In this document: one piece after another, positions 1 through 64,000 of the stretch
Layout: every line of letters starts with the position of its first letter
How positions within the stretch are numbered: position 1 is the stretch's first letter
From: Verrucomicrobiota bacterium
Lineage (GTDB): Bacteria > Verrucomicrobiota > Verrucomicrobiia > Limisphaerales > UBA11358
Reading direction: 5' to 3'
Length of the DNA stretch: 64,000 nt
Assembly (NCBI GenBank): GCA_049521735.1
Contig: JBEKON010000001.1
Location: 98,604-162,603 of the forward strand
Translations under genes and position numbers: made by a program
Notes under the pieces: model-generated
The model's database searches: none
What the model saw: the letters and a program-made list of their open reading frames with translations, nothing else
Told to the model about the DNA's origin: nothing

Positions 1-558
1 AGCGCCATGTGAATTGCCGATGGCGACGGCGAGTGAATCGCAGCCGGATTCCTTCACAAATTTCACCGCTTCCTCCGGATTGGTATAATGGCCGCTCTTG
101 GAATAGCTGCCGCCGGCCTCGCCTTCATCGAATTGCGCGCCCACGAGATGACCCAGCTCGGCTTCCACCACGCAATTATGTTTGTGCGCGTATTCCACGA
201 CCTTCCTGGTGATTTCGACGTTTTTCTCAAACGGCTCGTGGCTGGCGTCAATCATCACGCTGGTAAACCCTTCGTCAATGCAGTCCTTGCACAATTCAAA
301 CGTGTCGCCATGATCCAGATGCACGGCAATGGGAATGGTTGAGAGGCTGACGGCCGCCTCAATGAGCTTTTTGAGATAAACGGGATTTGCATATTGCCGG
401 GCGCCCTTGGAAATCTGGAGGATCAACGGCGCTTTTTCCTCTTCGCAGGCCTCAACGATGGCCTGGATAAGCTCCATGTTGTTGACGTTGAACGCGCCGA
501 TGGCGTATTTGCCCTTCAACGCTTTTGCAAACAGCTCTTTTGTATGTGTCAGTGGCAT
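1..558 (-). CDS. fba: Class II fructose-1,6-bisphosphate aldolase, N-terminal ~185 codons (3' end beyond window)
   Basis: Hand translation of minus strand from ATG (complement of 556-558): MPLTHTKELFAKALKGKYAIGAFNVNNMELIQAIVEACEEEKAPLILQISKGARQY...IAVHLDHGD...GFTSVMIDASH. Not in ORF track (no stop in window); + ORF 88..342 is its antisense shadow. Confidence 0.85.
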   Translation of the reverse strand, partial: MPLTHTKELFAKALKGKYAIGAFNVNNMELIQAIVEACEEEKAPLILQISKGARQYANPVYLKKLIEAAVSLSTIPIAVHLDHGDTFELCKDCIDEGFTSVMIDASHEPFEKNVEITRKVVEYAHKHNCVVEAELGHLVGAQFDEGEAGGSYSKSGHYTNPEEAVKFVKESGCDSLAVAIGNSHGA

Positions 559-670
559 AGGTTTTCGATTTTAAATTTGCAGTGGCAAAGATGATAACCA
601 AGTTTTTCTGAAAAGAAACAAAAAACATAGCCGCACATCTCCGAATAAATTCCTTTGCGCCGTCGCGTCT

Positions 671-3600
671 TTGCGCGAAAAATGCGGTGTGCAGGTGCGA
701 TTTCTCCTCGGCCCCGCCGGCAGCGGCAAGACGTTCCTTTGCCTGAAGGAAATCCGTGATGCACTGCGCGAAAATCCTGAAGGACCGCCGCTGATTTTGC
801 TGGCGCCCAAACAGACCACGTTTCAACTCGAACGCCAGTTGCTCACCGGCCATTCGCTTGACGGTTACACGCGACTCCACATTTTTTCATTCGAGCGGCT
901 GGCACGATTTGTTTTTGAAAAATCAAACATCGTGCCGCCTGAACCATTGAGTGACGAAGGCCGTGTGATGGTGTTGCGCGCGCTGTTGATGCGGCACGAA
1001 CATAAACTGAAACTTTTTCGCGGGAGCGCGCGCCGCCCCGGCTTCGCGCAGGAACTCGGCGGATTGTTCAATGAATTCCGGCAGCATCAATTGACGCCGC
1101 TCAAACTCCGCGCCCTTGCCCAACGCCCGGGCTTGCGTCCCGAACTTGGGGACAAGCTGCAAGACCTCGCGCTGCTGGACGACGCTTACGCGAAATGGCT
1201 CTCCGAACACGAATTGCAGGACGCGGATTGTTTGCTGGATACGGCGACCGAAGCGCTGCGCTCCGAACTTAAAACTCAAAACTCAAAACTTAAAATTCAA
1301 GGTTTGTGGTTGGACGGTTTTGCCGAAATGACGCCGCAGGAACTCGGTTTGCTCGCCACCATTCTGCCGTTTTGTGAACGCGCAACGCTCGCGTTCTGCC
1401 TCGACGAATCCCGCGCGCGGAAAGCCGAAAGTTCATGGCTCTCACTTTGGTCAGCCGTTGGCAAAACCTATCAACAATGCCGGTCGCGAATTGAAAATCT
1501 GCCCGATTGCACAATCAGCGTTGAAACACTTAAGCGTGTCCCGGACCAAAACCGCTTTACGGGCAGTCCCGCTTTGCAATTTTTGGAGGCAAACTGGTCG
1601 CAACCAACTCAAAACTTAAAACTTAAAATTCAAAACTCAATCCGGCTCGTTGCCTGTCCAAATCCCGAAGTCGAGGCCGTTCTGGCCGCGCGCGAAATTT
1701 TGGAATTCGTCCGCCGCGGCAATCGCTTTCGCGACTGCGCCGTGCTTGTTCGCAGTCTTGACGCCTATCACAAGCCGCTGGAGCGCGCATTTTGCCGTTA
1801 CGGCATCCCGTTTTTCCTGGACCAGCGCAAATCCGTTTCACATCACCCCCTCGGCGAACTGACCCGCAGTGTGGTCCGCACCGTTGCATTTGACTGGCGG
1901 CAGGAGGATTGGTTCGCCGCGCTGAAAGCCGGGTTTTCGCCGGTGGATGAGGCGGAGATTGACCGGTTGGAAAACGAGGCGCTGGCGCGCGGCTGGCGTG
2001 GCGCGAAATGGCGCGAACCCATTCAAATCGCCGACGATCCACAATTGGAAAAATCACTCGAACGGTTGCGCAAAAAAATCCTGCCACCGTTTGAAAATTT
2101 CGCCAAACAGCTTGTGCGGTTGAAAAATGAACCCACCGGCGGGCAATTGGCCGATGCGTTGCGCGAACTTTGGGGCGAACTCGATGTGGAGAAAACCTTG
2201 GAGCGTTGGAGCCTTGTCGAAACGGAACAATCCGCAATCCATTCGACCGTTTGGGATCAAATGAACTTGTGGCTGGAAAATCTGGCGCTTGCATTTCCAC
2301 GCGAGCCATTGCCGCTGCGCGACTGGCTGCCAATTTTGGAGGCGGGACTTTCGAACCTGACCGTTGGGGTGATTCCGCCCGTGCTCGACGAAGTGCTCGT
2401 CGGCGCGATTGACCGCGCGCGCAACCCCGATTTGAAACTGGCGCTCGTGCTCGGCGTGAATGAATCCGTTTTTCCCGCCGCGCCCGCCGCCCCGACGATT
2501 TTGACCGACGCCGACCGCGATGAATTGAATCCTGCGGTTGCGCTTGGCCCGGATTTGCGCGAGCGGCTGGCGCGCGAGCGTTATTATGGCTACATCACCT
2601 GCACCCGCGCGCGGGAAAAACTCGTTGTGACCTTTGCCCGCCTCGACGCCGATGGCAAAACACTGAACCCGTCGTCGCTCGTCGCACATCTGCGACAGAT
2701 GTTCCCTGAACTTGAAATTGAGGAATTCCACACGGACACCGATTTGGGCGAGGTGGAACATGTGAGTGAAATCGCGCCGATGCTGATGGGAGTTCAGGTA
2801 GGGCGGGCTGTCCCCAGCCCGCCGGAGCGGCGCGATGAGGACATCGCGCCCTACCAACAAAATTGGGCGAGGTTGCTGAAAATTCCAGTGCTCGCAACGC
2901 TGCTCGAAAATTTGCGCCAGTTGCGCGAACCGGATTCGGCGGAATGTTTGTCTCCCGCGCTCGCGGAAAAAATTTACGGCGAGACACTGCAAACGTCGGT
3001 CAGCCGGCTCGAGGAATTTGCCCAGTGCCCGTTTCGATTTTTCGTTCATTCCGGCTTGCGCGCCGAGGAGCGAAAAGTTTTCGAGCTGGATGCGCGCGAA
3101 CGCGGCAGTTTTCAGCACGAAGTTTTGAAAAAATTCCACGACGATTTGACGAAAGAGGGCAAACACTGGCGCGACATTGCGCCGTCGGAAGCGCGCGAAC
3201 GCGTTGGTAAAATTGCCGCCGGACTTGCGCAAGATTATCGCGACGGTTTGTTGCGCGCGGATGACCAAAGCCGGTTTGCCGCGCGCATGCTGACGGAGTC
3301 GCTGCAGGATTTTGTCGAGGTGCTCGTCGCGTGGATGCGCGGGCAGTACCAGTTTGATCCGGCGGTGGCTGAACTCGAATTTGGTTTCAACGTCGGCGGT
3401 GCGCCCGCGTGGGAAATCAATCTCGACGACCGGCACAAGCTCGCGTTGCGCGGACGGATTGACCGGGTTGATTTGTGCCGCGAAACCGGCGACAGCGCGT
3501 TATGCGTGGTGATGGATTACAAGTCCGGCGGCAAGAAGCTCGACGCGATTTTGGTCGAGCACGGCGTGCAATTGCAATTGCTCGCGTATTTGAACGCGCT

Positions 3601-4102
3601 GCGGCATTGGCCAAATCCTCAAACGCTGTTGGAAGCGGCCCGGTTGATTCCAGCGGGTGTTTTCCACGTGAATCTGCGCGGCCAATACGAAAGCGGCAGC
3701 ACGCGCGCCGAGGCGCTGGCCGACGCGGATGAATCACGGCGCGTGGCGTATCGTCATACGGGACGTTTTGATGCGAGTTTTCTGGACAAGTTTGACAACC
3801 GTCCGAATGTGCGGTGCGGCGACCAGTTTAATTATAACCGCAACAACGACGGCTCAATGCGCAAAGGCTCGACTGAAGCGCTGTCGCGCCCGGAATTTGG
3901 AGCGTTGCTTGACCGCGTCGAAATGCAATTGCGCAAGATGGGCCGCGCGATTTTTTCCGGCGCGGCGTCCGTTGACCCGTATCGCAAAGGCAGCGAGACG
4001 CCGTGCGGATTTTGCGATTACCGCGCCGTGTGCCGGATTGATCCGTGGACGCACCGTTATCGCGTGCTGCGCGCGGCGAAAGAAAATTCTCCGTCAACAT
4101 GA
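671..4102 (+). CDS. addB: AddB/RexB-type helicase-nuclease subunit (PD-(D/E)XK nuclease with Fe-S cysteines)
   Basis: 1143-aa ORF; N-terminal Walker A GPAGSGKT; C-terminal CPFRF ... CGFCDYRAVC four-Cys pattern typical of AddB. Start uncertain (TTG 671 or GTG 689/695). No addA-like gene adjacent. Confidence 0.75.
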   Translation: MREKCGVQVRFLLGPAGSGKTFLCLKEIRDALRENPEGPPLILLAPKQTTFQLERQLLTGHSLDGYTRLHIFSFERLARFVFEKSNIVPPEPLSDEGRVMVLRALLMRHEHKLKLFRGSARRPGFAQELGGLFNEFRQHQLTPLKLRALAQRPGLRPELGDKLQDLALLDDAYAKWLSEHELQDADCLLDTATEALRSELKTQNSKLKIQGLWLDGFAEMTPQELGLLATILPFCERATLAFCLDESRARKAESSWLSLWSAVGKTYQQCRSRIENLPDCTISVETLKRVPDQNRFTGSPALQFLEANWSQPTQNLKLKIQNSIRLVACPNPEVEAVLAAREILEFVRRGNRFRDCAVLVRSLDAYHKPLERAFCRYGIPFFLDQRKSVSHHPLGELTRSVVRTVAFDWRQEDWFAALKAGFSPVDEAEIDRLENEALARGWRGAKWREPIQIADDPQLEKSLERLRKKILPPFENFAKQLVRLKNEPTGGQLADALRELWGELDVEKTLERWSLVETEQSAIHSTVWDQMNLWLENLALAFPREPLPLRDWLPILEAGLSNLTVGVIPPVLDEVLVGAIDRARNPDLKLALVLGVNESVFPAAPAAPTILTDADRDELNPAVALGPDLRERLARERYYGYITCTRAREKLVVTFARLDADGKTLNPSSLVAHLRQMFPELEIEEFHTDTDLGEVEHVSEIAPMLMGVQVGRAVPSPPERRDEDIAPYQQNWARLLKIPVLATLLENLRQLREPDSAECLSPALAEKIYGETLQTSVSRLEEFAQCPFRFFVHSGLRAEERKVFELDARERGSFQHEVLKKFHDDLTKEGKHWRDIAPSEARERVGKIAAGLAQDYRDGLLRADDQSRFAARMLTESLQDFVEVLVAWMRGQYQFDPAVAELEFGFNVGGAPAWEINLDDRHKLALRGRIDRVDLCRETGDSALCVVMDYKSGGKKLDAILVEHGVQLQLLAYLNALRHWPNPQTLLEAARLIPAGVFHVNLRGQYESGSTRAEALADADESRRVAYRHTGRFDASFLDKFDNRPNVRCGDQFNYNRNNDGSMRKGSTEALSRPEFGALLDRVEMQLRKMGRAIFSGAASVDPYRKGSETPCGFCDYRAVCRIDPWTHRYRVLRAAKENSPST
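1268..1300 (+). repeat. Heptamer tandem array (AAAACTC/AAAACTT/AAAATTC x4-5), in frame inside addB
   Basis: cttaaaactcaaaactcaaaacttaaaattcaa read directly; encodes ...LKTQNSKLKIQ... Confidence 0.9.
1606..1640 (+). repeat. Second AAAACTY heptamer array, same orientation, in frame inside addB
   Basis: caactcaaaacttaaaacttaaaattcaaaactcaa; encodes ...TQNLKLKIQNS... Confidence 0.9.
2797..2855 (+). repeat. GTAGG...CCTAC double-hairpin palindromic element (type 1), in frame inside addB
   Basis: ggtagg-gcgggctg tcccc agcccgcc-ggagc-ggcgcgatg aggac atcgcgcc-ctacc; translated as VGRAVPSPPERRDEDIAPYQ. Confidence 0.9.
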
Positions 4103-4788
4103 CGCTTCGCGGCAAATCCGATCCGGATTGGTCCTCGCTTGTCGAAGAATGGAAGGCCATGCAGTTGCAGTTACGTGAGCGAATGATTGTCACGCCGCTC
4201 GAACCGCTGCCGGGATTTGTCGCCGGGGCGGATTGTGCGTTTTCCGCCGACAAACAAACCATCTTCGCCGCCGCCGTGGTTTATGACCGTGAAACGCAGC
4301 GCATCATCGAAACCGCCCATGCGGTGCGGCCCGCTGAATTTCCCTACATTCCGACTTTTTTAAGCTTTCGCGAAGGGCCGGCGGTTTTGCAGGCAATCCG
4401 TTCGTTGAAGCATGAATTTGGTGCGATTCTTTTCGACGGTCATGGTTTTGCGCATCCGCGTCGCTGCGGCATCGCATCGCATCTGGCGATTGAATTGGAC
4501 AAGCCCGGCGTTGGCGTCGGCAAAAGCCGGTTGATCGGAACGTTTGGAAAACTTTCGCCAAAGGCGGGGGCAACTGTGCCGCTTATGGACGACAACAAAC
4601 AAATCGGCGTTGTGTTACGGACGCAGAAAGGTATTCGTCCAGTTTTTGTGAGCGTCGGCCATCACGTGGATTTGGCATCCGCTGTCAAACTCGTGTTGGC
4701 CTGTTGCACGTGCTATCGCATTCCAGAACCGACGCGGCAGGCGGACATCGAAGTGGCGAAGTTGAAACGGACGAGCGGTGAGATTTAA
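4099..4788 (+). CDS. nfi: Endonuclease V
   Basis: [48 protein letters not shown] motifs; ATG 4099 overlaps the addB stop (ATGA). The ORF-track start at 4045 is probably too early. Confidence 0.85.
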
Positions 4789-6575
4789 TGATACTCCTGC
4801 AACGTCTTGACGCTGTAGCCGGATTTTTTGAGTGCGGCGATGCCGAGGGCGGCGGCTTTCGCGCCGCTTAGCGTCGTCATGATGGGCGTGCCGGTGTAAA
4901 TCGCTGTCGTGCGGATTTTGACTTCGTCTTCTCGCGGCACCGCGCCGCTCGGCGTGTTGATGACGAGCTGGATTTCCTTGTTCTTGAGCAAATCAATCAC
5001 ATTTGGACGGCCTTCGAGCAATTTAACGATGCGCTCGACTTTCAAGCCCGCCTTTTCCAGCACACCGGCCGTGCCGACTGTCGCCACAAACTCGAATTCC
5101 AAATCGGCAAATTGTTTCGCCACCGCCGCAACATGTTTTTTGTGCGCGTCACTCACGCTGATGAAAACTTTTCCGCTCAACGGCAGCGACGCGCCCGCCG
5201 CTATTTGCGATTTGGCGTAGGCGATGCCCAGGTCGGCATCCAGACCCATGACTTCGCCGGTCGAGCGCATTTCCGGCGAGAGCAAAATATCCTGCCCATG
5301 AAAACGGTTGAACGGGAAAACGGATTCCTTCACCGCCCAATACTTCGGTTTGATTTCCTTGGTGAAACCGAGTTCTTTCAAGGTTTTTCCGGCCATGACT
5401 CTCGCCGCGAGCTTGGCCAGCGGCACGCCAATGGCCTTGCTCACAAACGGCACGGTGCGCGACGCACGCGGGTTCACTTCGAGCACGAAAACCTTTTCGT
5501 CCTTCACGGCGTATTGGACGTTCATCAAGCCGATCACTTCCAATTCGCGCGCCATCGCGTGAGTGTAATCGCGAATTGTCTCGATGACTTTTTTGGAAAG
5601 TGTGTGCGGCGGCAAAACCATCGCTGCATCGCCGGAATGAATACCGGCGAATTCGATGTGCTCCAATATTCCTCCGATGACAATTGTGCCGTCGCCCGGT
5701 TTTTTGGAATGGCCGACGTCGGCGATGCAATCCACGTCCACTTCGGTCGCATCTTCCAAAAACCGGTCCACGAGCACCGGACGTTCGGGCGATGCCTCGA
5801 CCGCGAAACGCATGTAATGCTGCAATTCGGCGTCGGAATAGACAATTTGCATCGCGCGACCGCCGAGCACGAAACTTGGCCGGACCAAAATCGGGTAGCC
5901 AAGCTTTTGGGCGACTTCGAGCGCCTCCGTTTCGTTCGTGGCAACACCGTTGGGCGGCTGCGGAATTTTCAGTTTGTCGAGCATCGCGGCGAAGAATTTG
6001 CGGTCTTCGGCGATTTCGATGTTCTGTGGTGAAGTGCCGATGATGTTGACGCCATTTTTCTGGAGGCCGAGCGCAAGGTTCAGCGGGGTTTGCCCGCCGA
6101 ATTGCGCGATGGCGCCCCAGCATTGCTCGCGTTCGTAAATGTGCAGCACGTCTTCGAGCGTGAGCGGTTCGAAGAAAAGCTGGTCGCTTGTGTCGTAATC
6201 GGTCGAAACGGTTTCGGGATTCGAGTTGACCATGATGGTTTCGAAACCGTCCTCCTTGAGTGCGAACGCGGCGTGCACGCAGCAGTAATCAAACTCAATT
6301 CCCTGCCCGATGCGGTTCGGTCCGCCGCCGAGAATCATCACTTTTTTCTTCGGCGTCCTTTTGATTTCGTCATCGCCGCGATCATAAGTCGAATAATAAT
6401 AAGGCGTGTAAGCCTCAAACTCGGCGGCGCAGGTGTCCACGAGTCGATAGCTGGGCACAAGGCCGAGTTTTTTCCGTAGCGCGCGGACTTCGTCCTCAGT
6501 TTGGCCGGTTAAATGGGCGATTTGCCGGTCGGAAAATCCCAAACCTTTCGCTTTGCTCAAAGTGTCATGTGTCAT
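4785..6575 (-). CDS. carB: Carbamoyl-phosphate synthase large subunit, C-terminal half only (split carB)
   Basis: 596 aa. From memory it aligns with E. coli CarB from about residue 470 onward: [57 protein letters not shown], second ATP-grasp, MGS-like tail. No N-terminal half in this window. Confidence 0.85.
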
Positions 6576-6590
6576 GTGCCATGTGCCACG
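6562..6590. repeat. Left arm of long hairpin (GTGTCAT/GTGCCAT heptamers x4) enclosing the four-helix-bundle gene
   Basis: gtgtcatgtgtcatgtgccatgtgccacg. Hand pairing with 6978-7006 gives 22 Watson-Crick + 3 G-T of 29 positions. Contains the carB-C start codon and the four-helix-bundle ORF stop. Confidence 0.8.
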
Positions 6591-6967
6591 TTTGCGCTTT
6601 GGGCGCGCCGTGTCAGGGAACGTTTGAAACCGCCGATGAGGGCTTTGGTTTTGGCTGCTTGTGTATGATGTTCCCGAAACACAGGTTCATTAATATAGCC
6701 ATTGTCGAGCGCCACATAAAGCAGAGACTGAACTTCAACAGCTGAACGTCTGGCGATTCCTAAAAAACGGGCGAATTCGACCTTTGATTCACAATCGAAA
6801 CCTTCGGCAATGTTGGCCATGGTTGAAACCGCTGCGCGTTGAATTTGATCCTTCAATCCAAAATCCCGCGCCAAACCACCATCACCAGTCAAATGATAAA
6901 CACCACGCGTCAATTTCCGCGCTTCCTGCCATGCTTGAATATCTTCAAATTTGCTGATTAAAGGCAT
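6572..6967 (-). CDS. Four-helix-bundle protein (23S rRNA intervening-sequence protein family)
   Basis: [19 protein letters not shown]...[18 protein letters not shown]...[23 protein letters not shown] matches my memory of this family; start taken at the internal ATG 6967. Confidence 0.8.
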
Positions 6968-6977
6968 GGTGATAAAA

Positions 6978-7007
6978 CCTGATACGTGACACTTGATACA
7001 TGACACG
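6978..7007. repeat. Right arm of the hairpin enclosing the four-helix-bundle gene
   Basis: cctgatacgtgacacttgatacatgacacg, imperfect reverse complement of 6562-6590. Confidence 0.8.
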
Positions 7008-7097
7008 AAAGAGTAAGCCGGAAAAATCTGCGCGTGTCGAGCGGGGAGTGTTCAAATCCGCTTGCCGACCGCACAGGTTTGCGTTACGAAACGGCGG

Positions 7098-8306
7098 ATG
7101 AAAAGATTCGGGTGCGCGTTTTTTTGGCTGTCGTTTTTCGTCCCGATGCTCGCCAATGCGCAAATTGATCCCATCAAGCGCGATTTGGTTCAGTTCGGCT
7201 ACAATCAAGCGCTCGAAGGCCACGCGCCATTTGCCGGATACGCGTTTTATTATCACAACCAGCCGGATTTTCTGCGCACGAACCTCACCTTGCGTCTGGC
7301 GCTCGCGCCGGTTTATCTCGATTCGGAGCTGGGCTTCGTTGGCGGACTGGGACCGAACACGGATTTCGCCATCGGCGTGGCTGGCGGCGGTTTTGGGGAC
7401 AGTTATTCGGAGATTCGCGGCGGCACGTACTATCCCGGCGAATCGTTTGACGGCAACGGCGGGGAAATTTCCGCGAGCGTTTATCATCTGTTCAATCCCG
7501 GCGACGAAATCCCGCTGAACTTTGTTTTGCGCGGCACGGCGCATTATTCTTTTTACGGTCGCAACGGAGACACGTCACCGGCGTTTCAACTGCCCGGCGA
7601 CCACGGCGATTTCAGCGTGCGCACCGGACTGCGCTGGGGCGGCGTCGAACCGACGTTGTTTCCGCCACTCGCGATGGAGTTGTCCGTTTGGTATGAGGGT
7701 TATTTTCGCAGCCATTCCGGCACGTATGGTTTCAACGGCGACCGCGAGCTCAAGGAACAATCGCATTTGTTTTGGGCGGAAGCGGCGCTGGCGTACACGC
7801 TGCCCAAAAGCCAGCAAAGTTTTTACGTCCGCCTGACCGCCGGCACGAGCGTGGACGCCGACCGTTTCAGCGCGTATCGGCTCGGCGGATTTCTGCCGCT
7901 CATCGCGGAATTTCCGCTATCGCTGCCCGGCTACTATTTTCAGGAAATCAGCGCGCGACAATTTGCGCTGCTCAATGCGAATTACCTTTTGCCGCTCGAC
8001 GGGGAAAAACGCTGGAACATTGACGTGAACGCATCCAGCGCGTTTGTGGATTATCTGCCCGGCGAATCGCAGCCCGGCAACTGGCTCAACAGCGTAGGCG
8101 GCGGCATTTTGTATCATTCACCGTCCGACCGCTGGAAAATCATGCTCGATTACGCTCACGGCATTGACGCCATTCGTTCTCATGGACGCGGCGCGAACAG
8201 CATCGGTTTGCTCGTGCAATTCGATCTCGGCGCCAAGCCCAGCCGGAGCTTCAATTCCACGCAACCATCGCAGTGGCGCGGATGGCAGCGGATTTTCGGC
8301 GATTGA
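7098..8306 (+). CDS. Secreted hypothetical protein, probably an outer-membrane beta-barrel
   Basis: Signal peptide MKRFGCAFFWLSFFVPMLANAQ; Gly/aromatic-rich alternating composition; no family recognised. Confidence 0.5.
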   Translation: MKRFGCAFFWLSFFVPMLANAQIDPIKRDLVQFGYNQALEGHAPFAGYAFYYHNQPDFLRTNLTLRLALAPVYLDSELGFVGGLGPNTDFAIGVAGGGFGDSYSEIRGGTYYPGESFDGNGGEISASVYHLFNPGDEIPLNFVLRGTAHYSFYGRNGDTSPAFQLPGDHGDFSVRTGLRWGGVEPTLFPPLAMELSVWYEGYFRSHSGTYGFNGDRELKEQSHLFWAEAALAYTLPKSQQSFYVRLTAGTSVDADRFSAYRLGGFLPLIAEFPLSLPGYYFQEISARQFALLNANYLLPLDGEKRWNIDVNASSAFVDYLPGESQPGNWLNSVGGGILYHSPSDRWKIMLDYAHGIDAIRSHGRGANSIGLLVQFDLGAKPSRSFNSTQPSQWRGWQRIFGD

Positions 8307-8426
8307 AAGTCGCGAAAGCCGTTTTCAAATGCATTTTTCCCCGCGCCTGGCGCCCGGGGCGGGCCGGGATGCGATTCGATTCGACTTGCGCCAATCGCCG
8401 TCGCTTGGTTTATTATGAGGACAAGT

Positions 8427-8511
8427 GCGCATATGGTGGAATTGGCAGACACGCTACTTTGAGGTGGTAGTGGGGCAACCCGTGCAGGTTCAAGTCCTGC
8501 TATGCGCACCA
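8427..8511 (+). tRNA. tRNA-Leu (anticodon GAG), CCA encoded
   Basis: Hand fold: acceptor GCGCATA/TATGCGC, anticodon stem CTACT/GGTAG with loop TTGAGGT, long variable arm, T-arm GCAGG-TTCAAGT-CCTGC. Layout parallels E. coli tRNA-Leu. Confidence 0.9.
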
Positions 8512-8547
8512 AATTTTTGATTCCCCCCATTCCGCCAGGGGAAAAAC

Positions 8548-8964
8548 ATGGTTTACCAAAAACAAATCCTGCTGGAAACCCGGGGACACCGGCACATGCA
8601 TGACCTGACGGCGGACGTGGCGCGGATTGTCCATGAATCCGGCGTGCGCACGGGCACCGCCCACGTGTTCAACGTCGGCAGCACCGGCGCGCTGGGCGCC
8701 ATCGAATACGAACCCGGACTGCTTGAAGACCTGCCAAACCTCCTCGATAAACTCATTCCACCGGGCCGCAACTATGGACACGAACAGGCCTGGCACGACG
8801 GCAATGGCCATTCGCATTTGCAGGCAACACTGCTCGGGCCGTCCCTGACCGTGCCGGTGGCCGACCGCAAACCGGTGCTGGGCACCTGGCAACAAATCTT
8901 CCATCTGGAATGCGACATTAAACCGCGCCGCCGTGCCATCATGGTGACGGTCTCCGGTGAGTGA
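8548..8964 (+). CDS. yjbQ: YjbQ/UPF0047 family protein (secondary thiamine-phosphate synthase family)
   Basis: 138 aa; ...HVFNVGSTGALGAIEYEPGLLEDL...HDGNGHSHLQATLLGPSLTVPV... typical of UPF0047. Confidence 0.8.
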   Translation: MVYQKQILLETRGHRHMHDLTADVARIVHESGVRTGTAHVFNVGSTGALGAIEYEPGLLEDLPNLLDKLIPPGRNYGHEQAWHDGNGHSHLQATLLGPSLTVPVADRKPVLGTWQQIFHLECDIKPRRRAIMVTVSGE

Positions 8965-8997
8965 TTTTTTCGCGAATGGCAGATCGGCAGGCAGCAA

Positions 8998-9618
8998 TTA
9001 CCGTCGCGCCTGCAGACTACGCACCGCGAAAAACTTCTCGGCGTATTTGCCGAGCAAATCGGCCTCCAAATTCACCGCATCGCCAACTTTGCGTTCGCGC
9101 AATGCCGTGACTTCGTAGGTGTGCGGGATAATCCAGACGCGGAAACTTTTTTTCTGCACGCTGGCTACGGTGAGGCTGATGCCATCCACGGCGACCGAAC
9201 CTTTGAAGACGATATAACGCATCACTTCTGCCGGCGCGGCTATGTCCAAAACAAAATCCGCACCGGATTGTTCCCAGCGGATGATTTTGCCGACGCCGTC
9301 AATGTGCCCGGTCACGAAATGGCCGCCAAACTCGCCGCTCGCGCGCAGCGGACGTTCCAAATTCACCAGCGAACCGGGCTCTGCGAATTGCAAATTCGTC
9401 CGCTTCCACGTCTCCCGCAGCAAATCAAACTGAACCAGTTTGTTTTTTCCACGCGGAGAAACTTTCACGGCTGTCAGACAACAGCCGTTGACAGCCAGGC
9501 TGCCTCCGGATTTCAAGCCGCGTCCAGTGACGCCGGCGCGCACGGTCAATTCGATGGATTTCGCCGTCGGTTTGATCCGCTCGACGATTCCTGTTTCTTC
9601 AACGATACCGGTGAACAT
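8998..9618 (-). CDS. ribE: Riboflavin synthase alpha chain
   Basis: Starts MFTGIVEETG; two lumazine-binding repeats (GSLAVNGCCLT / GSVAVDGISLT). Confidence 0.9.
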   Translation of the reverse strand: MFTGIVEETGIVERIKPTAKSIELTVRAGVTGRGLKSGGSLAVNGCCLTAVKVSPRGKNKLVQFDLLRETWKRTNLQFAEPGSLVNLERPLRASGEFGGHFVTGHIDGVGKIIRWEQSGADFVLDIAAPAEVMRYIVFKGSVAVDGISLTVASVQKKSFRVWIIPHTYEVTALRERKVGDAVNLEADLLGKYAEKFFAVRSLQARR

Positions 9619-9626
9619 CAGGTGTA

Positions 9627-9655
9627 GTTTCAAGTTTCAGGTTTCAAGTTTCAAG
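9627..9655. repeat. Intergenic heptamer array (GTTTCAA/GTTTCAG x4)
   Basis: gtttcaagtttcaggtttcaagtttcaag between the ribE start and the ribD stop. Confidence 0.9.
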
Positions 9656-9693
9656 CAGACAAATTGTCCCCGAAAAATGCGATGGTTTTGAAT

Positions 9694-10896
9694 TTAATCA
9701 ACACGTGCCGTCAGCAACAAATCCGGTCCGAGCCGCCTCCACTCGACGTTGCGAAGCCGGAGCGCCTCCGCCAGACTTTTCGCGCCGCCACCCGCGACCG
9801 CTTTGCGTGAGTCGCGTCCGCCCAGAATTTTTGGCGCGTAAAAAAACGCGATGCGATGTGCAAAACCGCCGAGCAGAAACGATGCGTTCACTTCGCCGCC
9901 GCCTTCGACCAGCAGGCTGGTAATATTTTGTGAGCCGAGTTTTTGCAACAGCCAACGCAGGTCAATTTGTTGGTAGGGCACGGTCTCCGCACCGTGCCGC
10001 GGCGCGCTGGGGACAGCGCGCCCTACCTTGATTATGGGCGCGACAAGAACATTCACGCGCCCGGCCAAAGCCGCGACGCGACTTTTCGGCGCGGATTTGC
10101 TCACGACAATCGTCGTCAGCGCCGCAAATTTGTCAGTTACAACTTTTGCCTTCAACGGTGTTCGTGCCATCGAATCCAAAATAATCCGGCGGAGCCGCAA
10201 ATTTTTGTTCTGACTTCTGACTCCTGACTTCTGCCTTCTGAATGTCAGGCTTGGGTTGTCCGCTAGAATCGTGTTGATGCCGACGAGAATCGCGTCGTTG
10301 CCTTGACGCAATTTCATGCCGTGCGCCCGAGCCTGCTTGCCGGTAATCCATTTCGACTCGCCACTCGCCGTGGCGATTTTCCCATCGAGCGTCATTGCCG
10401 CCTTCACGGTCACGAACGGCGTGCGGTGAACAATCCAATGGTTGAATGGTTCATTAAGCCGCTCACATTCATCGGCGAGTCTGGTAGGGACGGCTCGCCG
10501 AGCCGTCCGGTCATCACGGCGCAATAACCCTACCTCTGTTACTGCAATCCCGGCACGTTTCAAAATCCTGAAAGCACGACCGGCATGTTTCGGATTTGGA
10601 TCCGTCGCGCCGACAACCACGCGTTTGATTCCCGCCGCGATGATGGCGTCCGTGCAAGGTGGCGTGCGGCTGTGTGAGCTGCACGGTTCGAGCGTCACGT
10701 AAAGCGTTGCGCCGCGCGGCGAGTGCCCGCGTTTCTGCGCATCGCGGAGCGCTTCGATTTCCGCGTGCGGCAGACCCGCACGCCGGTGCCAGCCGCGCCC
10801 GATGATTTTTCCGCCTTTCGCCAATACCGCGCCGACCATCGGATTGGGCGAAGTCATGCCGTAGCCGCGTTGCGCCAAACTCAAAGCCAGGCGCAT
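9694..10896 (-). CDS. ribD: Bifunctional riboflavin biosynthesis deaminase/reductase RibD, carrying three in-frame repeat insertions
   Basis: MRLALSLAQRGYGMTSPNPMVGAVL, HAEIEAL, LEPC..H..TPPC deaminase motifs plus reductase domain. Start moved to ATG 10896 to clear the ftsY stop. Confidence 0.9.
   Translation of the reverse strand: MRLALSLAQRGYGMTSPNPMVGAVLAKGGKIIGRGWHRRAGLPHAEIEALRDAQKRGHSPRGATLYVTLEPCSSHSRTPPCTDAIIAAGIKRVVVGATDPNPKHAGRAFRILKRAGIAVTEVGLLRRDDRTARRAVPTRLADECERLNEPFNHWIVHRTPFVTVKAAMTLDGKIATASGESKWITGKQARAHGMKLRQGNDAILVGINTILADNPSLTFRRQKSGVRSQNKNLRLRRIILDSMARTPLKAKVVTDKFAALTTIVVSKSAPKSRVAALAGRVNVLVAPIIKVGRAVPSAPRHGAETVPYQQIDLRWLLQKLGSQNITSLLVEGGGEVNASFLLGGFAHRIAFFYAPKILGGRDSRKAVAGGGAKSLAEALRLRNVEWRRLGPDLLLTARVD
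9972..10027 (-). repeat. Type-1 GTAGG...CCTAC double-hairpin element, in frame inside ribD
   Basis: Gene-strand reading ggtagg-gcgcgctg tcccc agcgcgc-...-ggcacggtg cggag accgtgcc-ctacc = VGRAVPSAPRHGAETVPYQ. Confidence 0.9.
10210..10249 (-). repeat. Heptamer array (CTGACTT/CTGACTC/CTGCCTT x5) in frame inside ribD
   Basis: ctgacttctgactcctgacttctgccttctgaatgtcagg; encodes RRQKSGVRSQNKN on the gene strand. Confidence 0.9.
10483..10534 (-). repeat. GTAGG...CCTAC palindromic element (variant) in frame inside ribD
   Basis: ggtagggacggctcgccgagccgtccggtcatcacggcgcaataaccctacc; gene strand reads VGLLRRDDRTARRAVPT. Confidence 0.85.
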
Positions 10897-10906
10897 AAAT
10901 TTCAAA

Positions 10907-11851
10907 TCATTCTTCAAACAACGCCTCCGCAAATTGTTTTGCATCGAACGGCTGCAAATCGTCCGCCTGCTCGCCGAGGCCGACGAATTTAATCGGCAGG
11001 CCGAGTTCCTTCTGAATCGCCACGACCATGCCGCCTTTGCTCGTGCCGTCGAGCTTGGTCACCACCAGCCCGGTGAGCGGCACGGCCTTGTTGAACTCGC
11101 GCGCCTGATTCAGCGCGTTCATGCCGGTCGTCGCATCGAGCACCAGCAACACTTCGTGCGGCGCGCCGGGCAGTTGCCTGCCGATGACGCGATGTAGCTT
11201 CTGCAATTCCTGCATCAGATTGTGCTTGGTGTGCAAGCGTCCGGCGGTGTCTATGAACAGGTAATCCGTCTTGCGCGCCTGCGCAGCAGCAACGGCATCG
11301 TGCGCCACAGCCGCCGCATCCGCGCCATAAGCGTCGGCAATCACTTCAACTTTCAACCGCTGACCCCAAAGCTTGATTTGCTCTATGGCTGCGGCGCGAA
11401 ACGTGTCACACGCGGCGAGCAAGGCGGTTTGCCCGCGCGATTGAACGGCGTGCGCAAGCTTGGCCGCCGTGGTGGTTTTGCCCGTGCCATTGACACCAAC
11501 AATGGAAACGACGGTCGTGCCATGCGGCGCTTTGATTAAATCGGTTTTATTCGATGCCCCCGTCTCCGCCGAAGGCTTCGACGCGGCAAGAAAACTCTTC
11601 TCCACTTCGGCACGAGCGATGGCAAAGACATCCAAGCTGGCGCCGCCCTGCGTTTCATAGTTTTTTTTCACCGCAGCGATAATTTGCGAAGTCATCGCCA
11701 TTCCCAAATCGGCGGCGATGAGCGCGGTTTCGAGTTCTTCGAGCGCGGCGGCGTCGAGCTTCGGCGAGCGCGTGATGACGCGCTTGATTTCGTGCGCCAG
11801 CCTGCCGTGGGTTTTTTGCAGACCGGCTTTGAACTTCTGAAATAGTCCCAT
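10907..11851 (-). CDS. ftsY: Signal recognition particle receptor FtsY
   Basis: [35 protein letters not shown]-GTPase motifs. Confidence 0.9.
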
Positions 11852-11887
11852 GTTGTAAATGCAAAATGATGAATGAAGAATGCGGAA

Positions 11888-12739
11888 TTATTTTGGCGTG
11901 GGCGACGAATGTTTTTCGTCCGCTCTTTTTTTCGCCGCAAAGAGTTTTTCGACGTGTTCGTAGGGCAGTTTAATCCTGCCGATGAGCGGTTTGCCCTTGC
12001 TGAAGCCGTGGCAATCGGAGCCGCCGGTCACAAGCAAATGAAATTTGTCCGCGATTTCCAGATAACGCCCGGTCATCGTGGTCGAGTGCTTCGTGTGAAA
12101 ACATTCGAGGCCGTCGAGGCTGGAGTCAACCAGGGCCGGAATCACGTCGTCGGTGCGATTCAATCCCGGATGCGCCATGATCGCGAGGCCGCCGGCCTGA
12201 TGGACGAGTTCAATGGCTTCGAACGCCGATATTTTGGCTTTGGGCACCCACGCCGGACGATTCTTTTTAAGAAAACGCCTGAAAGCCTCGTCCGAATTTG
12301 CGACGAGCCCGGCTTTCACCAGTGCGCGTGCGACGTGCGGTCGACCGGGTGATTTGCAGTTGGCCAGCGCAAAAACAGCTTCGGCCTTCAACGGCATATT
12401 CAATTCATTGAGTCGCGCGACCATTTCGCGAATGCGGTTTTGGCGGACAACCTGAAACCTGGCGATTTCGGTCAGCAATTTTTGGTTCTGCGTGTCCACG
12501 AAATAGCCGAGGATATGCAACTCCGTGTCCTCGTGTTCAGCGGTCAATTCGGTGCCCGGAATGAAGGTAATGCCCGACGCTTCGCACACTTCAGCCATGC
12601 GCGCGCAGCCCTCGACCGAATCGTGATCCGTCAATGAGAGCGCGGCAAAACCGAGTCGCACGCCGTGTCCGACCAATTCCTCCGGCGAAAATGTGCCGTC
12701 GGAAAAATACGTGTGCAAATGCAAATCGGCGAATTTCAT
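11888..12739 (-). CDS. PHP-domain phosphoesterase (TrpH/YciV-like)
   Basis: MKFADLHLHTYFSDGTFSPEELV..., LSLTDHDS, GGSDCHG. Confidence 0.8.
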   Translation of the reverse strand: MKFADLHLHTYFSDGTFSPEELVGHGVRLGFAALSLTDHDSVEGCARMAEVCEASGITFIPGTELTAEHEDTELHILGYFVDTQNQKLLTEIARFQVVRQNRIREMVARLNELNMPLKAEAVFALANCKSPGRPHVARALVKAGLVANSDEAFRRFLKKNRPAWVPKAKISAFEAIELVHQAGGLAIMAHPGLNRTDDVIPALVDSSLDGLECFHTKHSTTMTGRYLEIADKFHLLVTGGSDCHGFSKGKPLIGRIKLPYEHVEKLFAAKKRADEKHSSPTPK

Positions 12740-13236
12740 TTAACGATTCTTGCCGGACGCATGAGTTCGCTCCGGATTTTGTCCAAAATGCCGTTCACAA
12801 ACTTGCCGCTGTCCTGCGTTGAGAATTTTTTGGCGATGTCCACCGCCTCGTTGATGCTGACAATGGGTGGAATGTCCTCGCGATACAGCATCTCGTAAAT
12901 CGCCAGCCGCATGATGTTGCGGTCCACGGTGGCGATGCGGTGCAGTTCCCAATTTTTTGCGTGGCCTTTGATTTTTTCGTCAATGGCGTCGCGATGCTCG
13001 ATGACGCCGTGAATCAGCGGGTCGGCGAACAACCGCATTTCAGCTTCCTCGGCCGTTGGCGGCGGCAACTCGACCGGTTGTCCCCAGGTTGCCGGCCCTT
13101 TTTCCTCGGCGATGGCGGCGGCGCGTTGCGTCTGCCAAAATTCCTCCAGCGCCCGGTTCAAATCCTCCGGTGGATTCAAATCGTGCTGAAACAAAAACTG
13201 CACGGCGTGTTCACGCGCCTCGCGTCGCTTGCCCAT
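12736..13236 (-). CDS. nusB: Transcription antitermination factor NusB
   Basis: MGKRREAREHAVQFLFQ..., IDRNIMRLAIYEMLY..DIPPIVSINEAVDIAKKF. Confidence 0.9.
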   Translation of the reverse strand: MGKRREAREHAVQFLFQHDLNPPEDLNRALEEFWQTQRAAAIAEEKGPATWGQPVELPPPTAEEAEMRLFADPLIHGVIEHRDAIDEKIKGHAKNWELHRIATVDRNIMRLAIYEMLYREDIPPIVSINEAVDIAKKFSTQDSGKFVNGILDKIRSELMRPARIVK

Positions 13237-13417
13237 AAACTTAAGTTTAACAGTATGACCTGTCCAAAGTCCATCCGCCTTCGCAAGGCTACGGCGAGAT
13301 TAAAAGTCTAAAGCTCGCCTCGGCGGAGCCTTCAGCGAAGCCTGGGTCCAAAGTCAAACAATGCGACGCAACTTTGGACATTGGACATCGAACATTGGAC
13401 TTGTTAAAACTTCGCGC

Positions 13418-13801
13418 ATGAGCAAAGTCCGAAAACTCCTGCATACGCGCTATCGCGTCAACGATTTGGAACGCACAGTGAAATTTTACCGCGACGTGCT
13501 TGGCCTCGATGAAATCCGGCGGCACAAATCGCCGCGCGGCTCGGAACTTGTCTTTCTCAAGGCGCCGGAAAGCGACGAACAAATTGAAATCTGCCATTTT
13601 CCCGGCAGCGATTCCGTGCAAGTCCAGCCCGATCTCACGCATCTCGCGTTTGAAGTGGACAGCCTCGAAGAATTCGGCAGGCACCTTGCCAAACACGGCA
13701 TGAAATACTCCGACGGCCCGACCACGACTTCCAACGGAACAACTTTCGCCTTCATTGACGCGCCAGAAGGTTACGAAATCGAATTGATTCAAAAAAAGTG
13801 A
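13418..13801 (+). CDS. VOC/glyoxalase I family protein (lactoylglutathione lyase-like)
   Basis: LLHTRYRVNDLERTVKFYRDVLGL...HLAFEVDSLEE...FIDAPEGYEIELIQ; start taken at ATG 13418. Confidence 0.75.
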   Translation: MSKVRKLLHTRYRVNDLERTVKFYRDVLGLDEIRRHKSPRGSELVFLKAPESDEQIEICHFPGSDSVQVQPDLTHLAFEVDSLEEFGRHLAKHGMKYSDGPTTTSNGTTFAFIDAPEGYEIELIQKK

Positions 13802-13813
13802 GCGCCGTTGCAA

Positions 13814-13845
13814 CTTAAAACTCAAAATTCATAATTCAAAATTAA
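13814..13845 (+). repeat. Intergenic AAAACTC-type heptamer array, same family as 1268 and 1606
   Basis: cttaaaactcaaaattcataattcaaaattaa. Confidence 0.85.
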
Positions 13846-13851
13846 TTTGAA

Positions 13852-14751
13852 ATGAGCATTCTCATTGTCGGTTCGACGGCGTTGGATTCCATCAGGACTC
13901 CGACGGCAAAAAATCCGCGCCTGCTGGGCGGCTCGGCCAGCCACGCGGCAGTCGCGGCGAGTTTTTTCAGTCCGGTGAAATTGATTGGCGTTGTCGGCGA
14001 CGATTTCCCCAAAAAATACATCCGGCTTTATCGCCGACACAAAATTGATCTCGAAGGCCTGCAGATTTTACCCGGCAAAACGTTTCACTGGTCGGGCGAA
14101 TATGAGGCGAACATGAACAATCGCCGCACGCTGCTGACCGAGCTGGGCGTGTTCGAGACATTCACGCCCAAACTGCCGAAGGCGCATCGAAACACCCAAT
14201 TCGTCCTGCTGGCGAACATTGCGCCGGCGCTCCAGCATCACGTGCTCAACCAGATGAGGCGGCCCAAATTCGTCGTGGCCGACACGATGGACTTGTGGCT
14301 GAACATCGCGCTGCCGGATTTGCTGAAGCTGCTCAAGCGCATTGACGGCTTTGTGCTCAACGACAGCGAGGCGTACCAGTTGACGAAGGAAAGCAACGTG
14401 TTCGCCGCGCTCAAAAAAATCCACAAGCTGGGACCAAAGTATGTGATCATAAAAAAAGGTTCGCACGGTTCGATTTTGTCCGGACCGCGCGGCTATTTCA
14501 TTTGCCCGGCATATCCGCTGCACGCCGTCGAAGATCCGACCGGCGCCGGCGATTCGTTCGTGGGCGGCATGATGGGTTATCTGGCGACGGCGAAGGGTTC
14601 GATTGATGACAACATCCGGCGCGCCATGGTTTACGGCAGCGTTGTGGCGGCATTTTGCTGCGAAGGCTTTGGCCTGACCCGCACCACGAAAATCAAACGC
14701 GCCCACATTGACCGCCGCGTGAAGGAATTGGAGAGGTTGACCAAGTTTTAA
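13852..14751 (+). CDS. PfkB-family carbohydrate/nucleoside kinase
   Basis: LLGGSASHAA..., C-terminal DPTGAGDSFVGGMMGYL motif. Confidence 0.8.
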   Translation: MSILIVGSTALDSIRTPTAKNPRLLGGSASHAAVAASFFSPVKLIGVVGDDFPKKYIRLYRRHKIDLEGLQILPGKTFHWSGEYEANMNNRRTLLTELGVFETFTPKLPKAHRNTQFVLLANIAPALQHHVLNQMRRPKFVVADTMDLWLNIALPDLLKLLKRIDGFVLNDSEAYQLTKESNVFAALKKIHKLGPKYVIIKKGSHGSILSGPRGYFICPAYPLHAVEDPTGAGDSFVGGMMGYLATAKGSIDDNIRRAMVYGSVVAAFCCEGFGLTRTTKIKRAHIDRRVKELERLTKF

Positions 14752-14770
14752 GAGGAAAATATGTCGGCGC

Positions 14771-14843
14771 TTTCGGAGGGCGGAGCCCTGCGACGCCCTA
14801 ACTGTCTGGAATATGGGGGCTTGTGGAACTCGCCCCTCCGAAA
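14771..14843. repeat. Palindromic element with TTTCGGAGGG...CCCCTCCGAAA termini
   Basis: tttcggagggcggagccctgcgacgccctaactgtctggaatatgggggcttgtggaactcgcccctccgaaa between convergent genes; related copy at 30423. Confidence 0.85.
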
Positions 14844-14844
14844 T

Positions 14845-15744
14845 TCAACGGTCGCGCTTCAAAAGAAATTCAGCCAGCGCTTCGAGGGCGATGGCTTTGC
14901 CTTTGAAAATTTTTAGCGCGGCAAAGGCTTTGGCTGTCAGTTGCTCGGCAATTTTCCGCGATTTTTCCAGACCGACAATCGCCGGGTAGGTCGCCTTTTG
15001 CGCCTGCGTGTCTTTGCCCGCCGTTTTGCCGAGTTGCTCGCTCGTCTGCGTCACGTCCAGAATGTCGTCAATCACCTGAAAGGCGAGCCCGACGTGATAG
15101 CCGAAATCCGTCAGCGCCTTGAGTTGCGCGGACGTGCAGTTGGCGCTCATGCCGCCGAGCCGGACGGAACAACACAACAGCGCGGAGGTCTTGCGCTCGT
15201 GAATGTAGCGGAGTTCGTTCGCGGAAAGTTTTTTGCCTTCGCTTTCCAAATCCGCGACCTGCCCGGCGACGAGTTGGAGTGAGCCGGACGCTTTGGCGAT
15301 TTCCAGAATGAGGTCGCGGTGCGGATAGCGCGGCCAGCCTTTGGCTTGCGTGGCGATTTCAAACGCCTGTGTCAGCAATGCGTCGCCTGCGAGCACGGCG
15401 ATGCCTTCGCCGAAGACCTTGTGGTTGGTCGGCTTGCCACGGCGGAAATCGTCGTTGTCCATCCCGGGCAAATCATCGTGGATGAGCGAATAGGTGTGGA
15501 TGCACTCAACGGCGCACGCGAGCGGCATGGCGGCAGCGTCGCTGCCTCCACAAGCTTCGGCAGCGGCAAGGCAAAGCGCGGGGCGCATTCGTTTGCCGCC
15601 GGCAAAGAGCGAATAGCGCATGGCTTTGTGAATGGTGACGGGCCTGGTTTTTTCGGGAGGCAGGAATTTGTCGAGCGCGACATTGACGGCTTTGGTGCGC
15701 GCGGCCAGGAATTGCTGCAAATTGAATGGGTTTTTGGCGGACAT
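14845..15744 (-). CDS. ispA: Polyprenyl (farnesyl/geranylgeranyl) diphosphate synthase
   Basis: LIHDDLPGMDNDDFRRGKPT and FQVIDDILD Asp-rich motifs; start taken at ATG 15744. Confidence 0.85.
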   Translation of the reverse strand: MSAKNPFNLQQFLAARTKAVNVALDKFLPPEKTRPVTIHKAMRYSLFAGGKRMRPALCLAAAEACGGSDAAAMPLACAVECIHTYSLIHDDLPGMDNDDFRRGKPTNHKVFGEGIAVLAGDALLTQAFEIATQAKGWPRYPHRDLILEIAKASGSLQLVAGQVADLESEGKKLSANELRYIHERKTSALLCCSVRLGGMSANCTSAQLKALTDFGYHVGLAFQVIDDILDVTQTSEQLGKTAGKDTQAQKATYPAIVGLEKSRKIAEQLTAKAFAALKIFKGKAIALEALAEFLLKRDR

Positions 15745-15857
15745 GACGGTTTGTTTTAGAAAACGTCCCCAACCGGCGCAAGTTTTAAGGAGGTTTTTCT
15801 TATTGCCTTCAGGCCGTTCACGATTAGAATCCCCAGTTCCGCTTATCAAAACATATT

Positions 15858-16112
15858 GTGAACGCTGAACTTTGCAAAAGAGCCGCCGAGAAAGTCGGCA
15901 ATCCGAACGTGCTGGTGAACCTCCTTTCGCGCCGTGTGCGCCAGCTCAATTCCGGCGGCGGCGGCTCGAGCCGTCCGCTGATTGGCGATGTGGGGAATCT
16001 CGGCGTAGCGGACATCGCGTTGCGTGAAATTCTTGAGGACAAAATGGGCTGGGACGTGCCGGAGCCGATCGAATTGCTCCGTCCGCAAGCCAAGAAACGC
16101 AAAAAGCGTTAA
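15858..16112 (+). CDS. rpoZ: RNA polymerase omega subunit
   Basis: 84 aa; NPNVLVNLLSRRVRQL...ADIALREI. Confidence 0.8.
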   Translation: MNAELCKRAAEKVGNPNVLVNLLSRRVRQLNSGGGGSSRPLIGDVGNLGVADIALREILEDKMGWDVPEPIELLRPQAKKRKKR

Positions 16113-16124
16113 ATGTCCGTTTCC

Positions 16125-16209
16125 GTAGGAGCCGAGGTGACGAGGCTCTGACAGGTTTTCAATTTCTGATTTCCACTTTAGAAGTGAGCCTCCTTACGTC
16201 GGCTCCTAC
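16125..16209. repeat. GTAGGAGCC...GGCTCCTAC palindromic element (type 3)
   Basis: gtaggagccgaggtgacgaggctc...gagcctccttacgtcggctcctac followed by a T-run; likely also acts as the rpoZ terminator. Confidence 0.85.
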
Positions 16210-16257
16210 ATTTTTTAATCTGTGAAATCCGCGTCATCTGCGGATAGACTCAAACCC

Positions 16258-16716
16258 ATGGCCGACATCATGACCAATCACAAAGCCCGGCGCGATTATC
16301 ACATCCTCGAAACGTTCGAAGCGGGCATCGTGTTGCGCGGCACGGAGGTCAAATCGCTGCGCGCGGGCAAGGGGCAGATCGCCGACGCCTTTGCGCGCGT
16401 GGAAAAGGACGAGGTCTGGCTTTACAACGCGCACATTGACGAATACTCGCACGGCAATCTCCAGAACCATCAGCCCAAGGCCCCGCGCAAATTGCTCCTG
16501 CACAAATCGGAAATCCAGAAGCTGTTTGGTCTGGCAGCGGTAAAAGGCCACGCGCTCGTGCCGCTGGCGTTTTACTGGAAGAACGGGAAGGTGAAGGTCG
16601 CGCTCGCCGTCGGCAAAGGCAAACAGCAATTCGACAAGCGCGAAGATTTAAAACGGCGCGAGTCGGAACGCGAACTCAAGCGCGCCCAGATGCACCGGTT
16701 TAAGGGAGGAAAATAA
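16258..16716 (+). CDS. smpB: SsrA-binding protein SmpB
   Basis: NHKARRDYHILETFEAGIVLRGTEVKSLR...; start at ATG 16258. Confidence 0.9.
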   Translation: MADIMTNHKARRDYHILETFEAGIVLRGTEVKSLRAGKGQIADAFARVEKDEVWLYNAHIDEYSHGNLQNHQPKAPRKLLLHKSEIQKLFGLAAVKGHALVPLAFYWKNGKVKVALAVGKGKQQFDKREDLKRRESERELKRAQMHRFKGGK

Positions 16717-16717
16717 A

Positions 16718-16798
16718 ACCGCAGAGGCGCGGAGATGCAGAGAAGATACGAAAAATTTGATTGGTAATTTTTACTCTGCGCCTTTGCGTCTCCGCGGT
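16718..16798. repeat. Long hairpin with period-8 arms (GCGCGGAG/ATGCAGAG vs CTCTGCGC/CTTTGCGT/CTCCGCGG); probable bidirectional terminator
   Basis: accgcagaggcgcggagatgcagagaag ... ttactctgcgcctttgcgtctccgcggt between convergent smpB and rpmB. Confidence 0.8.
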
Positions 16799-16802
16799 GA
16801 AA

Positions 16803-17072
16803 TCAAACCTTTGCTTCGGCGGGCTTCTTCCAATTCCGCTTGGGCGCCTTGGTGATGAGACCTTTTTTAATTGCGCTGGCGGAAACAGAGATGTAACGCA
16901 CTTCGCCGCTGGGGAAAATGGCCTTTACGCGCTGCAAATTCGGCAGGAAACGGCGCTTGGTGATGGCCGTGATGTGTGTGCCGATGCCGCCCTGTTTCTT
17001 GGGCTTGCCACTGCGCCAGATGATGCTGCCCTTCATCGGGCGTTTGCCGGTCAGTTCACAAATTCGTGCCAT
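16803..17072 (-). CDS. rpmB: 50S ribosomal protein L28
   Basis: MARICELTGKRPMKG...TKRRFLPNLQ; start at ATG 17072. Confidence 0.85.
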   Translation of the reverse strand: MARICELTGKRPMKGSIIWRSGKPKKQGGIGTHITAITKRRFLPNLQRVKAIFPSGEVRYISVSASAIKKGLITKAPKRNWKKPAEAKV

Positions 17073-17223
17073 AACAATTTCGTAAAAATCAAGGAGCGCG
17101 GAAGGTAGCAGCCAATCGCCCTGTTGCAAGCATTATTTCCGGGGGATTTTGCTTTGGATCTTCACCCGAAGTTTGAAAAAAGGGCTTGGCTTTACGGAGC
17201 GATTGCCGTTGTCTTTGGTTTGC

Positions 17224-18825
17224 ATGAACTTGAACTCTCTTTGCCGCCATCCGACCACAGCTCTACTTTTGATTATCAACTTTGTTGCGCCGCTTGTTGC
17301 AGTCCGCGCTGTCGCCGCGGAGACCAACAACGTCCAACCTGGAGCGGCGGTCATTCTGCCGGCGTCTGTGGGAACCAACGCCGATGCTGTCGCGAATTCG
17401 GTTGTGAAAGTGTTTTCCACAGTGCGTTACCCTGATTTTTACCGGCCATGGGCCAAGGAGTCACCGAGTGAAGTCACCGGCAGCGGCGTCGTCATCGAAG
17501 GCAAACGGATTCTCACGTGCGCCCATGTCGTGCTTTACGCCAGCCAGGTGCAGGTGCAGGCCAATCAGGCGGGCGACAAGGTTTCCGCCACGGTCGAGTT
17601 CATCGCGCCGGGAATTGATCTCGCCGTGCTCAAGCTGGATGACGAAACGTTCTTCAACTCGCATCCAGCATTGCCGCGCGCGAAGCTGCTCCCGGAGGTC
17701 AAGGATGCGGTCATGGTTTATGGTTATCCGGAAGGCGGCACGAGCCTTTCCATCACCAAAGGCATCGTGTCCCGCATCGAATTCACCAGCTATAGTTTCC
17801 CCGTTTCCGGTCTGCGAATTCAAATTGACGCGGCCGTCAATCCCGGCAACAGCGGCGGGCCGGCTGTGGTGGGCGACAAGATGATTGGGCTTGCCTTCAG
17901 CCACCTCAACCAGGCCGAAAACATCGGTTACATCATCCCGTGCGAGGAGATTGAGCTGTTCCTCCAGGACATCGCGGACGGCCATTATGACGGCAAGCCC
18001 GCCATGTTTGATGAGTTGCAAACGCTCGAAAATCCCGCTTTACGCCCGTTTCTCAAACTCGACAAGCCGGTGGAAGGAATGATCGTGCATCAGCCGGACA
18101 GCGACGATCCGGCCTACCCGCTGAAGGAATGGGATGTCATCACCAAAATTGGCGACACGCCGGTGGACGACCAGGGCATGGTCAAACAAGGGAACGACCT
18201 GCGCATCCGTTTCCAATATCTGGTTCAGAAAACGGCCAAAAACGGAAAATTGCCGTTGACGGTGGAGCGCGATGGGAAAGAAATCCATATTGAATTGCCC
18301 GTATCGCCGAAGCATCCGATGCTCTTGCCGGATTTGAGAGACGCCTACCCGTCGTATTTTATTTACGGGCCGTTGGTGTTTTCCAGTGCCTCGCAACAAT
18401 TCGTCCGTGAGTTCACCAGCGGCAGCCGGGGGGGCATACGCTGGATGATCTGGTTGAGTTACCGGGGCAGTCCGCTGATAACGCGCATCAGCGACAGGCC
18501 GGCTTTCAAGGATGAGGAACTTGTGGTGGTTCCATCTCCCTTCTTTCCGCATAAATTGTCGGAAGGCTATTCGGATCCATTTTGCCAGGTGGTTAAAAGC
18601 GTTAACGGCATTCCCATCAAAAACCTTGGCCATCTGGTGGAGGTCTTGCGCGATAACAGGGACAAATTCATCACCGTCGCCTTTGCTGGCCGCGATGGCG
18701 AGACGATGGTGTTTCCACGGGCCGAAATGCTCGCCGCCACCGACGGCATCCTCACCGACAACGGCATCCGCAGCCAAGGCTCGCCCGATACCATGGCCAT
18801 CTGGAACGCCGGGTCTTCCAAATAA
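17224..18825 (+). CDS. Secreted trypsin-like serine protease (S1C/HtrA-like)
   Basis: Signal sequence; catalytic triad context TCAHVV, IDLAVLKL, GNSGGPAV; PDZ-like C-terminal region. Confidence 0.8.
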   Translation: MNLNSLCRHPTTALLLIINFVAPLVAVRAVAAETNNVQPGAAVILPASVGTNADAVANSVVKVFSTVRYPDFYRPWAKESPSEVTGSGVVIEGKRILTCAHVVLYASQVQVQANQAGDKVSATVEFIAPGIDLAVLKLDDETFFNSHPALPRAKLLPEVKDAVMVYGYPEGGTSLSITKGIVSRIEFTSYSFPVSGLRIQIDAAVNPGNSGGPAVVGDKMIGLAFSHLNQAENIGYIIPCEEIELFLQDIADGHYDGKPAMFDELQTLENPALRPFLKLDKPVEGMIVHQPDSDDPAYPLKEWDVITKIGDTPVDDQGMVKQGNDLRIRFQYLVQKTAKNGKLPLTVERDGKEIHIELPVSPKHPMLLPDLRDAYPSYFIYGPLVFSSASQQFVREFTSGSRGGIRWMIWLSYRGSPLITRISDRPAFKDEELVVVPSPFFPHKLSEGYSDPFCQVVKSVNGIPIKNLGHLVEVLRDNRDKFITVAFAGRDGETMVFPRAEMLAATDGILTDNGIRSQGSPDTMAIWNAGSSK

Positions 18826-18854
18826 ATCACCGGCATACTAAACTCTGCCGGTTT

Positions 18855-20072
18855 ATGGCCACGATCAAACCATTTGCCGCGTTGCGACCCAAACCGGAAC
18901 TGGCTTCGCAAATTTGCGAACTGCCTTACGACGTCATGTCGTCGGACGAAGCGCGTGAACTGGCGGCCAACAATCCGTTGAGCTTTCTGCATGTCAGCAA
19001 ACCGGAGATTGATTTGCCGCCGGGCACGGACATTTACGCGCCGGAAGTTTATGCGAAGGGCAAAGAAAATTTTCAGAAACTCATCCGTGACGGCGCGCTC
19101 CAGCAGGATTCACAGCCGCACTTTTACCTTTACCGGCAAATCATGGGCGGTCATTCGCAAACCGGCCTTGTCGCGGCCGCGAGCTGCGAGGAGTATCTCA
19201 ATGGCGTCATCAAGAAGCATGAATTGACCCAGCCCGACAAGGAAGACGACCGGTTGCGCCACATTGAAACGCTCAATTCCCAAACCGGTCCGGCGTTTCT
19301 GACTTATCGCGCCAGTTCAGCGCTTGACGAATTGGTTGCGATGAAAATTGCGGGGAAACCCGACGTGGATTTCACGGCCAAAGATGATGTGCGGCACACT
19401 TCATGGACGATCAATGACGCGGCGGAAATTCGGCTTATCGGAGCGCAATTCGCAAAAATTTCACGCCTTTACATCGGGGATGGGCATCATCGCAGCGCTG
19501 CGGCGGCGCGTATTTTTCAAAAGCGCCATGGCGCGGGCCGCAGCGGGCAATTTCTGGCCGTGATTTTTCCGCATAACCAGCTGCAGATTCTGCCCTACAA
19601 CCGCGTGTTGAAGGATTTGAACGGCCACACGCCGGAACAATTGCTGGAAGAACTGCAAATCCATTCGGATTTTTTGATTTCAAAAGACGGAAGCGCGATG
19701 CCAAAACGGAAAAACGAACTCGGGTTTTATTTTCAAGGCAAATGGCGGACGCTTTCGGTGCAGCCGATAAAATTGCGGAAAGACGCGATTGAGAATCTGG
19801 ACGTGACGCTGTTGCAAAAAAGAATTCTTGCGCCGGTGTTTGGCATTGACGACCCGCGCACGAGCGAGCGTATTGATTTCATCGGCGGCATCCGTGGCAC
19901 GGCGGAACTGGAAAAATTGGTGGATAGCGGTGAATACGCCTGCGCGTTTTCGATGTTCCCGACGGGCATCGAGGATTTAATGACGGTCGCGAACGCCGGC
20001 GGCATGATGCCGCCCAAAAGCACGTGGTTCGAACCGAAGCTCCGCGACGGGATGTTTTGCCATATGATTTAA
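18855..20072 (+). CDS. DUF1015 family protein
   Basis: MATIKPFAALRPKPELASQICELPYDVMSSDEARE and YIGDGHHRSAAA are as I remember for DUF1015. Confidence 0.75.
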   Translation: MATIKPFAALRPKPELASQICELPYDVMSSDEARELAANNPLSFLHVSKPEIDLPPGTDIYAPEVYAKGKENFQKLIRDGALQQDSQPHFYLYRQIMGGHSQTGLVAAASCEEYLNGVIKKHELTQPDKEDDRLRHIETLNSQTGPAFLTYRASSALDELVAMKIAGKPDVDFTAKDDVRHTSWTINDAAEIRLIGAQFAKISRLYIGDGHHRSAAAARIFQKRHGAGRSGQFLAVIFPHNQLQILPYNRVLKDLNGHTPEQLLEELQIHSDFLISKDGSAMPKRKNELGFYFQGKWRTLSVQPIKLRKDAIENLDVTLLQKRILAPVFGIDDPRTSERIDFIGGIRGTAELEKLVDSGEYACAFSMFPTGIEDLMTVANAGGMMPPKSTWFEPKLRDGMFCHMI

Positions 20073-20164
20073 AGTGTCACGTATCACGTATCATGTGTCA
20101 CGCAGCCGAATGCCAAATACCCGACGGACGACACTTGGCACATGACACACGACACCTGACACTT
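20073..20164. repeat. 'Empty' heptamer-arm hairpin of the same family as 6562/6978
   Basis: agtgtcacgtatcacgtatcatgtgtcacg - 27-nt loop - gacacttggcacatgacacacgacacctgacact. Arms share gtgtcacgtatca and tggcacatgacac strings with the carB-adjacent cassette. Confidence 0.85.
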
Positions 20165-20176
20165 TAGCTTTTCCCC

Positions 20177-20956
20177 GTGCCCTTGACCCGCCTCCAACGC
20201 AGTCTGCGCGCCACCTTTGCGGGCATGGCCGTCAACGTTGTGTTGTCAGGCACGAAACTCGCCGCGGGCATTGCCGGCCATTCGCATGCGCTCGTCGCCG
20301 ATGCCGTCGAATCCTTTGCCGACATTTTCAGTTCGCTCATCGTCTGGCGTGGTGTCGTCGTTGCAGCGGTGCCGGCGGACGAAGACCATCCCTACGGCCA
20401 CGGCAAGGCCGAACCCATCGCTTCTGCCATCGTTGCCACCATGTTGTTGGGGGCGGCCCTGTGGATCGCCATCACGGCGTTCGGCGAAATCACGAAACCC
20501 CACCCGTCGCCGGCGCCGTTCACACTCATCGTGCTGCTATTGGTGGTGGCCGTGAAGGAAGGACTGTTCCGGTTTGTTTCGCGCGAAGGCAAGGCGGTGG
20601 ACAGTTCCGCCGTGCGCACGGACGCCTGGCATCATCGCAGCGACGCCATCACGTCCGTGGCCGCCGGCATCGGCATCAGCGTGGCGCTCATCGGCGGCAG
20701 GGGTTTCGAGGCGGCTGAGCAAATCCGCCAGGTTGCGACAACCACGCCCGGCGTGGACAGCGTGGAAAAATGCATCGTTCGCAAGGTGGGTTATCAATAT
20801 TTCGTGGACATGCATGTGGAAGTGGATCCGCAGATGACCGTGCTCCGCTCGCACGAAATCGCCCATGCCGTGAAGGACAAAATCCGCGACGCCCTCCCCG
20901 CCGTTTGCGACGTGTTGGTTCACATTGAACCGCGAAAACACAGTCCCAAAATCTGA
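20177..20956 (+). CDS. Cation diffusion facilitator transporter, apparently lacking TM6
   Basis: HSHALVADAVESFAD, HPYGHGKAEP, DAWHHRSDAITS motifs and cytoplasmic C-domain. About 40 aa between ...GGRGFEAAE and QIRQVATTTPGV seem to be missing versus my memory of canonical CDFs. GTG start. Confidence 0.7.
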   Translation: MPLTRLQRSLRATFAGMAVNVVLSGTKLAAGIAGHSHALVADAVESFADIFSSLIVWRGVVVAAVPADEDHPYGHGKAEPIASAIVATMLLGAALWIAITAFGEITKPHPSPAPFTLIVLLLVVAVKEGLFRFVSREGKAVDSSAVRTDAWHHRSDAITSVAAGIGISVALIGGRGFEAAEQIRQVATTTPGVDSVEKCIVRKVGYQYFVDMHVEVDPQMTVLRSHEIAHAVKDKIRDALPAVCDVLVHIEPRKHSPKI

Positions 20957-21006
20957 ATTCATTTCCTCTTTGCGCGTTTGCCATTTTGACGGTTTAATAT
21001 CCGTGC

Positions 21007-22233
21007 ATGAAAATCGTTTTAGCCTATTCCGGCGGCCTCGACACCTCGGTGCTGCTTTCGTGGCTCAAAGAAACCTACGACGCCGAGATGATCGCCTTCT
21101 GCGCCAACATCGGGCAGGAGGAGGAATTGCGCGGCTTGGAGGCGAAAGCCAGAAAAACCGGCGCGTCGAAAATTTATATCGGCGATTTGCAGGATGAATT
21201 CGCGCGTGACTTCATCTATCCGATGATTCAGGCGGGCGCGGTTTACGAAGGCCAGTATTTCCTCGGCACCAGTATCGCCCGGCCGCTCATCGCCAAGGAA
21301 ATGATTGAAGTCGCCCGCAGGGAAAAGGCCGACGCCATCGCCCACGGCGCCACCGGCAAAGGCAACGACCAGGTGCGGTTCGAACTCACCGCCGCCGCGC
21401 TCGCGCCGGACTTACAGGTCATCGCCCCGTGGCGGGACGCGCGGTTTCGGAGGGAATTTCCCGGCCGGCAGGAGATGATTGCGTATTGCAAGCGGAGAAA
21501 AATCCCCGTCCAGGCCAGCGCGAAGAAGCCGTTCTCGATGGACCGGAACCTCCTGCACATTTCCTACGAGGCGGGCATTCTCGAAGACCCGTGGATGGAC
21601 GCGAGCGACAAAAAGTTTCGCGGCTCGTTCACCACGCTGTCCGTGTTCCCCGAAGACGCACCGAACAAACCGGAATTCGTCACGATTGACTTCAAGAAAG
21701 GCAACGCAGTTGCCGTGAATGGAAAGACTCTTTCCCCGCTGGGCGTGATGAAGACACTGAACAAAATCGGCGGCAAACACGGCGTCGGGCGGGTGGACAT
21801 GGTGGAGAACCGGTATGTGGGCATGAAATCGCGGGGTGTGTATGAAACGCCCGGCGGCGCCATCCTGCATTTTGCGCACCGGCAGATGGAAAGCCTCACC
21901 ATAGACCGGGAAGTCATGCACCTGCGGGACGCGCTGGTTCCGCGGTATGCGGAGTTGGTGTATTACGGCTACTGGTTCGCGCCGGAACGGCTGGCGTTGC
22001 AGGCGCTTGTGACCGAGAGCCAGAAGAACGTGACCGGCACCGTGCGGATAAAATTGTATAAAGGCAACATCATGATTGCTGGCCGGAAATCTCCGGTGAG
22101 CCTCTACAGCTCGCACATTGCGACGATGGAAGCCGATCCTACAAAGGCGTACAACCAGGACGACGCCACCGGCTTCATCCGGTTGAACGCCCTGCGGTTG
22201 AAAGTTGCGGCGAAGGTGCAGAGGAAGAAATAA
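21007..22233 (+). CDS. argG: Argininosuccinate synthase
   Basis: [15 protein letters not shown]..., [15 protein letters not shown]. Confidence 0.95.
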
Positions 22234-22239
22234 ATCGCG

Positions 22240-22710
22240 ATGAAGCTCACGAAAAGTTCACGGCATTCGAAGATCACGGGTGACTTCGGTGAATTGATCG
22301 TGCTGTATCTACTTTCCCGCCACGGCTTCGAATGCGCCCGGGTTGATCACACGGGAATTGATTTGATAGCGCGGCGGCCAAATTCCCGCGAAGTTCTTGG
22401 AATTTCGGTCAAGAGTCGCAGCCGTCAAGCTGGAACTGAAAACACACATCTCGCATTACCACATGATGGATTTGTTAAAGCCAAGGCCGCGTGTGATGCG
22501 TTTGGTTGCACACCTTACTTCGCGCTTGTAATAGATGCCGGTCAGCGAATACGGGTCTTCTTGCTGTCACTTCGTCATCTTCAAAGGCTTTTTCCAGGCG
22601 GGCGCAAGGTGTCCGCGTGGCAGATGTCCGAATCCTTCTTACGGCAGTATTACGCTGATCCGCAAATCGCCATCTTTGAACTTACCACACACGGAGAGAA
22701 GTGGTTTTAG
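22240..22710 (+). CDS. Small PD-(D/E)XK-like nuclease-fold protein (DUF4365/Hjc-like pattern), function unknown
   Basis: GDFGELIVLYLLSRHGFECARVDHTGIDLIARR...LGISVKSRS fits the G-E ... D-h-h-A ... (E/S)-x-K layout of restriction-endonuclease-like folds. Starts 6 nt after the argG stop. Confidence 0.5.
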   Translation: MKLTKSSRHSKITGDFGELIVLYLLSRHGFECARVDHTGIDLIARRPNSREVLGISVKSRSRQAGTENTHLALPHDGFVKAKAACDAFGCTPYFALVIDAGQRIRVFLLSLRHLQRLFPGGRKVSAWQMSESFLRQYYADPQIAIFELTTHGEKWF

Positions 22711-22729
22711 CGCATTTTTAGGGTAGCCT

Positions 22730-23410
22730 ATGCCCAATTCAATTCTCTTGTATCGTTATTTGGATGCTGCGTCAGCGCTGAAGACAATCGAATCCCGGTC
22801 ATTCAAGGTTGGTAGGTTACGAGATTTTAACGACCCGTTTGAATGGCGCATGGGGATTACAGGAATTATCCCTGAAGGCAAAGTGGTCGCAAATGCTTGC
22901 ATGGAGGGCTTCATTGACGACGTTCATGGGTGGCTTGGAATTTTTTGTTTTAGCGATACGGCCACAGAACCAGTCCTCTGGTCGCATTACGCCGACAAGC
23001 ATCAAGGTGTAGCATTTGAGGTCAACTATCTCATAGAGCCGGACAAGCTTTTCAAAATGCGTTACACCAATGAGCGCCCAATTGTGGATGCTAACAGACT
23101 TCTCAATCCAATCGGACTTGACGCTTACCTATTACCGCTCCTTTACCGCTTAATGACCCAAAAATCGCCCGGCTGGTCTTACGAGCGTGAGTATCGAGCA
23201 TTTGTCGACCTCAATAAAGACTGCGAAATTTCTGGCGGGCTTTATTTCAGGCGCATTCCAGAAAATTTTCTTCAACGCGTAATTTTGGGTTATAAATGTC
23301 CGTTAGAGGAAAAATATGTTCTCAAAGCGCTTGGGAAAAGTGGGTTTACTTCAACGAAAGTTGTCCGGGCAAAGATGTGCCTTGAGACTTATTCAATTCG
23401 AACCGAGTAG
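22730..23410 (+). CDS. DUF2971 family protein
   Basis: LLYRYLDAASALKTIESRSFKVGRLRDFNDPFEW, FCFSDTATEPVLWSHYADKHQGVAFEV and WSYEREYR match the remembered DUF2971 signature. Visibly AT-richer than its neighbours. Confidence 0.7.
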   Translation: MPNSILLYRYLDAASALKTIESRSFKVGRLRDFNDPFEWRMGITGIIPEGKVVANACMEGFIDDVHGWLGIFCFSDTATEPVLWSHYADKHQGVAFEVNYLIEPDKLFKMRYTNERPIVDANRLLNPIGLDAYLLPLLYRLMTQKSPGWSYEREYRAFVDLNKDCEISGGLYFRRIPENFLQRVILGYKCPLEEKYVLKALGKSGFTSTKVVRAKMCLETYSIRTE

Positions 23411-23430
23411 CTTCATACTGTGAGGAGCAG

Positions 23431-23795
23431 AATCTTTGTCGCCACCCGATTTTCTTGATTTGTATTTACAACCTCCCTCACCTTTTTCCTCTCCCCAAGG
23501 AGAGGACATACCGGAGCAAGATTTCTGGTTGGCGGGAGATTGTCCGGCCAATCCAGTCGCACGGCATTCCAAGCACGCGGCGAATGATTCTCCTTCTCCC
23601 CGGGGGAGACTTGAGCCGATTGGGAATCGGTGAAAGGAATTCGGCGAAGCCGAAAGCCCGCAGGGCCGAGCGAGCGGGCGCGAGTGAGTCAACGCCGGGA
23701 TGAGGGCGAGCGTTCAAACCATCATTCTGTGAGCCACCGCCCGCCCCCCAGCTCTTGCACGCAAGGGCTGGGCGGAATTTTTGTCGCCACCCGAT
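23431..23795. repeat. 345-bp non-coding block bounded by 20-nt direct repeats (aat[c/t]tttgtcgccacccgat)
   Basis: Direct repeat copies at 23431-23450 and 23776-23795 (1 mismatch). The interior is a string of short GC hairpins (cctctccccaaggagagg, tctccccgggggaga, cccagctcttgcacgcaagggctggg). Confidence 0.8.
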
Positions 23796-23847
23796 GATTG
23801 CGTGGTTCAAGTAACGAAGTTACCCTCGCGCAAATCAAAACCAACCT

Positions 23848-24645
23848 ATGTCAAAATTGAATTTCACTTTCATGTCGCTCGCCGGCCTTTTGCTTTTTTC
23901 AGCCGCCATTTCCCGCGCCCAAGTCACGAACACTCCGGGCATTAACGTCTATGACGGTTTTGAGACGGCCAAGTTGAGCAAGCTTTGGGACACGGACAGA
24001 TTTGAAGCCGGCGCGGTGACGATGCAGACGAACATTGTCCGCACCGGCCGCGGCGCGGCCCAAATCATTCTCCGTTCGCGCGACATTTTTGAGGCTGGCA
24101 TCAACGGCAGCAAGGACACCGAGCGGGACGAGTTGCTCGAGGCCAAGAAATTGACCTCGAAGGAAAACGTGCCTTATGAGCAATCCTTCAGCATGTTTAT
24201 TCCAACGAATTTTCCCATCGTGCCGACGCGCTTGGTCATCGCGCAATGGAAACAGAATTGCGGCGGCAACAGCAATTGTTCGGACGACAGCCCGGTGCTG
24301 GCGATTCGATACATTTCCGGCACGCTCAAAATCACACAGAACATTGCCAGACATGAAACGGTGCTTTATCAGGAAAAGGCCGAGTTTCGAGGTCGGTGGC
24401 TGGATTTCAAATTTCAAACCCGTTTTACAACCAATCAAAACGGCCGGATCAGAGCGTGGCTCAACGACCGGCTGTTGGTGGATTACACCGGCGTGAATGC
24501 CTATCCCGAAAACGCAACCACTGGTTACCGCAACCCCAGCCGGTTTTATTTCAAAATGGGGCTGTATCGCGACCTGATGGCCGAACCGATGACCATCTAC
24601 ATTGACGAGTATTGGAAAAGGGAATTGCCGGAAACCAATCTTTAA
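23848..24645 (+). CDS. Secreted concanavalin-like 'polysaccharide lyase' family protein
   Basis: Signal peptide; ERDEL..., IAQWKQ..., SPVLAIRY, GRIRAWLNDRL, FYFKMGLYRD resemble the heparin-lyase-like Polysacc_lyase domain pattern. Confidence 0.5.
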   Translation: MSKLNFTFMSLAGLLLFSAAISRAQVTNTPGINVYDGFETAKLSKLWDTDRFEAGAVTMQTNIVRTGRGAAQIILRSRDIFEAGINGSKDTERDELLEAKKLTSKENVPYEQSFSMFIPTNFPIVPTRLVIAQWKQNCGGNSNCSDDSPVLAIRYISGTLKITQNIARHETVLYQEKAEFRGRWLDFKFQTRFTTNQNGRIRAWLNDRLLVDYTGVNAYPENATTGYRNPSRFYFKMGLYRDLMAEPMTIYIDEYWKRELPETNL

Positions 24646-24732
24646 ACTCCGTAATTTCAGGCGGGCGGTAAACTTTCTTTACTTATATTTTCTCCGCAGC
24701 AACTCTACATTCCGTTTACCCGTTTTATTCGT

Positions 24733-26208
24733 ATGAAATTTTGGCGCACAATTTTTTTATCCGTTTTAGCCATGGCCGTCGCGGCCAAGGGACAATCTCC
24801 CAATTCCGTCGCCGGCCCAGATCCTCGGGAAATTCCATTGCCGCCAATCAAGACGGCGATGGGCACGTTGCCGGGCGTGAACGATTTGCCGGTTCGCCCC
24901 GAGCTGCCCGATGTGATGACAATGAACGACGGCACAAAAGTCACGACGGTCAAGCAATGGGAAAAGCGCCGCGAGGAGATGAAAAAAATTCTCGAGTATT
25001 ACGCCATCGGCCAAATGCCGCCGCCGCCGGGAAATGTGGAAGGAGAAGAGGTCCAATCACAATTGGTGCTGGGTGGAAAAGTGAAATATCGGTTGGTGCA
25101 TCTGACCTTCGGGCCGGAACGAAAGCTGGCGCTGGACATAGGCATCTTCACACCGGTCGCAGGCGGGCCGTTCCCGACCATCATCTTGCAGAGCGGCACG
25201 CCGCCCGGTGCGACACCGTTGCCACGCCTGCCGCAAGGCCCAACCCAGGGCAAAGGACAGGATGTTTTGCTCGTGGTCGGCCCGGCAACGAACGCAAGTG
25301 CGGCGGCAACCGTCACCAATACTCCTGCGGTGCCGGGTCAGGAACCGGCAGCGCCAACAGCAACAGCCCGTGGCGGTCGCGGCGGGTTTGGCGGACCGGC
25401 CAATGCCGAAGATGTCGCACAGCATAACAGCGAATTGTTCCGTCGCGGTTACGCGCTCGTGATGTTCAACCCGAACGATTGCGCCGAGGACACGACGTTG
25501 CGCAATGAGGATGGCAGTTGGGCGTTTCGCCACACACGATTTTTCCCGGCTTATCCCGGTTATGATTGGGGCATTCTCGCGGCTTGGGCATGGGGCGCGT
25601 CGCGCGTCGCCGATTATCTTGAAACGGATCGCGCGATTGATAAAACGAAGCTCATCATCACCGGCGCGTCGCGCAACGGTAAATCCGCGATGATCGCGGC
25701 GGCGTTTGACGAGCGGTTGATGGGCGCGCCGGTCGTGACGGGCGGCGGCGGCATCGGCGCGTATCGCTTCGCTGGTCCGCGCCACAGCGAGACGCTGGAC
25801 ATCATGCAGAAAAAATATCCGAACTGGTTTTCACCGCATCTGCATGAATTCTGGGGTCAGCGCGAGAAATTGCCCTTCGACGAACACTGGTTTCTTGCGC
25901 TGTGCGCGCCCCGTCCTTTCATCGCATTGGAAGGTGATGCGGATAGGATTTCGTATCCCGAAGCGGTCAGACAGTCAATTCTGGGCGCGCAACCGGCGTA
26001 TGAACTTTTCGGCGCAAAAGACCGGCTCGGTGTGAATTACGCGCATCATGGCCATGCGTTCACAGAGGAGGATTGGACTGCGATGATGGACTTTGCCGAC
26101 AAAAATCTTCGTGGCATGAAAGTCGAGCGCACGTTTGATCATTTCCCGACGGAAGCGGAACTCGACGCTGCTGCGGCGGCCAGGGCCGCGTCACCTTCGT
26201 CCCGATGA
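24733..26208 (+). CDS. CE15-like glucuronoyl esterase
   Basis: Signal peptide; ITGASRNGKSAMIAAAFDERL...VVTGGGGIGAYRF resembles the CE15 G-C-S-R-x-G-K nucleophile region (Ala replaces Cys). Low-complexity Ala/Thr/Gly-rich insert. Confidence 0.55.
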   Translation: MKFWRTIFLSVLAMAVAAKGQSPNSVAGPDPREIPLPPIKTAMGTLPGVNDLPVRPELPDVMTMNDGTKVTTVKQWEKRREEMKKILEYYAIGQMPPPPGNVEGEEVQSQLVLGGKVKYRLVHLTFGPERKLALDIGIFTPVAGGPFPTIILQSGTPPGATPLPRLPQGPTQGKGQDVLLVVGPATNASAAATVTNTPAVPGQEPAAPTATARGGRGGFGGPANAEDVAQHNSELFRRGYALVMFNPNDCAEDTTLRNEDGSWAFRHTRFFPAYPGYDWGILAAWAWGASRVADYLETDRAIDKTKLIITGASRNGKSAMIAAAFDERLMGAPVVTGGGGIGAYRFAGPRHSETLDIMQKKYPNWFSPHLHEFWGQREKLPFDEHWFLALCAPRPFIALEGDADRISYPEAVRQSILGAQPAYELFGAKDRLGVNYAHHGHAFTEEDWTAMMDFADKNLRGMKVERTFDHFPTEAELDAAAAARAASPSSR

Positions 26209-27455
26209 TTCCCATGAAAAAATTATTTTTCCTCCTATTTCTCGCGGTCGCGCTTTTCAGCGCTGATGCCGCAACGAAACTTCCGTTCAACGTCCGCGAC
26301 TTTGGCGCGGTCGGTGATGGCACGAACAAGGACACCGTCGCCTTCCAAAAGGCGCTCGATGCATGCGCCATCGCCGGCGGTGGCGAAGTGCTCGTGCCTG
26401 CCGGCAACTATCTCATCGGCAGCGTGCAGATCGGCAACCGCACCATCCTCCGGCTGGCAACGAACAGTGTCATCACCGGCAGCGCGGACACCAATGATTA
26501 CCCGATGCTCGATGTCCGCTGGGAAGGGCGCTGGCAGCCGGGGCGGCGCGCGCTTATCTATTCTGCGAATGTTGACCACACTGGCATCATCGGGCCGGGT
26601 CGCATTGACGGGAATCCTGCCGTCGCCGCATCGCAGAATCCCCGTGGCGCGGTCGTCCTTGAACCCATTTCTTGCAATGACGTTCGCTGGGAAGGTTTCA
26701 CCGTGACGCAAGGCGGCAACTGGGCGACTCACCCCACTTACTGTTCCGATGTCGTAATTAAGAACGTGAACATCAACGGCAGTCGTGATGGCATTGATGT
26801 GGATTCGTGCAAAAACGTCCGCATCGAAGGCTGCGACATAGACACGGGCGACGATTCCATCAGCCTTAAATCCGGTCGCGGGCTGGACGGCGCGCGCATC
26901 GGCAGGCCGACGGAAGACGTGCTCATTACCAAATGCACCTTGAATGGGCAACGTTTTGCCTGCATTGGCATTGGCAGTGAAACCTCCGGCGGCATCCGCA
27001 ACGTGCGGATCGAACACTGCCAGTTGACCAGCCACACGTATGGCGTCTATGTGAAGACCCGCATCGGTCGCGCCGGAATCATCGAGAACATCGCGGGCGA
27101 CGACCTCGACGTGCTGGCCGGGGGCTTTCTCCGCGTCAACTTGATCAGCTCCGGCAACAAAAACACAGCGGACGATCCGGTGGAGGGACTGGCCGGCTAC
27201 CCGGTGGGCCGGAACTTCCACTTCACCGACATCCGCATGACCGGCACCACCCTGGCCGATGTCAGCCAGATTGCCGCGGAGCGACCGCTGGATGGGCTGA
27301 TCCTGAAAAATATCACGGGTACCTGCACCAAAGGCATCGCGCTGGCGCACGTCAATCACGCCGTCCTGCGCAACATCCACGTGACCGGCTACACAGGTCC
27401 GTTCCTTACCCTGACCAATGCCTCGGGCATCGGGTTGGAAGAGCTGAAGCAATAG
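26205..27455 (+). CDS. Glycoside hydrolase family 28 (polygalacturonase-like, right-handed beta-helix)
   Basis: FNVRDFGAVGDGTNKDTVAFQKALDAC, SRDGIDVDSC, DTGDDSISLKSG; ATGA overlap with the upstream gene. Confidence 0.75.
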   Translation: MIPMKKLFFLLFLAVALFSADAATKLPFNVRDFGAVGDGTNKDTVAFQKALDACAIAGGGEVLVPAGNYLIGSVQIGNRTILRLATNSVITGSADTNDYPMLDVRWEGRWQPGRRALIYSANVDHTGIIGPGRIDGNPAVAASQNPRGAVVLEPISCNDVRWEGFTVTQGGNWATHPTYCSDVVIKNVNINGSRDGIDVDSCKNVRIEGCDIDTGDDSISLKSGRGLDGARIGRPTEDVLITKCTLNGQRFACIGIGSETSGGIRNVRIEHCQLTSHTYGVYVKTRIGRAGIIENIAGDDLDVLAGGFLRVNLISSGNKNTADDPVEGLAGYPVGRNFHFTDIRMTGTTLADVSQIAAERPLDGLILKNITGTCTKGIALAHVNHAVLRNIHVTGYTGPFLTLTNASGIGLEELKQ

Positions 27456-27474
27456 CCAGATGTAGGGCTACGAT

Positions 27475-27873
27475 TCAACTGTTCAACGCCATCACGGCCC
27501 AGTCGTTGTTTGTCGTCGAGAGCACGACCATACATTGGTCCACCTTCACCGTCGTGGCGTAGAGGTAAAGCATGTCGATCTTTTCCTGCGCCAGTTTCTC
27601 GGTGATGAACTGCAGCTGGCCAGCCTGGTTTTCGCATTCGACGAGGATGACCTTGGCTTCCTGCACTTCCCAATGCTTTTCGCGCAACGCATTCATCATC
27701 CGCTGATGCTCGTTGCTGACCATCTGGATGATGGCGTCCTGACCGTCCACGGTGGCGATGATGGCGTCGAGTTTGATGCCCTTTTCCGCGATGCTTTTGG
27801 CGACTTGGGCCAGCACGCCGACCCGGTTATTCAGCCGGACGATTGCTTCCTTCGCCAATTTTGCCTTTATCAT
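27475..27873 (-). CDS. ACT-domain protein
   Basis: Two ACT-like repeats (VRLNNRVGVLAQVAKSIAEKGIKLDAI / VECENQAGQLQFITEKLAQEKIDM). Confidence 0.6.
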   Translation of the reverse strand: MIKAKLAKEAIVRLNNRVGVLAQVAKSIAEKGIKLDAIIATVDGQDAIIQMVSNEHQRMMNALREKHWEVQEAKVILVECENQAGQLQFITEKLAQEKIDMLYLYATTVKVDQCMVVLSTTNNDWAVMALNS

Positions 27874-27976
27874 ACGGCCTCCCATCGGTTTGCCACTTGG
27901 CCGCGCCACCGGCCCGTGGCGTTTTCCAGCTTCAGTTCTATTTTACCACATCTCCATTAGTTTTGCTCCACTGAAT

Positions 27977-28030
27977 TTACGAAAAAATTGATTCAATCTT
28001 CTCTACGCCTTTGCGTGGCAAGGTTTCAAT
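27977..28030. repeat. Partial copy of the 16718-type element
   Basis: ttacgaaaaaattgattcaatcttctctacgcctttgcgtgg versus 16747-16790 atacgaaaaatttgattggtaatttttactctgcgcctttgcgtc. Confidence 0.65.
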
Positions 28031-29198
28031 CCTCCGCCCGTTCACCCGCGGGGGCCATTTTGACGAGGCGCGGGAAAAATTTTGCCAGCGGTTCAACAAG
28101 GTCGGTTTGCGCGGCCATGACTTCCTCGATGTTTTTATAGACCATCGGGACTTCATCCAGACCGGCGGAAATCAGTTTCACACCGCGTTCGTCCAAATAG
28201 GGTTGAACCATCTTCCAATTAAAACTCTCCCTCGCCTTGTGGCGGCTCATCACGCGGCCCGCGCCGTGTGAGGCGGAGTTGAGCGACGCGGCGTTGCCCT
28301 TGCCGCGCGCGACGAACGTCGGGCTGGCCATCGAACCGGGAATCACGCCCAGCACACCCAAGCCCGCCGGCGTCGCACCTTTACGGTGGACGATGAGGTC
28401 ACGTCCACCGTGGCGTTCCTTCCACGCGAAGTTGTGATGGTTTTCGATGTCCAGCAGCACGCCCGCGCCGAGATGACGCGCGATGTGTTTGTGAATGAGA
28501 TAATGATTCGCAGAGGCGTATTGGCCCATCAATTCCATCGCCGCCCAGTATTCCCGGCCGTCGGCGGAATCGAGGTCGAGCCACGCGAGAAAATTCAATT
28601 CCTTTGGCAAATCCCTGTGTTTCTGGCGCGCGACGCGGCTGTAATGGTCGCAGACCTGCGCGCCAGTGCCGCGACTGCCACTGTGGCTCAACAGGGCGAG
28701 ATACGTGCCCGGCTCAAGACCGAGTTCCTTGTTCTCCACGGTGAATTCGCCGAACTCGACGAAATGATTGCCGCTGCCGCTGGTGCCGAGTTGCGCCGCG
28801 GCTTTGTCGCGAAGGCGTTGTGTGACGGGGCTGACCGACCAGTCCTCGTCCATAACCGGATGTGAGCGGCGATGTTTGAATTCCACGCCAATGCCGAAGC
28901 GCGTCTCGGCTTCAATGGCGCGGATGAGATCGGTTTCGCGGCGGCGCAACCAGTCGAGCGGCAAATCGAGCACGGTGAGTTTGACGCGGCAGGCGATGTC
29001 CACGCCGACGGCGTAGGGGATGACGGCGTTGTCGGTGGCCAGCACGCCGCCGATGGGGAGGCCGTAGCCGACGTGGGCGTCGGGCATGAGCGCGGCGGCG
29101 ACGGAGACGGGCAATCGGCAGGCGTTCTCCATCTGCTGGAGCGCGTTGGCGTCCAGATCCACGCCCCACTGGCGGTAGGTGATGGGCTGGCCGGGCAT
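28026..29198 (-). CDS. rtcB: RtcB-family RNA ligase
   Basis: MPDAHVGYGLPIGGV, GSGNHF, HSGSRGTGAQV, NHHNFAW, HGAGR motifs. Confidence 0.9.
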   Translation of the reverse strand: MPGQPITYRQWGVDLDANALQQMENACRLPVSVAAALMPDAHVGYGLPIGGVLATDNAVIPYAVGVDIACRVKLTVLDLPLDWLRRRETDLIRAIEAETRFGIGVEFKHRRSHPVMDEDWSVSPVTQRLRDKAAAQLGTSGSGNHFVEFGEFTVENKELGLEPGTYLALLSHSGSRGTGAQVCDHYSRVARQKHRDLPKELNFLAWLDLDSADGREYWAAMELMGQYASANHYLIHKHIARHLGAGVLLDIENHHNFAWKERHGGRDLIVHRKGATPAGLGVLGVIPGSMASPTFVARGKGNAASLNSASHGAGRVMSRHKARESFNWKMVQPYLDERGVKLISAGLDEVPMVYKNIEEVMAAQTDLVEPLAKFFPRLVKMAPAGERAED

Positions 29199-29285
29199 GA
29201 GAAACAGTATGCCTCGCAAGGCGCATGTGCCAATGGAAAGTGGAACATTTGCATTTTTGCCGAATCGGGATACTGTTCACGCATT

Positions 29286-29522
29286 ATGGAACCGACCATT
29301 GCCCAAAAATCCCCATTTGTTCAACAAGTCAAACCCGGAACGTATTGGTGGTGCGCCTGCGGCCAATCAAAAGCCCAACCGTTTTGTGACGGCTCGCATA
29401 AAGGCACCGGATTTGCGCCGAAGAAAGTCGAGATCAAGGAAATCCGGACTCTCGCGTGGTGCGGTTGCAAACATTCGAAGAACGCGCCGTTCTGCGACGG
29501 GAGCCATGCGGGATTGGTTTGA
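29286..29522 (+). CDS. CDGSH iron-sulfur domain protein (two CDGSH motifs)
   Basis: 78 aa from ATG 29286: ...CACGQSKAQPFCDGSHKG...CGCKHSKNAPFCDGSHAG. Confidence 0.8.
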   Translation: MEPTIAQKSPFVQQVKPGTYWWCACGQSKAQPFCDGSHKGTGFAPKKVEIKEIRTLAWCGCKHSKNAPFCDGSHAGLV

Positions 29523-29624
29523 GCGAACTTACCGGCGCTTTTCGCGTCCGGTTCTTATTGCGAACGGCATCCAGCATGTCATTTCCAGCTTGCCCTCCGC
29601 GCCCGTTTCGCGTCTAAACAACCC

Positions 29625-30419
29625 ATGCCTGACTGGATTGTCGTCGTCATTTTGGGCGTGATCGAAGGGATCACGGAGTTCATACCCGTTTCGTCCACCG
29701 GACATCTGCTGGTCGCGGAACATCTCCTGAAAGTCCACGAGAGCGATCTCTTCAACATCGTCATCCAATGCGGCGCGGTCATCGCCGTCCTGCCGCTGTT
29801 TCCCCAACGCCTTTACAAATTCGTTTTCGAATGGCGCCAGAAGGAAACGCAGGATTACCTGCTGAAAATCCTCACCGCCTTCGTCATCACCGGGGCCGTG
29901 GGTTTCGTCCTTGATAAAAACGGCTTCAAGCTTGAGGAAAACGTCGCACCCATTGCCTTGGCATTGCTCATCGGTGGCATTGCCTTCCTCGCCATCGAAT
30001 GGTGGCTGCGCGGGAGAAAAATGAGCGATAAAATCACCTGGCCCATCGTCATCGCCGTGGCCGTCGGCCAGTTGATTGCGGCGGTTTTTCCCGGTTCATC
30101 CCGTTCCGGCTCGACGATTTTGCTGGCGCTGTTGCTCGGTATGAACCGCCCGGCGGCGACGGAATTTTCCTTTCTGGTCGGTATTCCAACGATGCTGGCG
30201 GCGGGCAGCCTGAAAATTTTTGAGGCGTTGCATCATCCCATCGCCAATGCGCCGCATGAAAATTGGGGCTTGGTTTTGCTGGCGACCGTCATTGCGTCGG
30301 TGGTTTCCTTCATTGCCGTGAAATGGCTGCTGCGTTACATCCAGACGCACACGTTCAATCTGTTCGGCTGGTATCGCATCGCACTGGCGGTTGCGATTTT
30401 TCTCCTGATGCTGCGTTGA
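29625..30419 (+). CDS. uppP: Undecaprenyl-diphosphate phosphatase
   Basis: GVIEGITEFIPVSSTGHL..., SRSGSTI motifs. Confidence 0.9.
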   Translation: MPDWIVVVILGVIEGITEFIPVSSTGHLLVAEHLLKVHESDLFNIVIQCGAVIAVLPLFPQRLYKFVFEWRQKETQDYLLKILTAFVITGAVGFVLDKNGFKLEENVAPIALALLIGGIAFLAIEWWLRGRKMSDKITWPIVIAVAVGQLIAAVFPGSSRSGSTILLALLLGMNRPAATEFSFLVGIPTMLAAGSLKIFEALHHPIANAPHENWGLVLLATVIASVVSFIAVKWLLRYIQTHTFNLFGWYRIALAVAIFLLMLR

Positions 30420-30422
30420 GAA

Positions 30423-30508
30423 TTTTGGACGGGCGGGTTATGCGAGTCCCAAATTATGCGAGCCCAGGATTGCCTTGAATGGGGGCTCGTGTAACTCGCC
30501 CTCCGAAG
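30423..30508. repeat. Second copy of the ...GGGGGCT-GT-AACTCGCCC(C)TCCGAA element family
   Basis: Right half gaatgggggctcgtgtaactcgccctccgaag versus 14808-14843 ggaatatgggggcttgtggaactcgcccctccgaaa; between convergent uppP and the LysM gene. Confidence 0.8.
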
Positions 30509-30512
30509 TAAA

Positions 30513-31100
30513 TCACTGCGCCGGCGCTGGAATAAAAATTTTCTGCCCGATCTTCATGTCGCCTGGATTTAGCCCGGGATTCGCCTTCAAAATCTGGTCC
30601 GTTGTTACTTTGATGCCCTGATCGCGATATGCTTTCACAATCGCCGAGAGCGTGTCTCCGCTGCGAACGTTGTAATCATAGCCTTTTTGCGGGCTGCCTG
30701 CGGCCGGACCGGGATTGCCCGTCGGCGCTGTGATTGGGACACTCGGTGTTATTTTATGGCCTGGCTGCGGCGCGCCCAACGATTTTCCAAGGCGTTCCAA
30801 CTCCTTCAAAATCCGCGCGTTGTCCTCCTGCCGTTTCTTGTCAATTTCCTGCACCTGTTCGGCGAGTTTTTTCAAATCATCCTGGTTGGCTGTGGTACCG
30901 GGCTGATTCAACTTGTCCTGCAGCCCGCTAATTTCCTTCTCCAGCGCCTCGATGCGTTTGGCCTGCAACGCCTGTGCATCAACCAGGTCCTGGACCTGGC
31001 CGTTGAGTTTGTTGATTTGCTGTTGTGTTGCGTCCTCCTGCCCATGCGCCACCCAGGCTGTGAAGACGAAAATGAAAAGCCAAAGCGAGATTTTTCTCAT
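30513..31100 (-). CDS. Secreted coiled-coil protein with C-terminal LysM domain
   Basis: Signal peptide; YNVRSGDTLSAIVKAYRDQGIKVTTDQILKANPGLNPGDMKIGQKIFIP. Confidence 0.75.
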   Translation of the reverse strand: MRKISLWLFIFVFTAWVAHGQEDATQQQINKLNGQVQDLVDAQALQAKRIEALEKEISGLQDKLNQPGTTANQDDLKKLAEQVQEIDKKRQEDNARILKELERLGKSLGAPQPGHKITPSVPITAPTGNPGPAAGSPQKGYDYNVRSGDTLSAIVKAYRDQGIKVTTDQILKANPGLNPGDMKIGQKIFIPAPAQ

Positions 31101-31164
31101 GCACCGAAAATAAACCGCCATGCGGCGGCGTCAAGTTGAAGCGCACAGGTCGCGCGACGAAATC

Positions 31165-32478
31165 TCACGCCAGTTTTCCGTACCGCCGGATTTCCGGCCA
31201 AATCCACGCCACGGCGAGCACGGTCAAAATGGTTCCGACGCCGCCGGACACGACGGAAATCACCGCACCGGCGACAATCGTGTTCCCGATGGTCGGCCCG
31301 AAAATTTGCGCCACCATGCCGGACTCGAATCCGCCGAGTTCATTGGACGTGCCGATGAAGAGATTGTTGACGGCGGAGACGCGCCCGCGTTTTTCGTCGG
31401 GCGTGAGCATCTGCACCAGTGTGTGCCGCACCACGACGCTGATGTTGTCCACCGCACCGCACATGAACAACATAATGAACGAGAACCAAAACCACGTCGA
31501 AAACCCGAACGCAATCGTGCCCAGCCCGAAGGCCGCCACAGCCCACAGCATCGCCCGCCCGGCTTTTTGCAGCGGTGGCCGGTGATTCAGAATAAACACG
31601 CAGAGCACAGAGCCCATGGGCAGCGCCGCGCGCAACAATCCCAATCCGCCTGGTCCACTGCCCAAAATGTCCTTCGCATAGATCGGCAGCAGCGCCGTCG
31701 CGCCGCCCAGCAACACCGCGAACATATCGAGCGTGATGATTCCCAGAATCATCTTGCTCGCATAAACGAACTTGAATCCCGTCAGCAGCACCTGGAGTGT
31801 CATGGGTTCCTTGACGGTAACGGTGTGTTGCTGCCTGATCATGCTGATGAAGATGAAAAAGACCAGCGACGTTACCATAGTGAACACATAAACCAGTGCT
31901 GCGGGGTAGGCCGGGTGATACCTGAGCATGTAGGCGATGATCGCGCCCGCTGCCAGCGGGCCGGTGATGCTGGATAGTTCAAACGCGCCGGCGTTCCAGT
32001 TCACCGCGCGCGGGAAATCCTTGCGATCCACCAGATGCGGCAGAAATGCCGCGTTGGCCGCCCACATGAACGTGCGGGCGGTGCCGCCGACAAACAGACA
32101 GACGTAAACCCAGTAAACCGGCGCCTTGAGCGCCGAAACGACAGCCATTCCGAGGCTTGCCATCGCGATGACAATCGCCATCAACGCCACGATCCGTTTG
32201 CGGTTGTAATTGTCCGCCACGTGCCCCGCCGGCAGCGTGAACAGAAATATCGGGATCATTTGCGTCAGCCCCACAAGCCCCAGTGCCAGCGCGGAGCCGG
32301 TGCGTTCATAAAGTTCCCAGCCCACCGCCAGCAAGAACATCTGCTGGCCAAACACCGCTATGAGGCGGCCCGTGAGGTAAAGCGTGAAATCCCGGTTCCG
32401 GAAAATGGCATACGGATGCTCGCCGGTGGTTTGCGCCAAGGGCGTCGGCAGATTTTCCGGTGATTCAGATTCGTGCAT
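31165..32478 (-). CDS. MFS transporter
   Basis: About 12 predicted TM segments; MFS-like GHVADNYNRKR loop; start uncertain. Confidence 0.7.
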   Translation of the reverse strand: MHESESPENLPTPLAQTTGEHPYAIFRNRDFTLYLTGRLIAVFGQQMFLLAVGWELYERTGSALALGLVGLTQMIPIFLFTLPAGHVADNYNRKRIVALMAIVIAMASLGMAVVSALKAPVYWVYVCLFVGGTARTFMWAANAAFLPHLVDRKDFPRAVNWNAGAFELSSITGPLAAGAIIAYMLRYHPAYPAALVYVFTMVTSLVFFIFISMIRQQHTVTVKEPMTLQVLLTGFKFVYASKMILGIITLDMFAVLLGGATALLPIYAKDILGSGPGGLGLLRAALPMGSVLCVFILNHRPPLQKAGRAMLWAVAAFGLGTIAFGFSTWFWFSFIMLFMCGAVDNISVVVRHTLVQMLTPDEKRGRVSAVNNLFIGTSNELGGFESGMVAQIFGPTIGNTIVAGAVISVVSGGVGTILTVLAVAWIWPEIRRYGKLA

Positions 32479-32573
32479 GAACGGAACGGCCTTGAATTTA
32501 GCGCAAAATTTGCGCCCGTCGAGTTTTCGCGGTGAAGACAACTAGCTCCAGCCGTCCAGCGGGAAGTGGAGCG

Positions 32574-33989
32574 TTACTGCCTCTTCAAAAGTTTTTCAAA
32601 CCTGGCGATCACGTCCGGATTTTTGTCCGCGACATTTTGAGTTTCGCCTGGATCGGTTTTGAGGTTGTAAAGTTCCCAGGGTTTGTCGCCTTGTGCGCGT
32701 GTGATTTTCCAATCGTCCATGCGCGCCGCCTGGGCGAGGCCGTTCCCATTTTTCATTTCCCAACGGAAAAAGCCGTGCCGGTTGGTTTGCGTTTGGCCGA
32801 ACAACGCCGGTAAAACGGAGATGCCGTCAATATTCTCCGGCGGCTTGGTGAGCGCAATCCCCAGTGCCGTTGGCAAAAAATCCCACGATGCCCAGGTGAG
32901 ATCGCTGACTTGGCCGGCTTGAATTTTTCCCGGCCAACGAACGATCATCGGCACGCGCAGGCCGCCTTCGTAAAGCTCGCCACGGATGCCGCGAAACGGT
33001 CCGGTGCTGTGGAGAAACTTCGGATCAATACCCCCGTCCTTTGCCGGCCCGGTGTCGCTCGAAAAGAAAATCACCGTATTGCTGGTTTGATTGATATCTC
33101 GGAGTTGTTCCAGCAGTTGTCCGATGCATCCATCGAACCGCGCAATCATGGCGGCCTTGTTCTTTTCCGCCTGAGGCCACGGTTCCCCTGAATAAGGAGC
33201 GTCGGTGGGCACTTGCATCCCGTTGCCGGTGCGCGCCATTTCGGCGGTGTTCGCGCGCGGAGTTGTGTAATTCAGCAGCAGAAAAAACGGCTGGTGACGG
33301 TTGAATTGGTCCGGTTGATTGTTTTTGATGAAATTCATCGCCATGGTCGTAAACCGGTCGGGAATATATCGGCCCTTTTTGCCGTCGGCGTTTTCGTATA
33401 CCGGCGCCTTGCCCTGAAAATGGGTCGCTGGATCATGCCGCCACATGTAATCGGCGTAATAATTTTCCGCCTCGCTGGCATCAAAATAGCCGGCGAATTC
33501 ATCGAAGCCCTTCAACCACGGTGCGCCACTCGTGCCGTCACCCCCCAAATCCCATTCGCCAATCAAGCCGGTGTGATAGCCGGATTGCTTGAGCACTTGC
33601 GCGACCGTGACATCGTCCGCTGCCAGCGGCACGTCCACGTCCGCGCGCTGTTTCAAATGCGCTGAATCTTTGCCGAGCATCAACGCGGCGCGCGTCGGCG
33701 AACTCGCCGCATCGCCCGCGTAATAGCTCGTGAAACGGATGCCATCGGCGGCGAGCCGGTCGAGATTCGGTGTTTGAAACTTCGTCTGGCCATAGCAACT
33801 CAAATCGCCATAACCGAGGCCGTCGGCGACAATCAAAATAATGTTGGGACGGCGCGGCATGGGTTTTGGCGAACTGTTGGTGAAAACAAATTGCGCCTGC
33901 GCGTCCGGCAAAAATCCCAAAGCTGTCACAAGCGCAAACAGCGCGCCGGCGAAGACATGGCGGAATCGGTAATGGCAAATGGATGTCAT
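32574..33989 (-). CDS. Secreted arylsulfatase-family enzyme, Ser-type active-site motif
   Basis: PNIILIVADGLGYGDLSCYGQ; formylglycine motif reads S-S-P-T-R (AASSPTRAALMLG) rather than C-x-P-x-R. Confidence 0.8.
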   Translation of the reverse strand: MTSICHYRFRHVFAGALFALVTALGFLPDAQAQFVFTNSSPKPMPRRPNIILIVADGLGYGDLSCYGQTKFQTPNLDRLAADGIRFTSYYAGDAASSPTRAALMLGKDSAHLKQRADVDVPLAADDVTVAQVLKQSGYHTGLIGEWDLGGDGTSGAPWLKGFDEFAGYFDASEAENYYADYMWRHDPATHFQGKAPVYENADGKKGRYIPDRFTTMAMNFIKNNQPDQFNRHQPFFLLLNYTTPRANTAEMARTGNGMQVPTDAPYSGEPWPQAEKNKAAMIARFDGCIGQLLEQLRDINQTSNTVIFFSSDTGPAKDGGIDPKFLHSTGPFRGIRGELYEGGLRVPMIVRWPGKIQAGQVSDLTWASWDFLPTALGIALTKPPENIDGISVLPALFGQTQTNRHGFFRWEMKNGNGLAQAARMDDWKITRAQGDKPWELYNLKTDPGETQNVADKNPDVIARFEKLLKRQ

Positions 33990-34052
33990 GTGAGGTTGGA
34001 TTCTGGGAAAATCAATGCGTTCAAAGCAATTCTTTTCGGCAGGGCATTTGTG

Positions 34053-34129
34053 AACAACCAAGAAACAAAGGAACAAAGTTTTAGGGGAATGGATTTGTTC
34101 CACCGTCGTTGCCTGGTTTCTTTGTTGTT
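34053..34129. repeat. Imperfect hairpin with A-rich/T-rich short-period arms
   Basis: aacaaccaagaaacaaaggaacaaag ... tttgttccaccgtcgttgcctggtttctttgttgtt, between the sulfatase start and the ampG-like stop. Confidence 0.7.
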
Positions 34130-35408
34130 AATTCCTTTTCCCAAATTCCGCTTCCAACGGAATTCGCATCGCGACAATGAAGCTCGGAATCGTGGTCAGC
34201 AGCACCCAGACGAAGAAATGCGGATAGCCGATGCGCTCCTGCAACCAGCCGCTCCACATGCCCGGCAGCATCATGCCCAGCGCCATGAAGCCCGTACAAA
34301 TCGCGTAGTGCGCCGTCTGATGTTCGCCGCGCGCAATGTAAATCATGTACAGCATGAACGCCGTGAAACCGAAACCGTAGCCGAATTGCTCGACCGCGAC
34401 GCCCGCGCCGATGGCGAAAAGATTCTGCGGCTGCGCATGGGCCAGCCAGATGAACACCGCGTCGGGCAGATGAATCGCCAGCAACATCGGCCACAGCCAG
34501 AATTTCAATCCGCGCCGCGCCACGACAAAACCGCCGAGCAATCCACCGAGCAGCAGCGCAAAGATGCCGGCTGTGCCATAAACCACGCCGAGTTGTTCGT
34601 TTGTCAAACCCAGACCACCCTGTTCGCGCCCATCAAGCAAAAATGGCTGAACCATTTTCACGAGCTGCGCCTCGCCGAGCCGGTAAAGCAGCAAAAAGAG
34701 CAGCAGCGCGATGATTTTGGGTTTCTGAAAAAATGTTCCGAACGTTTTGAAGAATTCGCGGAGAAAATTTTCTGACGAGCCAGCGCGCCTGGGTTGATCC
34801 ATCGCTGGCTTTGGCAGGACAAAAAAATGATAAGTGCCCAGGCACAAAAAAATTCCCGCCGTCAGGGCAAGCGTCATTGACCAGGCGAACGCATAATCAC
34901 CGGTGCGTCCATGAATTTTACCGGCAAGAATCACGAGGCCGCCTTGCGCACAAATCATTGCCACGCGATAAAACGTGTTGCGAATGCCGACAAAAAACGA
35001 CTGCTCGCGTTCCGTTGTCGCCAGCATGTAAAAGCCGTCCACGGCGATGTCATGGGTCGCGGAGCTGAATGCCAGCAGCCAGAAAAACGCGAGCGTGAAC
35101 TGAAAAAAATGCGGCGCGGGAATGGTCAACGCCACGCCCGCCAGTCCCGCGCCGAGGAGCAATTGCATCGTCCAAATCCACAGCCGCCGTGTTTTAAGCA
35201 GATCCACCACCGGACTCCACAGCGGCTTGATGACCCATGGCAAATAAAGCCAGCTCGTGTAGAACGCGATGTCCGTGTTTGACACACCGAGGTTTTTGTA
35301 AAGCACCAGCGACACCGACATCGCCAGCACATACGGCAGTCCTTCCGCCACATAAAGCGTGGGGACCCAAAACCACGGGCTGCGGGAACTGGTTTTTGCG
35401 TCGGCCAT
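34128..35408 (-). CDS. ampG: AmpG-like MFS permease (muropeptide/PAT family)
   Basis: SPWFWVPTLYVAEGLPYVLAMSVSLVLYKNLGVSNTDIAFYTSWLYLPWVIKPLWSPVVD. Confidence 0.7.
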   Translation of the reverse strand: MADAKTSSRSPWFWVPTLYVAEGLPYVLAMSVSLVLYKNLGVSNTDIAFYTSWLYLPWVIKPLWSPVVDLLKTRRLWIWTMQLLLGAGLAGVALTIPAPHFFQFTLAFFWLLAFSSATHDIAVDGFYMLATTEREQSFFVGIRNTFYRVAMICAQGGLVILAGKIHGRTGDYAFAWSMTLALTAGIFLCLGTYHFFVLPKPAMDQPRRAGSSENFLREFFKTFGTFFQKPKIIALLLFLLLYRLGEAQLVKMVQPFLLDGREQGGLGLTNEQLGVVYGTAGIFALLLGGLLGGFVVARRGLKFWLWPMLLAIHLPDAVFIWLAHAQPQNLFAIGAGVAVEQFGYGFGFTAFMLYMIYIARGEHQTAHYAICTGFMALGMMLPGMWSGWLQERIGYPHFFVWVLLTTIPSFIVAMRIPLEAEFGKRN

Positions 35409-35436
35409 CCGGGCATGAGTAAAACAGGCCGGGGCC

Positions 35437-36234
35437 GTGCGCGCAAAAAATTTCCGGCTTGGCACTTGGGGTGCGCAATGGTTCAGTCAGCGTGTGACCG
35501 GCGCATTTCTCAACGCATTGGGCATTTTAATCGGTGGACTTTTCGGACTCGCCCTGCGCAAGCCGTTGTCTCTCAGCGCGCAAATTTTTTTCCGAGCGGC
35601 GCTCGGCGCATTCACCGTTTTCTTCGGTCTGCAGCTCGTTTGGTTGAGTATCGGCGGAACCTTTATGCCGGTGTTGAGGCAAATGCTCACCGCCGCGCTC
35701 GCCGTGACTCTGGGTTTTTGGGTTGGGAAATTGCTCCATTTGCAAAAATTATCGAATCGCCTCGGCCGTTTCGCGGGCAGTTTGATCGCGTCCGCGCAAT
35801 CGAACGCGCCGCGCAAAATCAGCGGCGGTTTCAGCGCGTGCGCCGTGCTTTTTTGCGCCGCGCCGCTGGGATTGGTCGGCGCGGTGGTGGATGGGCTGCC
35901 GCCCCAAGGCGGCCAGTTCGGGTACTTCTGGCTGCTGGCGATCAAAGCCGTGATGGATGGTTTGGCCATGACCGGTTTCGTGAAGCTATTCGGCTGGCCG
36001 TCCGCACTGTCGGCGTTTCCTGTCTTCGCCTTTCTCGGCGGAATCACGCTTGCCTGCCAGCTTTGGGTGCGGCCGTTTCTCGAAACGCACGGTTTGGTTG
36101 ATCCGGTCAATGCCGCCGCCGGCCTTGTCGTGTGCGCCATTGCGTTGATGATTTTTGAAGTCCGCAGGGTGGAATTGGCAAATTTTCTGCCGGCCATCGC
36201 CCTCGCGCCGCTGCTCGCATGGTTGCTGGAATGA
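35437..36234 (+). CDS. DUF554 family membrane protein
   Basis: GAFLNALGILIGGLFGL...; multi-TM. The true start may be the internal GTG near 35494. Confidence 0.6.
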   Translation: MRAKNFRLGTWGAQWFSQRVTGAFLNALGILIGGLFGLALRKPLSLSAQIFFRAALGAFTVFFGLQLVWLSIGGTFMPVLRQMLTAALAVTLGFWVGKLLHLQKLSNRLGRFAGSLIASAQSNAPRKISGGFSACAVLFCAAPLGLVGAVVDGLPPQGGQFGYFWLLAIKAVMDGLAMTGFVKLFGWPSALSAFPVFAFLGGITLACQLWVRPFLETHGLVDPVNAAAGLVVCAIALMIFEVRRVELANFLPAIALAPLLAWLLE

Positions 36235-36327
36235 ACCAACGCATGCTCGCCCGGTGGCGATGGAGCGGGTTGGCATTCAAGCTTTGGCTTGCCGCGCGCC
36301 GCGAACAAGCTAAAGCTAAACACCGGC

Positions 36328-36981
36328 ATGAATTGCGTTGTCACCGCTGGACCAACTTACGAACCGCTGGACGACGTGCGGCGGCTCACGAATTTTTCCA
36401 CGGGCCGACTCGGCACGGAACTGGCCAATTTTCTGGCCGCGCGCGGCCACAAGGTGAAGTTGCTCATTGGAGAACAGGCCACGTGTTCCGGCGAGCGACG
36501 TGTGGAGCAGGTGCAGCTTTTCTCAACCACCGCCGATTTGTGCGCCAAGCTGAAGGCGCTGGCGGGCAAGCGCGTGAATGCGATTTTTCACGCCGCAGCG
36601 GTCAGCGACTTTGCCTTCGGCAAAATCTGGCTGCGCGCGCCGTCGGGCGAACTCACCGAATTCAAGTCCGCCAAAAAAATTTCCACGCGGGAGGGCAAAT
36701 TGCTCGTCGAACTGGCGCCGACGCCGAAAATCATCGCCGAATTGCGCGCCTGGTTTCCGCGAACGCAGCTCTTTGGCTGGAAATTTGAGGCGAACGGCAC
36801 GCGGGCGGACGCTCTAAACGCCGCCAAACGGCAGATTGCCGGATGCCGTACCGACGTGTGCGTTGTCAACGGCCCGGCTTACGGCGAAGGATTTGGCGTG
36901 GTGCTGCGCGATGGCAAGGCTGCGCATTTTGCCAGTGCGCCGGCGTTGTTCGTGACGCTGGAGAAGATTGTGCAGGCATGA
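36328..36981 (+). CDS. coaB: Phosphopantothenate-cysteine ligase (CoaB domain only)
   Basis: MNCVVTAGPTYEPLDDVRRLTNFSTGRLG..., AAAVSDF. Confidence 0.75.
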   Translation: MNCVVTAGPTYEPLDDVRRLTNFSTGRLGTELANFLAARGHKVKLLIGEQATCSGERRVEQVQLFSTTADLCAKLKALAGKRVNAIFHAAAVSDFAFGKIWLRAPSGELTEFKSAKKISTREGKLLVELAPTPKIIAELRAWFPRTQLFGWKFEANGTRADALNAAKRQIAGCRTDVCVVNGPAYGEGFGVVLRDGKAAHFASAPALFVTLEKIVQA

Positions 36982-37748
36982 AAATCAGCCGACGCCAATT
37001 TATTCTTGCTGCAATGCTGTTGGCTCCTTGGGCGGTTGTTGGCGACGCCAGATGGATTGAACCGCAATGGGTGAAAATTCGACGGTTGCGACTTTGCCAA
37101 GGTAAGCCGACCCATCGGTTTGTTCACTTCAGCGATTTACATCACAAAGGTGACCGTGAGCACTCCACGTCCGTTGTGAAGATGATCAATTCATTGTCGC
37201 CTGATTTTGTATGTTTCACCGGTGACATCATGGAAGAAGGAAAATATCTGCCCGAAGCTCTTGAAATTCTTTCCGGCGTCAAATCTCCGATGTATGGCGT
37301 GCCGGGCAACCACGATTACTGGAGCAAAGTGCCGTTCGACGGGATGATTAAGTGTTTCGCCGCAACCGGCGGAGCTTGGCTTCTCGACGAACAACGAACA
37401 ACCCTTGATGGAAAAACCAACATCATCGGCGTGGCACATGTTGGCCCGAAGCATTCATTGTCTTCCGCAAAGATTGGAATGAAAAACATTTTATTATTCC
37501 ACTACCCCGCGTGGGTTAAAAAATTCGATGGTCAGAAATTTGATTTGATGTTGGCCGGCCATTCACACGGCTGCCAAGTGCGTATTCCTTTTTATGGACC
37601 GATAATGACTCCATACGCTGTGGACGAATACGACCTCGGATTATTTCAGACGAAATCAGGTCCGCTGTATGTGACTTCCGGCATCGGCTGGTATCCCATT
37701 CCAGTCCGTTTCAATTGCAGGCCAGAAATTGTGTTGGTCGAAATTTAG
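36978..37748 (+). CDS. Calcineurin-like metallophosphoesterase
   Basis: MKISRRQFILAAM signal; FVHFSDLHH, FTGDI, GNHD, GHSHG motifs; ATGA overlap with coaB. Confidence 0.8.
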   Translation: MKISRRQFILAAMLLAPWAVVGDARWIEPQWVKIRRLRLCQGKPTHRFVHFSDLHHKGDREHSTSVVKMINSLSPDFVCFTGDIMEEGKYLPEALEILSGVKSPMYGVPGNHDYWSKVPFDGMIKCFAATGGAWLLDEQRTTLDGKTNIIGVAHVGPKHSLSSAKIGMKNILLFHYPAWVKKFDGQKFDLMLAGHSHGCQVRIPFYGPIMTPYAVDEYDLGLFQTKSGPLYVTSGIGWYPIPVRFNCRPEIVLVEI

Positions 37749-37827
37749 AAGTTCCTTTCCCGTTGAAGCCGCTTGCGGCGATTTGTATCGTGCGGCCGAT
37801 GTTGCCGCCGGAAACCATCCCGTTTTT

Positions 37828-37887
37828 GGTAGGGCGGGCTGTCCCCAGCCCGCCGCCAACGGCGCGATGAGGACATCGCGCCCTACC
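37828..37887 (+). repeat. Type-1 GTAGG...CCTAC double-hairpin element immediately upstream of the recG ATG
   Basis: ggtagggcgggctgtccccagcccgccgccaacggcgcgatgaggacatcgcgccctacc. Near-identical to 2797-2855 but 1 nt longer, which gives TGA in the recG frame. Confidence 0.9.
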
Positions 37888-37891
37888 TTCC

Positions 37892-39949
37892 ATGCGTCCA
37901 CAAATCCAAGACAATCCGCTGGCTGCACCCGTAACGACATTGTGGGGTGTCGGCGCGGAACGCGCGGCGCAACTCGCACGCCTCGACATTCACACCATCG
38001 AGGATTTGTTGCTGCACCGGCCGCGGCGTTATGAAGATCGCCGTCATTTTCGCAGTATTGCCGGGTTGACCCGTGACGAAGCGGCGACCACGCGCGGCAC
38101 GATTGTCACGCTCGGCCTCAGACGTTTTCGCGGCGGCAACAAATCCGTTTTTGAAATCATTCTCGATGATGGCAGCGCCCGGTTGCATTGCCGCTGGTGG
38201 AATCTGCCGTTCATGCAAAATTATTTTGCGGTTGGCGACGAGATTTTCGTTTACGGCAAGCTCAATGAAACCAAGCCGCGCATCATTGACCATCCTGAAA
38301 CCGAAGTCATCGAGGGCGGCGAGGAGAGCTTCATCCACATCAACCGCATCGCGCCGGTGTATCCGCTCACCGAAGGCCTGCCGCAACGCTGGTTGCGCGG
38401 GCTGATCTGGCGGACGTTGGAAAAATTCGAGCGGCACATCGCCGAACCGTGGCCGGGAAATGTAGGACAGGTGTCCCGCCTGTCTCCATCTTCAAGTTCT
38501 AAAAATCAGGGACAGGCTGGAAGCCTGTCCTACCCGACGCGCGCCAACGCCATTCACATGACGCATTTCCCCGAAGAGCTGGCCGATGTGGAAATCGCAC
38601 GGCGACGGCTGGCGTTGGATGAATTCATTGCGTTGCAGCGTGACATGCAGCTTCGCCGGAAAAATTTCGAGGCCAAATCGCGCGCATTACCGTGCGGTGG
38701 TGACAATCGTTTGATGAAGCCGTTTCTGGCACGGCTCGGCTTCAAGCTCACCGACGCCCAGACGAAAGTCCTCCGCGAAATCCGGGCGGACATGAGCGGG
38801 GCGCATCCGATGCGGCGGCTGCTGCAAGGCGACGTCGGTTCAGGCAAGACGGTGGTTGCCGCCTGCGCGGCGCTCATGGCTTTGGAAAGCGGGTTCAATG
38901 TTGCGCTCATGGCGCCGACGGAAATCCTTGCGGAACAACATTTCAACAATTTTTCGCGCTGGTTTGGACCGCTCGGCGTGAAGGTGAAATTGCAAACAGG
39001 TTCACACAGGAGTAAGGAACAAGAAGTAAGGCGCAAGACCCTCGCAGCAAAACCCTTACTCCTTACTCCTTGCTCCTTGACCATCGGCACTCACGCCCTC
39101 ATCGAGTCGGGATTTGTATTGGAGAAATTGGGTTTGGTCATTATTGACGAGCAGCACAAGTTTGGCGTGGCACAGCGCGAACAGATCGTGCGTAAAGGCC
39201 GCTATCCGCATTTGCTCGTGATGACGGCTACCCCGATTCCGCGCACGCTCGGCCTTACGCTTTACGGCGACCTTGATATTTCGGTAATTGACCAGATGCC
39301 CGGTGGACGCGGCAGGATAAAAACTTTTCTACGCACGACCGAAAAATTGCCTGAAGTTTGGAAATTCATCCGCGAAAAACTGGCTGCCGGACGGCAGGCA
39401 TACGTCGTTTATCCGCGCGTGGAGGATTCAGGACCAAATGGGTTGAAAGCGGTGAAAAAGGAATTTGAAAATTTGAAGAAGCTGCTCGCGCCATTCCATG
39501 TCGGGTTGATGCACGGCCGGTTGAAAGGGCGGGAGAAGGACGAAGTAATGACAGCGTTTCGCGCGAACCAAATTCAGGCGCTCGTCGCGACGACGCTGGT
39601 TGAAGTGGGTTTGGATGTGCCGAACGCAACGATCATGCTGGTTGAAAATGCGGAGCGGTTCGGTCTGGCGCAATTGCATCAATTACGCGGGCGCATCGGG
39701 CGCGGCGCGCATGAGTCGCACTGCATTTTGATTTCCGACGCGAAGAATGAGGATGCAGGGCGGCGCTTGAAAGTTTTGGAAGAGACGACGGACGGGTTTC
39801 GCATTGCCGAGGTGGATTTGAAATTGCGCGGGCCGGGCGAATTGCTCGGCCAGCGGCAAAGCGGCCTGCCGAAATTCCGCTTCGGCAATCTGGCCGGGGA
39901 TTTGGATTTGATCCGGTTTGCGCGCGAGTTGGCGGCGCAAATAATTTAG
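37892..39949 (+). CDS. recG: ATP-dependent DNA helicase RecG, carrying two in-frame repeat segments
   Basis: LLLHRPRRYEDR wedge-domain start, GDVGSGKTVVA, DEQHKFGV, MTATPIPRTL, HGRLK..EK, QLHQLRGRIGRG. Confidence 0.9.
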   Translation: MRPQIQDNPLAAPVTTLWGVGAERAAQLARLDIHTIEDLLLHRPRRYEDRRHFRSIAGLTRDEAATTRGTIVTLGLRRFRGGNKSVFEIILDDGSARLHCRWWNLPFMQNYFAVGDEIFVYGKLNETKPRIIDHPETEVIEGGEESFIHINRIAPVYPLTEGLPQRWLRGLIWRTLEKFERHIAEPWPGNVGQVSRLSPSSSSKNQGQAGSLSYPTRANAIHMTHFPEELADVEIARRRLALDEFIALQRDMQLRRKNFEAKSRALPCGGDNRLMKPFLARLGFKLTDAQTKVLREIRADMSGAHPMRRLLQGDVGSGKTVVAACAALMALESGFNVALMAPTEILAEQHFNNFSRWFGPLGVKVKLQTGSHRSKEQEVRRKTLAAKPLLLTPCSLTIGTHALIESGFVLEKLGLVIIDEQHKFGVAQREQIVRKGRYPHLLVMTATPIPRTLGLTLYGDLDISVIDQMPGGRGRIKTFLRTTEKLPEVWKFIREKLAAGRQAYVVYPRVEDSGPNGLKAVKKEFENLKKLLAPFHVGLMHGRLKGREKDEVMTAFRANQIQALVATTLVEVGLDVPNATIMLVENAERFGLAQLHQLRGRIGRGAHESHCILISDAKNEDAGRRLKVLEETTDGFRIAEVDLKLRGPGELLGQRQSGLPKFRFGNLAGDLDLIRFARELAAQII
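38462..38533 (+). repeat. Type-2 GTAGGACAGG...CCTGTCCTAC element (72 nt) in frame inside recG
   Basis: gtaggacaggtgtcccgcctgtctccatct...cagggacaggctggaagcctgtcctac = VGQVSRLSPSSSSKNQGQAGSLSY. Confidence 0.9.
39009..39076 (+). repeat. Heptamer-arm hairpin (GTAAGGA/ACAAGAA vs CCTTACT x2) in frame inside recG
   Basis: ggagtaaggaacaagaagtaaggcgcaag - loop - cccttactccttactccttgctcc; encodes RSKEQEVRRKTLAAKPLLLTPCS. Confidence 0.85.
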
Positions 39950-39995
39950 CCGGGTCACGCTTGGATTTTGCGGGGGATTGGCTTAAGTTGCCGGT

Positions 39996-40379
39996 ATGAA
40001 AATATTTTTCTTGGTTTTGATCGCCGCCGGATTGTTTCTGGCAGGTTGCGGTGGCGGTAATTCCGGCAAACAAGCCCAAACCACCAATTCAACAGCCACT
40101 TCCACCAATGCGACTCCGAATTACAACACGGGCAATCCCCTCACGGCACCGGTGGATTATCTCGGCGCGGTGGCGCAGGCAAAAAAATACTCGGAGAAAC
40201 AGATTGATCTTGCGTATCTCAACCAGGCCATCCAGCAGTTCAACGCAATGGAGGGTCGTTATCCCAAAGACCTCAATGAACTCATGCCAAATTACATCGG
40301 CAAAATCCCACAGGCACCTTACGGCTCAAAAATTGTTTATGACCCGAACACAGGCATGGTGAAAGTGGTAAAACAATAA
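39996..40379 (+). CDS. Small lipoprotein with pseudopilin-G-like C-terminal region
   Basis: Lipobox LFLAGCGG; EGRYPKDLNELMPNYIGKIPQAPYG resembles the T2SS GspG C-terminal pattern. Confidence 0.45.
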   Translation: MKIFFLVLIAAGLFLAGCGGGNSGKQAQTTNSTATSTNATPNYNTGNPLTAPVDYLGAVAQAKKYSEKQIDLAYLNQAIQQFNAMEGRYPKDLNELMPNYIGKIPQAPYGSKIVYDPNTGMVKVVKQ

Positions 40380-40483
40380 GTCGCCCTGGGAGAGACTGGA
40401 TGACTCTTTGCCATCTGGGTTTTGTGTTTTTGGCTCGCCAAATGGAGTTCCTACAGGCAAACCGTTCACCTCGGTTTTGATTC

Positions 40484-42025
40484 ATGAACGAGCAAATCGT
40501 CATTCTCGATTTTGGGTCGCAATACACACAGGTCATCGCGCGGCGCGTCCGCGAGTGCAACGTGTATTCAGTCATCCTGCGCTACGACACCCCCGCCGGG
40601 GAAATTGCCGCGCTGAATCCCAAGGGCATCATCCTTTCGGGTGGCCCCTCCAGCGTGTATGCAAAAAACGCGCCGCTGCCGGACAAAAATATTTTCGCGC
40701 TCGGCGTGCCCGTGCTCGGAATTTGTTACGGCGTGCAATTGTTCGCGCAATTCCTTGGTGGCAGGGTCGAGAAAGGCCTCAAACGCGAATACGGCAAAGG
40801 CACGTTGCGCGTGACAGACAATTTTTGCCCGCTGTTTGCAAATCTGCCGGAAATCCTGCAAGTCTGGAACTCGCATGGTGACAAGCTCACGAAACTGCCG
40901 CGCGATTTCAAACCGGTCGCTGTCACGGAAAATTCCGAATACGCGGCGATTGAAAACCGCGCGCGAAAATTTTTCGGCCTGCAATTTCATCCCGAAGTCG
41001 TCCACACGCCGCGCGGCAGGGAAGTCCTCGCCAATTTCGTCCACGGCATTTGCGGTTGCGGCAAAAACTGGACGATGCGCGGTTACATCATGCGGGCCGT
41101 TGAGGAAATTCGCGCGCAAGTCGGCGGCGAAAAAGTGATTCTCGGTTTGAGCGGCGGCGTGGATTCAAGCGTCGCGGCGGCGTTGATTCACAAGGCCATT
41201 GGCGACCAGCTGACCTGCATTTTCGTCAACAACGGCCTTTTGCGCGGACACGAGGCGGAAGTCGTGCAGGAAGTTTTCGGGCGCAATTTCAAAATCAAAC
41301 TGCAATACGAAGACGCCTCGAAGCTGTTTTTGAAACGGCTCAAAGGCGTGACCGATCCCGAACGCAAACGGAAGATCATCGGCAAAACGTTCATCGAAGT
41401 TTTTCAGAATGCGGCCCGGCGCGCGGGCAAGGCGAAATTTCTCGCGCAAGGAACGCTCTATCCCGACGTGATCGAGTCTGTGCCGATTAACGGCAATCCC
41501 GCCGCGCTCATCAAGAGCCATCACAACGTCGGCGGGCTGCCGAAGAAGATGAAGTTTGCGCTGGTCGAGCCGCTTAAATGTTTGTTTAAGGACGAAGTGC
41601 GCAAGCTTGGACTCGAACTCGGCCTGCCGCGCGAAATTGTTTTGCGCCAGCCGTTCCCCGGCCCGGGCTTGGCCGTGCGCGTCCTCGGTGAAGTCACGCC
41701 GCCGCGTCTGGAAATTTTGCGGAACGCGGACAGCATTGTCGTGGAAGAAATGAAGAACAGCGGGTGGTATTACAGAATCTGGCAGAGTTTTGCGGTATTG
41801 CTGCCCGTCCGCAGCGTGGGGGTGATGGGTGACGAGCGGACTTACGATTACACCATCGCCATCCGCGCGGTGGAATCGCAGGACGGCATGACGGCGGACT
41901 GGGTGAAACTGCCCTACGAATTGCTGGAGAAACTCGCCAGCCGCATCATCAACGAAGTCAAAGGCGTGAACCGCTGCGTGTTCGACATCACCAGCAAACC
42001 GCCGGGGACGATTGAGTGGGAGTGA
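40484..42025 (+). CDS. guaA: GMP synthase (glutamine-hydrolysing)
   Basis: GATase + ATP-PPase: [14 protein letters not shown], full-length 513 aa ending ...PPGTIEWE. Confidence 0.95.
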
Positions 42026-42106
42026 TTTGCTTCAGCACGCATTTTTTTGCTGGTCTTCGTTGTGGTGTATGGCTAGACTGCGGGCAAAGTCAGACCTTAG
42101 CGGTTT

Positions 42107-42601
42107 ATGGACATCATTTTTGATTGCCCCAAATGCGGACAGGAACTGGCGGTGGACAGTGCCGGAGCCGGCACGGAAATCGAGTGCCCGTCGTGCAGCC
42201 AGACAATTACGATTCCGCAGGAATCCACAAAACCGGCTTCGGGGGGAACCATCATCACCGGGCAAACCGCTAATCCCATCGCCTCGTCCGCGGCTGCGAA
42301 AATAGAAAAACATCTTAAAGTGCCGTTGCGTGACAAGCCGGGCGAGTCATTGGTAAAAAAAGCACAACCGATAGAGGTCGTAACCAAAAACGCTGACAAA
42401 AAGATACGGGTTCACACCATCCGTCATGCAGGCTGTGTTGAGTTCGGCCATGACAAATTTGACGAGAAGGTTACGGATTTTTTGAATGGAATTGGCGAGG
42501 CCAATCTTATTGGCATTCACATGACCACCTACAACTTTCTCGATGTCGGCACGCAAAAAATAATGCTGGATTTCGGCGTGTTGATTATTTATCGGGGATG
42601 A
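42107..42601 (+). CDS. Hypothetical protein with N-terminal zinc ribbon
   Basis: CPKC...17 aa...CPSC at the N-terminus; C-terminal domain unrecognised. Confidence 0.45.
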   Translation: MDIIFDCPKCGQELAVDSAGAGTEIECPSCSQTITIPQESTKPASGGTIITGQTANPIASSAAAKIEKHLKVPLRDKPGESLVKKAQPIEVVTKNADKKIRVHTIRHAGCVEFGHDKFDEKVTDFLNGIGEANLIGIHMTTYNFLDVGTQKIMLDFGVLIIYRG

Positions 42602-42652
42602 TTGATCTCTGTGTGCCTTGACTCACCGGGTGTGGCTTATTACTGTCGCAGT

Positions 42653-43639
42653 ATGAATCGCCGGTTCGTTGTTCTGTTTGTGGTTGTTGCGTGTGTGGTG
42701 TTGTTTCCATTCCGCTCGCCAGCGCCGCTGACTTACACGCCGGGTGAAGGGTGGTATTACGAATCTTACGGGGAAAGCACCAAGTGGCAGCGTGCCCGTG
42801 CCAAGGATCAATTGGATGTGGCGCAGCAGGCGTTTGACAGTCGTGATTACGGCCTCGCGCTGCGGGCTGCGCACCGCATCGTCCGCGTATGGCCGCTTTC
42901 TGATTACGCTCCGCGCGCGCAATATCTCGTCGGTCGTTGTCTCGAAGTGATGGGCAAGGACGAAGAGGCTTTCAACGCTTATCAGGTCATCGTTGAAAAA
43001 TATCCCAAGAGCGCTGAATACGAAGACGTGTTGTGGCGCCAATACCAAATCGCCGACCGTTTCCTCGGCGGCGAATGGTTCAAACTCTGGGGTTATATTC
43101 CGCTTTACCATTCGATGGATAAAACAGCGGGCATGTTTGACAAAATCGTTCAGAATGGTCCTTACAGCGATGTTGCGCCGAGCGCGCAATTGCGCATTGG
43201 CGCGGCGCGCGAAAAACAGGAGGATTTTCCCGCCGCAGTGAAAGCCTACGAGATTGCCGCTGACCGCTATCACGGCCAGCCGGCGATTGCCTCCGACGCG
43301 TTGTTCGACGAAGGTGTTTCGCATCAGAAACAGGCGGAGACCGCCGAATACGATCAAAGTGCCGCCGTGCAGGCGGTCGCGGCTTTCACCGATTTCATCA
43401 CGCTTTATCCAGACGATAAGCGCGTTCCGCAGGCGCGAAAGGCCATTGCCGTGCTTAAAGCGGAACAAGTGCGTGGTAATTATGAAATCGCGCGATTCTA
43501 CGAAAAGAGCAAAAAATGGAACGGCGCGCTGGTTTATTACAACGAAGTGTTGCAACTCGATCCTAATTCCTCCTACGCCGCGCGGGCGCGCGAGCGTATT
43601 CAAGCCCTCAAGCCGCGCCTTGAAGCGCCGGCCAACTGA
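42653..43639 (+). CDS. bamD: Outer-membrane assembly lipoprotein BamD/YfiO-like (TPR)
   Basis: Signal sequence; TPR-like repeats; AQLRIG...Y..A..AY, ARFYEK pattern; followed by lptE. Confidence 0.65.
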   Translation: MNRRFVVLFVVVACVVLFPFRSPAPLTYTPGEGWYYESYGESTKWQRARAKDQLDVAQQAFDSRDYGLALRAAHRIVRVWPLSDYAPRAQYLVGRCLEVMGKDEEAFNAYQVIVEKYPKSAEYEDVLWRQYQIADRFLGGEWFKLWGYIPLYHSMDKTAGMFDKIVQNGPYSDVAPSAQLRIGAAREKQEDFPAAVKAYEIAADRYHGQPAIASDALFDEGVSHQKQAETAEYDQSAAVQAVAAFTDFITLYPDDKRVPQARKAIAVLKAEQVRGNYEIARFYEKSKKWNGALVYYNEVLQLDPNSSYAARARERIQALKPRLEAPAN

Positions 43640-43640
43640 A

Positions 43641-44153
43641 ATGCGCCTGCTTCAATTCCTCGCTGTTTCCACGATGACTGTGTTGCTGACCGGTTGTGCC
43701 GGTTATCATCTCGGGCCGGTCAACGGCGCGGTCGCAGGTGAAAAAACCATTGAAATTTTGCCTTTCAACAATCAAACGCTTCAACCGCGCCTGGGCGACT
43801 CGGTAACGCAGGCGTTGCGCGAACGGTTGCAAACCGACGGCACATATCATCTCGTCACACGCGGTCCTGGCGACATTGTCGTCACCGGCGTCATCACACG
43901 TTACAGCCGCAAAGGCTTGAGTTTTTTGAATTCGGACGTTGCCACGCCGCAGGATTACCGCGTTGACATCACCGCGCATGTCACCGCTCGCTCGCGCGAC
44001 ACGGGCAAGGTGTTGCTCGACAAAGATGTAAGCGGTTATGCGCTTATCCAAGTCGGCGGGGATTTGACGGACACGGAGCGTCAATCCCTCCCGTTGCTCG
44101 CGGAGGATTTGGCGCGTAATGTTGCGGAACTGCTGACGGAGGGAACCTGGTAA
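43641..44153 (+). CDS. lptE: LPS-assembly lipoprotein LptE-like
   Basis: MRLLQFLAVSTMTVLLTGCAGYHLG lipobox plus GYHLG start, about 170 aa. Confidence 0.6.
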   Translation: MRLLQFLAVSTMTVLLTGCAGYHLGPVNGAVAGEKTIEILPFNNQTLQPRLGDSVTQALRERLQTDGTYHLVTRGPGDIVVTGVITRYSRKGLSFLNSDVATPQDYRVDITAHVTARSRDTGKVLLDKDVSGYALIQVGGDLTDTERQSLPLLAEDLARNVAELLTEGTW

Positions 44154-44235
44154 AAATTATTAAATGGTTGAAGCCAATTCTTATTCTGCTATCGTCTTTT
44201 GTGACGAATAACCAAACAACAAATCATCAACCATC

Positions 44236-44637
44236 ATGACAAAGAAAATTGCTAAAATCACAACCTTAAGTCTTTTCGCTGCCGCGCTCGTTGCGATGCC
44301 CGTGTTGTCGCGCGCGCAAGACAGTAACGCGCCGGCGTCACCCAATCAAACTGCGCCTGCCACGCCCAAGAAACACAGTAACCTGCCCTTCCACGGCAAG
44401 CTGAGCGCGGTGGACACGAAGGCGATGACGCTGACGGTCGAGAAGCGCACGTTTAACATCACGTCCGACACGATAATCACCAAGGACGGCCAGCCGGCGA
44501 CCTTGTCGGATGGCGTGGTCGGTCAGCCCGTTTCCGGCTCTTACAAGAAGACCGATGACGGCAAACTCAATGCCATCACTGTGCATTTCGGTGTCAAGAG
44601 CGGGGAGAAACAAAAGAAGGAAAGCTCGAACAATTAA
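44236..44637 (+). CDS. Secreted hypothetical protein
   Basis: Signal peptide MTKKIAKITTLSLFAAALVAMPVLSRAQ; no family recognised. Confidence 0.5.
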   Translation: MTKKIAKITTLSLFAAALVAMPVLSRAQDSNAPASPNQTAPATPKKHSNLPFHGKLSAVDTKAMTLTVEKRTFNITSDTIITKDGQPATLSDGVVGQPVSGSYKKTDDGKLNAITVHFGVKSGEKQKKESSNN

Positions 44638-44650
44638 TCCTCCGAAGTTT

Positions 44651-44688
44651 CCCTGAATTCAGGGCGGGCGGCAGCGCCCGCCTTTTTT
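44651..44688. terminator. GC hairpin + T-run between convergent genes
   Basis: ccctgaattcaggg / ggcgggcggcagcgcccgcc followed by tttttt. Confidence 0.7.
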
Positions 44689-45682
44689 ATTGCCGCTTCC
44701 ACCAACCGGTAAAGCTCTTGGCCTTTGGCTGCGGCATTTGAGATTGCTTGACGAGCAACTGGCTGCGCGCCGCTGTCAACGCCATGATGAATTCGTCATA
44801 ACTCAGAAAACGGTCCGCCGGATTTTTCGCCAGCGCCTGCACCAAGGCGTCGCTGGTGGGCTGTGTGATTTCAGGCACGACGAGATTCGGCGGCGTCAGT
44901 GGCGTTTGCACCTGGGCGGCGATGAGGTCCTCGACTGTCGGCGCTTCAAAGGGCGTGTGACCGGTCATCGCATGATAAAGAGTCGCACCGAGGCTATACA
45001 TGTCTGAGAGAAATGTTTCCGGCTCACGTTTGATTTTTTCCGGTGCAACATAATACGGCGTGCCCCAGGTCACATCCCCCGTTTCCTGTTTCGTGCCAGC
45101 TGCTTGCGCAAGGCCAAAATCCACCAGCTTCGGTTCATGATCCGCGTTGAACAAAATATTGCCGGGCTTGATGTCGCGATGAAGCAAATCGTATTTGAGT
45201 GCCATGTCGAGGGCCGAGGCGATTTTGATCCCGATATCGAGCACGTCGACTTCCGGCAGCACGTGCAATTTTTCGATGCGCGCATCCAGACTGCCACGGT
45301 CGGCTAATTCCATCACGAGATACCGTCGTCCCTCCCATTCGTCAAAGGTGTAAATGTGGATGATGTTCGTGTGGTTGAGCCGGGCGCAGGAGCGGGCTTC
45401 ACGAGAAAAACTTTCTATCGCCTTCAGGTCTTGGGACAACGCCTTTTTCATCAATTTCACCGCCACAAGCCGTTCCAGCATCGTGTCCCAACCGCGATAC
45501 ACGTTGCCCATGCCTCCGGAGCCGATGATGCTGCGCAGTTCAAATTGCCGCAGCTGCATCGGCACCATAATCGAATGTCCGCACTTGTTGCACGGCGTGG
45601 TGGCCAGCGGCGCGAGATCGCTGGGAACGAAGACCTTCGTCTCACACCACCCACACGTGACCATCCGTAATTGGTCGCTCAT
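44687..45682 (-). CDS. Hanks-type Ser/Thr protein kinase with N-terminal zinc ribbon
   Basis: CGWC...CNKC; GSGGMGNVYRG, VAVK, HRDIKPGNIL, DFGLA, YVAPE. Confidence 0.85.
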   Translation of the reverse strand: MSDQLRMVTCGWCETKVFVPSDLAPLATTPCNKCGHSIMVPMQLRQFELRSIIGSGGMGNVYRGWDTMLERLVAVKLMKKALSQDLKAIESFSREARSCARLNHTNIIHIYTFDEWEGRRYLVMELADRGSLDARIEKLHVLPEVDVLDIGIKIASALDMALKYDLLHRDIKPGNILFNADHEPKLVDFGLAQAAGTKQETGDVTWGTPYYVAPEKIKREPETFLSDMYSLGATLYHAMTGHTPFEAPTVEDLIAAQVQTPLTPPNLVVPEITQPTSDALVQALAKNPADRFLSYDEFIMALTAARSQLLVKQSQMPQPKAKSFTGWWKRQ

Positions 45683-45929
45683 ACTTTGAGATCAATTTAC
45701 CATTACCCTGCTGCGCGACAAGCCTGAGAAATCTTATTTTTTCCTTATAAAAAACTTGTTTGACAAACGCCCCGGAATGGTGTTTCTTTCCACCGGTTAA
45801 AAATGAAAACCACGGTTGTTTCAACTCTGAAGCATGTGCAAGCCAATGGATGCATGTCTATTTGGCAGCGCAATCGCTTTGGTCTGGGCGTCGTGGGGAC
45901 AAAATTCTAAAGAAAACAACAGATTTTTC

Positions 45930-45973
45930 GGGAAACCCGCGATTGCCAGTCAGTCGCGGGTTTCCTGTTTTTT
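45930..45973 (+). terminator. Orphan intrinsic terminator or attenuator
   Basis: gggaaacccgcga-ttgccagtcag-tcgcgggtttcc followed by tgtttttt. No + strand gene lies upstream; it is 30 nt before the ATG at 46003. Confidence 0.7.
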
Positions 45974-46002
45974 AACCCAAAACCGAAAACGAAAGGAAAA
46001 AC

Positions 46003-46341
46003 ATGAACACAAATCAAACACGGGCGCCGACAAAGTTCGTCCCCGAAACACGGTTCGGACTGCGAACGGGACCGCCGGCGTCGTTTCGAGCCACACAGGA
46101 AAATGAATTCGAACGGCTCAAAAACCGGTTGCTTGCGCAACGATTGGCCGAAATACCGGCGCCGGAATTGAACACTCCATTGCGGCGCGCAGCCAACGAA
46201 GCAGCGGCACTGGCATGGGCGGCGCTATACCCATTGCTGGTGTTTCCGGTGCTGTTCGAGGAAAAAACTGTAACCGTCGTTCGCCACGCCGAGCGCCAGG
46301 CGCGTATTTTTAAGAACGGCCGCAAATTTCCCGCCGTATGA
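46003..46341 (+). CDS. Hypothetical protein (112 aa)
   Basis: ORF preceded by gaaaggaaaaac RBS-like purine run and bracketed by hairpin/T-run structures; no family recognised. Confidence 0.4.
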   Translation: MNTNQTRAPTKFVPETRFGLRTGPPASFRATQENEFERLKNRLLAQRLAEIPAPELNTPLRRAANEAAALAWAALYPLLVFPVLFEEKTVTVVRHAERQARIFKNGRKFPAV

Positions 46342-46367
46342 AACCACGCCGATTTAAAGTGGGGACG

Positions 46368-46446
46368 AAGGCGTGTGTGGGAAGCTGTTTGCGCGGGTGA
46401 AAAACCACACCTGTGCCAACAGCTTCTCGCCACGCCTTTTTTCTTT
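46368..46446 (+). terminator. Long hairpin + T-run downstream of the 112-aa ORF
   Basis: aaggcgtgtgtgggaagctgtt ... aacagcttctcgccacgcctt followed by ttttttcttt. Confidence 0.5.
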
Positions 46447-46458
46447 GTGAGGAATGAT

Positions 46459-46490
46459 GCGGAACGCGGACAACTTGTCCGCGCTCCTAC
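46459..46490 (-). repeat. Single REP-like unit (GTAGGAG + hairpin) overlapping the murA stop codon
   Basis: Minus strand reads tcGTAGGAGCGCGGACAAGTTGTCCGCGttcc; the TAG is the murA stop. Confidence 0.7.
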
Positions 46491-47752
46491 GAATTTTCCT
46501 CAACGCGCCGAATCCGCGCGCCGAGTTGTTGCAGCTTGCGGTCAATATTTTCGTAGCCGCGGTCAATGTGATAAACGCGATTCACCTGCGTCGTGCCTTT
46601 GGCGGCCAAACCGGCAATCACCAGCGCTGCCGACGCGCGCAAATCACTCGCCATCACCGGCGCGCCGCTCAACGGCCGCCCGCCTTTGACAATTACGCTC
46701 GGCCCTTCGATCTCGATGTCCGCACCGAGCCGCGCCAGTTCGCTCACGTGCATGAAACGCGATTCAAAAATCCGTTCCGTGATGATGCTGATGCCCGGCG
46801 CAAGCGCGAGCAGCGACATTATCTGCGCCTGCACGTCCGTTGGAAACCCCGCATACGGCAGCGTCGTCACGTCCGCCGGCGAAAGTTTTCCGCTTCGATG
46901 AACCAATAAATTTACGCCGCGTTTTTCAACGGCAACACCCGCCTCATTCAGTTTGTCAATCACCGCGCCCATGTGATCGGCGCGCGCGCCTTTGAGCGTT
47001 ACTTCGCCGTTCGTCGCGGCGGCGGCAATCGCGTAAGTCGCCGCCTCAATCCGGTCGGGAATCACTTCATGCACCGCGCCATGCAGTTTTTTGACGCCCG
47101 TAATTGTAATCGTCGGACTGCCCGCGCCGGAAATTTTCGCGCCCATCGCGTTCAGAAACTTTGCCAGATCCACGAGTTCCGGCTCGCACGCCGCGCTTTC
47201 AATGACCGTCACGCCTTCGGCCAGCGTCGCCGCCATCATCACATTTGCCGTGCCCAGCACCGTTGAACCGGCGCGCCCGCCGAGGAACATCGGCGAACCG
47301 GTGAGTTGTTTCGCCGCCGCGCTGACGTAACCGCCTTCGATTTCGATTTTCGCGCCGAGCGCTTCAAAACCTTTCAAATGAAGATTGATGGGCCGTGCGC
47401 CGATAACACAACCGCCAGGCAGCGCCACACGCGCCTTTTTCAGCCGCCCCAACAGCGGCCCCATGATGCAAACCGAACCACGCATTTTGCGAACGAGTTC
47501 GTAGTCGCCGTAGCCGCGGATTTTCTGCGCGCGAACGGTTACCGTGCCGTTTTCAAATTTAGTGCTGGCGCCGAGCGATTCGAGAATCTGCGTCATGAAC
47601 CGCGAGTCGCTGAGGTCGGGCACACCATGGATGACGCACGGTTCGTCGGTCAGCAACGCAGCCGCCATGATGGGCAACGCGGCATTTTTGCTGCCGCTAA
47701 TCGTCACCTCGCCGTGCAATGGCACGCCGCCTTTGATCAAAAAACTTTCCAT
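46487..47752 (-). CDS. murA: UDP-N-acetylglucosamine 1-carboxyvinyltransferase
   Basis: MESFLIKGGVPLHGEVTISGSKNAALPIM...; start at ATG 47752. The Arg-rich extension in the ORF track is translation of the hairpin. Confidence 0.95.
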   Translation of the reverse strand: MESFLIKGGVPLHGEVTISGSKNAALPIMAAALLTDEPCVIHGVPDLSDSRFMTQILESLGASTKFENGTVTVRAQKIRGYGDYELVRKMRGSVCIMGPLLGRLKKARVALPGGCVIGARPINLHLKGFEALGAKIEIEGGYVSAAAKQLTGSPMFLGGRAGSTVLGTANVMMAATLAEGVTVIESAACEPELVDLAKFLNAMGAKISGAGSPTITITGVKKLHGAVHEVIPDRIEAATYAIAAAATNGEVTLKGARADHMGAVIDKLNEAGVAVEKRGVNLLVHRSGKLSPADVTTLPYAGFPTDVQAQIMSLLALAPGISIITERIFESRFMHVSELARLGADIEIEGPSVIVKGGRPLSGAPVMASDLRASAALVIAGLAAKGTTQVNRVYHIDRGYENIDRKLQQLGARIRRVEENS

Positions 47753-47765
47753 GTGAAATTGGTTT

Positions 47766-47826
47766 ATCCTTCTTGTTCTCGTCCTCGTCCTCATTTTTCG
47801 ATTACGAGGACGACGACGAGGACGAT
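47766..47826. repeat. Hairpin with period-6 arms (CTCGTC/CTCGTC vs GAGGAC/GACGAC)
   Basis: atccttcttgttctcgtcctcgtcctc - atttttcgattac - gaggacgacgacgaggacgat. Hand pairing gives a ~20-bp stem with 1 mismatch and 2 G-T. Covers the prmC 3' end and the murA leader. Confidence 0.85.
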
Positions 47827-48722
47827 TTGGCAATTAAAAATCTTTCGTGCTGACTGTAATCCTCCCTCACCGCTTCGACAATCCACTTTTCGTTTCCAAA
47901 AATTTTCCGAACTGCTTGAGCCTGGCCGTCTCCGAATTCAAGCATGATTTTCCCGTCCGATTTCAAAAATGCCGCTGCGTGCGCCGCAATCAAACGGTAA
48001 AAATCCAGGCCGTCCGTGCCACCGTCGAGCGCAACGCGCGGGTCAAAATCGCGGACTTCAGGTTGAAGTGTGGCAATTTCGGCGGATGGAATGTAAGGCG
48101 GATTACTAATGATGAGGTTGAAGCGCGCGTCGCCGGACAATGCGGCAAAACCGTCACTTTGTTGAAATTGGATTCGCTCGATGACATTGTGCCGGACGGC
48201 GTTTTGTCCGGCCAATGCGAGTGCATCCACCGAGGTGTCTGTCGCGACGATTTTTGCGTTCGGACATTTTACGGCCAGTGCGATGGCGATGCACCCGCTG
48301 CCGGTGCCGAAATCCAGAGCAGTTGGGACATCAACTTGGGAGGGACGGCGTGTCGCCGTCCCTAAATTTGGGTCGGCAGGATGCCGACCTTCCCCTGTTA
48401 AAAATTTCCACCCGAGTTCGGCGAGCAATTCGGTTTCCGGTCGTGGCGCGAGCGCGTGGGGGTTCACAGCGATCTCAAGTCCGCAGAATGAAGTTGAGCC
48501 GACAATGTGCTGAAGTGGTTCGTGTTGGCCACGGCGTTTGACCATCTCGCGCAACGCGTCCACTTCTGTCGGCGTAAGCGTGCGCTCGAAGTTTAGATAC
48601 AATTTCATGCGCGGCAGCTTGAGCAGATGTGCGAGCAGGAGTTCGGTTTGCAGGCGCGGCGATTCGACGCCTTTTTTGGCCATAAAATCCGCGCTCTTCT
48701 GAATCGCTTCAAGAACTGTCAC
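47802..48722 (-). CDS. prmC: Release-factor glutamine N5-methyltransferase PrmC/HemK, with in-frame repeat insertion and hairpin-derived poly-Ser tail
   Basis: LDFGTGSGCIAIALA, IISNPPYIP; C-terminus ...LIAKSSSSSSS. Confidence 0.85.
   Translation of the reverse strand: MTVLEAIQKSADFMAKKGVESPRLQTELLLAHLLKLPRMKLYLNFERTLTPTEVDALREMVKRRGQHEPLQHIVGSTSFCGLEIAVNPHALAPRPETELLAELGWKFLTGEGRHPADPNLGTATRRPSQVDVPTALDFGTGSGCIAIALAVKCPNAKIVATDTSVDALALAGQNAVRHNVIERIQFQQSDGFAALSGDARFNLIISNPPYIPSAEIATLQPEVRDFDPRVALDGGTDGLDFYRLIAAHAAAFLKSDGKIMLEFGDGQAQAVRKIFGNEKWIVEAVREDYSQHERFLIAKSSSSSSS
48338..48395 (-). repeat. Double-hairpin palindromic element (type 4) in frame inside prmC
   Basis: gggagggacggcgtgtcgccgtccc-taaatttg-ggtcggcaggatgccgacc-ttcccc; gene strand encodes GEGRHPADPNLGTATRRPSQ. 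Confidence 0.85.
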
Positions 48723-48785
48723 ATGGACAACTTAAACCGGAGCGATACGCTTGAACAAGCGGCGTGTGACTGCCAAAATCAAGTC

Positions 48786-49349
48786 ATGAATGTACGGGTC
48801 AAAATGTTCCCTGTTGCGCTTTGGCTTGCCGTTTTCGGCACGGCCTGCAGCGCGGACAACACAAAATCCACCGGAGGTAAAACCATGAATATTCAAATCG
48901 CCAGCACCGTCTTTGCCGACGGCCAGCCGATTCCAGCAAAATACACTTGTGACGGACAGAATGTGTCGCCGCCGTTGAAATGGTCAAACGCGCCCGCAAA
49001 CACGAAGAGCTTCGCGCTTATCGCCGACGACCCAGACGCGCCGGGTGGCACGTGGGTGCATTGGGTGCTTTATGATTTGCCGGCGACTACAACCGAACTC
49101 GCCGAGAATACTCCCAAATCGCAACAATTGTCCGGCGGCGCGAAGCAGGGGTTGAACAGTTGGCCGCACTTGGGTTACGACGGGCCGTGTCCGCCGCCCG
49201 GCAAACCGCATCGCTACTTTTTCAAACTCTACGCACTCGACATGTTGCTCGATCTCAAACCCGGCGCGACAAAAAAAGATTTGCTCAAGGCGATGGAAGG
49301 CCATGTCCTCGCCGAAGGGCAATTGATGGGGACGTATCAGCGGCGGTGA
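48786..49349 (+). CDS. YbhB/YbcL (PEBP/Raf-kinase-inhibitor-like) family protein, secreted
   Basis: IPAKYTCDGQNVSPPLKW, DDPDAP, WVHWVLYDL, HRYFFKLYALD. Confidence 0.85.
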   Translation: MNVRVKMFPVALWLAVFGTACSADNTKSTGGKTMNIQIASTVFADGQPIPAKYTCDGQNVSPPLKWSNAPANTKSFALIADDPDAPGGTWVHWVLYDLPATTTELAENTPKSQQLSGGAKQGLNSWPHLGYDGPCPPPGKPHRYFFKLYALDMLLDLKPGATKKDLLKAMEGHVLAEGQLMGTYQRR

Positions 49350-49354
49350 ATTGA

Positions 49355-49424
49355 CCACAAAGACACGAAGAGAAAATTTTCTTTGCGTCTTTGTGCCTTT
49401 GCGTTGAACTTTGCCTCTTCGTGG
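49355..49424. repeat. Complex imperfect palindrome with period-8 arms (CTTTGCGT/CTTTGTGC)
   Basis: ccacaaagacacgaagagaaaattttctttgcgtctttgtgcctttgcgttgaactttgcctcttcgtgg; shares the cctttgcgt string with 16781 and 28005. Confidence 0.75.
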
Positions 49425-49433
49425 TAAAAATTT

Positions 49434-50360
49434 ATGAGCAAAACCGCATTGCTGTTTGCCGGACAAGGCACGCAGGCCGTCGGCATGGGCAAAGACCTCG
49501 CCGAAAAATTTCCGTCGGCCAAAGCCTGGTTCGACCGCGCCAACGGCGCGCTCGGCTGCGATCTGGCTTCGATCTGTTTCACCGGCCCGGAAGCCGAACT
49601 CACCAAAACCGAAAATGCACAGCCGGGAATTTTTCTCGTGAGCTGGGTCGCGTTTCTATTGCTCAAGGAACAGGCGCCGTTGCTTAAATTCGACGCCACA
49701 GCTGGTTTGTCGCTCGGCGAATTCACAGCGCTGACGGCGGCGGGCGCAATGAATTTCGAGGACGGTCTGCGGGTCGTGCGCCAGCGCGGACGATTCATGC
49801 AGGAAGCCTGCGATGCCACGCGCGGCGGCATGGCGGCGGTCATCGGCTTGGACGAAACGCTCACACGCGAGGTTTGTGCCGAAGCCGGCGTGGTGCTGGC
49901 AAACCTGAATTGTCCCGGCCAGCTCGTGATTTCCGGCGAGATGGACAAGATCGCCAAAGCCGTCGAACTCGCCAAAGCCAGGGGCGCAAAACGCGCGATT
50001 CCACTACCGGTCGCCGGCGCCTATCACTCGCCGCTCATGGCCAGTGCACAGCCAAAACTTCAAGCTGAATTGGCCAAAATGAAATTATCATCACTGGTTG
50101 TGCCGGTGATTTCGAACGTGACGGGACAACCGCATGGCGGCACAACGGAAATTTCCGCCCGGCTTGTCGAGCAGATCACGTCATCGGTGTTCTGGGAAAA
50201 ATCCATGCGATATCTGTTGGCACAAGGATTCACGCGGTTTATAGAACTCGGGCCCGGCACGGCATTGAGCGGTTTCATGAAACGAATTGATAAAAATGCG
50301 CAGATGCTCAACGTGGCGGACGTGGCAAGCCTGGAAGCGACGGCGAAAGTGCTGGTGTAG
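49434..50360 (+). CDS. fabD: Malonyl-CoA:ACP transacylase
   Basis: FAGQGTQ, GLSLGEF, full length 308 aa; the stop TAG lies in the GTAG terminus of the next element. Confidence 0.95.
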   Translation: MSKTALLFAGQGTQAVGMGKDLAEKFPSAKAWFDRANGALGCDLASICFTGPEAELTKTENAQPGIFLVSWVAFLLLKEQAPLLKFDATAGLSLGEFTALTAAGAMNFEDGLRVVRQRGRFMQEACDATRGGMAAVIGLDETLTREVCAEAGVVLANLNCPGQLVISGEMDKIAKAVELAKARGAKRAIPLPVAGAYHSPLMASAQPKLQAELAKMKLSSLVVPVISNVTGQPHGGTTEISARLVEQITSSVFWEKSMRYLLAQGFTRFIELGPGTALSGFMKRIDKNAQMLNVADVASLEATAKVLV

Positions 50361-50461
50361 CACCCGCGTCTCGCGGGTGACGTTGGGCGTCCCGCCCGGC
50401 GCAAGTTTCCGCAAAGGTTCAGGCGGGACGCCTGAACCGACCCGCCGGAGGCGGGTGCTAC
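50357..50461 (+). repeat. 105-nt GTAGCACCCGC...GCGGGTGCTAC multi-hairpin palindromic element
   Basis: gtagcacccgcgtctcgcgggtg ... ggcgtcccgcc ... ggcgggacgcc ... cccgccggaggcgggtgctac. Confidence 0.85.
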
Positions 50462-50488
50462 CGACGGCTTTCGTCTCGACATTTTTTA

Positions 50489-50510
50489 TGTGCATTCGTG
50501 TGCATTCGTG
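50489..50510 (+). repeat. Decamer tandem duplication
   Basis: tgtgcattcg tgtgcattcg tg, upstream of fabG. Confidence 0.8.
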
Positions 50511-50527
50511 GTTAAACAATCGCCGTC

Positions 50528-51271
50528 ATGAAACAACTTGAGAATCAAGTCGCCGTCGTCACCGGCGCGGGCCGGGGTATTGGCCGCGCCATCGCGTTGA
50601 AATTCGCCGCTCATGGAGCTGATATCGTGGCTGTGGATTTGAAAACCGAGTTTGTGCAGGAAACAGTGGATGAGGTGCGCAAGCTCGGGCGCAAGGCTTG
50701 GGCGGTGGCCGCCAACGTGTCCGAGGCCGCCAGCGTCGAGGCCGCTGCTGAACAGATTTTGAAAGAGGCCGGTCGGGTGGACATTCTCGTGAACAACGCC
50801 GGCATCACCAAGGACGGCCTGCTCATGCGCATGAGCGAGGCGGATTGGGACGCCGTGCTGGACATCAATCTCAAGGGAACGTTTCTCTTCACCAAGGCAT
50901 TCAGCCGCGCATTCCTGAAACAGAAATCCGGCCGCATCGTCAACATCGCCTCGGTGATCGGCTTGATCGGCAATGCCGGCCAGTGCAATTACGCGGCGAG
51001 CAAGGCCGGCGTCATCGGCTTCACAAAATCCGTCGCGCGGGAACTGGCATCGCGTGGCATCACCGCGAACGCCATCGCTCCCGGGTTCATCGAAACCAAG
51101 ATGACCGAGGCGCTCAGTCCGGAGGCGCGTGCCGCCTTGCTCAAACAGATTCCGCTGGCCAGTCTGGGCCAGCCGGAGGACGTGGCGGAGGTGGCACTAT
51201 TTTTCGCCGGCCCGGCGGCGCGTTACGTCACCGGGCAGGTTTTGGCGGTGGACGGCGGGATGGTGATGTGA
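50528..51271 (+). CDS. fabG: 3-oxoacyl-ACP reductase
   Basis: VTGAGRGIGRAIA, NNAGIT, YAASKAG SDR motifs within the fab cluster. Confidence 0.95.
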   Translation: MKQLENQVAVVTGAGRGIGRAIALKFAAHGADIVAVDLKTEFVQETVDEVRKLGRKAWAVAANVSEAASVEAAAEQILKEAGRVDILVNNAGITKDGLLMRMSEADWDAVLDINLKGTFLFTKAFSRAFLKQKSGRIVNIASVIGLIGNAGQCNYAASKAGVIGFTKSVARELASRGITANAIAPGFIETKMTEALSPEARAALLKQIPLASLGQPEDVAEVALFFAGPAARYVTGQVLAVDGGMVM

Positions 51272-51342
51272 TTGAAAAAATTTATGATTCAAGGCTTGAC
51301 GATTTTGGCATTCATGGCATAGAGACGGGTCAAAATTAACTT

Positions 51343-51588
51343 ATGGCTGACAAACCTATTGACCAACGGGTAAAGGACATCATCGTTGAACAGCTCGGTG
51401 TGAAGCCGGATCAGGTGACGCCGGAGGCAAAATTCATCGAAGACCTCGGCGCGGATTCGCTCGACACGGTCGAGTTGATCATGGCGCTGGAGGAGGAATT
51501 CGGCATCGAAGTGCCGGATGAACAGGCTGAAAAACTCACAACTGTCGGCGATGTCGTCAAATACATCGAAGAACATCAGCAAAAATAG
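51343..51588 (+). CDS. acpP: Acyl carrier protein
   Basis: [20 protein letters not shown]. Confidence 0.95.
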
Positions 51589-51607
51589 TTGCGACCTTGA
51601 GTGCTTC

Positions 51608-51655
51608 GGGGCAGTTTCGGCTGGATTCGGCTTGAACTGCCCCGTTTGATTTTTT
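51608..51655 (+). terminator. Hairpin + T-run between acpP and fabF (partial terminator/attenuator)
   Basis: ggggcagtttcggctggattcggcttgaactgcccc followed by gtttgatttttt. Confidence 0.7.
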
Positions 51656-52915
51656 ATGGCAAACCATTCAACAGAACGTCGTGTCGTCATTACCGGCCTC
51701 GGCGTGGTGACGCCGCTGGGAAATCAACTCGGCGTTTTTTGGGATAACCTCGTCGCCGGCAAATGCGGCATTGACCGCATCAGTTCCTTTGACGCGACAC
51801 CGTTTGACTGCCAAATCGCCGGCGAGGTGAAAGATTTTGATCCCACGCCCGCATTCCCGTCGCCGAAGGAAATTCGTCGCACGGATCGTTATTCGCAATT
51901 TGGCATTTATGCCGGGTATCAGGCCTTGCTGGATTCCGGCCTCGACCTCGATAAGGAAAACCGCGACGAAATCGGTGTCATCATCGGTTCGGGCATCGGC
52001 GGACTGCAAACGACCGCCGAGCAACATATAGTTTTGCTCAACCGCGGGCCGGGGCGGCTGTCGCCATTCATGATTCCGATGCTCATCAGCAACATGGCTT
52101 CGGGCCTGTTTTCGATGTTTTACAAATTGCGTGGTCCGAATTTCGCCACCTGTTCGGCCTGCGCAACGTCCAACCACGCCATCGGCGAAGCCTGGCGCGC
52201 CATCAAAATGGGCGATGCGCAGGTGATGTTCGCCGGCGGCGCGGAAGCGGCGGTCATGCCCGTTGGCATCGGCGGGTTTTGCGCCATGAAAGCCTTGAGC
52301 ACGCGCAACGACGACCCCCAACACGCCTCGCGGCCATTCGACAAGGAACGCGACGGCTTCGTCATGGGCGAAGGTGCGGGCGTGATTGTGCTCGAAGAAT
52401 TGGAGCACGCCAAAAAACGCAGCGCGAAAATTTATTGCGAAATCGTCGGCTACGGAAACACCGCCGACGCTTACCATTTGACCGCGCCATCGCCCGGAGG
52501 TGAAGGTGCGGTGCGTTGCATGAGAATGGCTTTGCGCAATGGCGGGTTGAACCTGGAAGACGTTTCCTACATCAACGCTCATGGCACATCCACACAGCAA
52601 GGCGACCTTTGCGAAACGCAAGCCATCAAAACCGTTTTCGGCGGGCACGCAAAAAAGCTCGCCGTCAGTTCCACCAAAGGCGCAACCGGCCACATGCTCG
52701 GCGCGGCAGGCGCGGTGGAAATGAGTGTCTGTGCCCTCGCCATCAAACATGGCATCGTCCCACCGACCATCAATTATCAGGTGCCCGATCCAGAATGTGA
52801 TTTGGATTACGTTCCCAACACCGCGCGCAAGTTGAAGGTCAACGCTGTTATCAACAATTCATTCGGTTTCGGCGGCCACAACGCGAGCATCGCGGCGAAG
52901 AAGTTTGAGGGCTGA
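51656..52915 (+). CDS. fabF: Beta-ketoacyl-ACP synthase II
   Basis: ATCSACATSNHAIG, HGTSTQQGD, GHMLGAAG. Confidence 0.95.
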   Translation: MANHSTERRVVITGLGVVTPLGNQLGVFWDNLVAGKCGIDRISSFDATPFDCQIAGEVKDFDPTPAFPSPKEIRRTDRYSQFGIYAGYQALLDSGLDLDKENRDEIGVIIGSGIGGLQTTAEQHIVLLNRGPGRLSPFMIPMLISNMASGLFSMFYKLRGPNFATCSACATSNHAIGEAWRAIKMGDAQVMFAGGAEAAVMPVGIGGFCAMKALSTRNDDPQHASRPFDKERDGFVMGEGAGVIVLEELEHAKKRSAKIYCEIVGYGNTADAYHLTAPSPGGEGAVRCMRMALRNGGLNLEDVSYINAHGTSTQQGDLCETQAIKTVFGGHAKKLAVSSTKGATGHMLGAAGAVEMSVCALAIKHGIVPPTINYQVPDPECDLDYVPNTARKLKVNAVINNSFGFGGHNASIAAKKFEG

Positions 52916-52927
52916 AGCATCTTCAAA

Positions 52928-53000
52928 ATAGGACAGGCTTCCAGCTTGTCTCCATCTCAAAGCGGGAAAAAGTCATGGACGGGCAAGATGCCTGTCCTAC
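52928..53000 (+). repeat. Type-2 (A/G)TAGGACAGG...CCTGTCCTAC element between convergent fabF and pyrF
   Basis: ataggacaggcttccagcttgtctccatct...ggacgggcaagatgcctgtcctac; its right terminus supplies the pyrF stop codon. Confidence 0.9.
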
Positions 53001-53701
53001 TTTAAAGACTCCAAAATCTTCTCCGCTGCTTCCCGCGGATTTTCCGCCGCATAAATCGGCCGGCCAATCACCAGCCAGTTTGCCCCGGCGGCAATGGCTT
53101 CCCGCGGCGTCAGCGTGCGCTTTTGGTCGTCGGCTTTTTCTGTGCCAGTGCGAACACCGGGTGTGATGAGTTGAATGCCGGCAGTCAACATTTGACGCAG
53201 CTCGGCCACTTCCAACGGCGAGCAAATAAGACCGCGCAGGCCGGCTTTGGTGGCCATGTTCGCGAGCCGGCGCACCTGGCTGGCGACATTCGGGTCAAGG
53301 CCGATTTCGCTTAACGACTGGCTGGTGAGGCTTGTGAGCACGGTCACGCCCAGCACCAACGGCGCATTGTGACCGGTTTGTTTCGCGGTTTTTTGCGCCG
53401 ATTCCTCCGCCGCGCGCATCATGTCCACTCCGCCGCTGACATGCACGGTGAGCATTTGCACGTCCAATCGCACGGCCGAGGCAACGGCTCTGGCGACGGT
53501 GTTCGGGATGTCGTGGAATTTTAAATCAAGAAAAACCGCGGCCCCCGTCGCGCGAATCCGCCGGACAATATCCGGCCCGGCGCTGGTGAACAATTCGCTG
53601 CCAATCTTGAACGCGCCGACCACCGGCGCGATTTTCTTGGCCAACTCCAGCGCGGCTTCGGCGGTTGGCACATCGAGCGCGGCGATGATGGGATTACGCA
53701 T
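52997..53701 (-). CDS. pyrF: Orotidine 5'-phosphate decarboxylase
   Basis: IIAALDV, FLDLKFHDIPNTV, PGVR. Confidence 0.9.
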   Translation of the reverse strand: MRNPIIAALDVPTAEAALELAKKIAPVVGAFKIGSELFTSAGPDIVRRIRATGAAVFLDLKFHDIPNTVARAVASAVRLDVQMLTVHVSGGVDMMRAAEESAQKTAKQTGHNAPLVLGVTVLTSLTSQSLSEIGLDPNVASQVRRLANMATKAGLRGLICSPLEVAELRQMLTAGIQLITPGVRTGTEKADDQKRTLTPREAIAAGANWLVIGRPIYAAENPREAAEKILESLK

Positions 53702-53717
53702 GGTTCGAATTATTTAA

Positions 53718-53848
53718 CCACAGATGAACACAGATAAACACGGATGGAAATAAAAGAATTGAACGGTCATAAGACAAGACCAGACAACAAAATTTTTCCT
53801 GTGCAGCACTCCGCTTTTTTATCCGTGTTAATCCGTGTCCATCCGTGG
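53718..53848. repeat. Hairpin with period-10 arms (CCACAGATGA/ACACAGATAA vs ATCCGTGTTA/ATCCGTGTCC) and a 75-nt loop
   Basis: Hand pairing of 53718-53745 with 53821-53848 gives 24/28 Watson-Crick. Three of the four mismatches are A-C on the + strand, which are G-U on the - strand. Confidence 0.85.
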
Positions 53849-53908
53849 TTCGATTTGTATTTCCCCAGCTATTTTGACTTTACTCCCGGAATTGCCTAGC
53901 CTGCCCGC

Positions 53909-55204
53909 ATGAAAGTCATCCGCCACACCGACGCGAATTTTTCCCAGAAACTTCGCGAACTGACTGCGCCGTCGAGCCTGTTCGATCCTGTCATCGAACA
54001 GCGCGTCCGCGCCATCCTTGATGCGGTGCAAATTCGCGGCGACGATGCGGTATTGGAATTCACGGAAAAATTCGATGGCGCAAAACTCACCGCCGACCAG
54101 ATCGCCGTGACACAGGCTGAACTAATGGCCGCGTCACTCAAAGCCGACGAGTCGCTGCGCACCGCCGTCGCCGGGGCGGGAAAAAACATCACGAACTTCG
54201 CCAGGAAATCGCTGCGCAAAAACTGGCAGACGAAAAATTCGCACGGCGCGAAAGTCGGCGAGAAATTCGATCCGTTCCAGCGCGTCGGCGTTTACATTCC
54301 CGGCGGCAAGGCGCCGCTCGTTTCGACTGCGCTGATGACCATTACGCTGGCGAAGGTTGCGGGCTGTCCGGAAATTGTTGTTTGCACGCCGTGCGGCAGG
54401 GATGGCTCCATCAATTCCGTGTTGTTGTTCGCCGCTCGTGCGGCAGGCGCGACGGAGATTTACCGCGTAGGCGGGGCACAGGCGATTGCGGCGATGGCTT
54501 ACGGCACAAACACGATTCGCCGTGTGCAGAAAATTTTCGGCCCCGGCAATGCCTATGTCGTCACTGCCAAGCGCCTGCTCGTCGGGTATGTCGCGATTGA
54601 TTTGCTGCCCGGCCCAAGCGAACTGCTCGTGCTGGCGGACGAAACGGCGAATCCGAAATTCATCGCTGCCGACTTGTTGCCGCAGGCCGAGCACGGCTCC
54701 GGACACGAGCGCGTCTGGCTCATAACGACTTCGGATAAAATTTTGAAAGCCGTTGAAAAGGAGATTGCCAGACAATTACCGAAGCTGGAGCGGCGGGAAT
54801 TCATCCAGCGCGTGCTCGACGCCAACGGCTGGCTGATTCAGGTGAAAACGCTCGATGATGGCGTGGCGCTGGCGAACCGGCTCGCGCCGGAGCATTGCGA
54901 AGTGATGACGCGCAATCCGCGCAAGGTTTCCAGGGGTATTTTGACCGCCGGCGCGATTTTCCTTGGGCCATGGTCGCCGACGGTGCTGGGCGATTACGTG
55001 GCCGGGCCGAGCCACACGCTGCCGACCGGCGGCGCTGGCGCGTCGTTTGCCGGCCTGACGGTGGATCAGTTCCAGCGCCGCACCAGCGTGGTGGAATACA
55101 CCCGCGCCTCGCTCAAGAAAGCCCTGCCCACCGTGAAGAAATTCGCGGAACTGGAAGGTCTGGACGCGCATGGACGTTCTGCCGAAATTCGTTCCTCAAA
55201 ATGA
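53909..55204 (+). CDS. hisD: Histidinol dehydrogenase
   Basis: YIPGGKAPLVST, GPGNAYV, AEHGSG..., HTLPTGG. Confidence 0.95.
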   Translation: MKVIRHTDANFSQKLRELTAPSSLFDPVIEQRVRAILDAVQIRGDDAVLEFTEKFDGAKLTADQIAVTQAELMAASLKADESLRTAVAGAGKNITNFARKSLRKNWQTKNSHGAKVGEKFDPFQRVGVYIPGGKAPLVSTALMTITLAKVAGCPEIVVCTPCGRDGSINSVLLFAARAAGATEIYRVGGAQAIAAMAYGTNTIRRVQKIFGPGNAYVVTAKRLLVGYVAIDLLPGPSELLVLADETANPKFIAADLLPQAEHGSGHERVWLITTSDKILKAVEKEIARQLPKLERREFIQRVLDANGWLIQVKTLDDGVALANRLAPEHCEVMTRNPRKVSRGILTAGAIFLGPWSPTVLGDYVAGPSHTLPTGGAGASFAGLTVDQFQRRTSVVEYTRASLKKALPTVKKFAELEGLDAHGRSAEIRSSK

Positions 55205-56352
55205 AAAGTCCTAAACTTTTGGTTCGTCCGCTCGTGCGCGAGTTGTACCCCTACGTTTATGGCGAGCAGCCAAAGATCAAAGGGTTGATCAAGCTCAACA
55301 CGAACGAAAATCCGTATCCGCCGTCGCCGAAGGTGCTGGCGGCGGTCAGAGCGGCGGTGGACGGGCGGTTACGGAAGTATCCAAACCCGACGGCACAGAC
55401 GCTGCGCGAAAAGCTGGCGAAGTTGCACGGTTGTCACGCGGACAACATCATCGTGGGCAACGGCTCGGACGAATTGCTGGCATTGGCCACGCGGTGCTTT
55501 GTGGAGCCAAGCGTAGGACAGGCTTCCAGCCTGTCTCCATCTGCAAAGAAAAAGTCAGAGACAGGCAAGATGCCTGTCCTACGTTGCAACATCATCCAAT
55601 ACTTCACACCAAGTTATTCGCTCTACCCAGTGCTCGCGGATATTCACGGTGCGGCGAAGAATCCCGTGTCACTCAAGCCTGATTTTAGCCTGCCGAGTGT
55701 GGCGGAATTGAAGCATGGAAGGGTGTGGAGATTTAACGCCGCACTGACTTATGTGACGACACCGAACGCACCCAGCGGTCGCGGTTATTCGATAAAGGAA
55801 TTGGAATCGCTTTGCCGGGCGCAACGCGGTGTGGTGGTGCTGGATGAGGCTTATGTGGATTTCGCGGAGGAAAACGCGATGAAACTGGCGTTGAAATATC
55901 CGCATGTGCTCGTCGCGCGGACATTCTCGAAGGCGTATTCGCTCTGCTTCCAGCGTGTCGGTTATTTTGTCGGGCATCGCGACCTCATCGCGGCGCTGCA
56001 CAAAATTCGCGACAGTTACAATGTCAACGGCCTCGGCCAGATCGCCGCAGTGGCAACGCTGGGTGATTTGCCGTATTACCGCGCGAATTTCCGGAGAATT
56101 ATCGCCACGCGTGAGTGGTTGAGCCGCGAATTGACGAAGCTCGGTTTCCGTGTTTTTCCGAGTCAGGCGAATTTTATTCTCGTCCAGCCGTCATTGTTTT
56201 CCGCGAAAGACTGGCTGGAAAAACTTCGAGACCGGAAAATTCTGGTCCGCTGGTTTAATTTCCACGAGGTAAAAAAATATCTGCGCATCACAATTGGCAA
56301 TCCCTCGGAAGTGGAAGCATTGGTGCAAGCGGCGCGGAAGATTTTGTTGTAG
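55201..56352 (+). CDS. hisC: Histidinol-phosphate aminotransferase, carrying an in-frame repeat insertion
   Basis: LNTNENPYPPSP, GNGSDELL, FSKAYSL; ATGA overlap with hisD. Confidence 0.9.
   Translation: MKSPKLLVRPLVRELYPYVYGEQPKIKGLIKLNTNENPYPPSPKVLAAVRAAVDGRLRKYPNPTAQTLREKLAKLHGCHADNIIVGNGSDELLALATRCFVEPSVGQASSLSPSAKKKSETGKMPVLRCNIIQYFTPSYSLYPVLADIHGAAKNPVSLKPDFSLPSVAELKHGRVWRFNAALTYVTTPNAPSGRGYSIKELESLCRAQRGVVVLDEAYVDFAEENAMKLALKYPHVLVARTFSKAYSLCFQRVGYFVGHRDLIAALHKIRDSYNVNGLGQIAAVATLGDLPYYRANFRRIIATREWLSRELTKLGFRVFPSQANFILVQPSLFSAKDWLEKLRDRKILVRWFNFHEVKKYLRITIGNPSEVEALVQAARKILL
55513..55582 (+). repeat. Type-2 GTAGGACAGG...CCTGTCCTAC element in frame inside hisC
   Basis: gtaggacaggcttccagcctgtctccatctgcaaagaaaaagtcagagacaggcaagatgcctgtcctac = VGQASSLSPSAKKKSETGKMPVL. 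Confidence 0.9.
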
Positions 56353-56410
56353 CTGTGCGGTAAAAAACCTTTTGCTTCCAGTCTGCCCGTTTTCTGCTAA
56401 AAAACCCGCC

Positions 56411-57226
56411 GTGTATTTGGATTTTTACGGATTGAAGGTGGCGCCGTTCGACCTCACGCCGGACCCGCGCTTTCTATTCCACAGTGCGAAGCATCGCGAA
56501 GCCATCAATCACCTGCTCTACGGCATCCGCGAGCGCAAGGGCTTCGTGCAGCTCACCGGGGAGGTCGGCGCGGGCAAGACGACGCTTTCCCGCGCGCTGC
56601 TGGAGCAACTGGATTCGCGGTATTCCACCGCCCTCATCCTCAATCCGGTGATGAACATGGACGAGTTGATGAAATCCATCGGCACTGAATTCGGCCTTCG
56701 CGTCAAATGGCGCAACCGGCTGGGGGTCAAGGCGGCAATCAATGAGTTTTTGGTCAAGCAGGTCGAGTGTGGCAGGGAATCCGTGCTCATCATTGATGAA
56801 GCGCAGGACCTGACCGACGAGTTGCTTGAACAAGTCCGGCTGCTTTCCAACATTGAGACCGACGACCGCAAGCTGCTGCAAATTATTTTGCTGGGTCAGC
56901 CGGAATTGCGCGACCGCCTGAATAATCCACGCCTGCGCCAGCTGCGCCAGCGCATCACGGTGCGATATCATCTCGCGCCGCTCACGCGTGCCGAGGTCGC
57001 CCAATACATCCAGCACCGGCTCGAACTGGCCGGCGCCAGGGGCGCACCCTATTTCACGCGGCCCGCGCTCTGGCGCATCTTCGGTTACAGCCGCGGCATT
57101 CCGCGACTGGTCAACGCCGTTTGTGACAAGGCGTTGCTTGCCGGTTTTGTCGAGCAATCCGAAAGCATCAACTATCGGATGATTAGCCGCGCCGTCCGTG
57201 AACTCGAAGGAGACATACACTTATGA
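56411..57226 (+). CDS. ExeA/GspA-like AAA ATPase
   Basis: FYGLKVAPFDLTPDPRFLF.S..H.EA...L.YGI, TGEVGAGKTTL, IIDEAQ. GTG 56411 proposed as start; the ORF-track start overlaps hisC. Confidence 0.75.
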   Translation: MYLDFYGLKVAPFDLTPDPRFLFHSAKHREAINHLLYGIRERKGFVQLTGEVGAGKTTLSRALLEQLDSRYSTALILNPVMNMDELMKSIGTEFGLRVKWRNRLGVKAAINEFLVKQVECGRESVLIIDEAQDLTDELLEQVRLLSNIETDDRKLLQIILLGQPELRDRLNNPRLRQLRQRITVRYHLAPLTRAEVAQYIQHRLELAGARGAPYFTRPALWRIFGYSRGIPRLVNAVCDKALLAGFVEQSESINYRMISRAVRELEGDIHL

Positions 57227-57753
57227 GCCTAATCAACGACGCCCTCAAACAAGCCAGACGGTCACAACAAAACAACCCGCCGTCCAGCCAGCCGCCGTTG
57301 CCGCCGGTCGAATCCGTCTCGCGCGGCGGCATGAATTGGCTTCTGCTGGTGGCGATAGTTCTGCTTCTGGCCGTTGCCGGATTTTTCATCGGACTATCAC
57401 TATCCACACACACACCGCCGCCGCCGGCAACCGCGCCGGCAAGCGCGCCAGTAACCGCGCCGGCAATTTCGCCGATCCAGCAGGTCGAATCCGTTTCCAA
57501 TTCCCTGCCGGTTTCCACCAACACACCATCAGTTTCAAATGAGGTTGCCGCCGTTCCGCCGCCACCGCCACCGCCGCCGGAGCCAAAACTCCAGGGCATT
57601 TTGTTTGACCCGACGCGGCCGTGCGCCATTGTGGATGGGGCCACGGTTTTCGTTGGCGACCGTGTGGGTGAGTTTCGGGTGACGGCAATCTTGAAAGACA
57701 AAGTTACGCTGAAAAGCGGGACGGAAATAAAAGTTCTGAGCTTGGACCGATAA
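57223..57753 (+). CDS. GspB-like membrane-anchored Pro-rich protein
   Basis: MSLINDALKQARR, one TM, Pro-rich linker, C-terminal LQGILFDPTRPCAIVDGATVFVGDRVGEFRVTAI resembling the T2SS-B C-domain; ATGA overlap with the exeA-like gene. Confidence 0.55.
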   Translation: MSLINDALKQARRSQQNNPPSSQPPLPPVESVSRGGMNWLLLVAIVLLLAVAGFFIGLSLSTHTPPPPATAPASAPVTAPAISPIQQVESVSNSLPVSTNTPSVSNEVAAVPPPPPPPPEPKLQGILFDPTRPCAIVDGATVFVGDRVGEFRVTAILKDKVTLKSGTEIKVLSLDR

Positions 57754-57799
57754 AAATTTTCATCTGTTTCGGTGACAGCCCCCAAACCACCGTTGCAGG

Positions 57800-59398
57800 C
57801 TACTTCACTTCGAGTTTGATGCCGTGACGTTCGAGCGTGCTGCCTTCCTGCGCGGCAAGATTGACGAGGGCTTCGTTGTAATTGGCGAGCGCGCGGATTT
57901 CCTGTGAACGCGCGGCGGTCAGGTTGTTTTGATATTGCAGCACTTCAAACGTGGTGGCCTTGCCGACGGTGTAGGTTTTCTGTTCGGCGTCAAGCGCGGC
58001 CTCGGCGTAAATGCGCGCCTGTTTCGTGGCCTCCACGCTTTGGTAATTGGATTGGGCCTGCTTCACGGCGTTGTCAATTTCCACCAAAACATTTTGTTCG
58101 AGTTGCTTCAGTTGCAGCACAATTTGTTGCAGCGTCGCCTTGTTGGATTTGTATTGGTTGCGCGGGCCGATATTGCTGAGGGGAACGGAAAGTTGCGCAC
58201 CGTAGCTGTAAAATGGAGCGTTGCCCTCGCTGAATTGTCCGAACGTGTCGCTGAATTCCCTGCCGGCACCATTGAAACCGTAGGTGCCGATCAAGTCGAG
58301 TTCGGGAAAAAGTTGATTACGATAATACTTCAATTGAATTCCCTGCTGTTTCACGTTTAGCTGCGCTTGCAACAAATCGGGCCGCTCGGTCATGCCTTTG
58401 CTCCAACTGTCCTGCAAATCGAACAGTTGCAGCGGGGCCTCCAGCGTTGCGGTGGGCTGAATGTCCATGTCGTGCCAGCGCGAATACTCATCAGTGAGCA
58501 GGTTTTTCAGGGTGTTTTGGTCCGTATTGAGCGTGCTTTGTGCCGCAATCAGATTTGCGCGGCTGGTGGCAACCTGTGCCTCGTCCTGCTGGACGCTCAA
58601 GATGGCAAGCGTGCCGATTTGCACGCGCTGATTGTCCTGGTCAAGCTGCGTCTGGGCGAGCTTCAACGCCTCCTGCTGCACCTTCACGTTGTCCTGCGCA
58701 TAGATGAGCTCGTAATAGGCGTTCTCAACGGCGGTGACGCTGGTGATGACTTGTTGGCGCAGGCCCTGCTCGGAATATGTGAGCCGGTTTTTGGCGACCT
58801 TGATGGTCAATCGCGTGTTATCAATCCAGAAGTTTTTCAGCAATGGCTGTGTGAGGCTCACCCCGATATTGCCGAACGAGTTGTCAAACGGAAGTCCGTT
58901 GTTTCCGTATTGCTCCGCAATGCTGCCGCTGAAATCGTATTGCAATCCCCACGGCAGCGACCCCTTGATGCCGGAATTGAATGAGTTCTCATCGGATATC
59001 GTGGGCGGCGTTTGGTTGGTTGAATACGGATTGTTACGGGGCGGCGACACCGTATAACTATGCTGGCCGGAAATGTTGAGCAGCGGATCATAACCGCCGT
59101 AGGCCGCGCGCAGGTTGTAGAGGGAGATTTGCGGATTGTAGCGCTCGATTTGCACGTCGAGGTTGTGCTGCAAAGCTTCCTGGATGCAATCGTCCAGCGA
59201 CATTTGGCGCGTAGCGGTGTTCATGCCCGCTGGCGCGGCGGCTGCATTGGTGCCCAAAGGTGGGGCCGGCGCGTTGGTCTCGACCGGCATGGTGGCCACG
59301 TTCGTGCCCGTTTGCGCGGCGGCCGCGTTTGTGTCCGTCTGCGCGACGGCCATGAAAACCGTGGAGAGAAAAAACAAAACAATGTTAAAACTTTTCAT
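57800..59398 (-). CDS. tolC: TolC-family outer-membrane efflux protein
   Basis: Signal peptide MKSFNIVLFFLSTVFMAVAQ; two OEP repeats (LSLDDCIQEALQHNLDV...). Confidence 0.8.
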   Translation of the reverse strand: MKSFNIVLFFLSTVFMAVAQTDTNAAAAQTGTNVATMPVETNAPAPPLGTNAAAAPAGMNTATRQMSLDDCIQEALQHNLDVQIERYNPQISLYNLRAAYGGYDPLLNISGQHSYTVSPPRNNPYSTNQTPPTISDENSFNSGIKGSLPWGLQYDFSGSIAEQYGNNGLPFDNSFGNIGVSLTQPLLKNFWIDNTRLTIKVAKNRLTYSEQGLRQQVITSVTAVENAYYELIYAQDNVKVQQEALKLAQTQLDQDNQRVQIGTLAILSVQQDEAQVATSRANLIAAQSTLNTDQNTLKNLLTDEYSRWHDMDIQPTATLEAPLQLFDLQDSWSKGMTERPDLLQAQLNVKQQGIQLKYYRNQLFPELDLIGTYGFNGAGREFSDTFGQFSEGNAPFYSYGAQLSVPLSNIGPRNQYKSNKATLQQIVLQLKQLEQNVLVEIDNAVKQAQSNYQSVEATKQARIYAEAALDAEQKTYTVGKATTFEVLQYQNNLTAARSQEIRALANYNEALVNLAAQEGSTLERHGIKLEVK

Positions 59399-59521
59399 CT
59401 TGCAAAAAAGCGCGCTTGAGCGCGCCCGTTCAAACAAATCCCATTCTGCAGCCAAAGTTATACCTTCGCCCAAACTTGCCGAGTTTAAGACGCATTGGCA
59501 ATCCCCGAAGTAACCATTTGG

Positions 59522-60844
59522 TTAACTCGAGCTTGCAGCGGCTGCGGGTGTTTCCTCAATTTTCGCGTTCTGTTCAAGAAACGCGAGCACTTTTTCACGG
59601 GCAATCTGGTCGTAAAGCTCCATCACGCCGTTGCGTTTCTGCAAGTCCTTGAGAAATTTTTCCGGCGGAATTTGATACATCGCCGCCAATGCCTGCGCGT
59701 GTTGCAGCGCTTCTTCCTGTGAAACCTTGATGTTTTCCTTTTCCGCGATGCGCTGAATTAAAAACGCCAGCTTCACACGCTCCTTCGCGCTGCGCGTTGC
59801 GGCAGAGTAGATTTCGTCCTTCTGTTTTTCAATCAAATCGCGCGTCACGCCGCGCTGCGAATTTTCGCGCACGATGTCATAAACCACGTTGCGCGTTTCG
59901 TGCGCGACGGCGACTTCCGGCAAATCGAAATTCACCCGGTCAAGCAATCCACGGATAATCTGCCCGCGAACCGCTTTTTCCTGCGAGTATTTCAACTCAT
60001 TCTCCAAATCGCGGCGGATACCCGCGCGCAGCTTGTCCAGATTTTCCGCGTCGTATTTTTTGGCGAACGCGTCGTCAACCGGCGGCAAAACTTTTTCCTT
60101 CACCTCGACAATCTCAACATCGAAAACGCCCTTTTTGCCCGCGAGTTCCTTCGTCACGAAATCAGCGGGGAAATCCACGTTGACCGTGCGTTTGTCGCCC
60201 GCCTTCGCGCCGATGAGCTGATCGGCAAAACCGGGAATGAAACCGCCTGGCGTGGTGTCCACCCAGAATTTTTTTTGCTCCGTCAAACCCTTTGCCGTCG
60301 GCGCGGTGTCGGTCATCGGCTTGCCGTCGCAAGTGCCGGTGTAATTCACCATGGCGATGTCGCCCAGGCGCAGATCGCGCGCGACCGTCTCAAATTTCAC
60401 GTGCTGCTGCGTCAGCATTTTCAACGCGCGCTCCACGTCCGCGTCCGTGACGGATTTATTTTCGTGTTTGACCGGCAACCCCTTGTATTCGGGCAATTGA
60501 AATTCCGGCGCGGTTTCAATTGTCGCGGCGAACTGCAAATTTTGCCCGCGACCGAATTGGATTTCCTCAATGTCCGGGTAGCCAAGTACAGCGATTTTTT
60601 TCTCGTCCAGCGCCTTGCGATACGAATCGCCGATGAGCTTGCGTTTGACCTCATTCTTGATGTCCGCCTCGTATTTTTTGAGCACGAGGTCGCGCGGCGC
60701 CTTGCCGGGACGAAAGCCGGGCAACGCGGCCTGTTTTTGGAAATCCTTCGCGGTGGCATCGAAAACTTCGTCCACAGCTTTCGCATCCACTTCCACCCGC
60801 AGCAATTTTTTGCACGGAGCCAGATTTTCAACGGTAATATTCAC
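59522..60844 (-). CDS. tig: Trigger factor
   Basis: MNITVENLAPCKKLLRVEV..., LPGFRPGKAP, FKBP-type middle domain. Confidence 0.9.
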   Translation of the reverse strand: MNITVENLAPCKKLLRVEVDAKAVDEVFDATAKDFQKQAALPGFRPGKAPRDLVLKKYEADIKNEVKRKLIGDSYRKALDEKKIAVLGYPDIEEIQFGRGQNLQFAATIETAPEFQLPEYKGLPVKHENKSVTDADVERALKMLTQQHVKFETVARDLRLGDIAMVNYTGTCDGKPMTDTAPTAKGLTEQKKFWVDTTPGGFIPGFADQLIGAKAGDKRTVNVDFPADFVTKELAGKKGVFDVEIVEVKEKVLPPVDDAFAKKYDAENLDKLRAGIRRDLENELKYSQEKAVRGQIIRGLLDRVNFDLPEVAVAHETRNVVYDIVRENSQRGVTRDLIEKQKDEIYSAATRSAKERVKLAFLIQRIAEKENIKVSQEEALQHAQALAAMYQIPPEKFLKDLQKRNGVMELYDQIAREKVLAFLEQNAKIEETPAAAASSS

Positions 60845-60948
60845 AATGATTCCCGCTGGTCGGCGAGCCGCGCAGAATAAATGAACCCCGAGGATTTCGT
60901 CAATGGTTTTGATGGATTCCCAACCGCATTTCCGCTTTGATGTCGTGA

Positions 60949-61626
60949 ATGCAGCGAACGATATTCTTCATCACCGGCACGGACACCGGCGTCGGTAAAA
61001 CGGCGCTCACTGCGCTGCTCACGCGCCACTTGCGCGAACGCGGCGTCCGCGCGGCGGCGCTCAAGCCGATTTGTTCCGGTGGTCGCGATGATGCCCGCGC
61101 GCTTCGCGCTGCGTTGAACGGAGTTCTGTCACTCGACGAAATCAATCCATGGCATTTCCGCGCGCCTAGTGCGCCATTGCTCGCTGCGCGCCGGGAAAAA
61201 AGGCGGGTGAAACTTTCACAAGTCCTCGCGCATGTTCGTGCGATGCAAAAACGTTTTGACGTTGTGCTGATTGAAGGCGCGGGCGGTTTGTTGAGTCCAC
61301 TTGGCGGGAATTTCAATTCGCGCGCTTTGATTGCGGCCTTGCGCGCAACGCCGATTATTGTCTGCCCGAACCGGCTTGGCGCGGTGAATCAAGTGTTGCT
61401 TACCCTCGAAGCGCTGCCATACGGCGCAACGGCCAAAGCGCGCGTCGTTCTGATGTCGCCGCCGAAACCGGATGCCGCCACCGCTTCAAACGCAAAATTG
61501 CTGGCGGAATTTTTTGACGCGAAACGGATTTTCATGCTGCCGTGGCTGGAGGAAAAGGTTGGGACGTCCACCGTTTTGAAAAATCCCCAGGTGAAACGGA
61601 CTTTTCACGCGCTGATGAAGTTTTGA
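60949..61626 (+). CDS. bioD: Dethiobiotin synthase
   Basis: FITGTDTGVGKT, VLIEGAGG. Confidence 0.85.
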   Translation: MQRTIFFITGTDTGVGKTALTALLTRHLRERGVRAAALKPICSGGRDDARALRAALNGVLSLDEINPWHFRAPSAPLLAARREKRRVKLSQVLAHVRAMQKRFDVVLIEGAGGLLSPLGGNFNSRALIAALRATPIIVCPNRLGAVNQVLLTLEALPYGATAKARVVLMSPPKPDAATASNAKLLAEFFDAKRIFMLPWLEEKVGTSTVLKNPQVKRTFHALMKF

Positions 61627-61684
61627 CGAGGTGCCGGAGCGAAGCGGGCTGAAGCCCGCGCCCCGCTGCTCATTTGCGCGAGCC

Positions 61685-63706
61685 TCAATCATTTTTCGCC
61701 GGCGCGTTGATGGACTGAAATGATTCCCGCCATGGTTGGTGGTTTCTGTAAAGTTGCAGTCGCCGTCGCATATCTGCAACGCTTTGGCTCATGCCTTTAG
61801 CGGCTGCGAGTTCGACAGCTTTTTGGGTCACTTCCTGAGCGTCATCGAAATGGCCGGCTTCCGCGCAGGCCATGCCTAGCGCGTCGAGCACGAACGGCAG
61901 TGTGCTATCGCTCAAAACGTTCGCTTTGACTGCGAACACCAGCGCGGTCTTCCCGTCGCGAATTTGAGGATTTTCATCGGCGGCCAGCACCTGGGCGGTG
62001 TAGGCGAGGATTTGAAAATTGTCCGGGTCAATCCGCAATGCTTCGCGCAGCCGGCCAACCGCCTCGGCATCACGGCCCTGTTTGAGCAGCGCCTTGCCCA
62101 TTTGAAAATACGGCCAGGGATAGGCCGGATCGAGCCGCGCGGCGTTGGTAAATTCATTCATGGCCTCGTCGAAACGCCCAAGTTCGACCAGCACGATGCC
62201 AAGCCCGTCGTGCAAGGCCGGCGGCTTCGGATCCAGCCGCACAGCTTCGCGGTATTCGGACAGCGCCTCCCCCGGTCGGCCAAGGTTGTCGAGCAGATTG
62301 CCGAGATTGTTGTGAATCTGGTAACGCCCCGGCATGAGGCGCGCCGCTTCACGATATTCCGCCAGCGCCCGGGTCAATTTGCCCTGTTGTTCGAGCGCGA
62401 CGCCGAGGTTGAAGTGAGCGATGCCGTTGTCTTTCGTCACGGCGAGCGCGTGTGTGAACAGCGATTCGCTATCGTGCCAAAAGCGCAATTGATTTTCGGT
62501 GAGAATCACACACGCTGTGAGAATTGCGGCGGCCGCGAACGTGATGACAATTTTCGGAATTTGAAATCGGTCTGCCAAATCACGGACGCCGAAGGCAACG
62601 GCCAGGAACACGCCGATGGAGGGAATGTAGGTGTAACGGTCGGCCAGCGCCGCGCCGCCGACCTGGATCAGGCCGATGACCGGCACCAGCGTCCCCAAAA
62701 ACCAAAGCCAGCCGACGAGCAGATACGGACGCGTGCGTCGTGTCTTCCAAACACAGCAGGAAACCACAATTAAAAATACGGTCGCCGCGAAGAATTGTGT
62801 CCGAAGCAAGGGTGTGATCGGATACAGGACCACCAGGTTTGCCGGCCAAAGCATTTTCAGAAAATAGTCCAGGTAGGATGTCACGGCGTTGGCGAGCCGA
62901 TAACGCAAAGGAACCAGTTCCAGTGGGATAATGGCGCCACCACCATGCTGTGCGAAAACGGTTACGATGCAGGAAACCGCGGCAAGCAGAAAAAACGGCC
63001 ACTTTTCCAAAGCGAGAAGGATGAAGGATGAAGAATGAAAGTTGAAAGCCGGAATTGGCGGCGCCGCGCTGTTTTCGGGATTTGAAATTGGAAATTGGGA
63101 ATTGGAAATTCGCCGGAGCGGCCAGAAATCGAGCAACAACATCACGAATGGCAGCGTGACAAGCATGGGTTTCGCCATGAGGCCGAGCGCGAAGAAAATC
63201 AAGGCGAACCAAAAGCTGCGGCGGCAGTTTTCCTTTGCGTATTTCGTGTAGCTTAAAAGCGCGAGCAGGGCGAAGAACGTACTCAGGACGTCCTTGCGTT
63301 CCGAAATCCACGCAACAGATTCGACGTGCAGCGGATGCCACGTGAACAACGCGGCAACGCATGCGCTAGGCCACAATGCATTCGTCAGTCGGAACAGCAG
63401 CACCAAAAGCAAAACCGCATTGGCTACGTGAAACAGAACGTTGACGGAATGATGTGCGCCAGCATTGAGGCCGAAAAGTTCGCAGTCCGTCATATGGGAG
63501 AGCCAAGTGACGGGATGCCAGTTACTGGCATGTTGCGTGGTGTAAGCCCATTTGATTCCCGTCCACGTCAAACCTTTTTGGACGACATGATTTTTCGTAA
63601 CGTAATCGTCGTCGTCATAGACCAGGAAGCCGTAATGGCATACGGGCAGATAAACCAGCAGCGTGATAAGTGCGAGCAACAGGCCAATGAGGCGCGGGCG
63701 GGACAT
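61685..63706 (-). CDS. Membrane protein with PMT/ArnT-like N-terminal multi-TM domain and C-terminal TPR repeats; carries an in-frame repeat insertion
   Basis: N-terminus YDDDDYV..N, about 10 TM segments, then TPR units (AEYREAARLMPG..., EYREAVRLDP...). Confidence 0.7.
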   Translation of the reverse strand: MSRPRLIGLLLALITLLVYLPVCHYGFLVYDDDDYVTKNHVVQKGLTWTGIKWAYTTQHASNWHPVTWLSHMTDCELFGLNAGAHHSVNVLFHVANAVLLLVLLFRLTNALWPSACVAALFTWHPLHVESVAWISERKDVLSTFFALLALLSYTKYAKENCRRSFWFALIFFALGLMAKPMLVTLPFVMLLLDFWPLRRISNSQFPISNPENSAAPPIPAFNFHSSSFILLALEKWPFFLLAAVSCIVTVFAQHGGGAIIPLELVPLRYRLANAVTSYLDYFLKMLWPANLVVLYPITPLLRTQFFAATVFLIVVSCCVWKTRRTRPYLLVGWLWFLGTLVPVIGLIQVGGAALADRYTYIPSIGVFLAVAFGVRDLADRFQIPKIVITFAAAAILTACVILTENQLRFWHDSESLFTHALAVTKDNGIAHFNLGVALEQQGKLTRALAEYREAARLMPGRYQIHNNLGNLLDNLGRPGEALSEYREAVRLDPKPPALHDGLGIVLVELGRFDEAMNEFTNAARLDPAYPWPYFQMGKALLKQGRDAEAVGRLREALRIDPDNFQILAYTAQVLAADENPQIRDGKTALVFAVKANVLSDSTLPFVLDALGMACAEAGHFDDAQEVTQKAVELAAAKGMSQSVADMRRRLQLYRNHQPWRESFQSINAPAKND
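63018..63112 (-). repeat. Two adjacent heptamer arrays flanking a GC palindrome, in frame in the PMT/TPR gene
   Basis: aaggatgaaggatgaagaatgaaagttgaaag ... ggcggcgccgc ... ggatttgaaattggaaattgggaattggaaattcg; encodes ISNSQFPISNPENSAAPPIPAFNFHSSSFIL. Confidence 0.85.
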
Positions 63707-63890
63707 GGGATTCTTTTGTATGCGATTTTTTCGCGCAGCCAGAATGGAGACAACCATTTATTTTTCCAATAAAAAGTCGTTGCATTTTTCCCGGCAATGG
63801 ATAGAAATTCACCATCAGGCAGGAGAAATTGCTCGACCTCTTGTCATTTGGCCGCTACATCGGTTCCTCACGACGGGGTGAATTATCGGT

Positions 63891-64000
63891 ATGAATGGAT
63901 ATTTATATGTTGTCGTGGGGGCTGCTTCCAATCAAGCAGAACTCGTCTACATTTGGAAACAGGCGACGCCGGAAGGCAAGGCGGTCATCGCCTGTCTCTT
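63891..64000 (+). CDS. Possible 5' end of an unidentified gene running off the window
   Basis: ATG 63891, open to the window end (MNGYLYVVVGAASNQAELVYIWKQ...); too short to judge. Confidence 0.2.
   Translation, partial: MNGYLYVVVGAASNQAELVYIWKQATPEGKAVIACL

Follow-up and report, generated by a model that had tools for sequence, protein, structure and literature searches.

The window analyzed here, a 64-kb stretch of DNA from Verrucomicrobia subdivision 3 (Limisphaerales), carries an ORF (Table 1) whose product is 100% identical to protein P0001 and matches Bacillus subtilis AddB (3U44_B) end to end (E=2.8e-160). The Pfam domains ADDB_N (PF21445, 3.6e-63) and PDDEXK_1 (PF12705, 4.9e-35) were both found in this product, which thus features an N-terminal helicase-like domain, with the Walker A motif GPAGSGKT readable in the translation, and a C-terminal PD-(D/E)XK nuclease domain. 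The four cysteines of the AddB iron-sulfur cluster are found in the motifs QCPFRFF and PCGFCDYRAVC, and C780, C1106, C1109 and C1115 are invariant across the alignment of orthologues. Judged by its sequence, the ORF is addB, coding for subunit B of the helicase-nuclease. No AddA-type ORF of at least 600 aa was found within the 64-kb window, and the gene for the AddA partner may reside elsewhere in the genome. The gene downstream of addB encodes endonuclease V.

Two arrays of AAAACTY heptamers, noticed in the first-pass annotation of this DNA, are confirmed in frame and on the same strand inside addB by translation and by Tandem Repeats Finder (TRF), which assigns to each of them period 7, 5.0 copies, consensus AACTCAA and 85% matches. 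Their starts are 340 nt apart, which is the spacing first estimated, and the peptides reported earlier (KTQNSKLKIQ and QNLKLKIQNS) agree with the translation. Array 1 encodes residues E193-Q204 (ELKTQNSKLKIQ), immediately ahead of the LWLDGFAE strand, array 2 approximately residues P306-I318 (PTQNLKLKIQNSI), the in-frame contexts being ...RSELKTQNSKLKIQGLWLDGF... and ...WSQPTQNLKLKIQNSIRLVAC..., respectively. The near-identical array signalled in an intergenic spacer is also there, between the glyoxalase and the pfkB-kinase genes, and is missing in L011, a relative 90-94% identical. The pattern AAAAYTY x3 matches the window three times, at the two addB arrays and at the intergenic one, always on the + strand, and is never found in 100 dinucleotide-preserving shuffles. 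No reverse-complement copy of AAAACTY arrays is present anywhere in the window.

Short repeats may be mis-assembled in metagenome bins, and an artefact had been named at the outset among the findings that would refute acquisition of the arrays. Yet both addB arrays recur, identical base for base, in L082, an independent JGI metagenome contig with 97.9% identity over 4771 nt, and dozens of genomes from separate studies have arrays at identical codon positions, always in frame. Identical array peptides are encoded by other assemblies within the same 90% protein clusters. The probability of an assembly or sequencing artefact is negligible, and this reading is refuted for practical purposes. Also rejected was the notion that arrays 1 and 2 form a coupled pair, or a cassette bounded by direct repeats: a unit is shared by the two arrays in 4 of 17 genomes (2.3 expected, p=0.16), and what separates them is conserved AddB sequence.

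Table 1. Position of addB, heptamer arrays and related features in the window
Feature	Position	Strand	Description and evidence
addB	689-4102	+	1137-aa product from GTG at 689; alternative TTG at 671
Array 1 (hot spot 1)	1266-1300	+	AACTTAA AACTCAA AACTCAA AACTTAA AATTCAA; TRF and translation
Array 2 (hot spot 2)	1606-1640	+	AACTCAA AACTTAA AACTTAA AATTCAA AACTCAA; TRF
Hot spot 3	2228-2241	+	Two-unit remnant CAATCCG CAATCCA; orthologue alignment, many orthologues with arrays here
Hot spot 4	2797-2855	+	59-nt double-hairpin (REPIN-like) element, in frame (GRAVPSPPERRDEDIAPY); copies in window
Inverted pair of arrays	6562-7006	-	GTGTCAY family, 6562-6588 and 6980-7006; flank PF05635 (23S rRNA IVS protein-like) gene
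Array upstream of riboflavin synthase gene	9626-9655	-	GAAACTT x4 (sense); ends 7 nt 5' of ATG (MFTGIVE)
Array in ribD	10208-10241	-	In frame, sense GTCAGAA; TRF
Array upstream of glyoxalase gene	13374-13400	+	TTGGACA x4; 18 nt 5' of ATG
Array upstream of pfkB-kinase gene	13812-13843	+	Intergenic, AAAACTC/AAAATTC units; ends 8 nt 5' of ATG at 13852; TRF
Inverted pair of arrays	20077-20162		GTGTCAY family, 27 nt between; potential hairpin between two + strand genes
Array in recG	39054-39078	+	In frame, CCTTACT; TRF
Two arrays in TPR/PMT_2 protein gene	63016-63110	-	In frame, sense ATCCTTC and TTCCAAT; TRF

Tandem arrays were monitored in the 64-kb window and in 1.49 Mb of DNA from 80 related loci, which are portions of genomes. 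Period 7 accounts for 12 of the 15 window arrays with at least three copies and for 147 of the 211 arrays in the related loci, while Markov shuffles yield about none; the arrays belong to a lineage-wide period-7 excess of Verrucomicrobia subdivision 3. About 7 of the 12 heptamer arrays of the window reside inside ORFs. The units are highly diverse, more than 40 canonical units being found among 159 arrays, and weakly genome-specific, since arrays are alike in 13.6% of comparisons within a genome and in 7.9% between genomes (1.7-fold). Both features argue against a sequence-specific binding factor, and the existence of one genome-specific heptamer, which would imply such a factor, was rejected on the same figures. 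Arrays vary also among close relatives. The ribD site features TTTGGAC units in L011, TTCTGAC here (+ strand); the array upstream of the glyoxalase gene has a different unit in L011, while in L001 an insert of 24 nt breaks it up; the array upstream of the riboflavin synthase gene is present in L011 and missing in L001.

Two further candidates in the region of the PF05635 gene were discarded. Insertion of this gene does not split carB, because carB-C starts at the same point (MPPLNSELL...) in relatives, and the site is thus an intergenic spacer. A tRNA-like 3' end near 7010-7100 was supported by neither ARAGORN nor Rfam; at gathering thresholds, Rfam detected tRNA-Leu only in the whole window.

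Four hot spots, fixed in position, host arrays time and again among AddB orthologues. With 0.365 arrays per kb, AddB exceeds the density of the DNA flanking it (0.031 per kb) 11.8-fold (p=6e-40). Site 1, occupied here by array 1, is 45 nt long in most orthologues, repetitive or not, and about 45 relatives carry heptamer arrays in this segment. More distant orthologues have non-repetitive loop DNA, 33-45 nt long in most of them, in which the C-terminal ...[LF]-[KR]-I-x-G residues are retained. In the B. subtilis protein both sites are loops; the one at site 1 is shorter by 6 aa, the one at site 2 aligns without gaps. Both sites are hypervariable among orthologues. Site 2 may host other heptamers or hairpin elements, and true replacement was seen in L011 (92% identical), which has a CGCAATC array longer by 15 nt, and in L001, which, as L002, L003 and others, has a hairpin element instead of a heptamer array. 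Of 120 orthologues, 16 carry AAAACTC-type peptides at site 1 and 19 at site 2, with identities as low as 68%; the AAAACTC unit is therefore old, and not a recent acquisition of this genome. Hot spot 3 consists of two units in the window and in L082, and of five in L011, a difference of exactly 21 nt between flanks about 92% identical. At hot spot 4, where relatives carry heptamer arrays (ORF nt ~2100-2400), no array is found here; the hairpin element residing in its place recurs with 100% identity at 37828-37887, and in diverged form at 9972-10027.

The N-terminal part of AddB was modelled with AF2 from 88 sequences (pLDDT 72.8), a full-length model from a 14-sequence alignment (pLDDT 41) having been rejected. 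Site 1 spans the end of helix 181-196, coil 197-202 and the start of strand 203-210; site 2 falls in coil 304-325, with pLDDT below 50 at 306-316. The sites are predicted to be pre-existing, sequence-tolerant surface linkers, located ahead of the Walker-B strand (site 1) and between helicase-like domains (site 2).

How the arrays evolve emerges from the comparison of 26 orthologous site-1 arrays, each 45 nt long. Inside one array the units differ at 1.0 of 7 positions, units at the same position in different genomes at 3.1 of 7, and the flanks at 1.6 per 7 nt. All 26 arrays share the register NNYTCNN, and their units make up graded series of single substitutions. Constant length, likeness of the units within arrays and differences of the units between lineages denote concerted evolution. 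Variation of the slippage type was found as well, in the form of the three-unit (21-nt) change at hot spot 3 and of the changes of unit in ribD and at 13374.

The first-pass annotation had regarded the arrays as acquired, rather than ancestral coding sequence. Part of the claim is supported: the 7-nt period, the intergenic arrays and the hypervariability of the sites support the origin of the repeats from a process acting at the DNA level, not from selection at the protein level. A foreign, lineage-specific insertion is in contrast not supported, given the constant length of site 1 in most orthologues, and the presence of loops at both sites in B. subtilis. The first-pass annotation had named, as evidence against acquisition, distant orthologues whose homologous peptides are read from non-repetitive DNA; such evidence was obtained in part. 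The addB arrays are best described as rewritten linkers, because both distant orthologues and B. subtilis have non-repetitive loops at these positions. Mobile DNA, that is, a dispersed microsatellite-like element inserted both in addB and in intergenic DNA, could account for the occurrence of the AAAACTY unit family at three loci of the window, and for the finding that site 2 and the 13812 spacer are wholly different in relatives 85-92% identical. It is also true that AddB hot spots host mobile hairpin elements, as shown by the copies of the hot spot 4 element, and that a 69-nt insert related to such elements splits arrays in L013 and L024. But constant site-1 length, and the loops in B. subtilis, leave no filled versus empty site to be compared; units graded by single substitutions in one register are expected of evolution in situ; AAAACTC-type peptides are shared by orthologues down to 68% identity; and units are very diverse, arrays of the same genome being only 1.7 times more often alike than arrays of different genomes. 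Acquisition of mobile DNA is thus unlikely.

AddB is encoded in a single frame in 79 of the 80 loci, the only frameshift (L068) being away from the arrays. A metagenome scan yielded five contigs only, all in frame and with an identical 48-nt gap. These data bear on the possibility that the arrays work as the phase-variable simple sequence repeats of contingency loci in Haemophilus, Neisseria and Campylobacter, with which they share the intragenic location and a unit length not divisible by three. A single unit more or less would switch AddB off and on, so that DNA end processing, recombination or degradation of foreign DNA could be controlled reversibly. The presence of up to four arrays per gene and the 12-fold enrichment in AddB fit this scheme, and repeated loss and regain under selection for the ON state would result in constant length and homogenised units. 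No out-of-frame allele was however found at the arrays in the 80 loci and five metagenome contigs, which are consensus assemblies that minority variants could escape. In addition, arrays are unchanged in the strain diverged by 2% and in members of the protein cluster, the sole difference in copy number involves three units, and tracts of five units are short. Similar arrays reside in ribD, recG and the TPR protein gene, none of which is a typical contingency gene; the host genes are housekeeping, and the hosts free-living soil and peat bacteria. A role as contingency locus is very improbable.

Coding arrays are strand-biased. C exceeds G on the sense strand in 85 of 92 AddB arrays, and in 36 of 43 arrays of other genes, and the G content of the sense strand is 13-14%, vs. 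28.6% expected from stop avoidance alone. As the period is 7 nt, all three frames are read, and A/C-rich codons encode polar residues because of the genetic code; a filter for polar residues would fix the orientation, the A+C-rich strand being the sense strand. The same A+C-rich, G-poor, unstructured tracts could act on translation at the RNA level, either as enhancers of the ribosomal protein S1 type upstream of start codons, or as pause sites at domain boundaries inside ORFs. Arrays of the window end 7-18 nt 5' of the start codons of ribE, pfkB, glyoxalase and PF05635 genes, where no Shine-Dalgarno motif is visible by eye, and one array contains the carB-C start. A translational role has been proposed for the TAACTGA repeats of Beggiatoaceae, which are placed likewise (PMC4679880), and in-ORF arrays are both G-poor on the mRNA strand and located at domain junctions. 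Against this stand the extreme diversity of the units, and the fact that upstream arrays are missing in close relatives without any other change (L001 at ribE, L011 at pfkB). Moreover, the intergenic arrays of the window lack a consistent strand composition; the G-poor bias is therefore confined to coding arrays, where the polarity of the peptides explains it. Function at the RNA level is rather improbable as an explanation of the arrays, though the location of many intergenic ones 7-18 nt 5' of start codons hints at such a role for at least that subclass.

On balance, the arrays are probably slippage-prone, lineage-wide heptanucleotide repeats tolerated in the surface linkers of AddB, and filtered for frame, absence of stops and polar peptides. 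This interpretation builds on observed features, namely the period-7 excess, the conservation of position, concerted evolution, the 21-nt indel, the strand bias and the location in loops. Arrays would occupy sequence-tolerant surface linkers already present in AddB, and would be both maintained and rewritten by replication slippage, with the polymerase as the likely engine, or by intra-array conversion, so that units stay alike while their sequence drifts. Selection would let pass only variants which keep the frame, with a net change of three units (21 nt) or none, and would further require that no stop codon occurs in any of the three frames, and that residues are polar. The translated arrays would be polar spacer peptides without a function of their own, presumably neutral. 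Heptanucleotide repeats are reported to be the most abundant class of long simple sequence repeats in many bacteria, and slippage related to the polymerase footprint has been proposed as a model (Mrazek 2007, as reported in PMC4679880 and PMC4692102).

Some observations do not fit easily with slippage and tolerance. Homogenisation at unchanged length is not the simplest outcome of slippage, since it needs conversion-like events, or paired loss and gain through out-of-frame intermediates. Moreover, the 11.8-fold density in AddB exceeds what simple tolerance obviously predicts, and near-perfect arrays across orthologues only 60-70% identical imply that homogenisation is fast and continuing. There is a small chance that the arrays are not passive, and that in Limisphaerales-type Verrucomicrobia an active process of homogenisation or writing in a 7-nt register targets particular sites, AddB with its four hot spots foremost, or that arrays are selected there as a mutational engine. 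Such an engine would either keep surface loops hypervariable, in a race against anti-AddAB factors, or switch DNA end processing reversibly by frameshifts at low frequency. Adaptive hypervariability proper, by which arrays would be kept in AddB in order to diversify surface loops fast, for instance to escape phage inhibitors of AddAB/RecBCD, has a slim probability. The 12-fold enrichment, the divergence of array segments about twice as fast as that of the flanks and the replacement of whole segments between close relatives are in line with it. But contact of inhibitors with these loops has no support, the same turnover is exhibited by ribD and non-coding spacers, and the identity of arrays in strains 2% apart indicates that turnover is not fast at the population scale.

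The over-representation of heptanucleotide repeats in bacteria has long been known, but is poorly understood and treated as an intergenic curiosity. Here these repeats reside at fixed positions inside conserved housekeeping proteins. Dozens of orthologous arrays make up a natural series, in which concerted evolution, a three-unit indel, avoidance of stops in three frames and selection of orientation by peptide polarity can be followed, and which provides a clean system to measure the dynamics of slippage and conversion under the constraint of the reading frame. Caution is needed in annotation and alignment, as these unusual low-complexity stretches of Verrucomicrobia proteins result from the translation of repeats and do not represent domains. 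Should the enrichment in AddB be functional, a repeat-generating process would be tied to the way in which a central enzyme of DNA repair and phage defence is controlled or diversified.

The arrays can be compared with small repeats of other bacteria. Rickettsia palindromic elements and other small hairpin elements reportedly reside in frame within protein genes, according to work by Ogata and colleagues from 2000, and small dispersed repeats are said by Elhai and colleagues (2008) to be nested in the heptamer repeats of Nostoc. As in Rickettsia, repetitive DNA of non-coding type is translated as an extra surface peptide in conserved proteins; as in both systems, hairpin elements or small inserts are found, in AddB hot spots or interrupting some arrays. 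Unlike Rickettsia palindromic and REPIN-like elements, addB arrays 1 and 2 are direct tandem repeats devoid of an inverted partner, the hairpin structure being a property of the separate 2797-2855 element. They also lack an empty site in orthologues, where site 1 is constant and site 2 replaced, which is evolution in situ rather than copy-and-paste.

Having at least three head-to-tail 7-nt copies, arrays 1 and 2 are heptanucleotide tandem repeats, a class of which a literature search found no report in Verrucomicrobia. Published families include the STRR sequences of Calothrix/Nostoc, GGGAATC in Xanthomonas and GGGGA(T/C)T in Nostoc (Rehm 2015, PMC4692102). The arrays described here share with STRR and GGGAATC-type repeats the tandem 7-nt units, a strong period-7 excess, about four units per array as a rule, some inverted pairs and a length and sequence that vary among close relatives; for both, polymerase slippage has been put forward as the origin. 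However, Xanthomonas and Nostoc heptamers are G-rich and form quadruplexes, whereas AddB arrays have no G tracts. TAACTGA repeats, found in Beggiatoaceae, Cyanobacteria and Bacteroidetes, consist of 2-6 heptamers a few nt 5' of start codons, as observed here, and occur now and then within ORFs, oriented so as to be free of stops and mostly at the ends of the protein (MacGregor 2015, PMC4679880). Yet TAACTGA is one conserved heptamer, which has stops in all three frames when read in one of its orientations, whereas units are diverse here; its in-ORF cases are few and peripheral, and are not described as positionally conserved internal linkers (PMC4679880). More generally, published families are mainly intergenic and reportedly under-represented in coding DNA, and usually feature one or few dominant units (TAACTGA, GGGAATC, STRR1-3), in contrast to the coding location of over half of the window arrays and to their dozens of unrelated units. 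Arrays translated at fixed positions of conserved proteins, concentrated in AddB and evolving in concert at constant length, set this lineage apart: their novelty relative to STRR, GGGAATC and TAACTGA repeats lies in the coding location, the fixed position and the enrichment in AddB.

Two heptamer arrays lie in frame within a single open reading frame, where they are translated as RSELKTQNSKLKIQG and QPTQNLKLKIQNSI, in agreement with the first-pass annotation, and the related intergenic array which it had described is recovered as well. Matches to three consecutive AAAAYTY units are confined in the window to these three arrays, all on the + strand, and none occurred in 100 dinucleotide-preserving shuffles. 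The reading frame encodes AddB, as it carries the Pfam ADDB_N and PD-(D/E)XK domains and matches B. subtilis AddB (3U44_B) end to end (E=2.8e-160); a Walker A motif and a four-cysteine cluster are readable in the translation. The source is a Verrucomicrobiota metagenome-assembled genome, its AddB being 100% identical to P0001, and the labels of related loci place them in Limisphaerales or Verrucomicrobia subdivision 3. No AddA-like gene was found in the 64-kb window and an endonuclease V gene follows, so that addB lies here outside the usual addAB operon arrangement. Arrays 1 and 2 are not assembly artefacts, because both are reproduced base for base in a JGI contig whose sequence, from another strain, is 97.9% identical across 4.8 kb, and their peptides are also encoded by other assemblies.

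Coordinates of arrays, hairpin elements and genes in the window
Feature	Position	Strand	Description
addB ORF	689-4102		
Array 1 (site 1)	1266-1300	+	AACTTAA AACTCAA AACTCAA AACTTAA AATTCAA; period 7, 5.0 copies (Tandem Repeats Finder)
Array 2 (site 2)	1606-1640	+	AACTCAA AACTTAA AACTTAA AATTCAA AACTCAA; period 7, 5.0 copies (Tandem Repeats Finder)
Hot spot 3	2228-2241		near residues 500-600; two-unit remnant
Hot spot 4	2797-2855		near residues 700-800; 59-nt double-hairpin (REPIN-like) element GGTAGGGCGGGCTGTCCCCAGCCCGCCG...CGGCGCGATGAGGACATCGCGCCCTACC, in frame inside AddB, peptide GRAVPSPPERRDEDIAPY
Copy of 59-nt element	37828-37887		100% identical; 5' edge of recG
Copy of 59-nt element	9972-10027		diverged; inside ribD
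Second hairpin family	38463-38536, 52929-53003, 55514-55585		TAGGACAGGCTTCCAGCCTGTC...GACAGGCAAGATGCCTGTCCTAC
Endonuclease V gene	4045-4788		3' of addB
carB-C	4785-6575		free-standing gene, C-terminal half of carbamoyl-phosphate synthase large subunit (second ATP-grasp + MGS domain)
PF05635 gene	6562-7006		23S rRNA intervening-sequence protein, four-helix bundle; range includes the inverted GTGTCAY-family array pair on both sides (6562/6980, hairpin-capable)
Inverted GTGTCAY-family array pair	20077-20162		20077/20130, hairpin-capable; spacing 27 nt, a + strand gene on either side
Array	9626-9655		5' of ribE
Array	13374-13400		5' of glyoxalase gene
Related array	13812-13843	+	5' of pfkB kinase gene (Tandem Repeats Finder)

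Arrays of period 7 with at least three copies number 12 in the window, those of all other periods combined 3, and second-order Markov shuffles yield about none. Similarly, 147 of the 211 arrays found in 1.49 Mb around AddB orthologues (80 species-level genomes) have period 7. More than 40 canonical unit forms were distinguished, and arrays of the same genome resemble one another only slightly more often (13.6% within one mismatch) than those of different genomes (7.9%). The property conserved in the lineage is the 7-nt period, not the unit sequence. Copy number is usually 3.5-5, with very long arrays of ~22 copies of TTCATCC/TTCATAC (L040:16029-16184) and ~30 of CAACATC/CAATATC (L058:7112-7318) in related loci. 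Array density is higher in AddB, at 0.365 per kb, than in the DNA that surrounds it in these loci, at 0.031 per kb (11.8-fold, p=6e-40). In the window, in-frame arrays reside in AddB and a TPR/PMT_2 protein gene, two in each, as well as in ribD and recG, others directly 5' of the start codons of ribE, the pfkB kinase, the glyoxalase and the PF05635 gene; the carB-C start codon falls within an array.

Sites 1 and 2, compared across 120 orthologues at the protein level (64-100% identity) and 80 orthologous loci at the DNA level, are hypervariable in all lineages. Site 1 measures 45 nt in most genomes and in about 45 is made up of 4-5 heptamers, the unit varying by lineage (AACTCAA, AATTCAA, AATTCCG, GATTCCG, AACTCCG, CACTCCG, AAATCCG, AATCCGC, CCTTCAA, CGCTCGA and others) in a single common register, NNYTCNN. 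Over 26 arrays the distance per 7 nt is 1.0 among units of one array, 3.1 between same-position units of different genomes, and 1.6 in flanking coding sequence, and site 1 thus undergoes concerted evolution at constant length. In distant orthologues (e.g. L054, L056, L063-L080) the loop is non-repetitive, mostly 33-45 nt, and keeps the ...[LF]-[KR]-I-x-G end; in B. subtilis AddB it is 6 residues shorter, and site 2 aligns without gaps. Of the 120 orthologues, 16 have AAAACTC-type peptides at site 1 and 19 have them at site 2, down to 68% identity. To the first-pass annotation both arrays had looked acquired; the alignment shows the two sites to be variable, but the acquisition is not borne out, given this spread, the constant length of site 1 and the loops in B. 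subtilis. Adaptive diversification of these loops is a very improbable explanation. Arrays 1 and 2 were also considered as a functional unit, which is rejected, same-unit pairing not being general (4/17 genomes vs. 2.3 expected, p=0.16).

Site 2 varies likewise (AAAACTC, GAATCCA, CGCAATC, CGAACTC, CAGCAAC, GAAGTCA and other units), and is often filled by hairpin elements of the GVPPAKTRADETSALHS, GFQPDSDRQDACPT and RLKAELQT types. In L001, L053 and other relatives it holds the second hairpin family of the window (peptide GFQPDSDRQDACPT). Identical copies of the 59-nt element at hot spot 4 and recG suggest that this element moved recently. A related insert of ~69 nt, CGCCTYCGCCTCCGGCTYCGGCGCGGCAAGCC...GACGGGCG, breaks a heptamer array in frame in two relatives (L013:10580-10690, L024:2040-2150), at site 1 in one and site 2 in the other, and shorter ones of 24-32 nt lie within arrays of L001 and of P0006 and P0011 (the latter two with peptides PPLRRDGC and PPPRRDGC). 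Small dispersed repeats reportedly occur within cyanobacterial heptamer arrays, and these inserts resemble them. Insertion of mobile, microsatellite-like DNA at the AddB sites would account for sequence replacement at site 2 and for the genuine hairpin elements that these hot spots hold, but fails on the constant-length site 1 and the graded series of units, and is unlikely.

Copy number does change at hot spot 3, where the window and the JGI contig carry CAATCCG CAATCCA vs. five units in L011, a ~92% identical relative, a difference of exactly 21 nt, or three units and seven codons. In the ribD array TTCTGAC is replaced in L011 by TTTGGAC, two adjacent positions being changed in every unit. 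AddB is single-frame in 79 of 80 loci, the lone frameshift (L068:10312-10317, near residue 137; a candidate pseudogene or sequencing error) lying away from any array, and the five metagenome contigs with site-1 flanks all feature an identical 48-nt gap. A contingency locus would fit the 7-nt unit and the enrichment in AddB, but no OFF allele was found in the 80 loci and 5 metagenome contigs, and this reading is very improbable. C exceeds G on the sense strand in 85/92 AddB arrays and 36/43 arrays in other genes, and G content of in-ORF arrays is 13-14% vs. 28.6% predicted by stop avoidance alone. Since A/C-rich codons specify polar and G/T-rich codons hydrophobic residues, we infer that the bias is the signature of a filter at the peptide level. 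In an AF2 model of AddB residues 1-440 (88 sequences, pLDDT 72.8), array 2 is predicted as a low-confidence coil (304-325; pLDDT below 50 at 306-316), whereas array 1 begins where helix 181-196 ends, runs through a short coil and reaches into the Walker-B strand, in line with a loop location.

The ~450-nt PF05635 segment is absent in L012 and L065, where the spacer is 31 nt, and replaced in L011 and L001 by 168 nt in which different heptamer arrays form an inverted pair. The TGA stop of the gene overlaps the carB-C ATG (ATGA) within the array, and carB-C has the same start point in relatives. The pair at 20077-20162 could form a long hairpin with heptamer-repeat arms; across the data set, a partner in inverted orientation lies no more than 500 nt away for 19 of 159 arrays. 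The arrays 5' of ribE, glyoxalase and pfkB kinase end 7-18 nt from the start codons, with no obvious Shine-Dalgarno motif in between, and are missing or altered in close relatives. For arrays so placed an RNA-level role, as proposed for TAACTGA repeats (PMC4679880), is plausible, but is unnecessary for coding arrays.

The best-supported account, which we hold to be rather probable, combines formation and homogenisation of 7-nt repeats with tolerance and a coding filter. The lineage would form and homogenise such repeats at a high rate, and the published proposal is slippage of a polymerase whose footprint spans about 7 nt (Mrazek 2007, summarised in PMC4679880 and PMC4692102). Arrays would survive in tolerant places such as spacers, 5' leaders and protein linkers, those in genes being limited to stop-free, frame-preserving, polar-coding versions. 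Arrays 1 and 2 would thus be rewritten ancestral linkers, not insertions.

No description of such repeats in Verrucomicrobia was found in the literature search. The closest known families are the heptanucleotide long simple sequence repeats, as STRR in heterocystous cyanobacteria, GGGAATC in Xanthomonas and GGGGA(T/C)T in Nostoc (PMC4692102), and the TAACTGA repeats of Beggiatoaceae, Cyanobacteria and Bacteroidetes (PMC4679880). The present arrays have in common with them the 7-nt unit, a size of around four units, a position close to start codons, inverted pairing in some cases and differences from one relative to the next. Known families are mainly intergenic, reported as under-represented in coding regions, and have one dominant unit; the arrays described here, in contrast, feature many units, are translated in the interior of conserved proteins at positions that stay fixed, are concentrated in AddB, and make concerted evolution under frame constraint demonstrable.

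What the first reader, a model, noticed from the sequence alone, without database searches (positions are those of the whole stretch)
1268..63112. Window-wide class of short-period tandem arrays and hairpins: conserved architecture, variable unit sequence
At least 14 loci share one design: 3-5 tandem units of 6-10 nt (mostly 7), often paired with an inverted partner array to form a 20-30 bp stem. The unit sequence differs between loci. Examples are AAAACTC (1268, 1606, 13814), GTTTCAA (9627), CTGACTT (10210), GTGTCAT/GTGCCAT (6562/6978, 20073/20130), GTAAGGA/CCTTACT (39009/39053), AAGAAAC (34053/34094), CTCGTC (47766/47806), GCGCGGAG/CTTTGCGT (16718/16771, 49355), ATCCGTGTTA (53718/53821), TGTGCATTCG (50489) and GGATGAA plus TTGGAAA (63018/63078). 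A single mobile sequence would not produce this pattern. It suggests a generating or selecting mechanism that acts on periodicity and structure. I do not know a described element class that matches.
Basis: seen in the sequence. Interest (0 to 1): 0.65.

Follow-up and report, generated by a model that had tools for sequence, protein, structure and literature searches.

The report
Heptamer arrays tied to four-helix-bundle cassettes
The window is dotted with ~30-base blocks made of about four copies of a 7-base unit, a verrucomicrobial version of the long-known but unexplained bacterial "heptamer repeats". The same blocks form the inverted arms around a small four-helix-bundle (S23p/PF05635) gene here and in at least two, possibly three, other phyla, which gives the old puzzle a specific protein partner to test.

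Summary
The window has 12 period-7 arrays of at least 3 copies, against 0.22 expected from shuffles. In 80 related Limisphaerales loci there are 246 such arrays, against 25 or fewer for any other period. Arrays are ~4 x 7 nt with many different units. About half lie in frame inside housekeeping genes (AddB, RibD, RecG, a PMT/TPR protein). The rest fill intergenic spacers up to the stop and start codons, often as inverted pairs with 20-31 bp stems.

The class is not undescribed. It matches heptamer SSRs (cyanobacterial STRR, Xanthomonas GGGAATC) and 23S rRNA IVS elements.

The new result concerns PF05635 four-helix-bundle genes. Every one I examined in Limisphaerales, Xanthomonadales and Bacteroidaceae, and about 80% of 70 metagenome loci, is bracketed by inverted heptamer arrays. 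This includes the window's own gene at 6572-6967. The arm unit travels with the protein subfamily across at least 29 genomic contexts. In Xanthomonas the arms are the genome's own GGGAATC repeat.

Arms show no RNA wobble signature, so they behave as DNA-level inverted repeats. Arrays do not vary between strains, but their units turn over at orthologous sites.

Most likely the window's arrays are solo arms, mini-hairpins and one full copy of IVS-like cassettes. How they move or are generated remains inferred.

The parts
1266..1300 (+). Heptamer array AAAACTC/AAAACTT x5, in frame inside AddB (ELKTQNSKLKIQG)
   Evidence: The same unit is kept in orthologues L001, L002, L034 and L037.
1606..1640 (+). 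Second AAAACTY array, in frame inside AddB (PTQNLKLKIQNS)
   Evidence: At the orthologous site relatives carry AATCCGC arrays or GC-rich palindromes.
6562..6589 (-). 3' arm of the cassette (sense GTGGCACATGGCACATGACACATGACAC). It holds the stop codon of the 4HB gene and ATG codons that can start the carB C-half.
6572..6967 (-). PF05635 / S23p four-helix-bundle gene (131 aa). It is the cargo in the loop of the cassette.
   Evidence: Pfam E 3.2e-29. PDB 2gsc XCC0516, 5 chains, E 3.3e-11. Gene call in L081. It is the only such gene in the window.
6980..7006 (-). 5' arm of the cassette (sense GTGTCATGTATCAAGTGTCACGTATCA), 12 nt upstream of the 4HB ATG
9626..9655 (.). Solo array GTTTCAA x4.3 in the ribD-ribE spacer. 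It ends 7 nt before the ribE ATG.
   Evidence: Relatives carry a hairpin of inverted arrays at this site.
10208..10241 (-). Array (sense CAGAAGT x4.9) in frame in a RibD loop (RQKSGVRSQNKN)
13374..13400 (.). Solo array TTGGACA x3.9, 17 nt upstream of the glyoxalase gene
13812..13843 (.). Solo array AAAACTC/AAAATTC x4.3 that fills the glyoxalase-pfkB spacer
16718..16798 (.). Hairpin of period-8 arms (GCAGAGGC...) between the convergent smpB and rpmB genes. It also fits a terminator on the minus strand.
   Evidence: Replaced by a plain short hairpin in L090.
20073..20165 (.). Gene-less hairpin with GTGTCAC/GTATCAC arms, the same unit as the cassette at 6562-7006. It starts right after the DUF1015 stop codon.
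   Evidence: Replaced by a GC-rich palindrome in L090.
34053..34128 (.). Weak hairpin (AAGAAAC-like arms) in the MFS-sulfatase spacer
   Evidence: z -1.45, not significant
39008..39079 (+). Hairpin GTAAGGA / CCTTACT x3.6, in frame inside RecG (SKEQEVRRKTLAAKPLLLTPCSL)
47775..47825 (.). Hairpin with period-6 arms (CTCGTC/GACGAG) between prmC and aroA
49355..49404 (.). Short period-8 repeat or hairpin in the PBP-fabD spacer. A marginal member of the class.
50489..50510 (.). TGTGCATTCG x2.2 upstream of fabG. Marginal, and not above chance on its own.
53716..53851 (.). Hairpin with period-10 arms (CACAGATGAA / ATCCGTGTTA) between the divergent pyrF and hisD genes
63016..63046 (-). Array GGATGAA x3.4, in frame in a loop of a PMT/TPR membrane protein. 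The unit is the same as the arms of the L037-type 4HB cassettes.
63080..63110 (-). Array ATTGGAA x4.4 in the same protein loop. It is not the inverted partner of 63016.

Best explanation
The arrays are the repeat module of IVS-like cassettes. The complete form is a PF05635 (S23p, pentameric four-helix-bundle) gene that fills the loop between two inverted arms. Each arm is about 3-5 tandem heptamers. The upstream arm abuts the ATG and the downstream arm starts a few bases after the stop codon.

The window holds one complete cassette (6562-7006), one gene-less hairpin with the same GTGTCAY arms (20073-20165), further hairpins, and solo arms.

These modules are DNA-level elements whose arms behave like terminal inverted repeats. 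They land, or survive, only where they do little harm. In operon spacers the arms can supply stop and start codons. In permissive surface loops of proteins they are read through in frame, because 3 units equal 21 nt or 7 codons.

Once in place they persist for long periods. They are homogenised and remodelled by slippage or gene conversion in 7-nt register, so the unit drifts or is replaced while the architecture stays.

Shown: the anatomy, the in-frame reading, the turnover, the universal bracket around PF05635 genes, and the link between unit and protein subfamily.

Inferred: that solo arrays and hairpins derive from, or are spread by the same machinery as, the cassettes. Also inferred: that the four-helix-bundle protein recognises its cognate heptamers.
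For: (1) Period 7 is uniquely enriched. The window has 12 arrays against 0.22 expected. Relatives have 246 arrays against 25 or fewer for any other period, with copies tightly 3-5.

(2) All 9 PF05635 genes in the window plus the 80 related loci are bracketed by inverted heptamer arrays. Loop sizes of inverted pairs are bimodal, 4-124 nt or 353-693 nt.

(3) The cassette is a discrete insertion.
- The nusB|PHP junction is an ATGA overlap in 17 of the 27 loci where the junction could be located. It carries a 478-534 nt cassette in L017, L023, L026 and L061, and by the flanks also in L018. It carries a 14-nt footprint in L020 and L022.
- The site upstream of the carB C-half is empty in 16 loci and filled in the window, L023 and L045.

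(4) The unit travels with the protein subfamily.
- The window-type protein (74-77% identity) has GTGTCAY/GTATCAG arms in two further gene contexts (L091/L092, L093). L094 carries the unit only as a hairpin downstream of the gene.
- The L037-type protein occurs in at least 29 flank contexts with GGATGAA-group arms. 56 of 70 loci have an upstream/downstream inverted match, against 0 of 100 shifted controls. Period 7 dominates the flanks, with 26 upstream and 38 downstream cases against 1 each for period 9.

(5) The architecture holds in other phyla.
- Xanthomonas and Dyella, between accB and accC, have GGGAATC arms.
- Bacteroidaceae, between araD and araA and between an aminotransferase gene and a DAHP synthase gene, have TTGACAA arms.
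- The Coxiella 23S IVS has 3-4 GACAGAT heptamers just before the S23p ATG (PMC4990558).

(6) GGGAATC is the dispersed Xanthomonas heptamer SSR, with 186 loci that mostly have 4 units and include inverted pairs (PMC4692102).

(7) G-U against A-C mismatches in 61 cassette stems on the sense strand are 68 against 77 (p 0.5). This points to DNA-level rather than RNA-level complementarity.

(8) In-frame reading is shown by the RibD alignment, including exact 21-nt contractions in L019 and L029, and by AddB, RecG and the PMT protein.

(9) The arms abut the ATG (median gap 2 nt) and follow the stop codon by a median of 5 nt.
Against: - No transposase, target-site duplication or recent identical copies were seen, so mobility is inferred from presence/absence and multiple contexts only.
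- Solo arrays and hairpins outnumber cassettes about 25 to 1. Most window units (AAAACTC, CAGAAGT, CCTTACT) have no known cognate cassette.
- Hairpin loops hold no detectable remnant of a 4HB gene.
- A 500-nt cassette could not have entered essential genes, so in-frame solo arrays need their own way in.
- In the RibD loop the array occupies a loop of constant length, and neighbouring units differ by single substitutions. This fits in-situ evolution as well as insertion.
- Loops of heptamer hairpins also accept other small palindromes. 4HB genes might therefore home into pre-existing hairpins rather than carry the arms.
- Taxonomic labels of some MAG contigs are unreliable.
Confidence: 0.5

Rival explanations
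1. In-situ origin. The replicative polymerase slips preferentially in a 7-nt register (the hypothesis attributed to the 2007 SSR survey cited in PMC4692102). Arrays then arise and are homogenised locally anywhere selection allows. Inverted partners arise by template switching. PF05635 genes, and other small palindromes, merely home into the loops of existing hairpins.
For: - Arrays are almost as frequent inside long open frames as random positions are (61% against 69%).
- The RibD loop keeps its length while its units differ by single substitutions (AGAAGTC, AGAAGCC, AGAAGGC, AGAGGCC). Contractions are exact multiples of 7.
- A GC-rich palindrome sits in a heptamer hairpin loop in L001.
- No transposase or target-site duplication was found.
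Against: - The arm unit is conserved with the protein subfamily across at least 29 unrelated contexts and across phyla.
- Cassettes appear as clean all-or-none insertions, arms included, at junctions that are otherwise a 4-nt gene overlap.
- There is no length variation among strains at 99.6-99.97% identity.
- Identical units recur at unrelated sites 36 times more often than chance.
- AddB site 2 switches between unrelated units, and to GC palindromes, among close relatives.
- Slippage alone does not explain the sharp preference for 7 over 6, 8 or 9, nor the cap at about 4 copies.
Confidence: 0.25
2. Functional RNA or regulatory sites. [quoted passage not shown] Selection for that function keeps the architecture.
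For: - RNase III cuts the Coxiella IVS at the first heptamer (PMC4990558).
- Arrays abut start and stop codons, as reported for TAACTGA repeats (PMC4679880).
- STRR hairpins have been proposed to stabilise transcripts or to couple translation (PMC2670836).
- Arms stay complementary while the units change.
- Stems are 20-31 bp, a size suitable for RNase III.
Against: - There is no excess of G-U over A-C in stems on the sense strand (68 against 77; 50 against 64).
- Half of the window arrays are solo, unstructured and inside coding sequence.
- The same spacer holds an array hairpin, a plain hairpin or a GC-rich palindrome in a strain with about 90% nucleotide identity.
- There is no Rfam match.
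- Terminator-like sites are not enriched, 27 against 26 expected.
Confidence: 0.17
3. Contingency (phase-variation) loci, chance, or assembly artefact.
For: Short tandem repeats classically mediate phase variation. One Bacteroides arm differs by 2 units between samples.
Against: - There are zero indels in the arrays across five near-identical strain contigs.
- Arrays sit in essential housekeeping genes and must stay in frame.
- Enrichment is 55-fold over shuffles.
- Identical sequences occur in independent JGI, ENA and NCBI assemblies.
Confidence: 0.02

Closest known systems
Cyanobacterial STRR (short tandemly repeated repetitive) heptamers
   Same: 7-nt units in a few tandem copies. Several unit families occur per genome. 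They are dispersed and often form hairpins in operon spacers, and their function is unknown (PMC2670836; Mazel 1990 and Vioque 1997 from my own knowledge).
   Different: The host here is Verrucomicrobiota. Half of the arrays are in frame inside essential genes. There are many more unit types. The link to PF05635 cassettes shown here has not, to my knowledge, been reported for STRR.
23S rRNA intervening sequences that carry an S23p ORF (Coxiella, Leptospira, Xanthomonas, Brucella)
   Same: A PF05635 ORF sits in the loop of a long stem. In Coxiella, 3-4 tandem heptamers lie directly upstream of the ATG. These elements are regarded as selfish and possibly mobile (PMC4990558).
   Different: The cassettes here sit between or within protein-coding genes, not in helix 25 or 45 of 23S rRNA. 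RNase III excision is untested. Gene-less and one-armed derivatives are far more numerous than full copies.
Xanthomonas GGGAATC and Nostoc GGGGAYT heptamer SSRs
   Same: Heptamers that mostly have 4 units, occur as inverted pairs, lie in intergenic positions, and sit at orthologous sites with sequence and length variation (PMC4692102).
   Different: They were interpreted as G-quadruplex elements. The units here are not G-rich. I find the GGGAATC arrays to be the arms of the XCC0516-type four-helix-bundle gene between accB and accC, a link that paper does not mention.
TAACTGA direct repeats of Beggiatoaceae, Cyanobacteria and Bacteroidetes
   Same: 2-6 heptamer copies that end within a few bases of start codons. 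Some overlap or lie within ORFs (PMC4679880).
   Different: They have a single unit, are mostly direct rather than inverted, and no associated gene was identified.
REP/REPIN-RAYT elements, MITEs, Rickettsia palindromic elements
   Same: Short dispersed hairpin elements. Gene-less copies outnumber the gene-bearing form. RPEs are read through in frame inside genes (own knowledge; REPIN: PMC3116915).
   Different: The arms are tandem heptamers of variable sequence rather than one conserved palindrome. The associated gene is a four-helix bundle with no known nuclease or recombinase fold.

Membership tests
Heptamer SSR / STRR-type repeats | Unit length of 7 nt, in excess over other periods | tested here: met
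   12 against 0.22 expected in the window. 246 against 25 or fewer in relatives.
Heptamer SSR / STRR-type repeats | A few tandem copies, several unit families per genome, dispersed | tested here: met
   Median 4.3 copies. 97 units. 9 units in the window.
Heptamer SSR / STRR-type repeats | Inverted pairs that form hairpins in intergenic spacers | tested here: met
   68 of 258 arrays have a partner, against 1.3% of controls. Folding z values are -3.3 to -4.4.
Heptamer SSR / STRR-type repeats | Cyanobacterial host (STRR in the strict sense) | tested here: not met
   Relatives are Verrucomicrobiota/Limisphaerales.
IVS-type element with S23p ORF | ORF of family PF05635 (pentameric four-helix bundle) | tested here: met
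   Pfam E 3.2e-29. PDB 2gsc E 3.3e-11, 5 chains.
IVS-type element with S23p ORF | ORF enclosed by inverted repeats that can form a long stem | tested here: met
   Window arms at 6562-6589 and 6980-7006. 61 of 77 cassettes have stems with a mean length of 29 nt.
IVS-type element with S23p ORF | Located in helix 25 or 45 of 23S rRNA | tested here: not met
   It lies between a hypothetical gene and the carB C-half. There is no rRNA in the window.
IVS-type element with S23p ORF | Excised from the transcript by RNase III | not testable with these tools
   This needs RNA end mapping. The lack of a wobble signature gives no support for RNA-level selection.
TIR transposon / MITE | Terminal inverted repeats | tested here: met
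TIR transposon / MITE | Target-site duplication | tested here: inconclusive
   None is evident at the nusB|PHP and carB sites, but only two sites could be compared.
TIR transposon / MITE | Transposase, or near-identical copies within one genome | tested here: not met
   There is no transposase in the cassette. The two cassettes of L023 are 45% identical. The whole genome was not available.
Phase-variable contingency SSR | Copy number varies among close strains and switches the gene on and off | tested here: not met
   No indels in arrays at 99.6-99.97% identity.
Intrinsic terminators | GC-rich stem followed by a T run | tested here: not met
   27 sites against 26 expected. Only the 16718 hairpin overlaps one.

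The most novel reading that the evidence does not exclude
PF05635 four-helix-bundle proteins are the specific partners of bacterial heptamer repeats. Each pentameric ring would recognise an array of about 4-5 cognate heptamers, and gene plus arms would form a self-propagating module. The module's orphan arms and mini-hairpins would be the heptamer SSRs (STRR, GGGAATC, TTGACAA, the arrays of this window) that have been over-represented without explanation in many bacterial genomes. Because 7 is not a multiple of 3, three units present any stop or start codon in all three frames. Three units also restore the reading frame. This would let such modules sit in operons and even inside genes.
Probability: 0.3. 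Interest if true: 0.85.

Novelty: new variant of a known kind. Interest (0 to 1): 0.68.

Why it matters
Heptamer tandem repeats have been known since 1990 in cyanobacteria and were later found over-represented in many bacteria, with no mechanism or partner protein identified. PF05635 / S23p "four helix bundle" genes are very widespread, and a single search here returned thousands of homologues. They are related to the DGR accessory protein Avd and have no known function outside DGRs.

A consistent physical association between the two, across several phyla and dozens of genomic contexts, makes two old questions testable with one experiment. That experiment asks whether the protein binds, or acts on, its cognate heptamer array.

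There is also a practical consequence for annotation. In these genomes, 10-residue low-complexity inserts in housekeeping proteins, odd start codons and split operons are footprints of these modules and not sequencing errors.

Tried and rejected
- RNA-structure selection: G-U against A-C counts in stems are symmetric, so I did not adopt an RNA-motif explanation. There is no Rfam family.
- Special mutational signature: the transition fraction within arrays is 0.57, against 0.70 for the background. Nothing stands out.
- Hypermutable SSR: there are no indels among strain-level contigs.
- Terminators: not enriched.
- Remnants of 4HB genes in hairpin loops: none found. The best hit turned out to be a nested GC-rich palindrome.
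- Profile search of metagenome contigs with a mixed 4HB alignment failed because there was no conserved stretch. A single protein was used instead.
- Elhai 2008 and Vioque 1997 could not be read. What I say about them rests on memory.
- One search was an empty script.
- I considered repeated 7-bp target-site duplications, telomerase-like synthesis and polymerase-theta-type templated insertions as generators. I found no evidence bearing on them.

Full report

TRF reports the arrays at the coordinates given. Counting non-overlapping arrays of at least three copies, the window has 12 with period 7 and at most one for any other period. One hundred dinucleotide-preserving shuffles give a mean of 0.22 period-7 arrays and never more than 2. 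A separate match/mismatch run scan gives 8 period-7 runs, none for periods 4-6, 8, 9 and 11, and one each for periods 10 and 12.

Folding confirms five hairpins:

| Region | z against shuffles |
|---|---|
| 20068-20172 | -3.5 |
| 16712-16802 | -3.5 |
| 39000-39085 | -3.3 |
| 47760-47832 | -4.4 |
| 53708-53856 | -4.1 |

The pair 34053/34094 is weak (z -1.45). The arrays at 63018 and 63078 are different arrays that do not pair (z -0.1). The period-8 and period-10 items at 49355 and 50489 are marginal. The exceptional signal is therefore period 7.

**2. Where the window comes from, and what the gene contexts are**

RibD relatives place the window in Verrucomicrobiota, order Limisphaerales. The window is part of JGI contig Ga0427919_0000051, and its gene calls were recovered from that record.

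Six of the twelve period-7 arrays lie inside coding sequences and are read through in frame:
- two in AddB
- one in RibD
- one arm of a full hairpin in RecG
- two in a loop of a PMT/TPR membrane protein

The others fill short spacers and touch the neighbouring stop or start codons.

**3. The phenomenon is clade-wide**

In 80 related loci (1.29 Mb) TRF finds 246 period-7 arrays, against 25 or fewer for any other period. The density is the same as in the window, about 1.9 per 10 kb. There are 97 distinct canonical units. Copy number is tightly 3-5, with a median of 4.3 and lengths of 24-33 nt.

Arrays are nearly as likely as random 30-mers to be spanned by an open frame of at least 900 nt (61% against 69%). 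They are therefore not excluded from genes.

Units are not random. Identical units at sites more than 1.5 kb apart occur about 36 times more often than for random heptamers.

**4. Dynamics**

Contigs of the same strain (99.6-99.97% identity) show no indel in any array. These are not hypermutable loci.

At about 90% nucleotide identity (L090), the two intergenic hairpins at 16718 and 20073 are replaced. One gives way to a plain short hairpin and the other to a GC-rich nested palindrome. Both start right after the same stop codons.

In one RibD loop about 60 orthologues carry an array at the same position with at least ten different units. Many of these units are one substitution apart. L019 and L029 have exact 21-nt, three-unit, in-frame contractions.

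In AddB one array site keeps its unit across relatives. The other site switches between unrelated units or a GC-rich palindrome.

RibD has three such hot spots. The architecture is thus maintained at a site while the sequence turns over.

**5. The key anatomical finding**

The arrays at 6562-6589 and 6980-7006 are inverted partners that enclose a 131-codon gene of Pfam family PF05635 (23S rRNA intervening sequence protein, or "four helix bundle protein"). The evidence is, plus a match to PDB 2gsc XCC0516, deposited with five chains.

All nine PF05635 genes in the window and the 80 loci are bracketed in the same way. Inverted-partner loop sizes are bimodal, 4-124 nt or 353-693 nt.

The cassette is a discrete insertion:
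- **nusB|PHP junction.** Seventeen of the 27 loci where the junction could be located have a 4-nt ATGA overlap. L017, L023, L026 and L061 have a 478-534 nt cassette whose first bases supply the nusB stop codon, and L018 shows the same arrangement in its flanks. L020 and L022 have a 14-nt footprint.
- **Upstream of the carB C-half.** Sixteen loci are empty. The window, L023 and L045 are filled, and there the 3' arm replaces the first ~9 codons and offers new ATG/TTG start codons.

The hairpin at 20073-20165 has the same GTGTCAY unit as the window's cassette but no gene.

**6. Generality**

- **Window-type subfamily.** Proteins 74-77% identical to the window's protein lie in other gene contexts, on contigs labelled Anaerolineales or Chloroflexota and on a further NCBI contig. 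L091/L092 and L093 carry the same GTGTCAY/GTATCAG arms. L094 has GGTGTCA arrays only as a hairpin downstream of the gene, with no upstream/downstream match. The labels need caution because several MAG contigs are evidently mis-binned.
- **Second subfamily (L037-type).** It was retrieved from 80 metagenome loci. Of the 70 with both flanks, 56 have an upstream/downstream inverted match, against 0 of 100 shifted controls. Periodicity in the flanks is almost entirely period 7. The loci fall into at least 29 different flank contexts, yet the arms are almost always of the GGATGAA group. The arms abut the ATG (median 2 nt) and follow the stop codon by a median of 5 nt.
- **Xanthomonadales.** In Xanthomonas and Dyella the XCC0516-type gene sits between accB and accC. 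It is flanked by GGGAATC units upstream (about 4 in Xanthomonas, fewer and more degenerate in Dyella) and by their complement downstream, ending at the accC ATG.
- **Bacteroidaceae.** Two cassettes, one between araD and araA and one between an aminotransferase gene and a DAHP synthase gene, have TTGACAA/TTGTCAA arms.
- **Literature.** The Coxiella 23S IVS has three tandem GACAGAT heptamers plus a degenerate fourth directly before the S23p ATG, and RNase III cuts at the first repeat (PMC4990558). GGGAATC is the dispersed Xanthomonas heptamer SSR, with 186 loci that mostly have four units and include inverted pairs (PMC4692102). Neither that paper nor the TAACTGA paper mentions S23p or four-helix-bundle genes. 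PF05635 genes have been noted wedged between operon genes such as cmr3 and cmr2 (PMC3936711).

**7. At what level do the arms act?**

In 61 non-identical cassette stems, read on the sense strand of the gene, there are 1476 Watson-Crick pairs, 68 G-U and 77 A-C (p 0.5). The hairpins of the relatives give 50 against 64.

An RNA helix under selection should show G-U in clear excess over A-C, and this one does not. The complementarity is therefore strand-symmetric, as expected for DNA-level inverted repeats or for arms kept alike by conversion.

Three further checks give no support for other roles:
- Within-array substitutions show no special spectrum.
- Terminator-like sites are not enriched.
- Rfam finds only a tRNA.

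**8. Interpretation**

The best-supported reading is that the window's arrays belong to IVS-like modules. There is one full cassette, one cognate gene-less hairpin, other hairpins and solo arms. They survive in spacers and in permissive protein loops. A 7-nt period makes them unusually tolerable, because three units restore the reading frame and three units display any codon in all three frames.

What is shown:
- the anatomy
- the in-frame reading
- the turnover
- the universal bracket around PF05635 genes
- the coupling between arm unit and protein subfamily

What is inferred:
- that solo arrays share the origin or the machinery of the cassettes
- that the pentameric protein recognises about 4-5 cognate heptamers

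Points against this reading:
- Solo forms outnumber cassettes about 25 to 1.
- Most window units have no known cassette.
- No transposase, target-site duplication or recent copy was seen.
- Hairpin loops hold no gene remnants.
- The RibD data fit in-situ concerted evolution equally well.
- Another small palindrome nests in a heptamer hairpin loop, so loops may simply be landing sites.

The main rival is polymerase slippage in 7-nt register with secondary homing of genes into hairpins. It keeps about a quarter of the probability. A primarily RNA-level function keeps about a sixth.

**9. Comparison with known classes, and verdict**

As a kind, this is the known heptamer-SSR/STRR phenomenon combined with the known S23p-bearing IVS. 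It fails strict membership of both, because the host is not a cyanobacterium and the element is not in 23S rRNA.

The following are, to my knowledge and within the searched library, not described:
- the verrucomicrobial setting
- the frequent in-frame residence in essential genes
- the many unit families
- above all, the consistent bracket of PF05635 genes by heptamer arrays across phyla

I rate the finding a new variant of a known kind, with interest 0.68.

Noticed in passing
window 20715/20716: The window lacks 111 nt (37 codons, in frame) of the cation-efflux (CDF) gene. The segment is present in all four public contigs of the same strain that span the site and are otherwise 99.7-100% identical.
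   Followed up: partly
window 2796-2856, 9975-10030, 37828-37889: Three copies of a GC-rich ~60-nt nested palindrome. Two are read in frame inside AddB and RibD (peptide GRAVPSAPRHGAETVPYQQ type). In relatives the same protein hot spots hold either such a palindrome or a heptamer array.
   Followed up: partly
L001 7549-7663: A GC-rich palindrome (peptide VGRASSRAGSSVASPHQ) is nested in the loop of an AGTCCAA heptamer hairpin. Relatives L017 and L028 have a 14-16 nt loop at this hairpin.
   Followed up: no
window 4785-6560 (-): carB is split. Only the C-terminal half (oligomerisation remnant, second ATP-grasp domain, MGS domain) is encoded here. In this genome its original first ~9 codons are replaced by the cassette arm.
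   Followed up: partly
L090 6542-8401 against window 22233-28025: A strain with about 90% nucleotide identity has different genes (ORF6N and a hypothetical gene) in place of the polysaccharide-lyase / GH28 cluster between argG and rtcB.
   Followed up: no
L003, L009, L019, L025, L037, L046, L048, L053 and others: Contigs labelled Anaerolineae, Bifidobacteriaceae, Akkermansia, Sulfotelmatobacter, Methylomirabilota and similar carry RibD genes 64-79% identical to this verrucomicrobial one. Those checked (L037, L045) also share neighbouring genes such as AddB. They are probably mis-binned MAG contigs.
   Followed up: no
L037 7631-7786: The 3' arm of a 4HB cassette is expanded to a 22-copy, 156-nt heptamer array. 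This is the only long array among the 246.
   Followed up: no
L181 against L183, upstream of position 1501: The upstream region of a Bacteroides 4HB cassette differs by about three heptamer units (21 nt) between samples. Arrays can therefore vary in copy number in that lineage, unlike in the Limisphaerales strains.
   Followed up: no
L013 14000-14752: Inverted heptamer arrays (31 of 32 Watson-Crick pairs) bracket a thioredoxin-like gene rather than a PF05635 gene.
   Followed up: partly
window 8427-8508 (+): A tRNA gene, the only Rfam match in the window.
   Followed up: no

Follow-up and report, generated by a model that had tools for sequence, protein, structure and literature searches.

The palindromic element at 2797-2855 is very probably an inverted doublet of GTAG-tagged REP units, of a RAYT-linked family of the PVC superphylum, which lies in frame in a linker of AddB and is likely translated there as a tolerated loop. 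The doublet as such is a known type for the phylum; the turnover of repeats at fixed sites within host genes is the sole aspect that is possibly new. RAYT-associated REP doublets are therefore not confined to the intergenic DNA of Proteobacteria, and in this uncultured verrucomicrobial lineage they occur routinely in frame in core enzymes (AddB, RibD, RecG and HisC, and in relatives HypF, IleRS and UvrD).

The doublet and its copies in the window

The window, meaning the whole 64 kb stretch of DNA that was analysed, contains the following features:

671 to 4102, plus strand: host gene addB (AddB-type helicase/nuclease subunit), with Pfam and PDB matches
2797 to 2855, unstranded: type-1 REP doublet (REPIN-like), in frame in addB, encoding VGRAVPSPPERRDEDIAPY(Q)
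2797 to 2824, plus strand: left REP unit of the addB doublet, GGTAG-GGCGGGCTG-TCCC-CAGCCCGCC-G, family D9
2828 to 2855, minus strand: right REP unit of the addB doublet, inverted, GGTAG-GGCGCGATG-TCCT-CATCGCGCC-G, family D6
9694 to 10944, minus strand: host gene ribD (bifunctional deaminase/reductase), with Pfam dCMP_cyt_deam_1 and RibD_C and PDB 2B3Z
9972 to 10027, unstranded: sister type-1 doublet in ribD, in frame, minus-strand reading VGRAVPSAPRHGAETVPY
10483 to 10534, minus strand: second GGTAGGG...CCCTACC doublet, of another GTAG family and partly decayed, in frame in the ribD interdomain linker (VGLLRRDDRTARRAVPT)
37828 to 37887, unstranded: intergenic sister type-1 doublet, between a metallophosphoesterase gene and recG

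The sequence and coordinates of the GGTAGGGC...GCCCTACC double hairpin in addB agree with those first given for it. The pattern GGTAGGGC-N30-60-GCCCTACC matches exactly three times in the window (2797-2855, 9972-10027 and 37828-37887) and not once in 100 dinucleotide-preserving shuffles, confirming the two sister copies that had been proposed at 9972 and 37828. Each copy is composed of two inverted GTAG-tagged REP units with a short spacer, the element measuring 57-59 bp in addB, and the whole window contains 13 perfect GTAG-tagged hairpins as against 1.5 from mononucleotide shuffles. In both addB units the tag lies outside the stem of its own hairpin (GTAG-GGCGGGCTG-TCCC-CAGCCCGCC and GTAG-GGCGCGATG-TCCT-CATCGCGCC). 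Folded as single-stranded DNA, each copy forms either an outer GGTAGG/CCTACC stem around two hairpins or two hairpins side by side, with energies of -24.9 to -27.3 kcal/mol (z-scores -5.5 to -6.6), a stability that none of 200 shuffles attained. Sequence, folding and shuffles thus uphold the original prediction of a REP/REPIN-like doublet with a 5' GTAG; its two hairpins are present as well, but their stems are slightly longer than was stated, with 9 bp and 4-nt loops (GGCGGGCTG-TCCC-CAGCCCGCC and GGCGCGATG-AGGA-CATCGCGCC in the addB copy). The stem changes of the ribD copy, described as compensatory, are indeed so, for the altered stems CACGGT/ACCGTG and GCGCGCTG/CAGCGCGC still pair. The intergenic copy, which stops 4 nt upstream of the recG ATG, has units identical to those of the addB copy and differs in its spacer (GCCAA versus GGAG).

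A repeat family of the PVC superphylum and its RAYT genes

The phylogenetic distribution of the REP unit family extends to at least 119 stretches of PVC-superphylum genomes, nearly all of them from metagenome-assembled genomes of Verrucomicrobiota, Kiritimatiellia and Victivallales. A total of 55 full inverted doublets were found (3 in the window and 52 at related loci), with spacers of approximately 0-60 nt. The GTAG tag, a GGC foot and a TCCY loop are constant across the units, while the sub-families differ by complementary stem changes: in 34 of 50 distinct units (0.8 expected), each of the three stem pairs that the search pattern leaves free is Watson-Crick, and at one stem pair every one of the four Watson-Crick combinations occurs. 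The exact 26-nt left unit is also found in other genomes, at loci L093, L096, L100 and L109, and the exact right unit at L029, L051, L062, L083 and L093.

The link to a RAYT transposase that was originally drawn is supported in related genomes but not by the 64 kb window itself, in which tblastn with E. coli RAYT and IS608 TnpA queries (for lead use only) detected no RAYT. The same search yielded L117 as a lead, and Pfam then confirmed its ORF (L117:3141-3701(-)) as a Y1_Tnp match with 29 bits (cutoff 23). This ORF is flanked by four doublets of the addB-doublet family, and its homologues are named REP-associated tyrosine transposase or RayT by their sources; their alignment shows no variation in the HUH motif or at the catalytic Tyr. 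More generally, perfect GTAG hairpins lie within 500 bp at 53 of 80 metagenomic RAYT loci, and there are 2.62 of them per kb in the 300 bp next to the 80 RAYT genes, 14-fold the 0.19 per kb found beyond 800 bp. The RAYT genes of L156 and L160, which have a pyrE-RAYT-dnaK arrangement in common, are flanked by GGTAGGGCGCGATGTCCC(C/G)ATCGCGCC, equivalent to the right unit of the window with loop changes only, and RAYT genes flanked by the same REPs are found in L117, L125 and L126 as well. To judge from the arrangement common to L156 and L160, the RAYT appears to have been inherited vertically. The doublet would accordingly be a member of a PVC-wide REP family with a single-copy HUH/Y1 tyrosine transposase (RAYT) as its putative cognate enzyme. 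Because the window has no RAYT, it is from other genomes that we infer that a RAYT of the window's own genome may have moved the doublet or may maintain it.

In-frame reading in addB, ribD and other genes

The addB ORF is intact, its domains are full length (Pfam ADDB_N 1-290/290 and PDDEXK_1 2-247/247), and its product matches the AddB structure 3U44_B with an E value of 5.9e-119; the NCBI gene call MGA3162657.1, which starts at the GTG at 689, is 100% identical to it. The ORF translates through the doublet as ...MGVQVGRAVPSPPERRDEDIAPYQQNW..., adding approximately 20 amino acids to the linker that joins the helicase-like part to the nuclease part and is hypervariable among orthologues. The tag closes just one of the three phases per strand, namely that in which its TAG is read as a codon, and the addB frame has no stop codon, which makes it most likely, as judged from sequence, that the doublet is translated as a tolerated loop of 19-20 residues (VGRAVPSPPERRDEDIAPY). 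Such a peptide may be a neutral passenger, retained only where the protein tolerates a loop. Alignment with B. subtilis AddB (3U44_B) has no gap at the site, the region being a poorly aligned linker of similar length, and close orthologues are required to reveal its variation. The source is a metagenome-assembled genome, which might raise the suspicion of an assembly or binning artefact, or of an addB pseudogene; this is hardly credible given the intact gene and the identical insert in independent NCBI, JGI and ENA assemblies, where it is present in every member of the species-level cluster that covers the site.

RibD matches PDB 2B3Z with an E value of 2.2e-73, and its ORF translates through the sister doublet as ...KVGRAVPSAPRHGAETVPYQQIDL..., a stretch that is additional when compared with solved structures of RibD (residues 293-322 of the query versus residues 269-278 of the chain). 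The in-frame reading that had been claimed for both genes is consistent with their intact ORFs and Pfam domains. The second ribD doublet (10483-10534) has one intact half, GTAG-GGACGGCTC-GCC-GAGCCGTCC, and an identical unit flanks the RAYT genes in L146 and L149; a second GTAG family is also in frame in recG and hisC. The AlphaFold2 model of RibD (54 close orthologues) has a mean pLDDT of 56.8 with half of the protein below 50; the low values at residues 140-149 and 307-322 therefore carry no information, and the model is of insufficient quality to place the inserts in surface loops. Predicted tryptic peptides are AVPSPPER and DEDIAPYQQNWAR for AddB and AVPSAPR for RibD. Among relatives, the Pfam-validated in-frame hosts are HypF, a class-III aminotransferase, IleRS, a U32 peptidase, LuxE, a PurL-like protein and UvrD. 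For annotation, the stretches of 20 residues reading 'VGRAVPS...APY' are repeat-derived and should not be taken for parts of a domain; they also disturb alignments and gene calls made by homology.

If the segment were simply a peptide of this lineage that is selected as protein, its palindromic DNA being incidental, the similar peptide in several orthologues (VGRAVPSPPERRD[ED]DIAPYQ) would be accounted for. This explanation is very improbable, however, and is effectively refuted by the copies of the same DNA that are intergenic (37828-37887) or that lie, in many genomes, within genes of other kinds and in different reading phases. The reversed gene orientation of the ribD copy, the conservation at the nucleotide level including pairing partners, and the family units that flank RAYT genes likewise argue against it.

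In the REPINs of Pseudomonas and Enterobacteria, two inverted REPs form a mobile-looking unit that usually pairs in one long hairpin and is almost wholly extragenic, and a single-copy Y1/HUH RAYT is flanked by cognate REPs. By comparison, the stems of the two units differ here, each unit folds on itself, and five of the nine GTAG elements in the window, the addB copy among them, are intragenic, so that the mostly extragenic location that is typical of REPs, but not strictly defining, does not hold. Those REPINs and RAYTs are reportedly the subject of work by Bertels and Rainey in 2011 and by Nunvar et al. in 2010. At related loci, where the longest ORFs make up 90% of the DNA, 69 of 161 units fall within these ORFs; units are therefore depleted in genes yet common there.

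The original prediction also held that repeated in-frame insertion in conserved genes is unusual here and that such elements are known mainly from Rickettsia, which overstated the case, since intragenic GTAG REPs have already been described in Verrucomicrobia (PMC3733652). A catalogue of intragenic GTAG REPs dates from 2013 (Di Nocera, De Gregorio & Rocco 2013, BMC Genomics 14:522; PMC3733652); Opitutus terrae, also a verrucomicrobium, has more of them than any other bacterium in it, and the dimers contribute 20-30 aa in frame. That paper also reports an excess of intragenic REPs in DNA repair genes, including the recBCD type, dimers that read V-G...P-Y (e.g. VGPALAAGREQRARLPAAGERPPY), genes that are hit twice, and RAYT 'REPtrons' associated with intragenic REPs. 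The O. terrae dimers and the present ones have in common the phylum, a GTAG outside the stem, stems of 6-9 bp with complementary variants, an inverted arrangement and short or variable spacers. They differ in the unit (GGTAGGGCGSGNTG-TCCY here versus GTAG-17 to -20 there) and in the host, which here is an uncultured relative of genomes labelled Limisphaerales/Pedosphaera. Rickettsia palindromic elements (RPEs; Ogata et al. 2000) are palindromes in frame in functional conserved genes; RPE-4 and RPE-6 are CGTC-tagged, and no transposase association is recorded for the CGTC superfamily in Table 1 of the same source (PMC3733652). The present elements resemble RPEs in their in-frame insertion in conserved genes (addB, ribD twice, recG and hisC), but the tag is GTAG, the host belongs to Verrucomicrobiota and the sequences are unrelated, making them RPE-like in action without being members; RPE-1 is also longer than the addB doublet.

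Turnover of repeats at the linker sites

Alignment of the host proteins with their orthologues, as originally recommended, reveals that the insert is variable at the AddB site and at both RibD sites. At the same point in AddB, orthologues possess the type-1 doublet, other repeat families or a heptamer array, amounting to at least six different states that are scattered over the tree in polyphyletic fashion, and 'empty' orthologues have a heptamer repeat of approximately 18-21 nt in place of the doublet. Both ribD points behave like the AddB site: the 10483-10534 position has a doublet in most RibD orthologues and no insert at all in 3, and the 9972-10027 position is variable as well. The proposal of an insertion in addB is correct in that the doublet is present in frame, but it is not a clean insertion, as the linker holds alternative repeats or heptamer arrays. 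Because the 'empty' orthologues carry the heptamer repeat, the addB event looks, on the sequence comparison, like a replacement or a recombinational exchange of alleles rather than a simple insertion. As these alleles still hold a repeat at the site, the ends of the insertion are not defined, and the length of the doublet modulo 3 is no test of frame.

Comparison of the L205, L120 and L122 alleles disclosed no target-site duplication at the addB site, the flanks (...TTCAG|GTAGGG...CCCTAC|CAACAA...) having no direct repeat. MITEs (Correia/NEMIS, ERIC) are small non-autonomous palindromes for which in-frame read-through is possible, and they possess target-site duplications and terminal inverted repeats derived from DDE insertion sequences. 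The doublet is unlike them in the absence of a target-site duplication at the addB site and in its partner enzyme, a Y1 transposase. MITEs are listed among small palindromic repeats in PMC3733652. The GGAG spacer junction was found in addB copies only, as expected of a single ancestral event passed on by descent or recombination and not of repeated transposition.

A striking contrast is seen between the element and its surroundings. The addB doublet is identical at 57 of 57 positions to that of the orthologue L123, whereas the flanks on its two sides are identical at 100 of 135 and 101 of 141 positions (72-74%). A perfect element beside flanks that are 26-28% diverged is not expected of a neutral passenger; such a pattern calls for gene conversion by other copies or for selection acting on the DNA or RNA. 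Neither this difference nor the alternation of repeat families at one orthologous site is described in the available portion of PMC3733652. The identity may suggest that the doublet is kept in genes as a nucleic-acid element, with the peptide as a by-product, the candidates being a DNA structure to which RAYT, gyrase or nucleoid proteins bind, or a hairpin in the mRNA that makes ribosomes pause or shields the transcript. The stem pairing kept by covariation and the exact 26-nt units common to different PVC-superphylum classes are in keeping with this, as is the proposal that REPs are RNA or DNA elements, made in PMC3733652. However, in L121, which is more closely related, 5 of the 57 nt are changed, with effects on the GTAG tag, a single stem and the terminal CCTAC, so the constraint is not universal; many orthologues have no doublet, or have a repeat of another kind in its place; scanning the window with Rfam returned one tRNA only, with no family matching the doublet; and gene conversion among genomic copies would account for the identity equally. 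Such a role is rather unlikely, and it overlaps with the reading of the doublet as a tolerated, RAYT-linked insert without excluding it. The perfect element beside diverged flanks provides a route to distinguishing homogenisation (by gene conversion or RAYT) from selection as a nucleic-acid structure, and the linker sites represent a natural experiment on insertion-tolerant loops and repeat turnover.

The recurrence of repeats at the same positions could also mean that the linkers are actively targeted landing pads, at which RAYT-dependent or other machinery inserts or swaps repeat cassettes at existing repeats (REPs or heptamer arrays) in a form of programmed hypervariability of housekeeping proteins. 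This is unlikely, and a more specific version is doubtful to a greater degree, namely that the fixed linkers (one in AddB, two in RibD, probably others in RecG and HisC) are dedicated exchange sites where hairpins of single-stranded DNA would guide a directed swapping of distinct RAYT-REP families and heptamer arrays, with cognate RAYTs or gene conversion homogenising the inserts. If true, it would mean a programmed, fast-evolving peptide cassette inside essential enzymes. The several states at one AddB position, the same pattern at both ribD positions, heptamer arrays exactly at the site in 'empty' alleles and a heptamer-like tract that abuts the doublet in L025 are consistent with landing pads. 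A heptamer array as the general insertion target was nonetheless rejected: strong 7-nt periodicity is seen in 0 of the flanks of 159 units, the mean being equal to background, and a weak A at position -1 (66 of 159) is the only conserved target. Survivorship, in which only permissive loops keep insertions, would explain the recurrence without targeting. Finally, the residues beside the AddB site co-vary with its state, an indication that alleles are exchanged through homologous recombination.

The type-1 doublet as a REP family

The original prediction described a GTAGG...CCTAC double hairpin, in frame in addB, with sister copies at 9972 and 37828, and its interpretation of the element was correct overall. 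The element at 2797-2855 reads GGTAGGGCGGGCTGTCCCCAGCCCGCC-GGAG-CGGCGCGATGAGGACATCGCGCCCTACC, and the pattern GGTAGGGC-N30-60-GCCCTACC has three matches in the window (starting at 2797, 9972 and 37828) and none across 100 dinucleotide-preserving shuffles. Folded as single-stranded DNA, each of the three copies forms two hairpins of 8-9 bp, mostly enclosed by a GGTAGG/CCTACC stem, with energies of -24.9 to -27.3 kcal/mol and z-scores of -5.5 to -6.6. The observation is borne out in all its particulars, both sister copies included.

Type-1 doublets in the window
2797-2855: copy 1, in frame in addB
9972-10027: copy 2, in frame inside ribD, read on the minus strand as VGRAVPSAPRHGAETVPY
37828-37887: copy 3, intergenic, ending 4 nt 5' of the recG ATG

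At the intergenic copy (37828-37892) the hairpin lies so close to the recG start codon that a Shine-Dalgarno sequence would not fit in between.

Both halves of each copy, inverted with respect to each other, are units of a single 28-nt type, GGTAG-GGC-R-NNN-T-S / TCCN / C-A-NNN-Y-GCC-G. When this degenerate unit was scanned against one genome per species, at least 119 stretches matched; among the matches listed, almost all were from PVC superphylum MAGs, representing Verrucomicrobiota (Pedosphaera, Limisphaerales, Prosthecobacter, Opitutae), Kiritimatiellia and Victivallales. Counting those of the window, 55 complete doublets occur at these loci, their spacers ranging from about 0 to 60 nt. 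Three stem pairs were left unconstrained by the search pattern. Of 50 distinct units, 34 have Watson-Crick pairs at all three positions (expected: 0.8), and at one of them all four Watson-Crick types occur. The GTAG tag, GGC foot and TCCY loop are invariant. Because tag and loop stay constant while the stems co-vary, the units bear the signature of a REP family.

In several Kiritimatiellia loci (L083, L062, L072, L064, L108) and Prosthecobacter loci (L117, L116, L002, L035) the unit is set within longer common flanks, which run ...CACGCCCGTGTCCCGTTGC and ...CGCCCAGCGCA up to GGTAGGG; the REP in those lineages belongs to a larger composite repeat of ~160 bp.

Association with RAYT genes

No RAYT-like ORF was found in the 64-kb window. 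The Prosthecobacter locus L117, however, encodes a 187-aa ORF above the Pfam Y1_Tnp cutoff (29 bits vs 23), flanked by four doublets of the type-1 family. NCBI and JGI label its homologues RayT or REP-associated tyrosine transposase, and the HUH motif and catalytic tyrosine are invariant in their alignment. A metagenome scan yielded 80 loci encoding relatives. Perfect GTAG hairpins occur less than 500 bp away at 53 of them; hairpins number 2.62 per kb in the 300 bp nearest the gene vs 0.19 per kb at distances above 800 bp. In two different metagenomic contigs (L156, RAYT at 3001-3435; L160, RAYT at 687-1103), GGTAGGGCGCGATGTCCC(C/G)ATCGCGCC lies on both sides of the gene, differing from the window's right-hand unit in the loop only. 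The type-1 family therefore shows the association with RAYT that defines REPs, and the predicted RAYT link is supported in related genomes. In both L156 and L160 the RAYT lies between pyrE-like and dnaK genes, an arrangement that points to synteny and vertical inheritance of a (domesticated) RAYT, as expected for a single-copy one. The window's own genome presumably carries a RAYT as well.

The addB linker and other in-frame hosts

The 1143-codon addB ORF (671-4102) is uninterrupted through copy 1 (...GVQVGRAVPSPPERRDEDIAPYQQNW...), confirming the in-frame position. The Pfam domains ADDB_N and PDDEXK_1 are present over their full length in its product, which matches PDB 3U44_B (E 5.9e-119). 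Every site-covering member of the species-level AddB cluster (NCBI MGA3162657.1, JGI/ENA contigs) has the peptide; the insert is fixed in the species and is no assembly artefact. Among 120 orthologues of 64-92% identity, the doublet's position, in the linker that precedes the nuclease domain, is occupied by one of several states.

States of the AddB linker site
1: type-1 doublet
2: EVTSLK...LLTSSPT-type insert
3: RRPPARRD... insert
4: PLPAGRGEG... insert
5: SAPSSG... insert
6: short IQN-x-E-x-K-x-QNW form

On a neighbour-joining tree of the conserved columns, carriers of the different states are intermixed. The short form is encoded by a 4-copy heptamer array (ATGCAGA or AAAATTC), in whose place doublet-bearing alleles read GTC CAG, doublet, CAA CAA AAT TGG. 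Comparison of orthologous alleles revealed neither a target duplication around the doublet nor a truly empty site.

The window element is identical at 57/57 positions to that of the related locus L123, whereas the flanks match at 100/135 and 101/141; at that flank identity, 57 straight matches have a chance of ~1e-8. A closer relative, L121, has five changes, which affect the tag (GTAG), one stem and the terminal CCTAC. The GGAG spacer junction is seen in addB copies only, and the two exact units of the addB copy recur in unrelated contexts, Kiritimatiellia included. We read the linker doublet as one old event passed on by descent. Because the residues beside the site co-vary with its state, the allele probably also spread by homologous exchange. 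The units would have been homogenised in some lineages, by gene conversion, RAYT activity or selection on structure, while decaying in others.

The most likely reading is a RAYT-associated REP doublet in an interdomain linker that tolerates insertions. Frame-breaking insertions, and those whose phase makes the TAG of GTAG a codon, would be lost, and the survivors would be in-frame copies located in loops. AddB probably contains the translated peptide and tolerates it. A role of the doublet at the nucleic-acid level is possible and would account for the perfect conservation of the element. Active targeting of the insertion sites is possible but unsupported, as the flanks of 159 units exhibit no heptamer periodicity and a motif limited to a weak A at position -1.

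Other AddB positions carry lineage-specific repeat-like peptides (e.g. DSERWGERPREPKATSSGGSPGVSPHQ near residue 55, WPPEVWAGLNLPAFFSLSSPKEERAGERRP... near residue 990) in orthologues P0003, P0004, P0005, P0015, P0024, P0035, P0052, P0076, P0080 and P0099; repeat colonisation of addB is therefore not confined to one linker.

Compared with solved structures of the enzyme, RibD has two additional segments (residues 139-153; ~22 residues near 300). The intact half of the doublet in the first is identical to units flanking RAYT genes in loci L146 and L149. In 120 RibD orthologues many alternative inserts occupy both points, and insert-free forms are rare (first point: P0250, P0308, P0345; second point: P0339, P0355). 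A second GTAG family (GTAGGACAGG...) is in frame in RecG and a HisC-like aminotransferase (2/3 window copies), and is extra to PDB homologues in both.

Further doublets in the window
10483-10534: first extra RibD segment, a different GGTAGGG...CCCTACC doublet, left half decayed
38462-38533: second GTAG family (GTAGGACAGGCTTCCAGCCTGTC ... GACAGGCAAGATGCCTGTCCTAC), in frame in recG
55513-55582: second GTAG family, in frame in hisC-like ORF 54895-56352
52928-53000: second GTAG family, between fabF-like and pyrF genes

In related loci, 69 of 161 units lie within the longest ORFs, which span 90% of the DNA. Pfam-confirmed hosts, with in-frame units within or between domains, are HypF, a class-III aminotransferase, IleRS, a U32 peptidase, LuxE, a PurL-like protein and UvrD. 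Units are read in either of the open phases (V-G-R... or G-R-A...).

Known systems and other repeats in the window

Di Nocera et al. 2013 (PMC3733652) defined the GTAG super-family, with the PVC superphylum included, and described Opitutus terrae as 'highly enriched' in GTAG repeats; in their list of intragenic REPs, this species had the largest number. Intragenic dimers there encode 20-30 aa (e.g. VGPALAAGREQRARLPAAGERPPY), some genes have double insertions, and repair genes (uvrA, recBCD, ligase) hold intragenic REPs in excess. The addB insertion is less unusual than the original prediction had it, intragenic GTAG REPs being already known in Verrucomicrobia; the window element is of the same kind as those of O. 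terrae, but of another sequence family and another verrucomicrobial lineage. Rickettsia RPEs behave similarly, but they carry a CGTC tag and are unrelated. MITEs depend on another transposase than the RAYT of REPs and make target duplications. Two points merit follow-up: different repeat families alternate at fixed orthologous sites, and identity is higher in the element than in its flanks.

A tRNA gene (8427-8508) is the window's sole Rfam match at the gathering threshold.

Other repeats in the window
50357-50461: third GTAG family (GTAGCACCCGCG...CGGGTGCTAC), 105 nt, -42 kcal/mol
1266-1300, 1606-1640, 6562-6588, 9626-9655, 10208-10241, 13374-13400, 13812-13843, 20077-20162, 39054-39078, 63016-63110: 7-nt arrays

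The TAG of the third-family GTAG (50358-50360) is the stop codon of a fabD-like ORF (49434-50360), and a GTAG hairpin on the minus strand (46465-46490) likewise provides that of ORF 46487-47833. The many tandem 7-nt arrays, of 3.4-5 copies each, resemble the heptamer STRR repeats of cyanobacteria. Several are in frame, in addB (KTQNSKLKIQ), ribD, where the array corresponds to a 7-aa gap vs PDB RibD, and recG. The points at which they occur vary among orthologues, and 'empty' AddB alleles hold such an array exactly at the doublet site.
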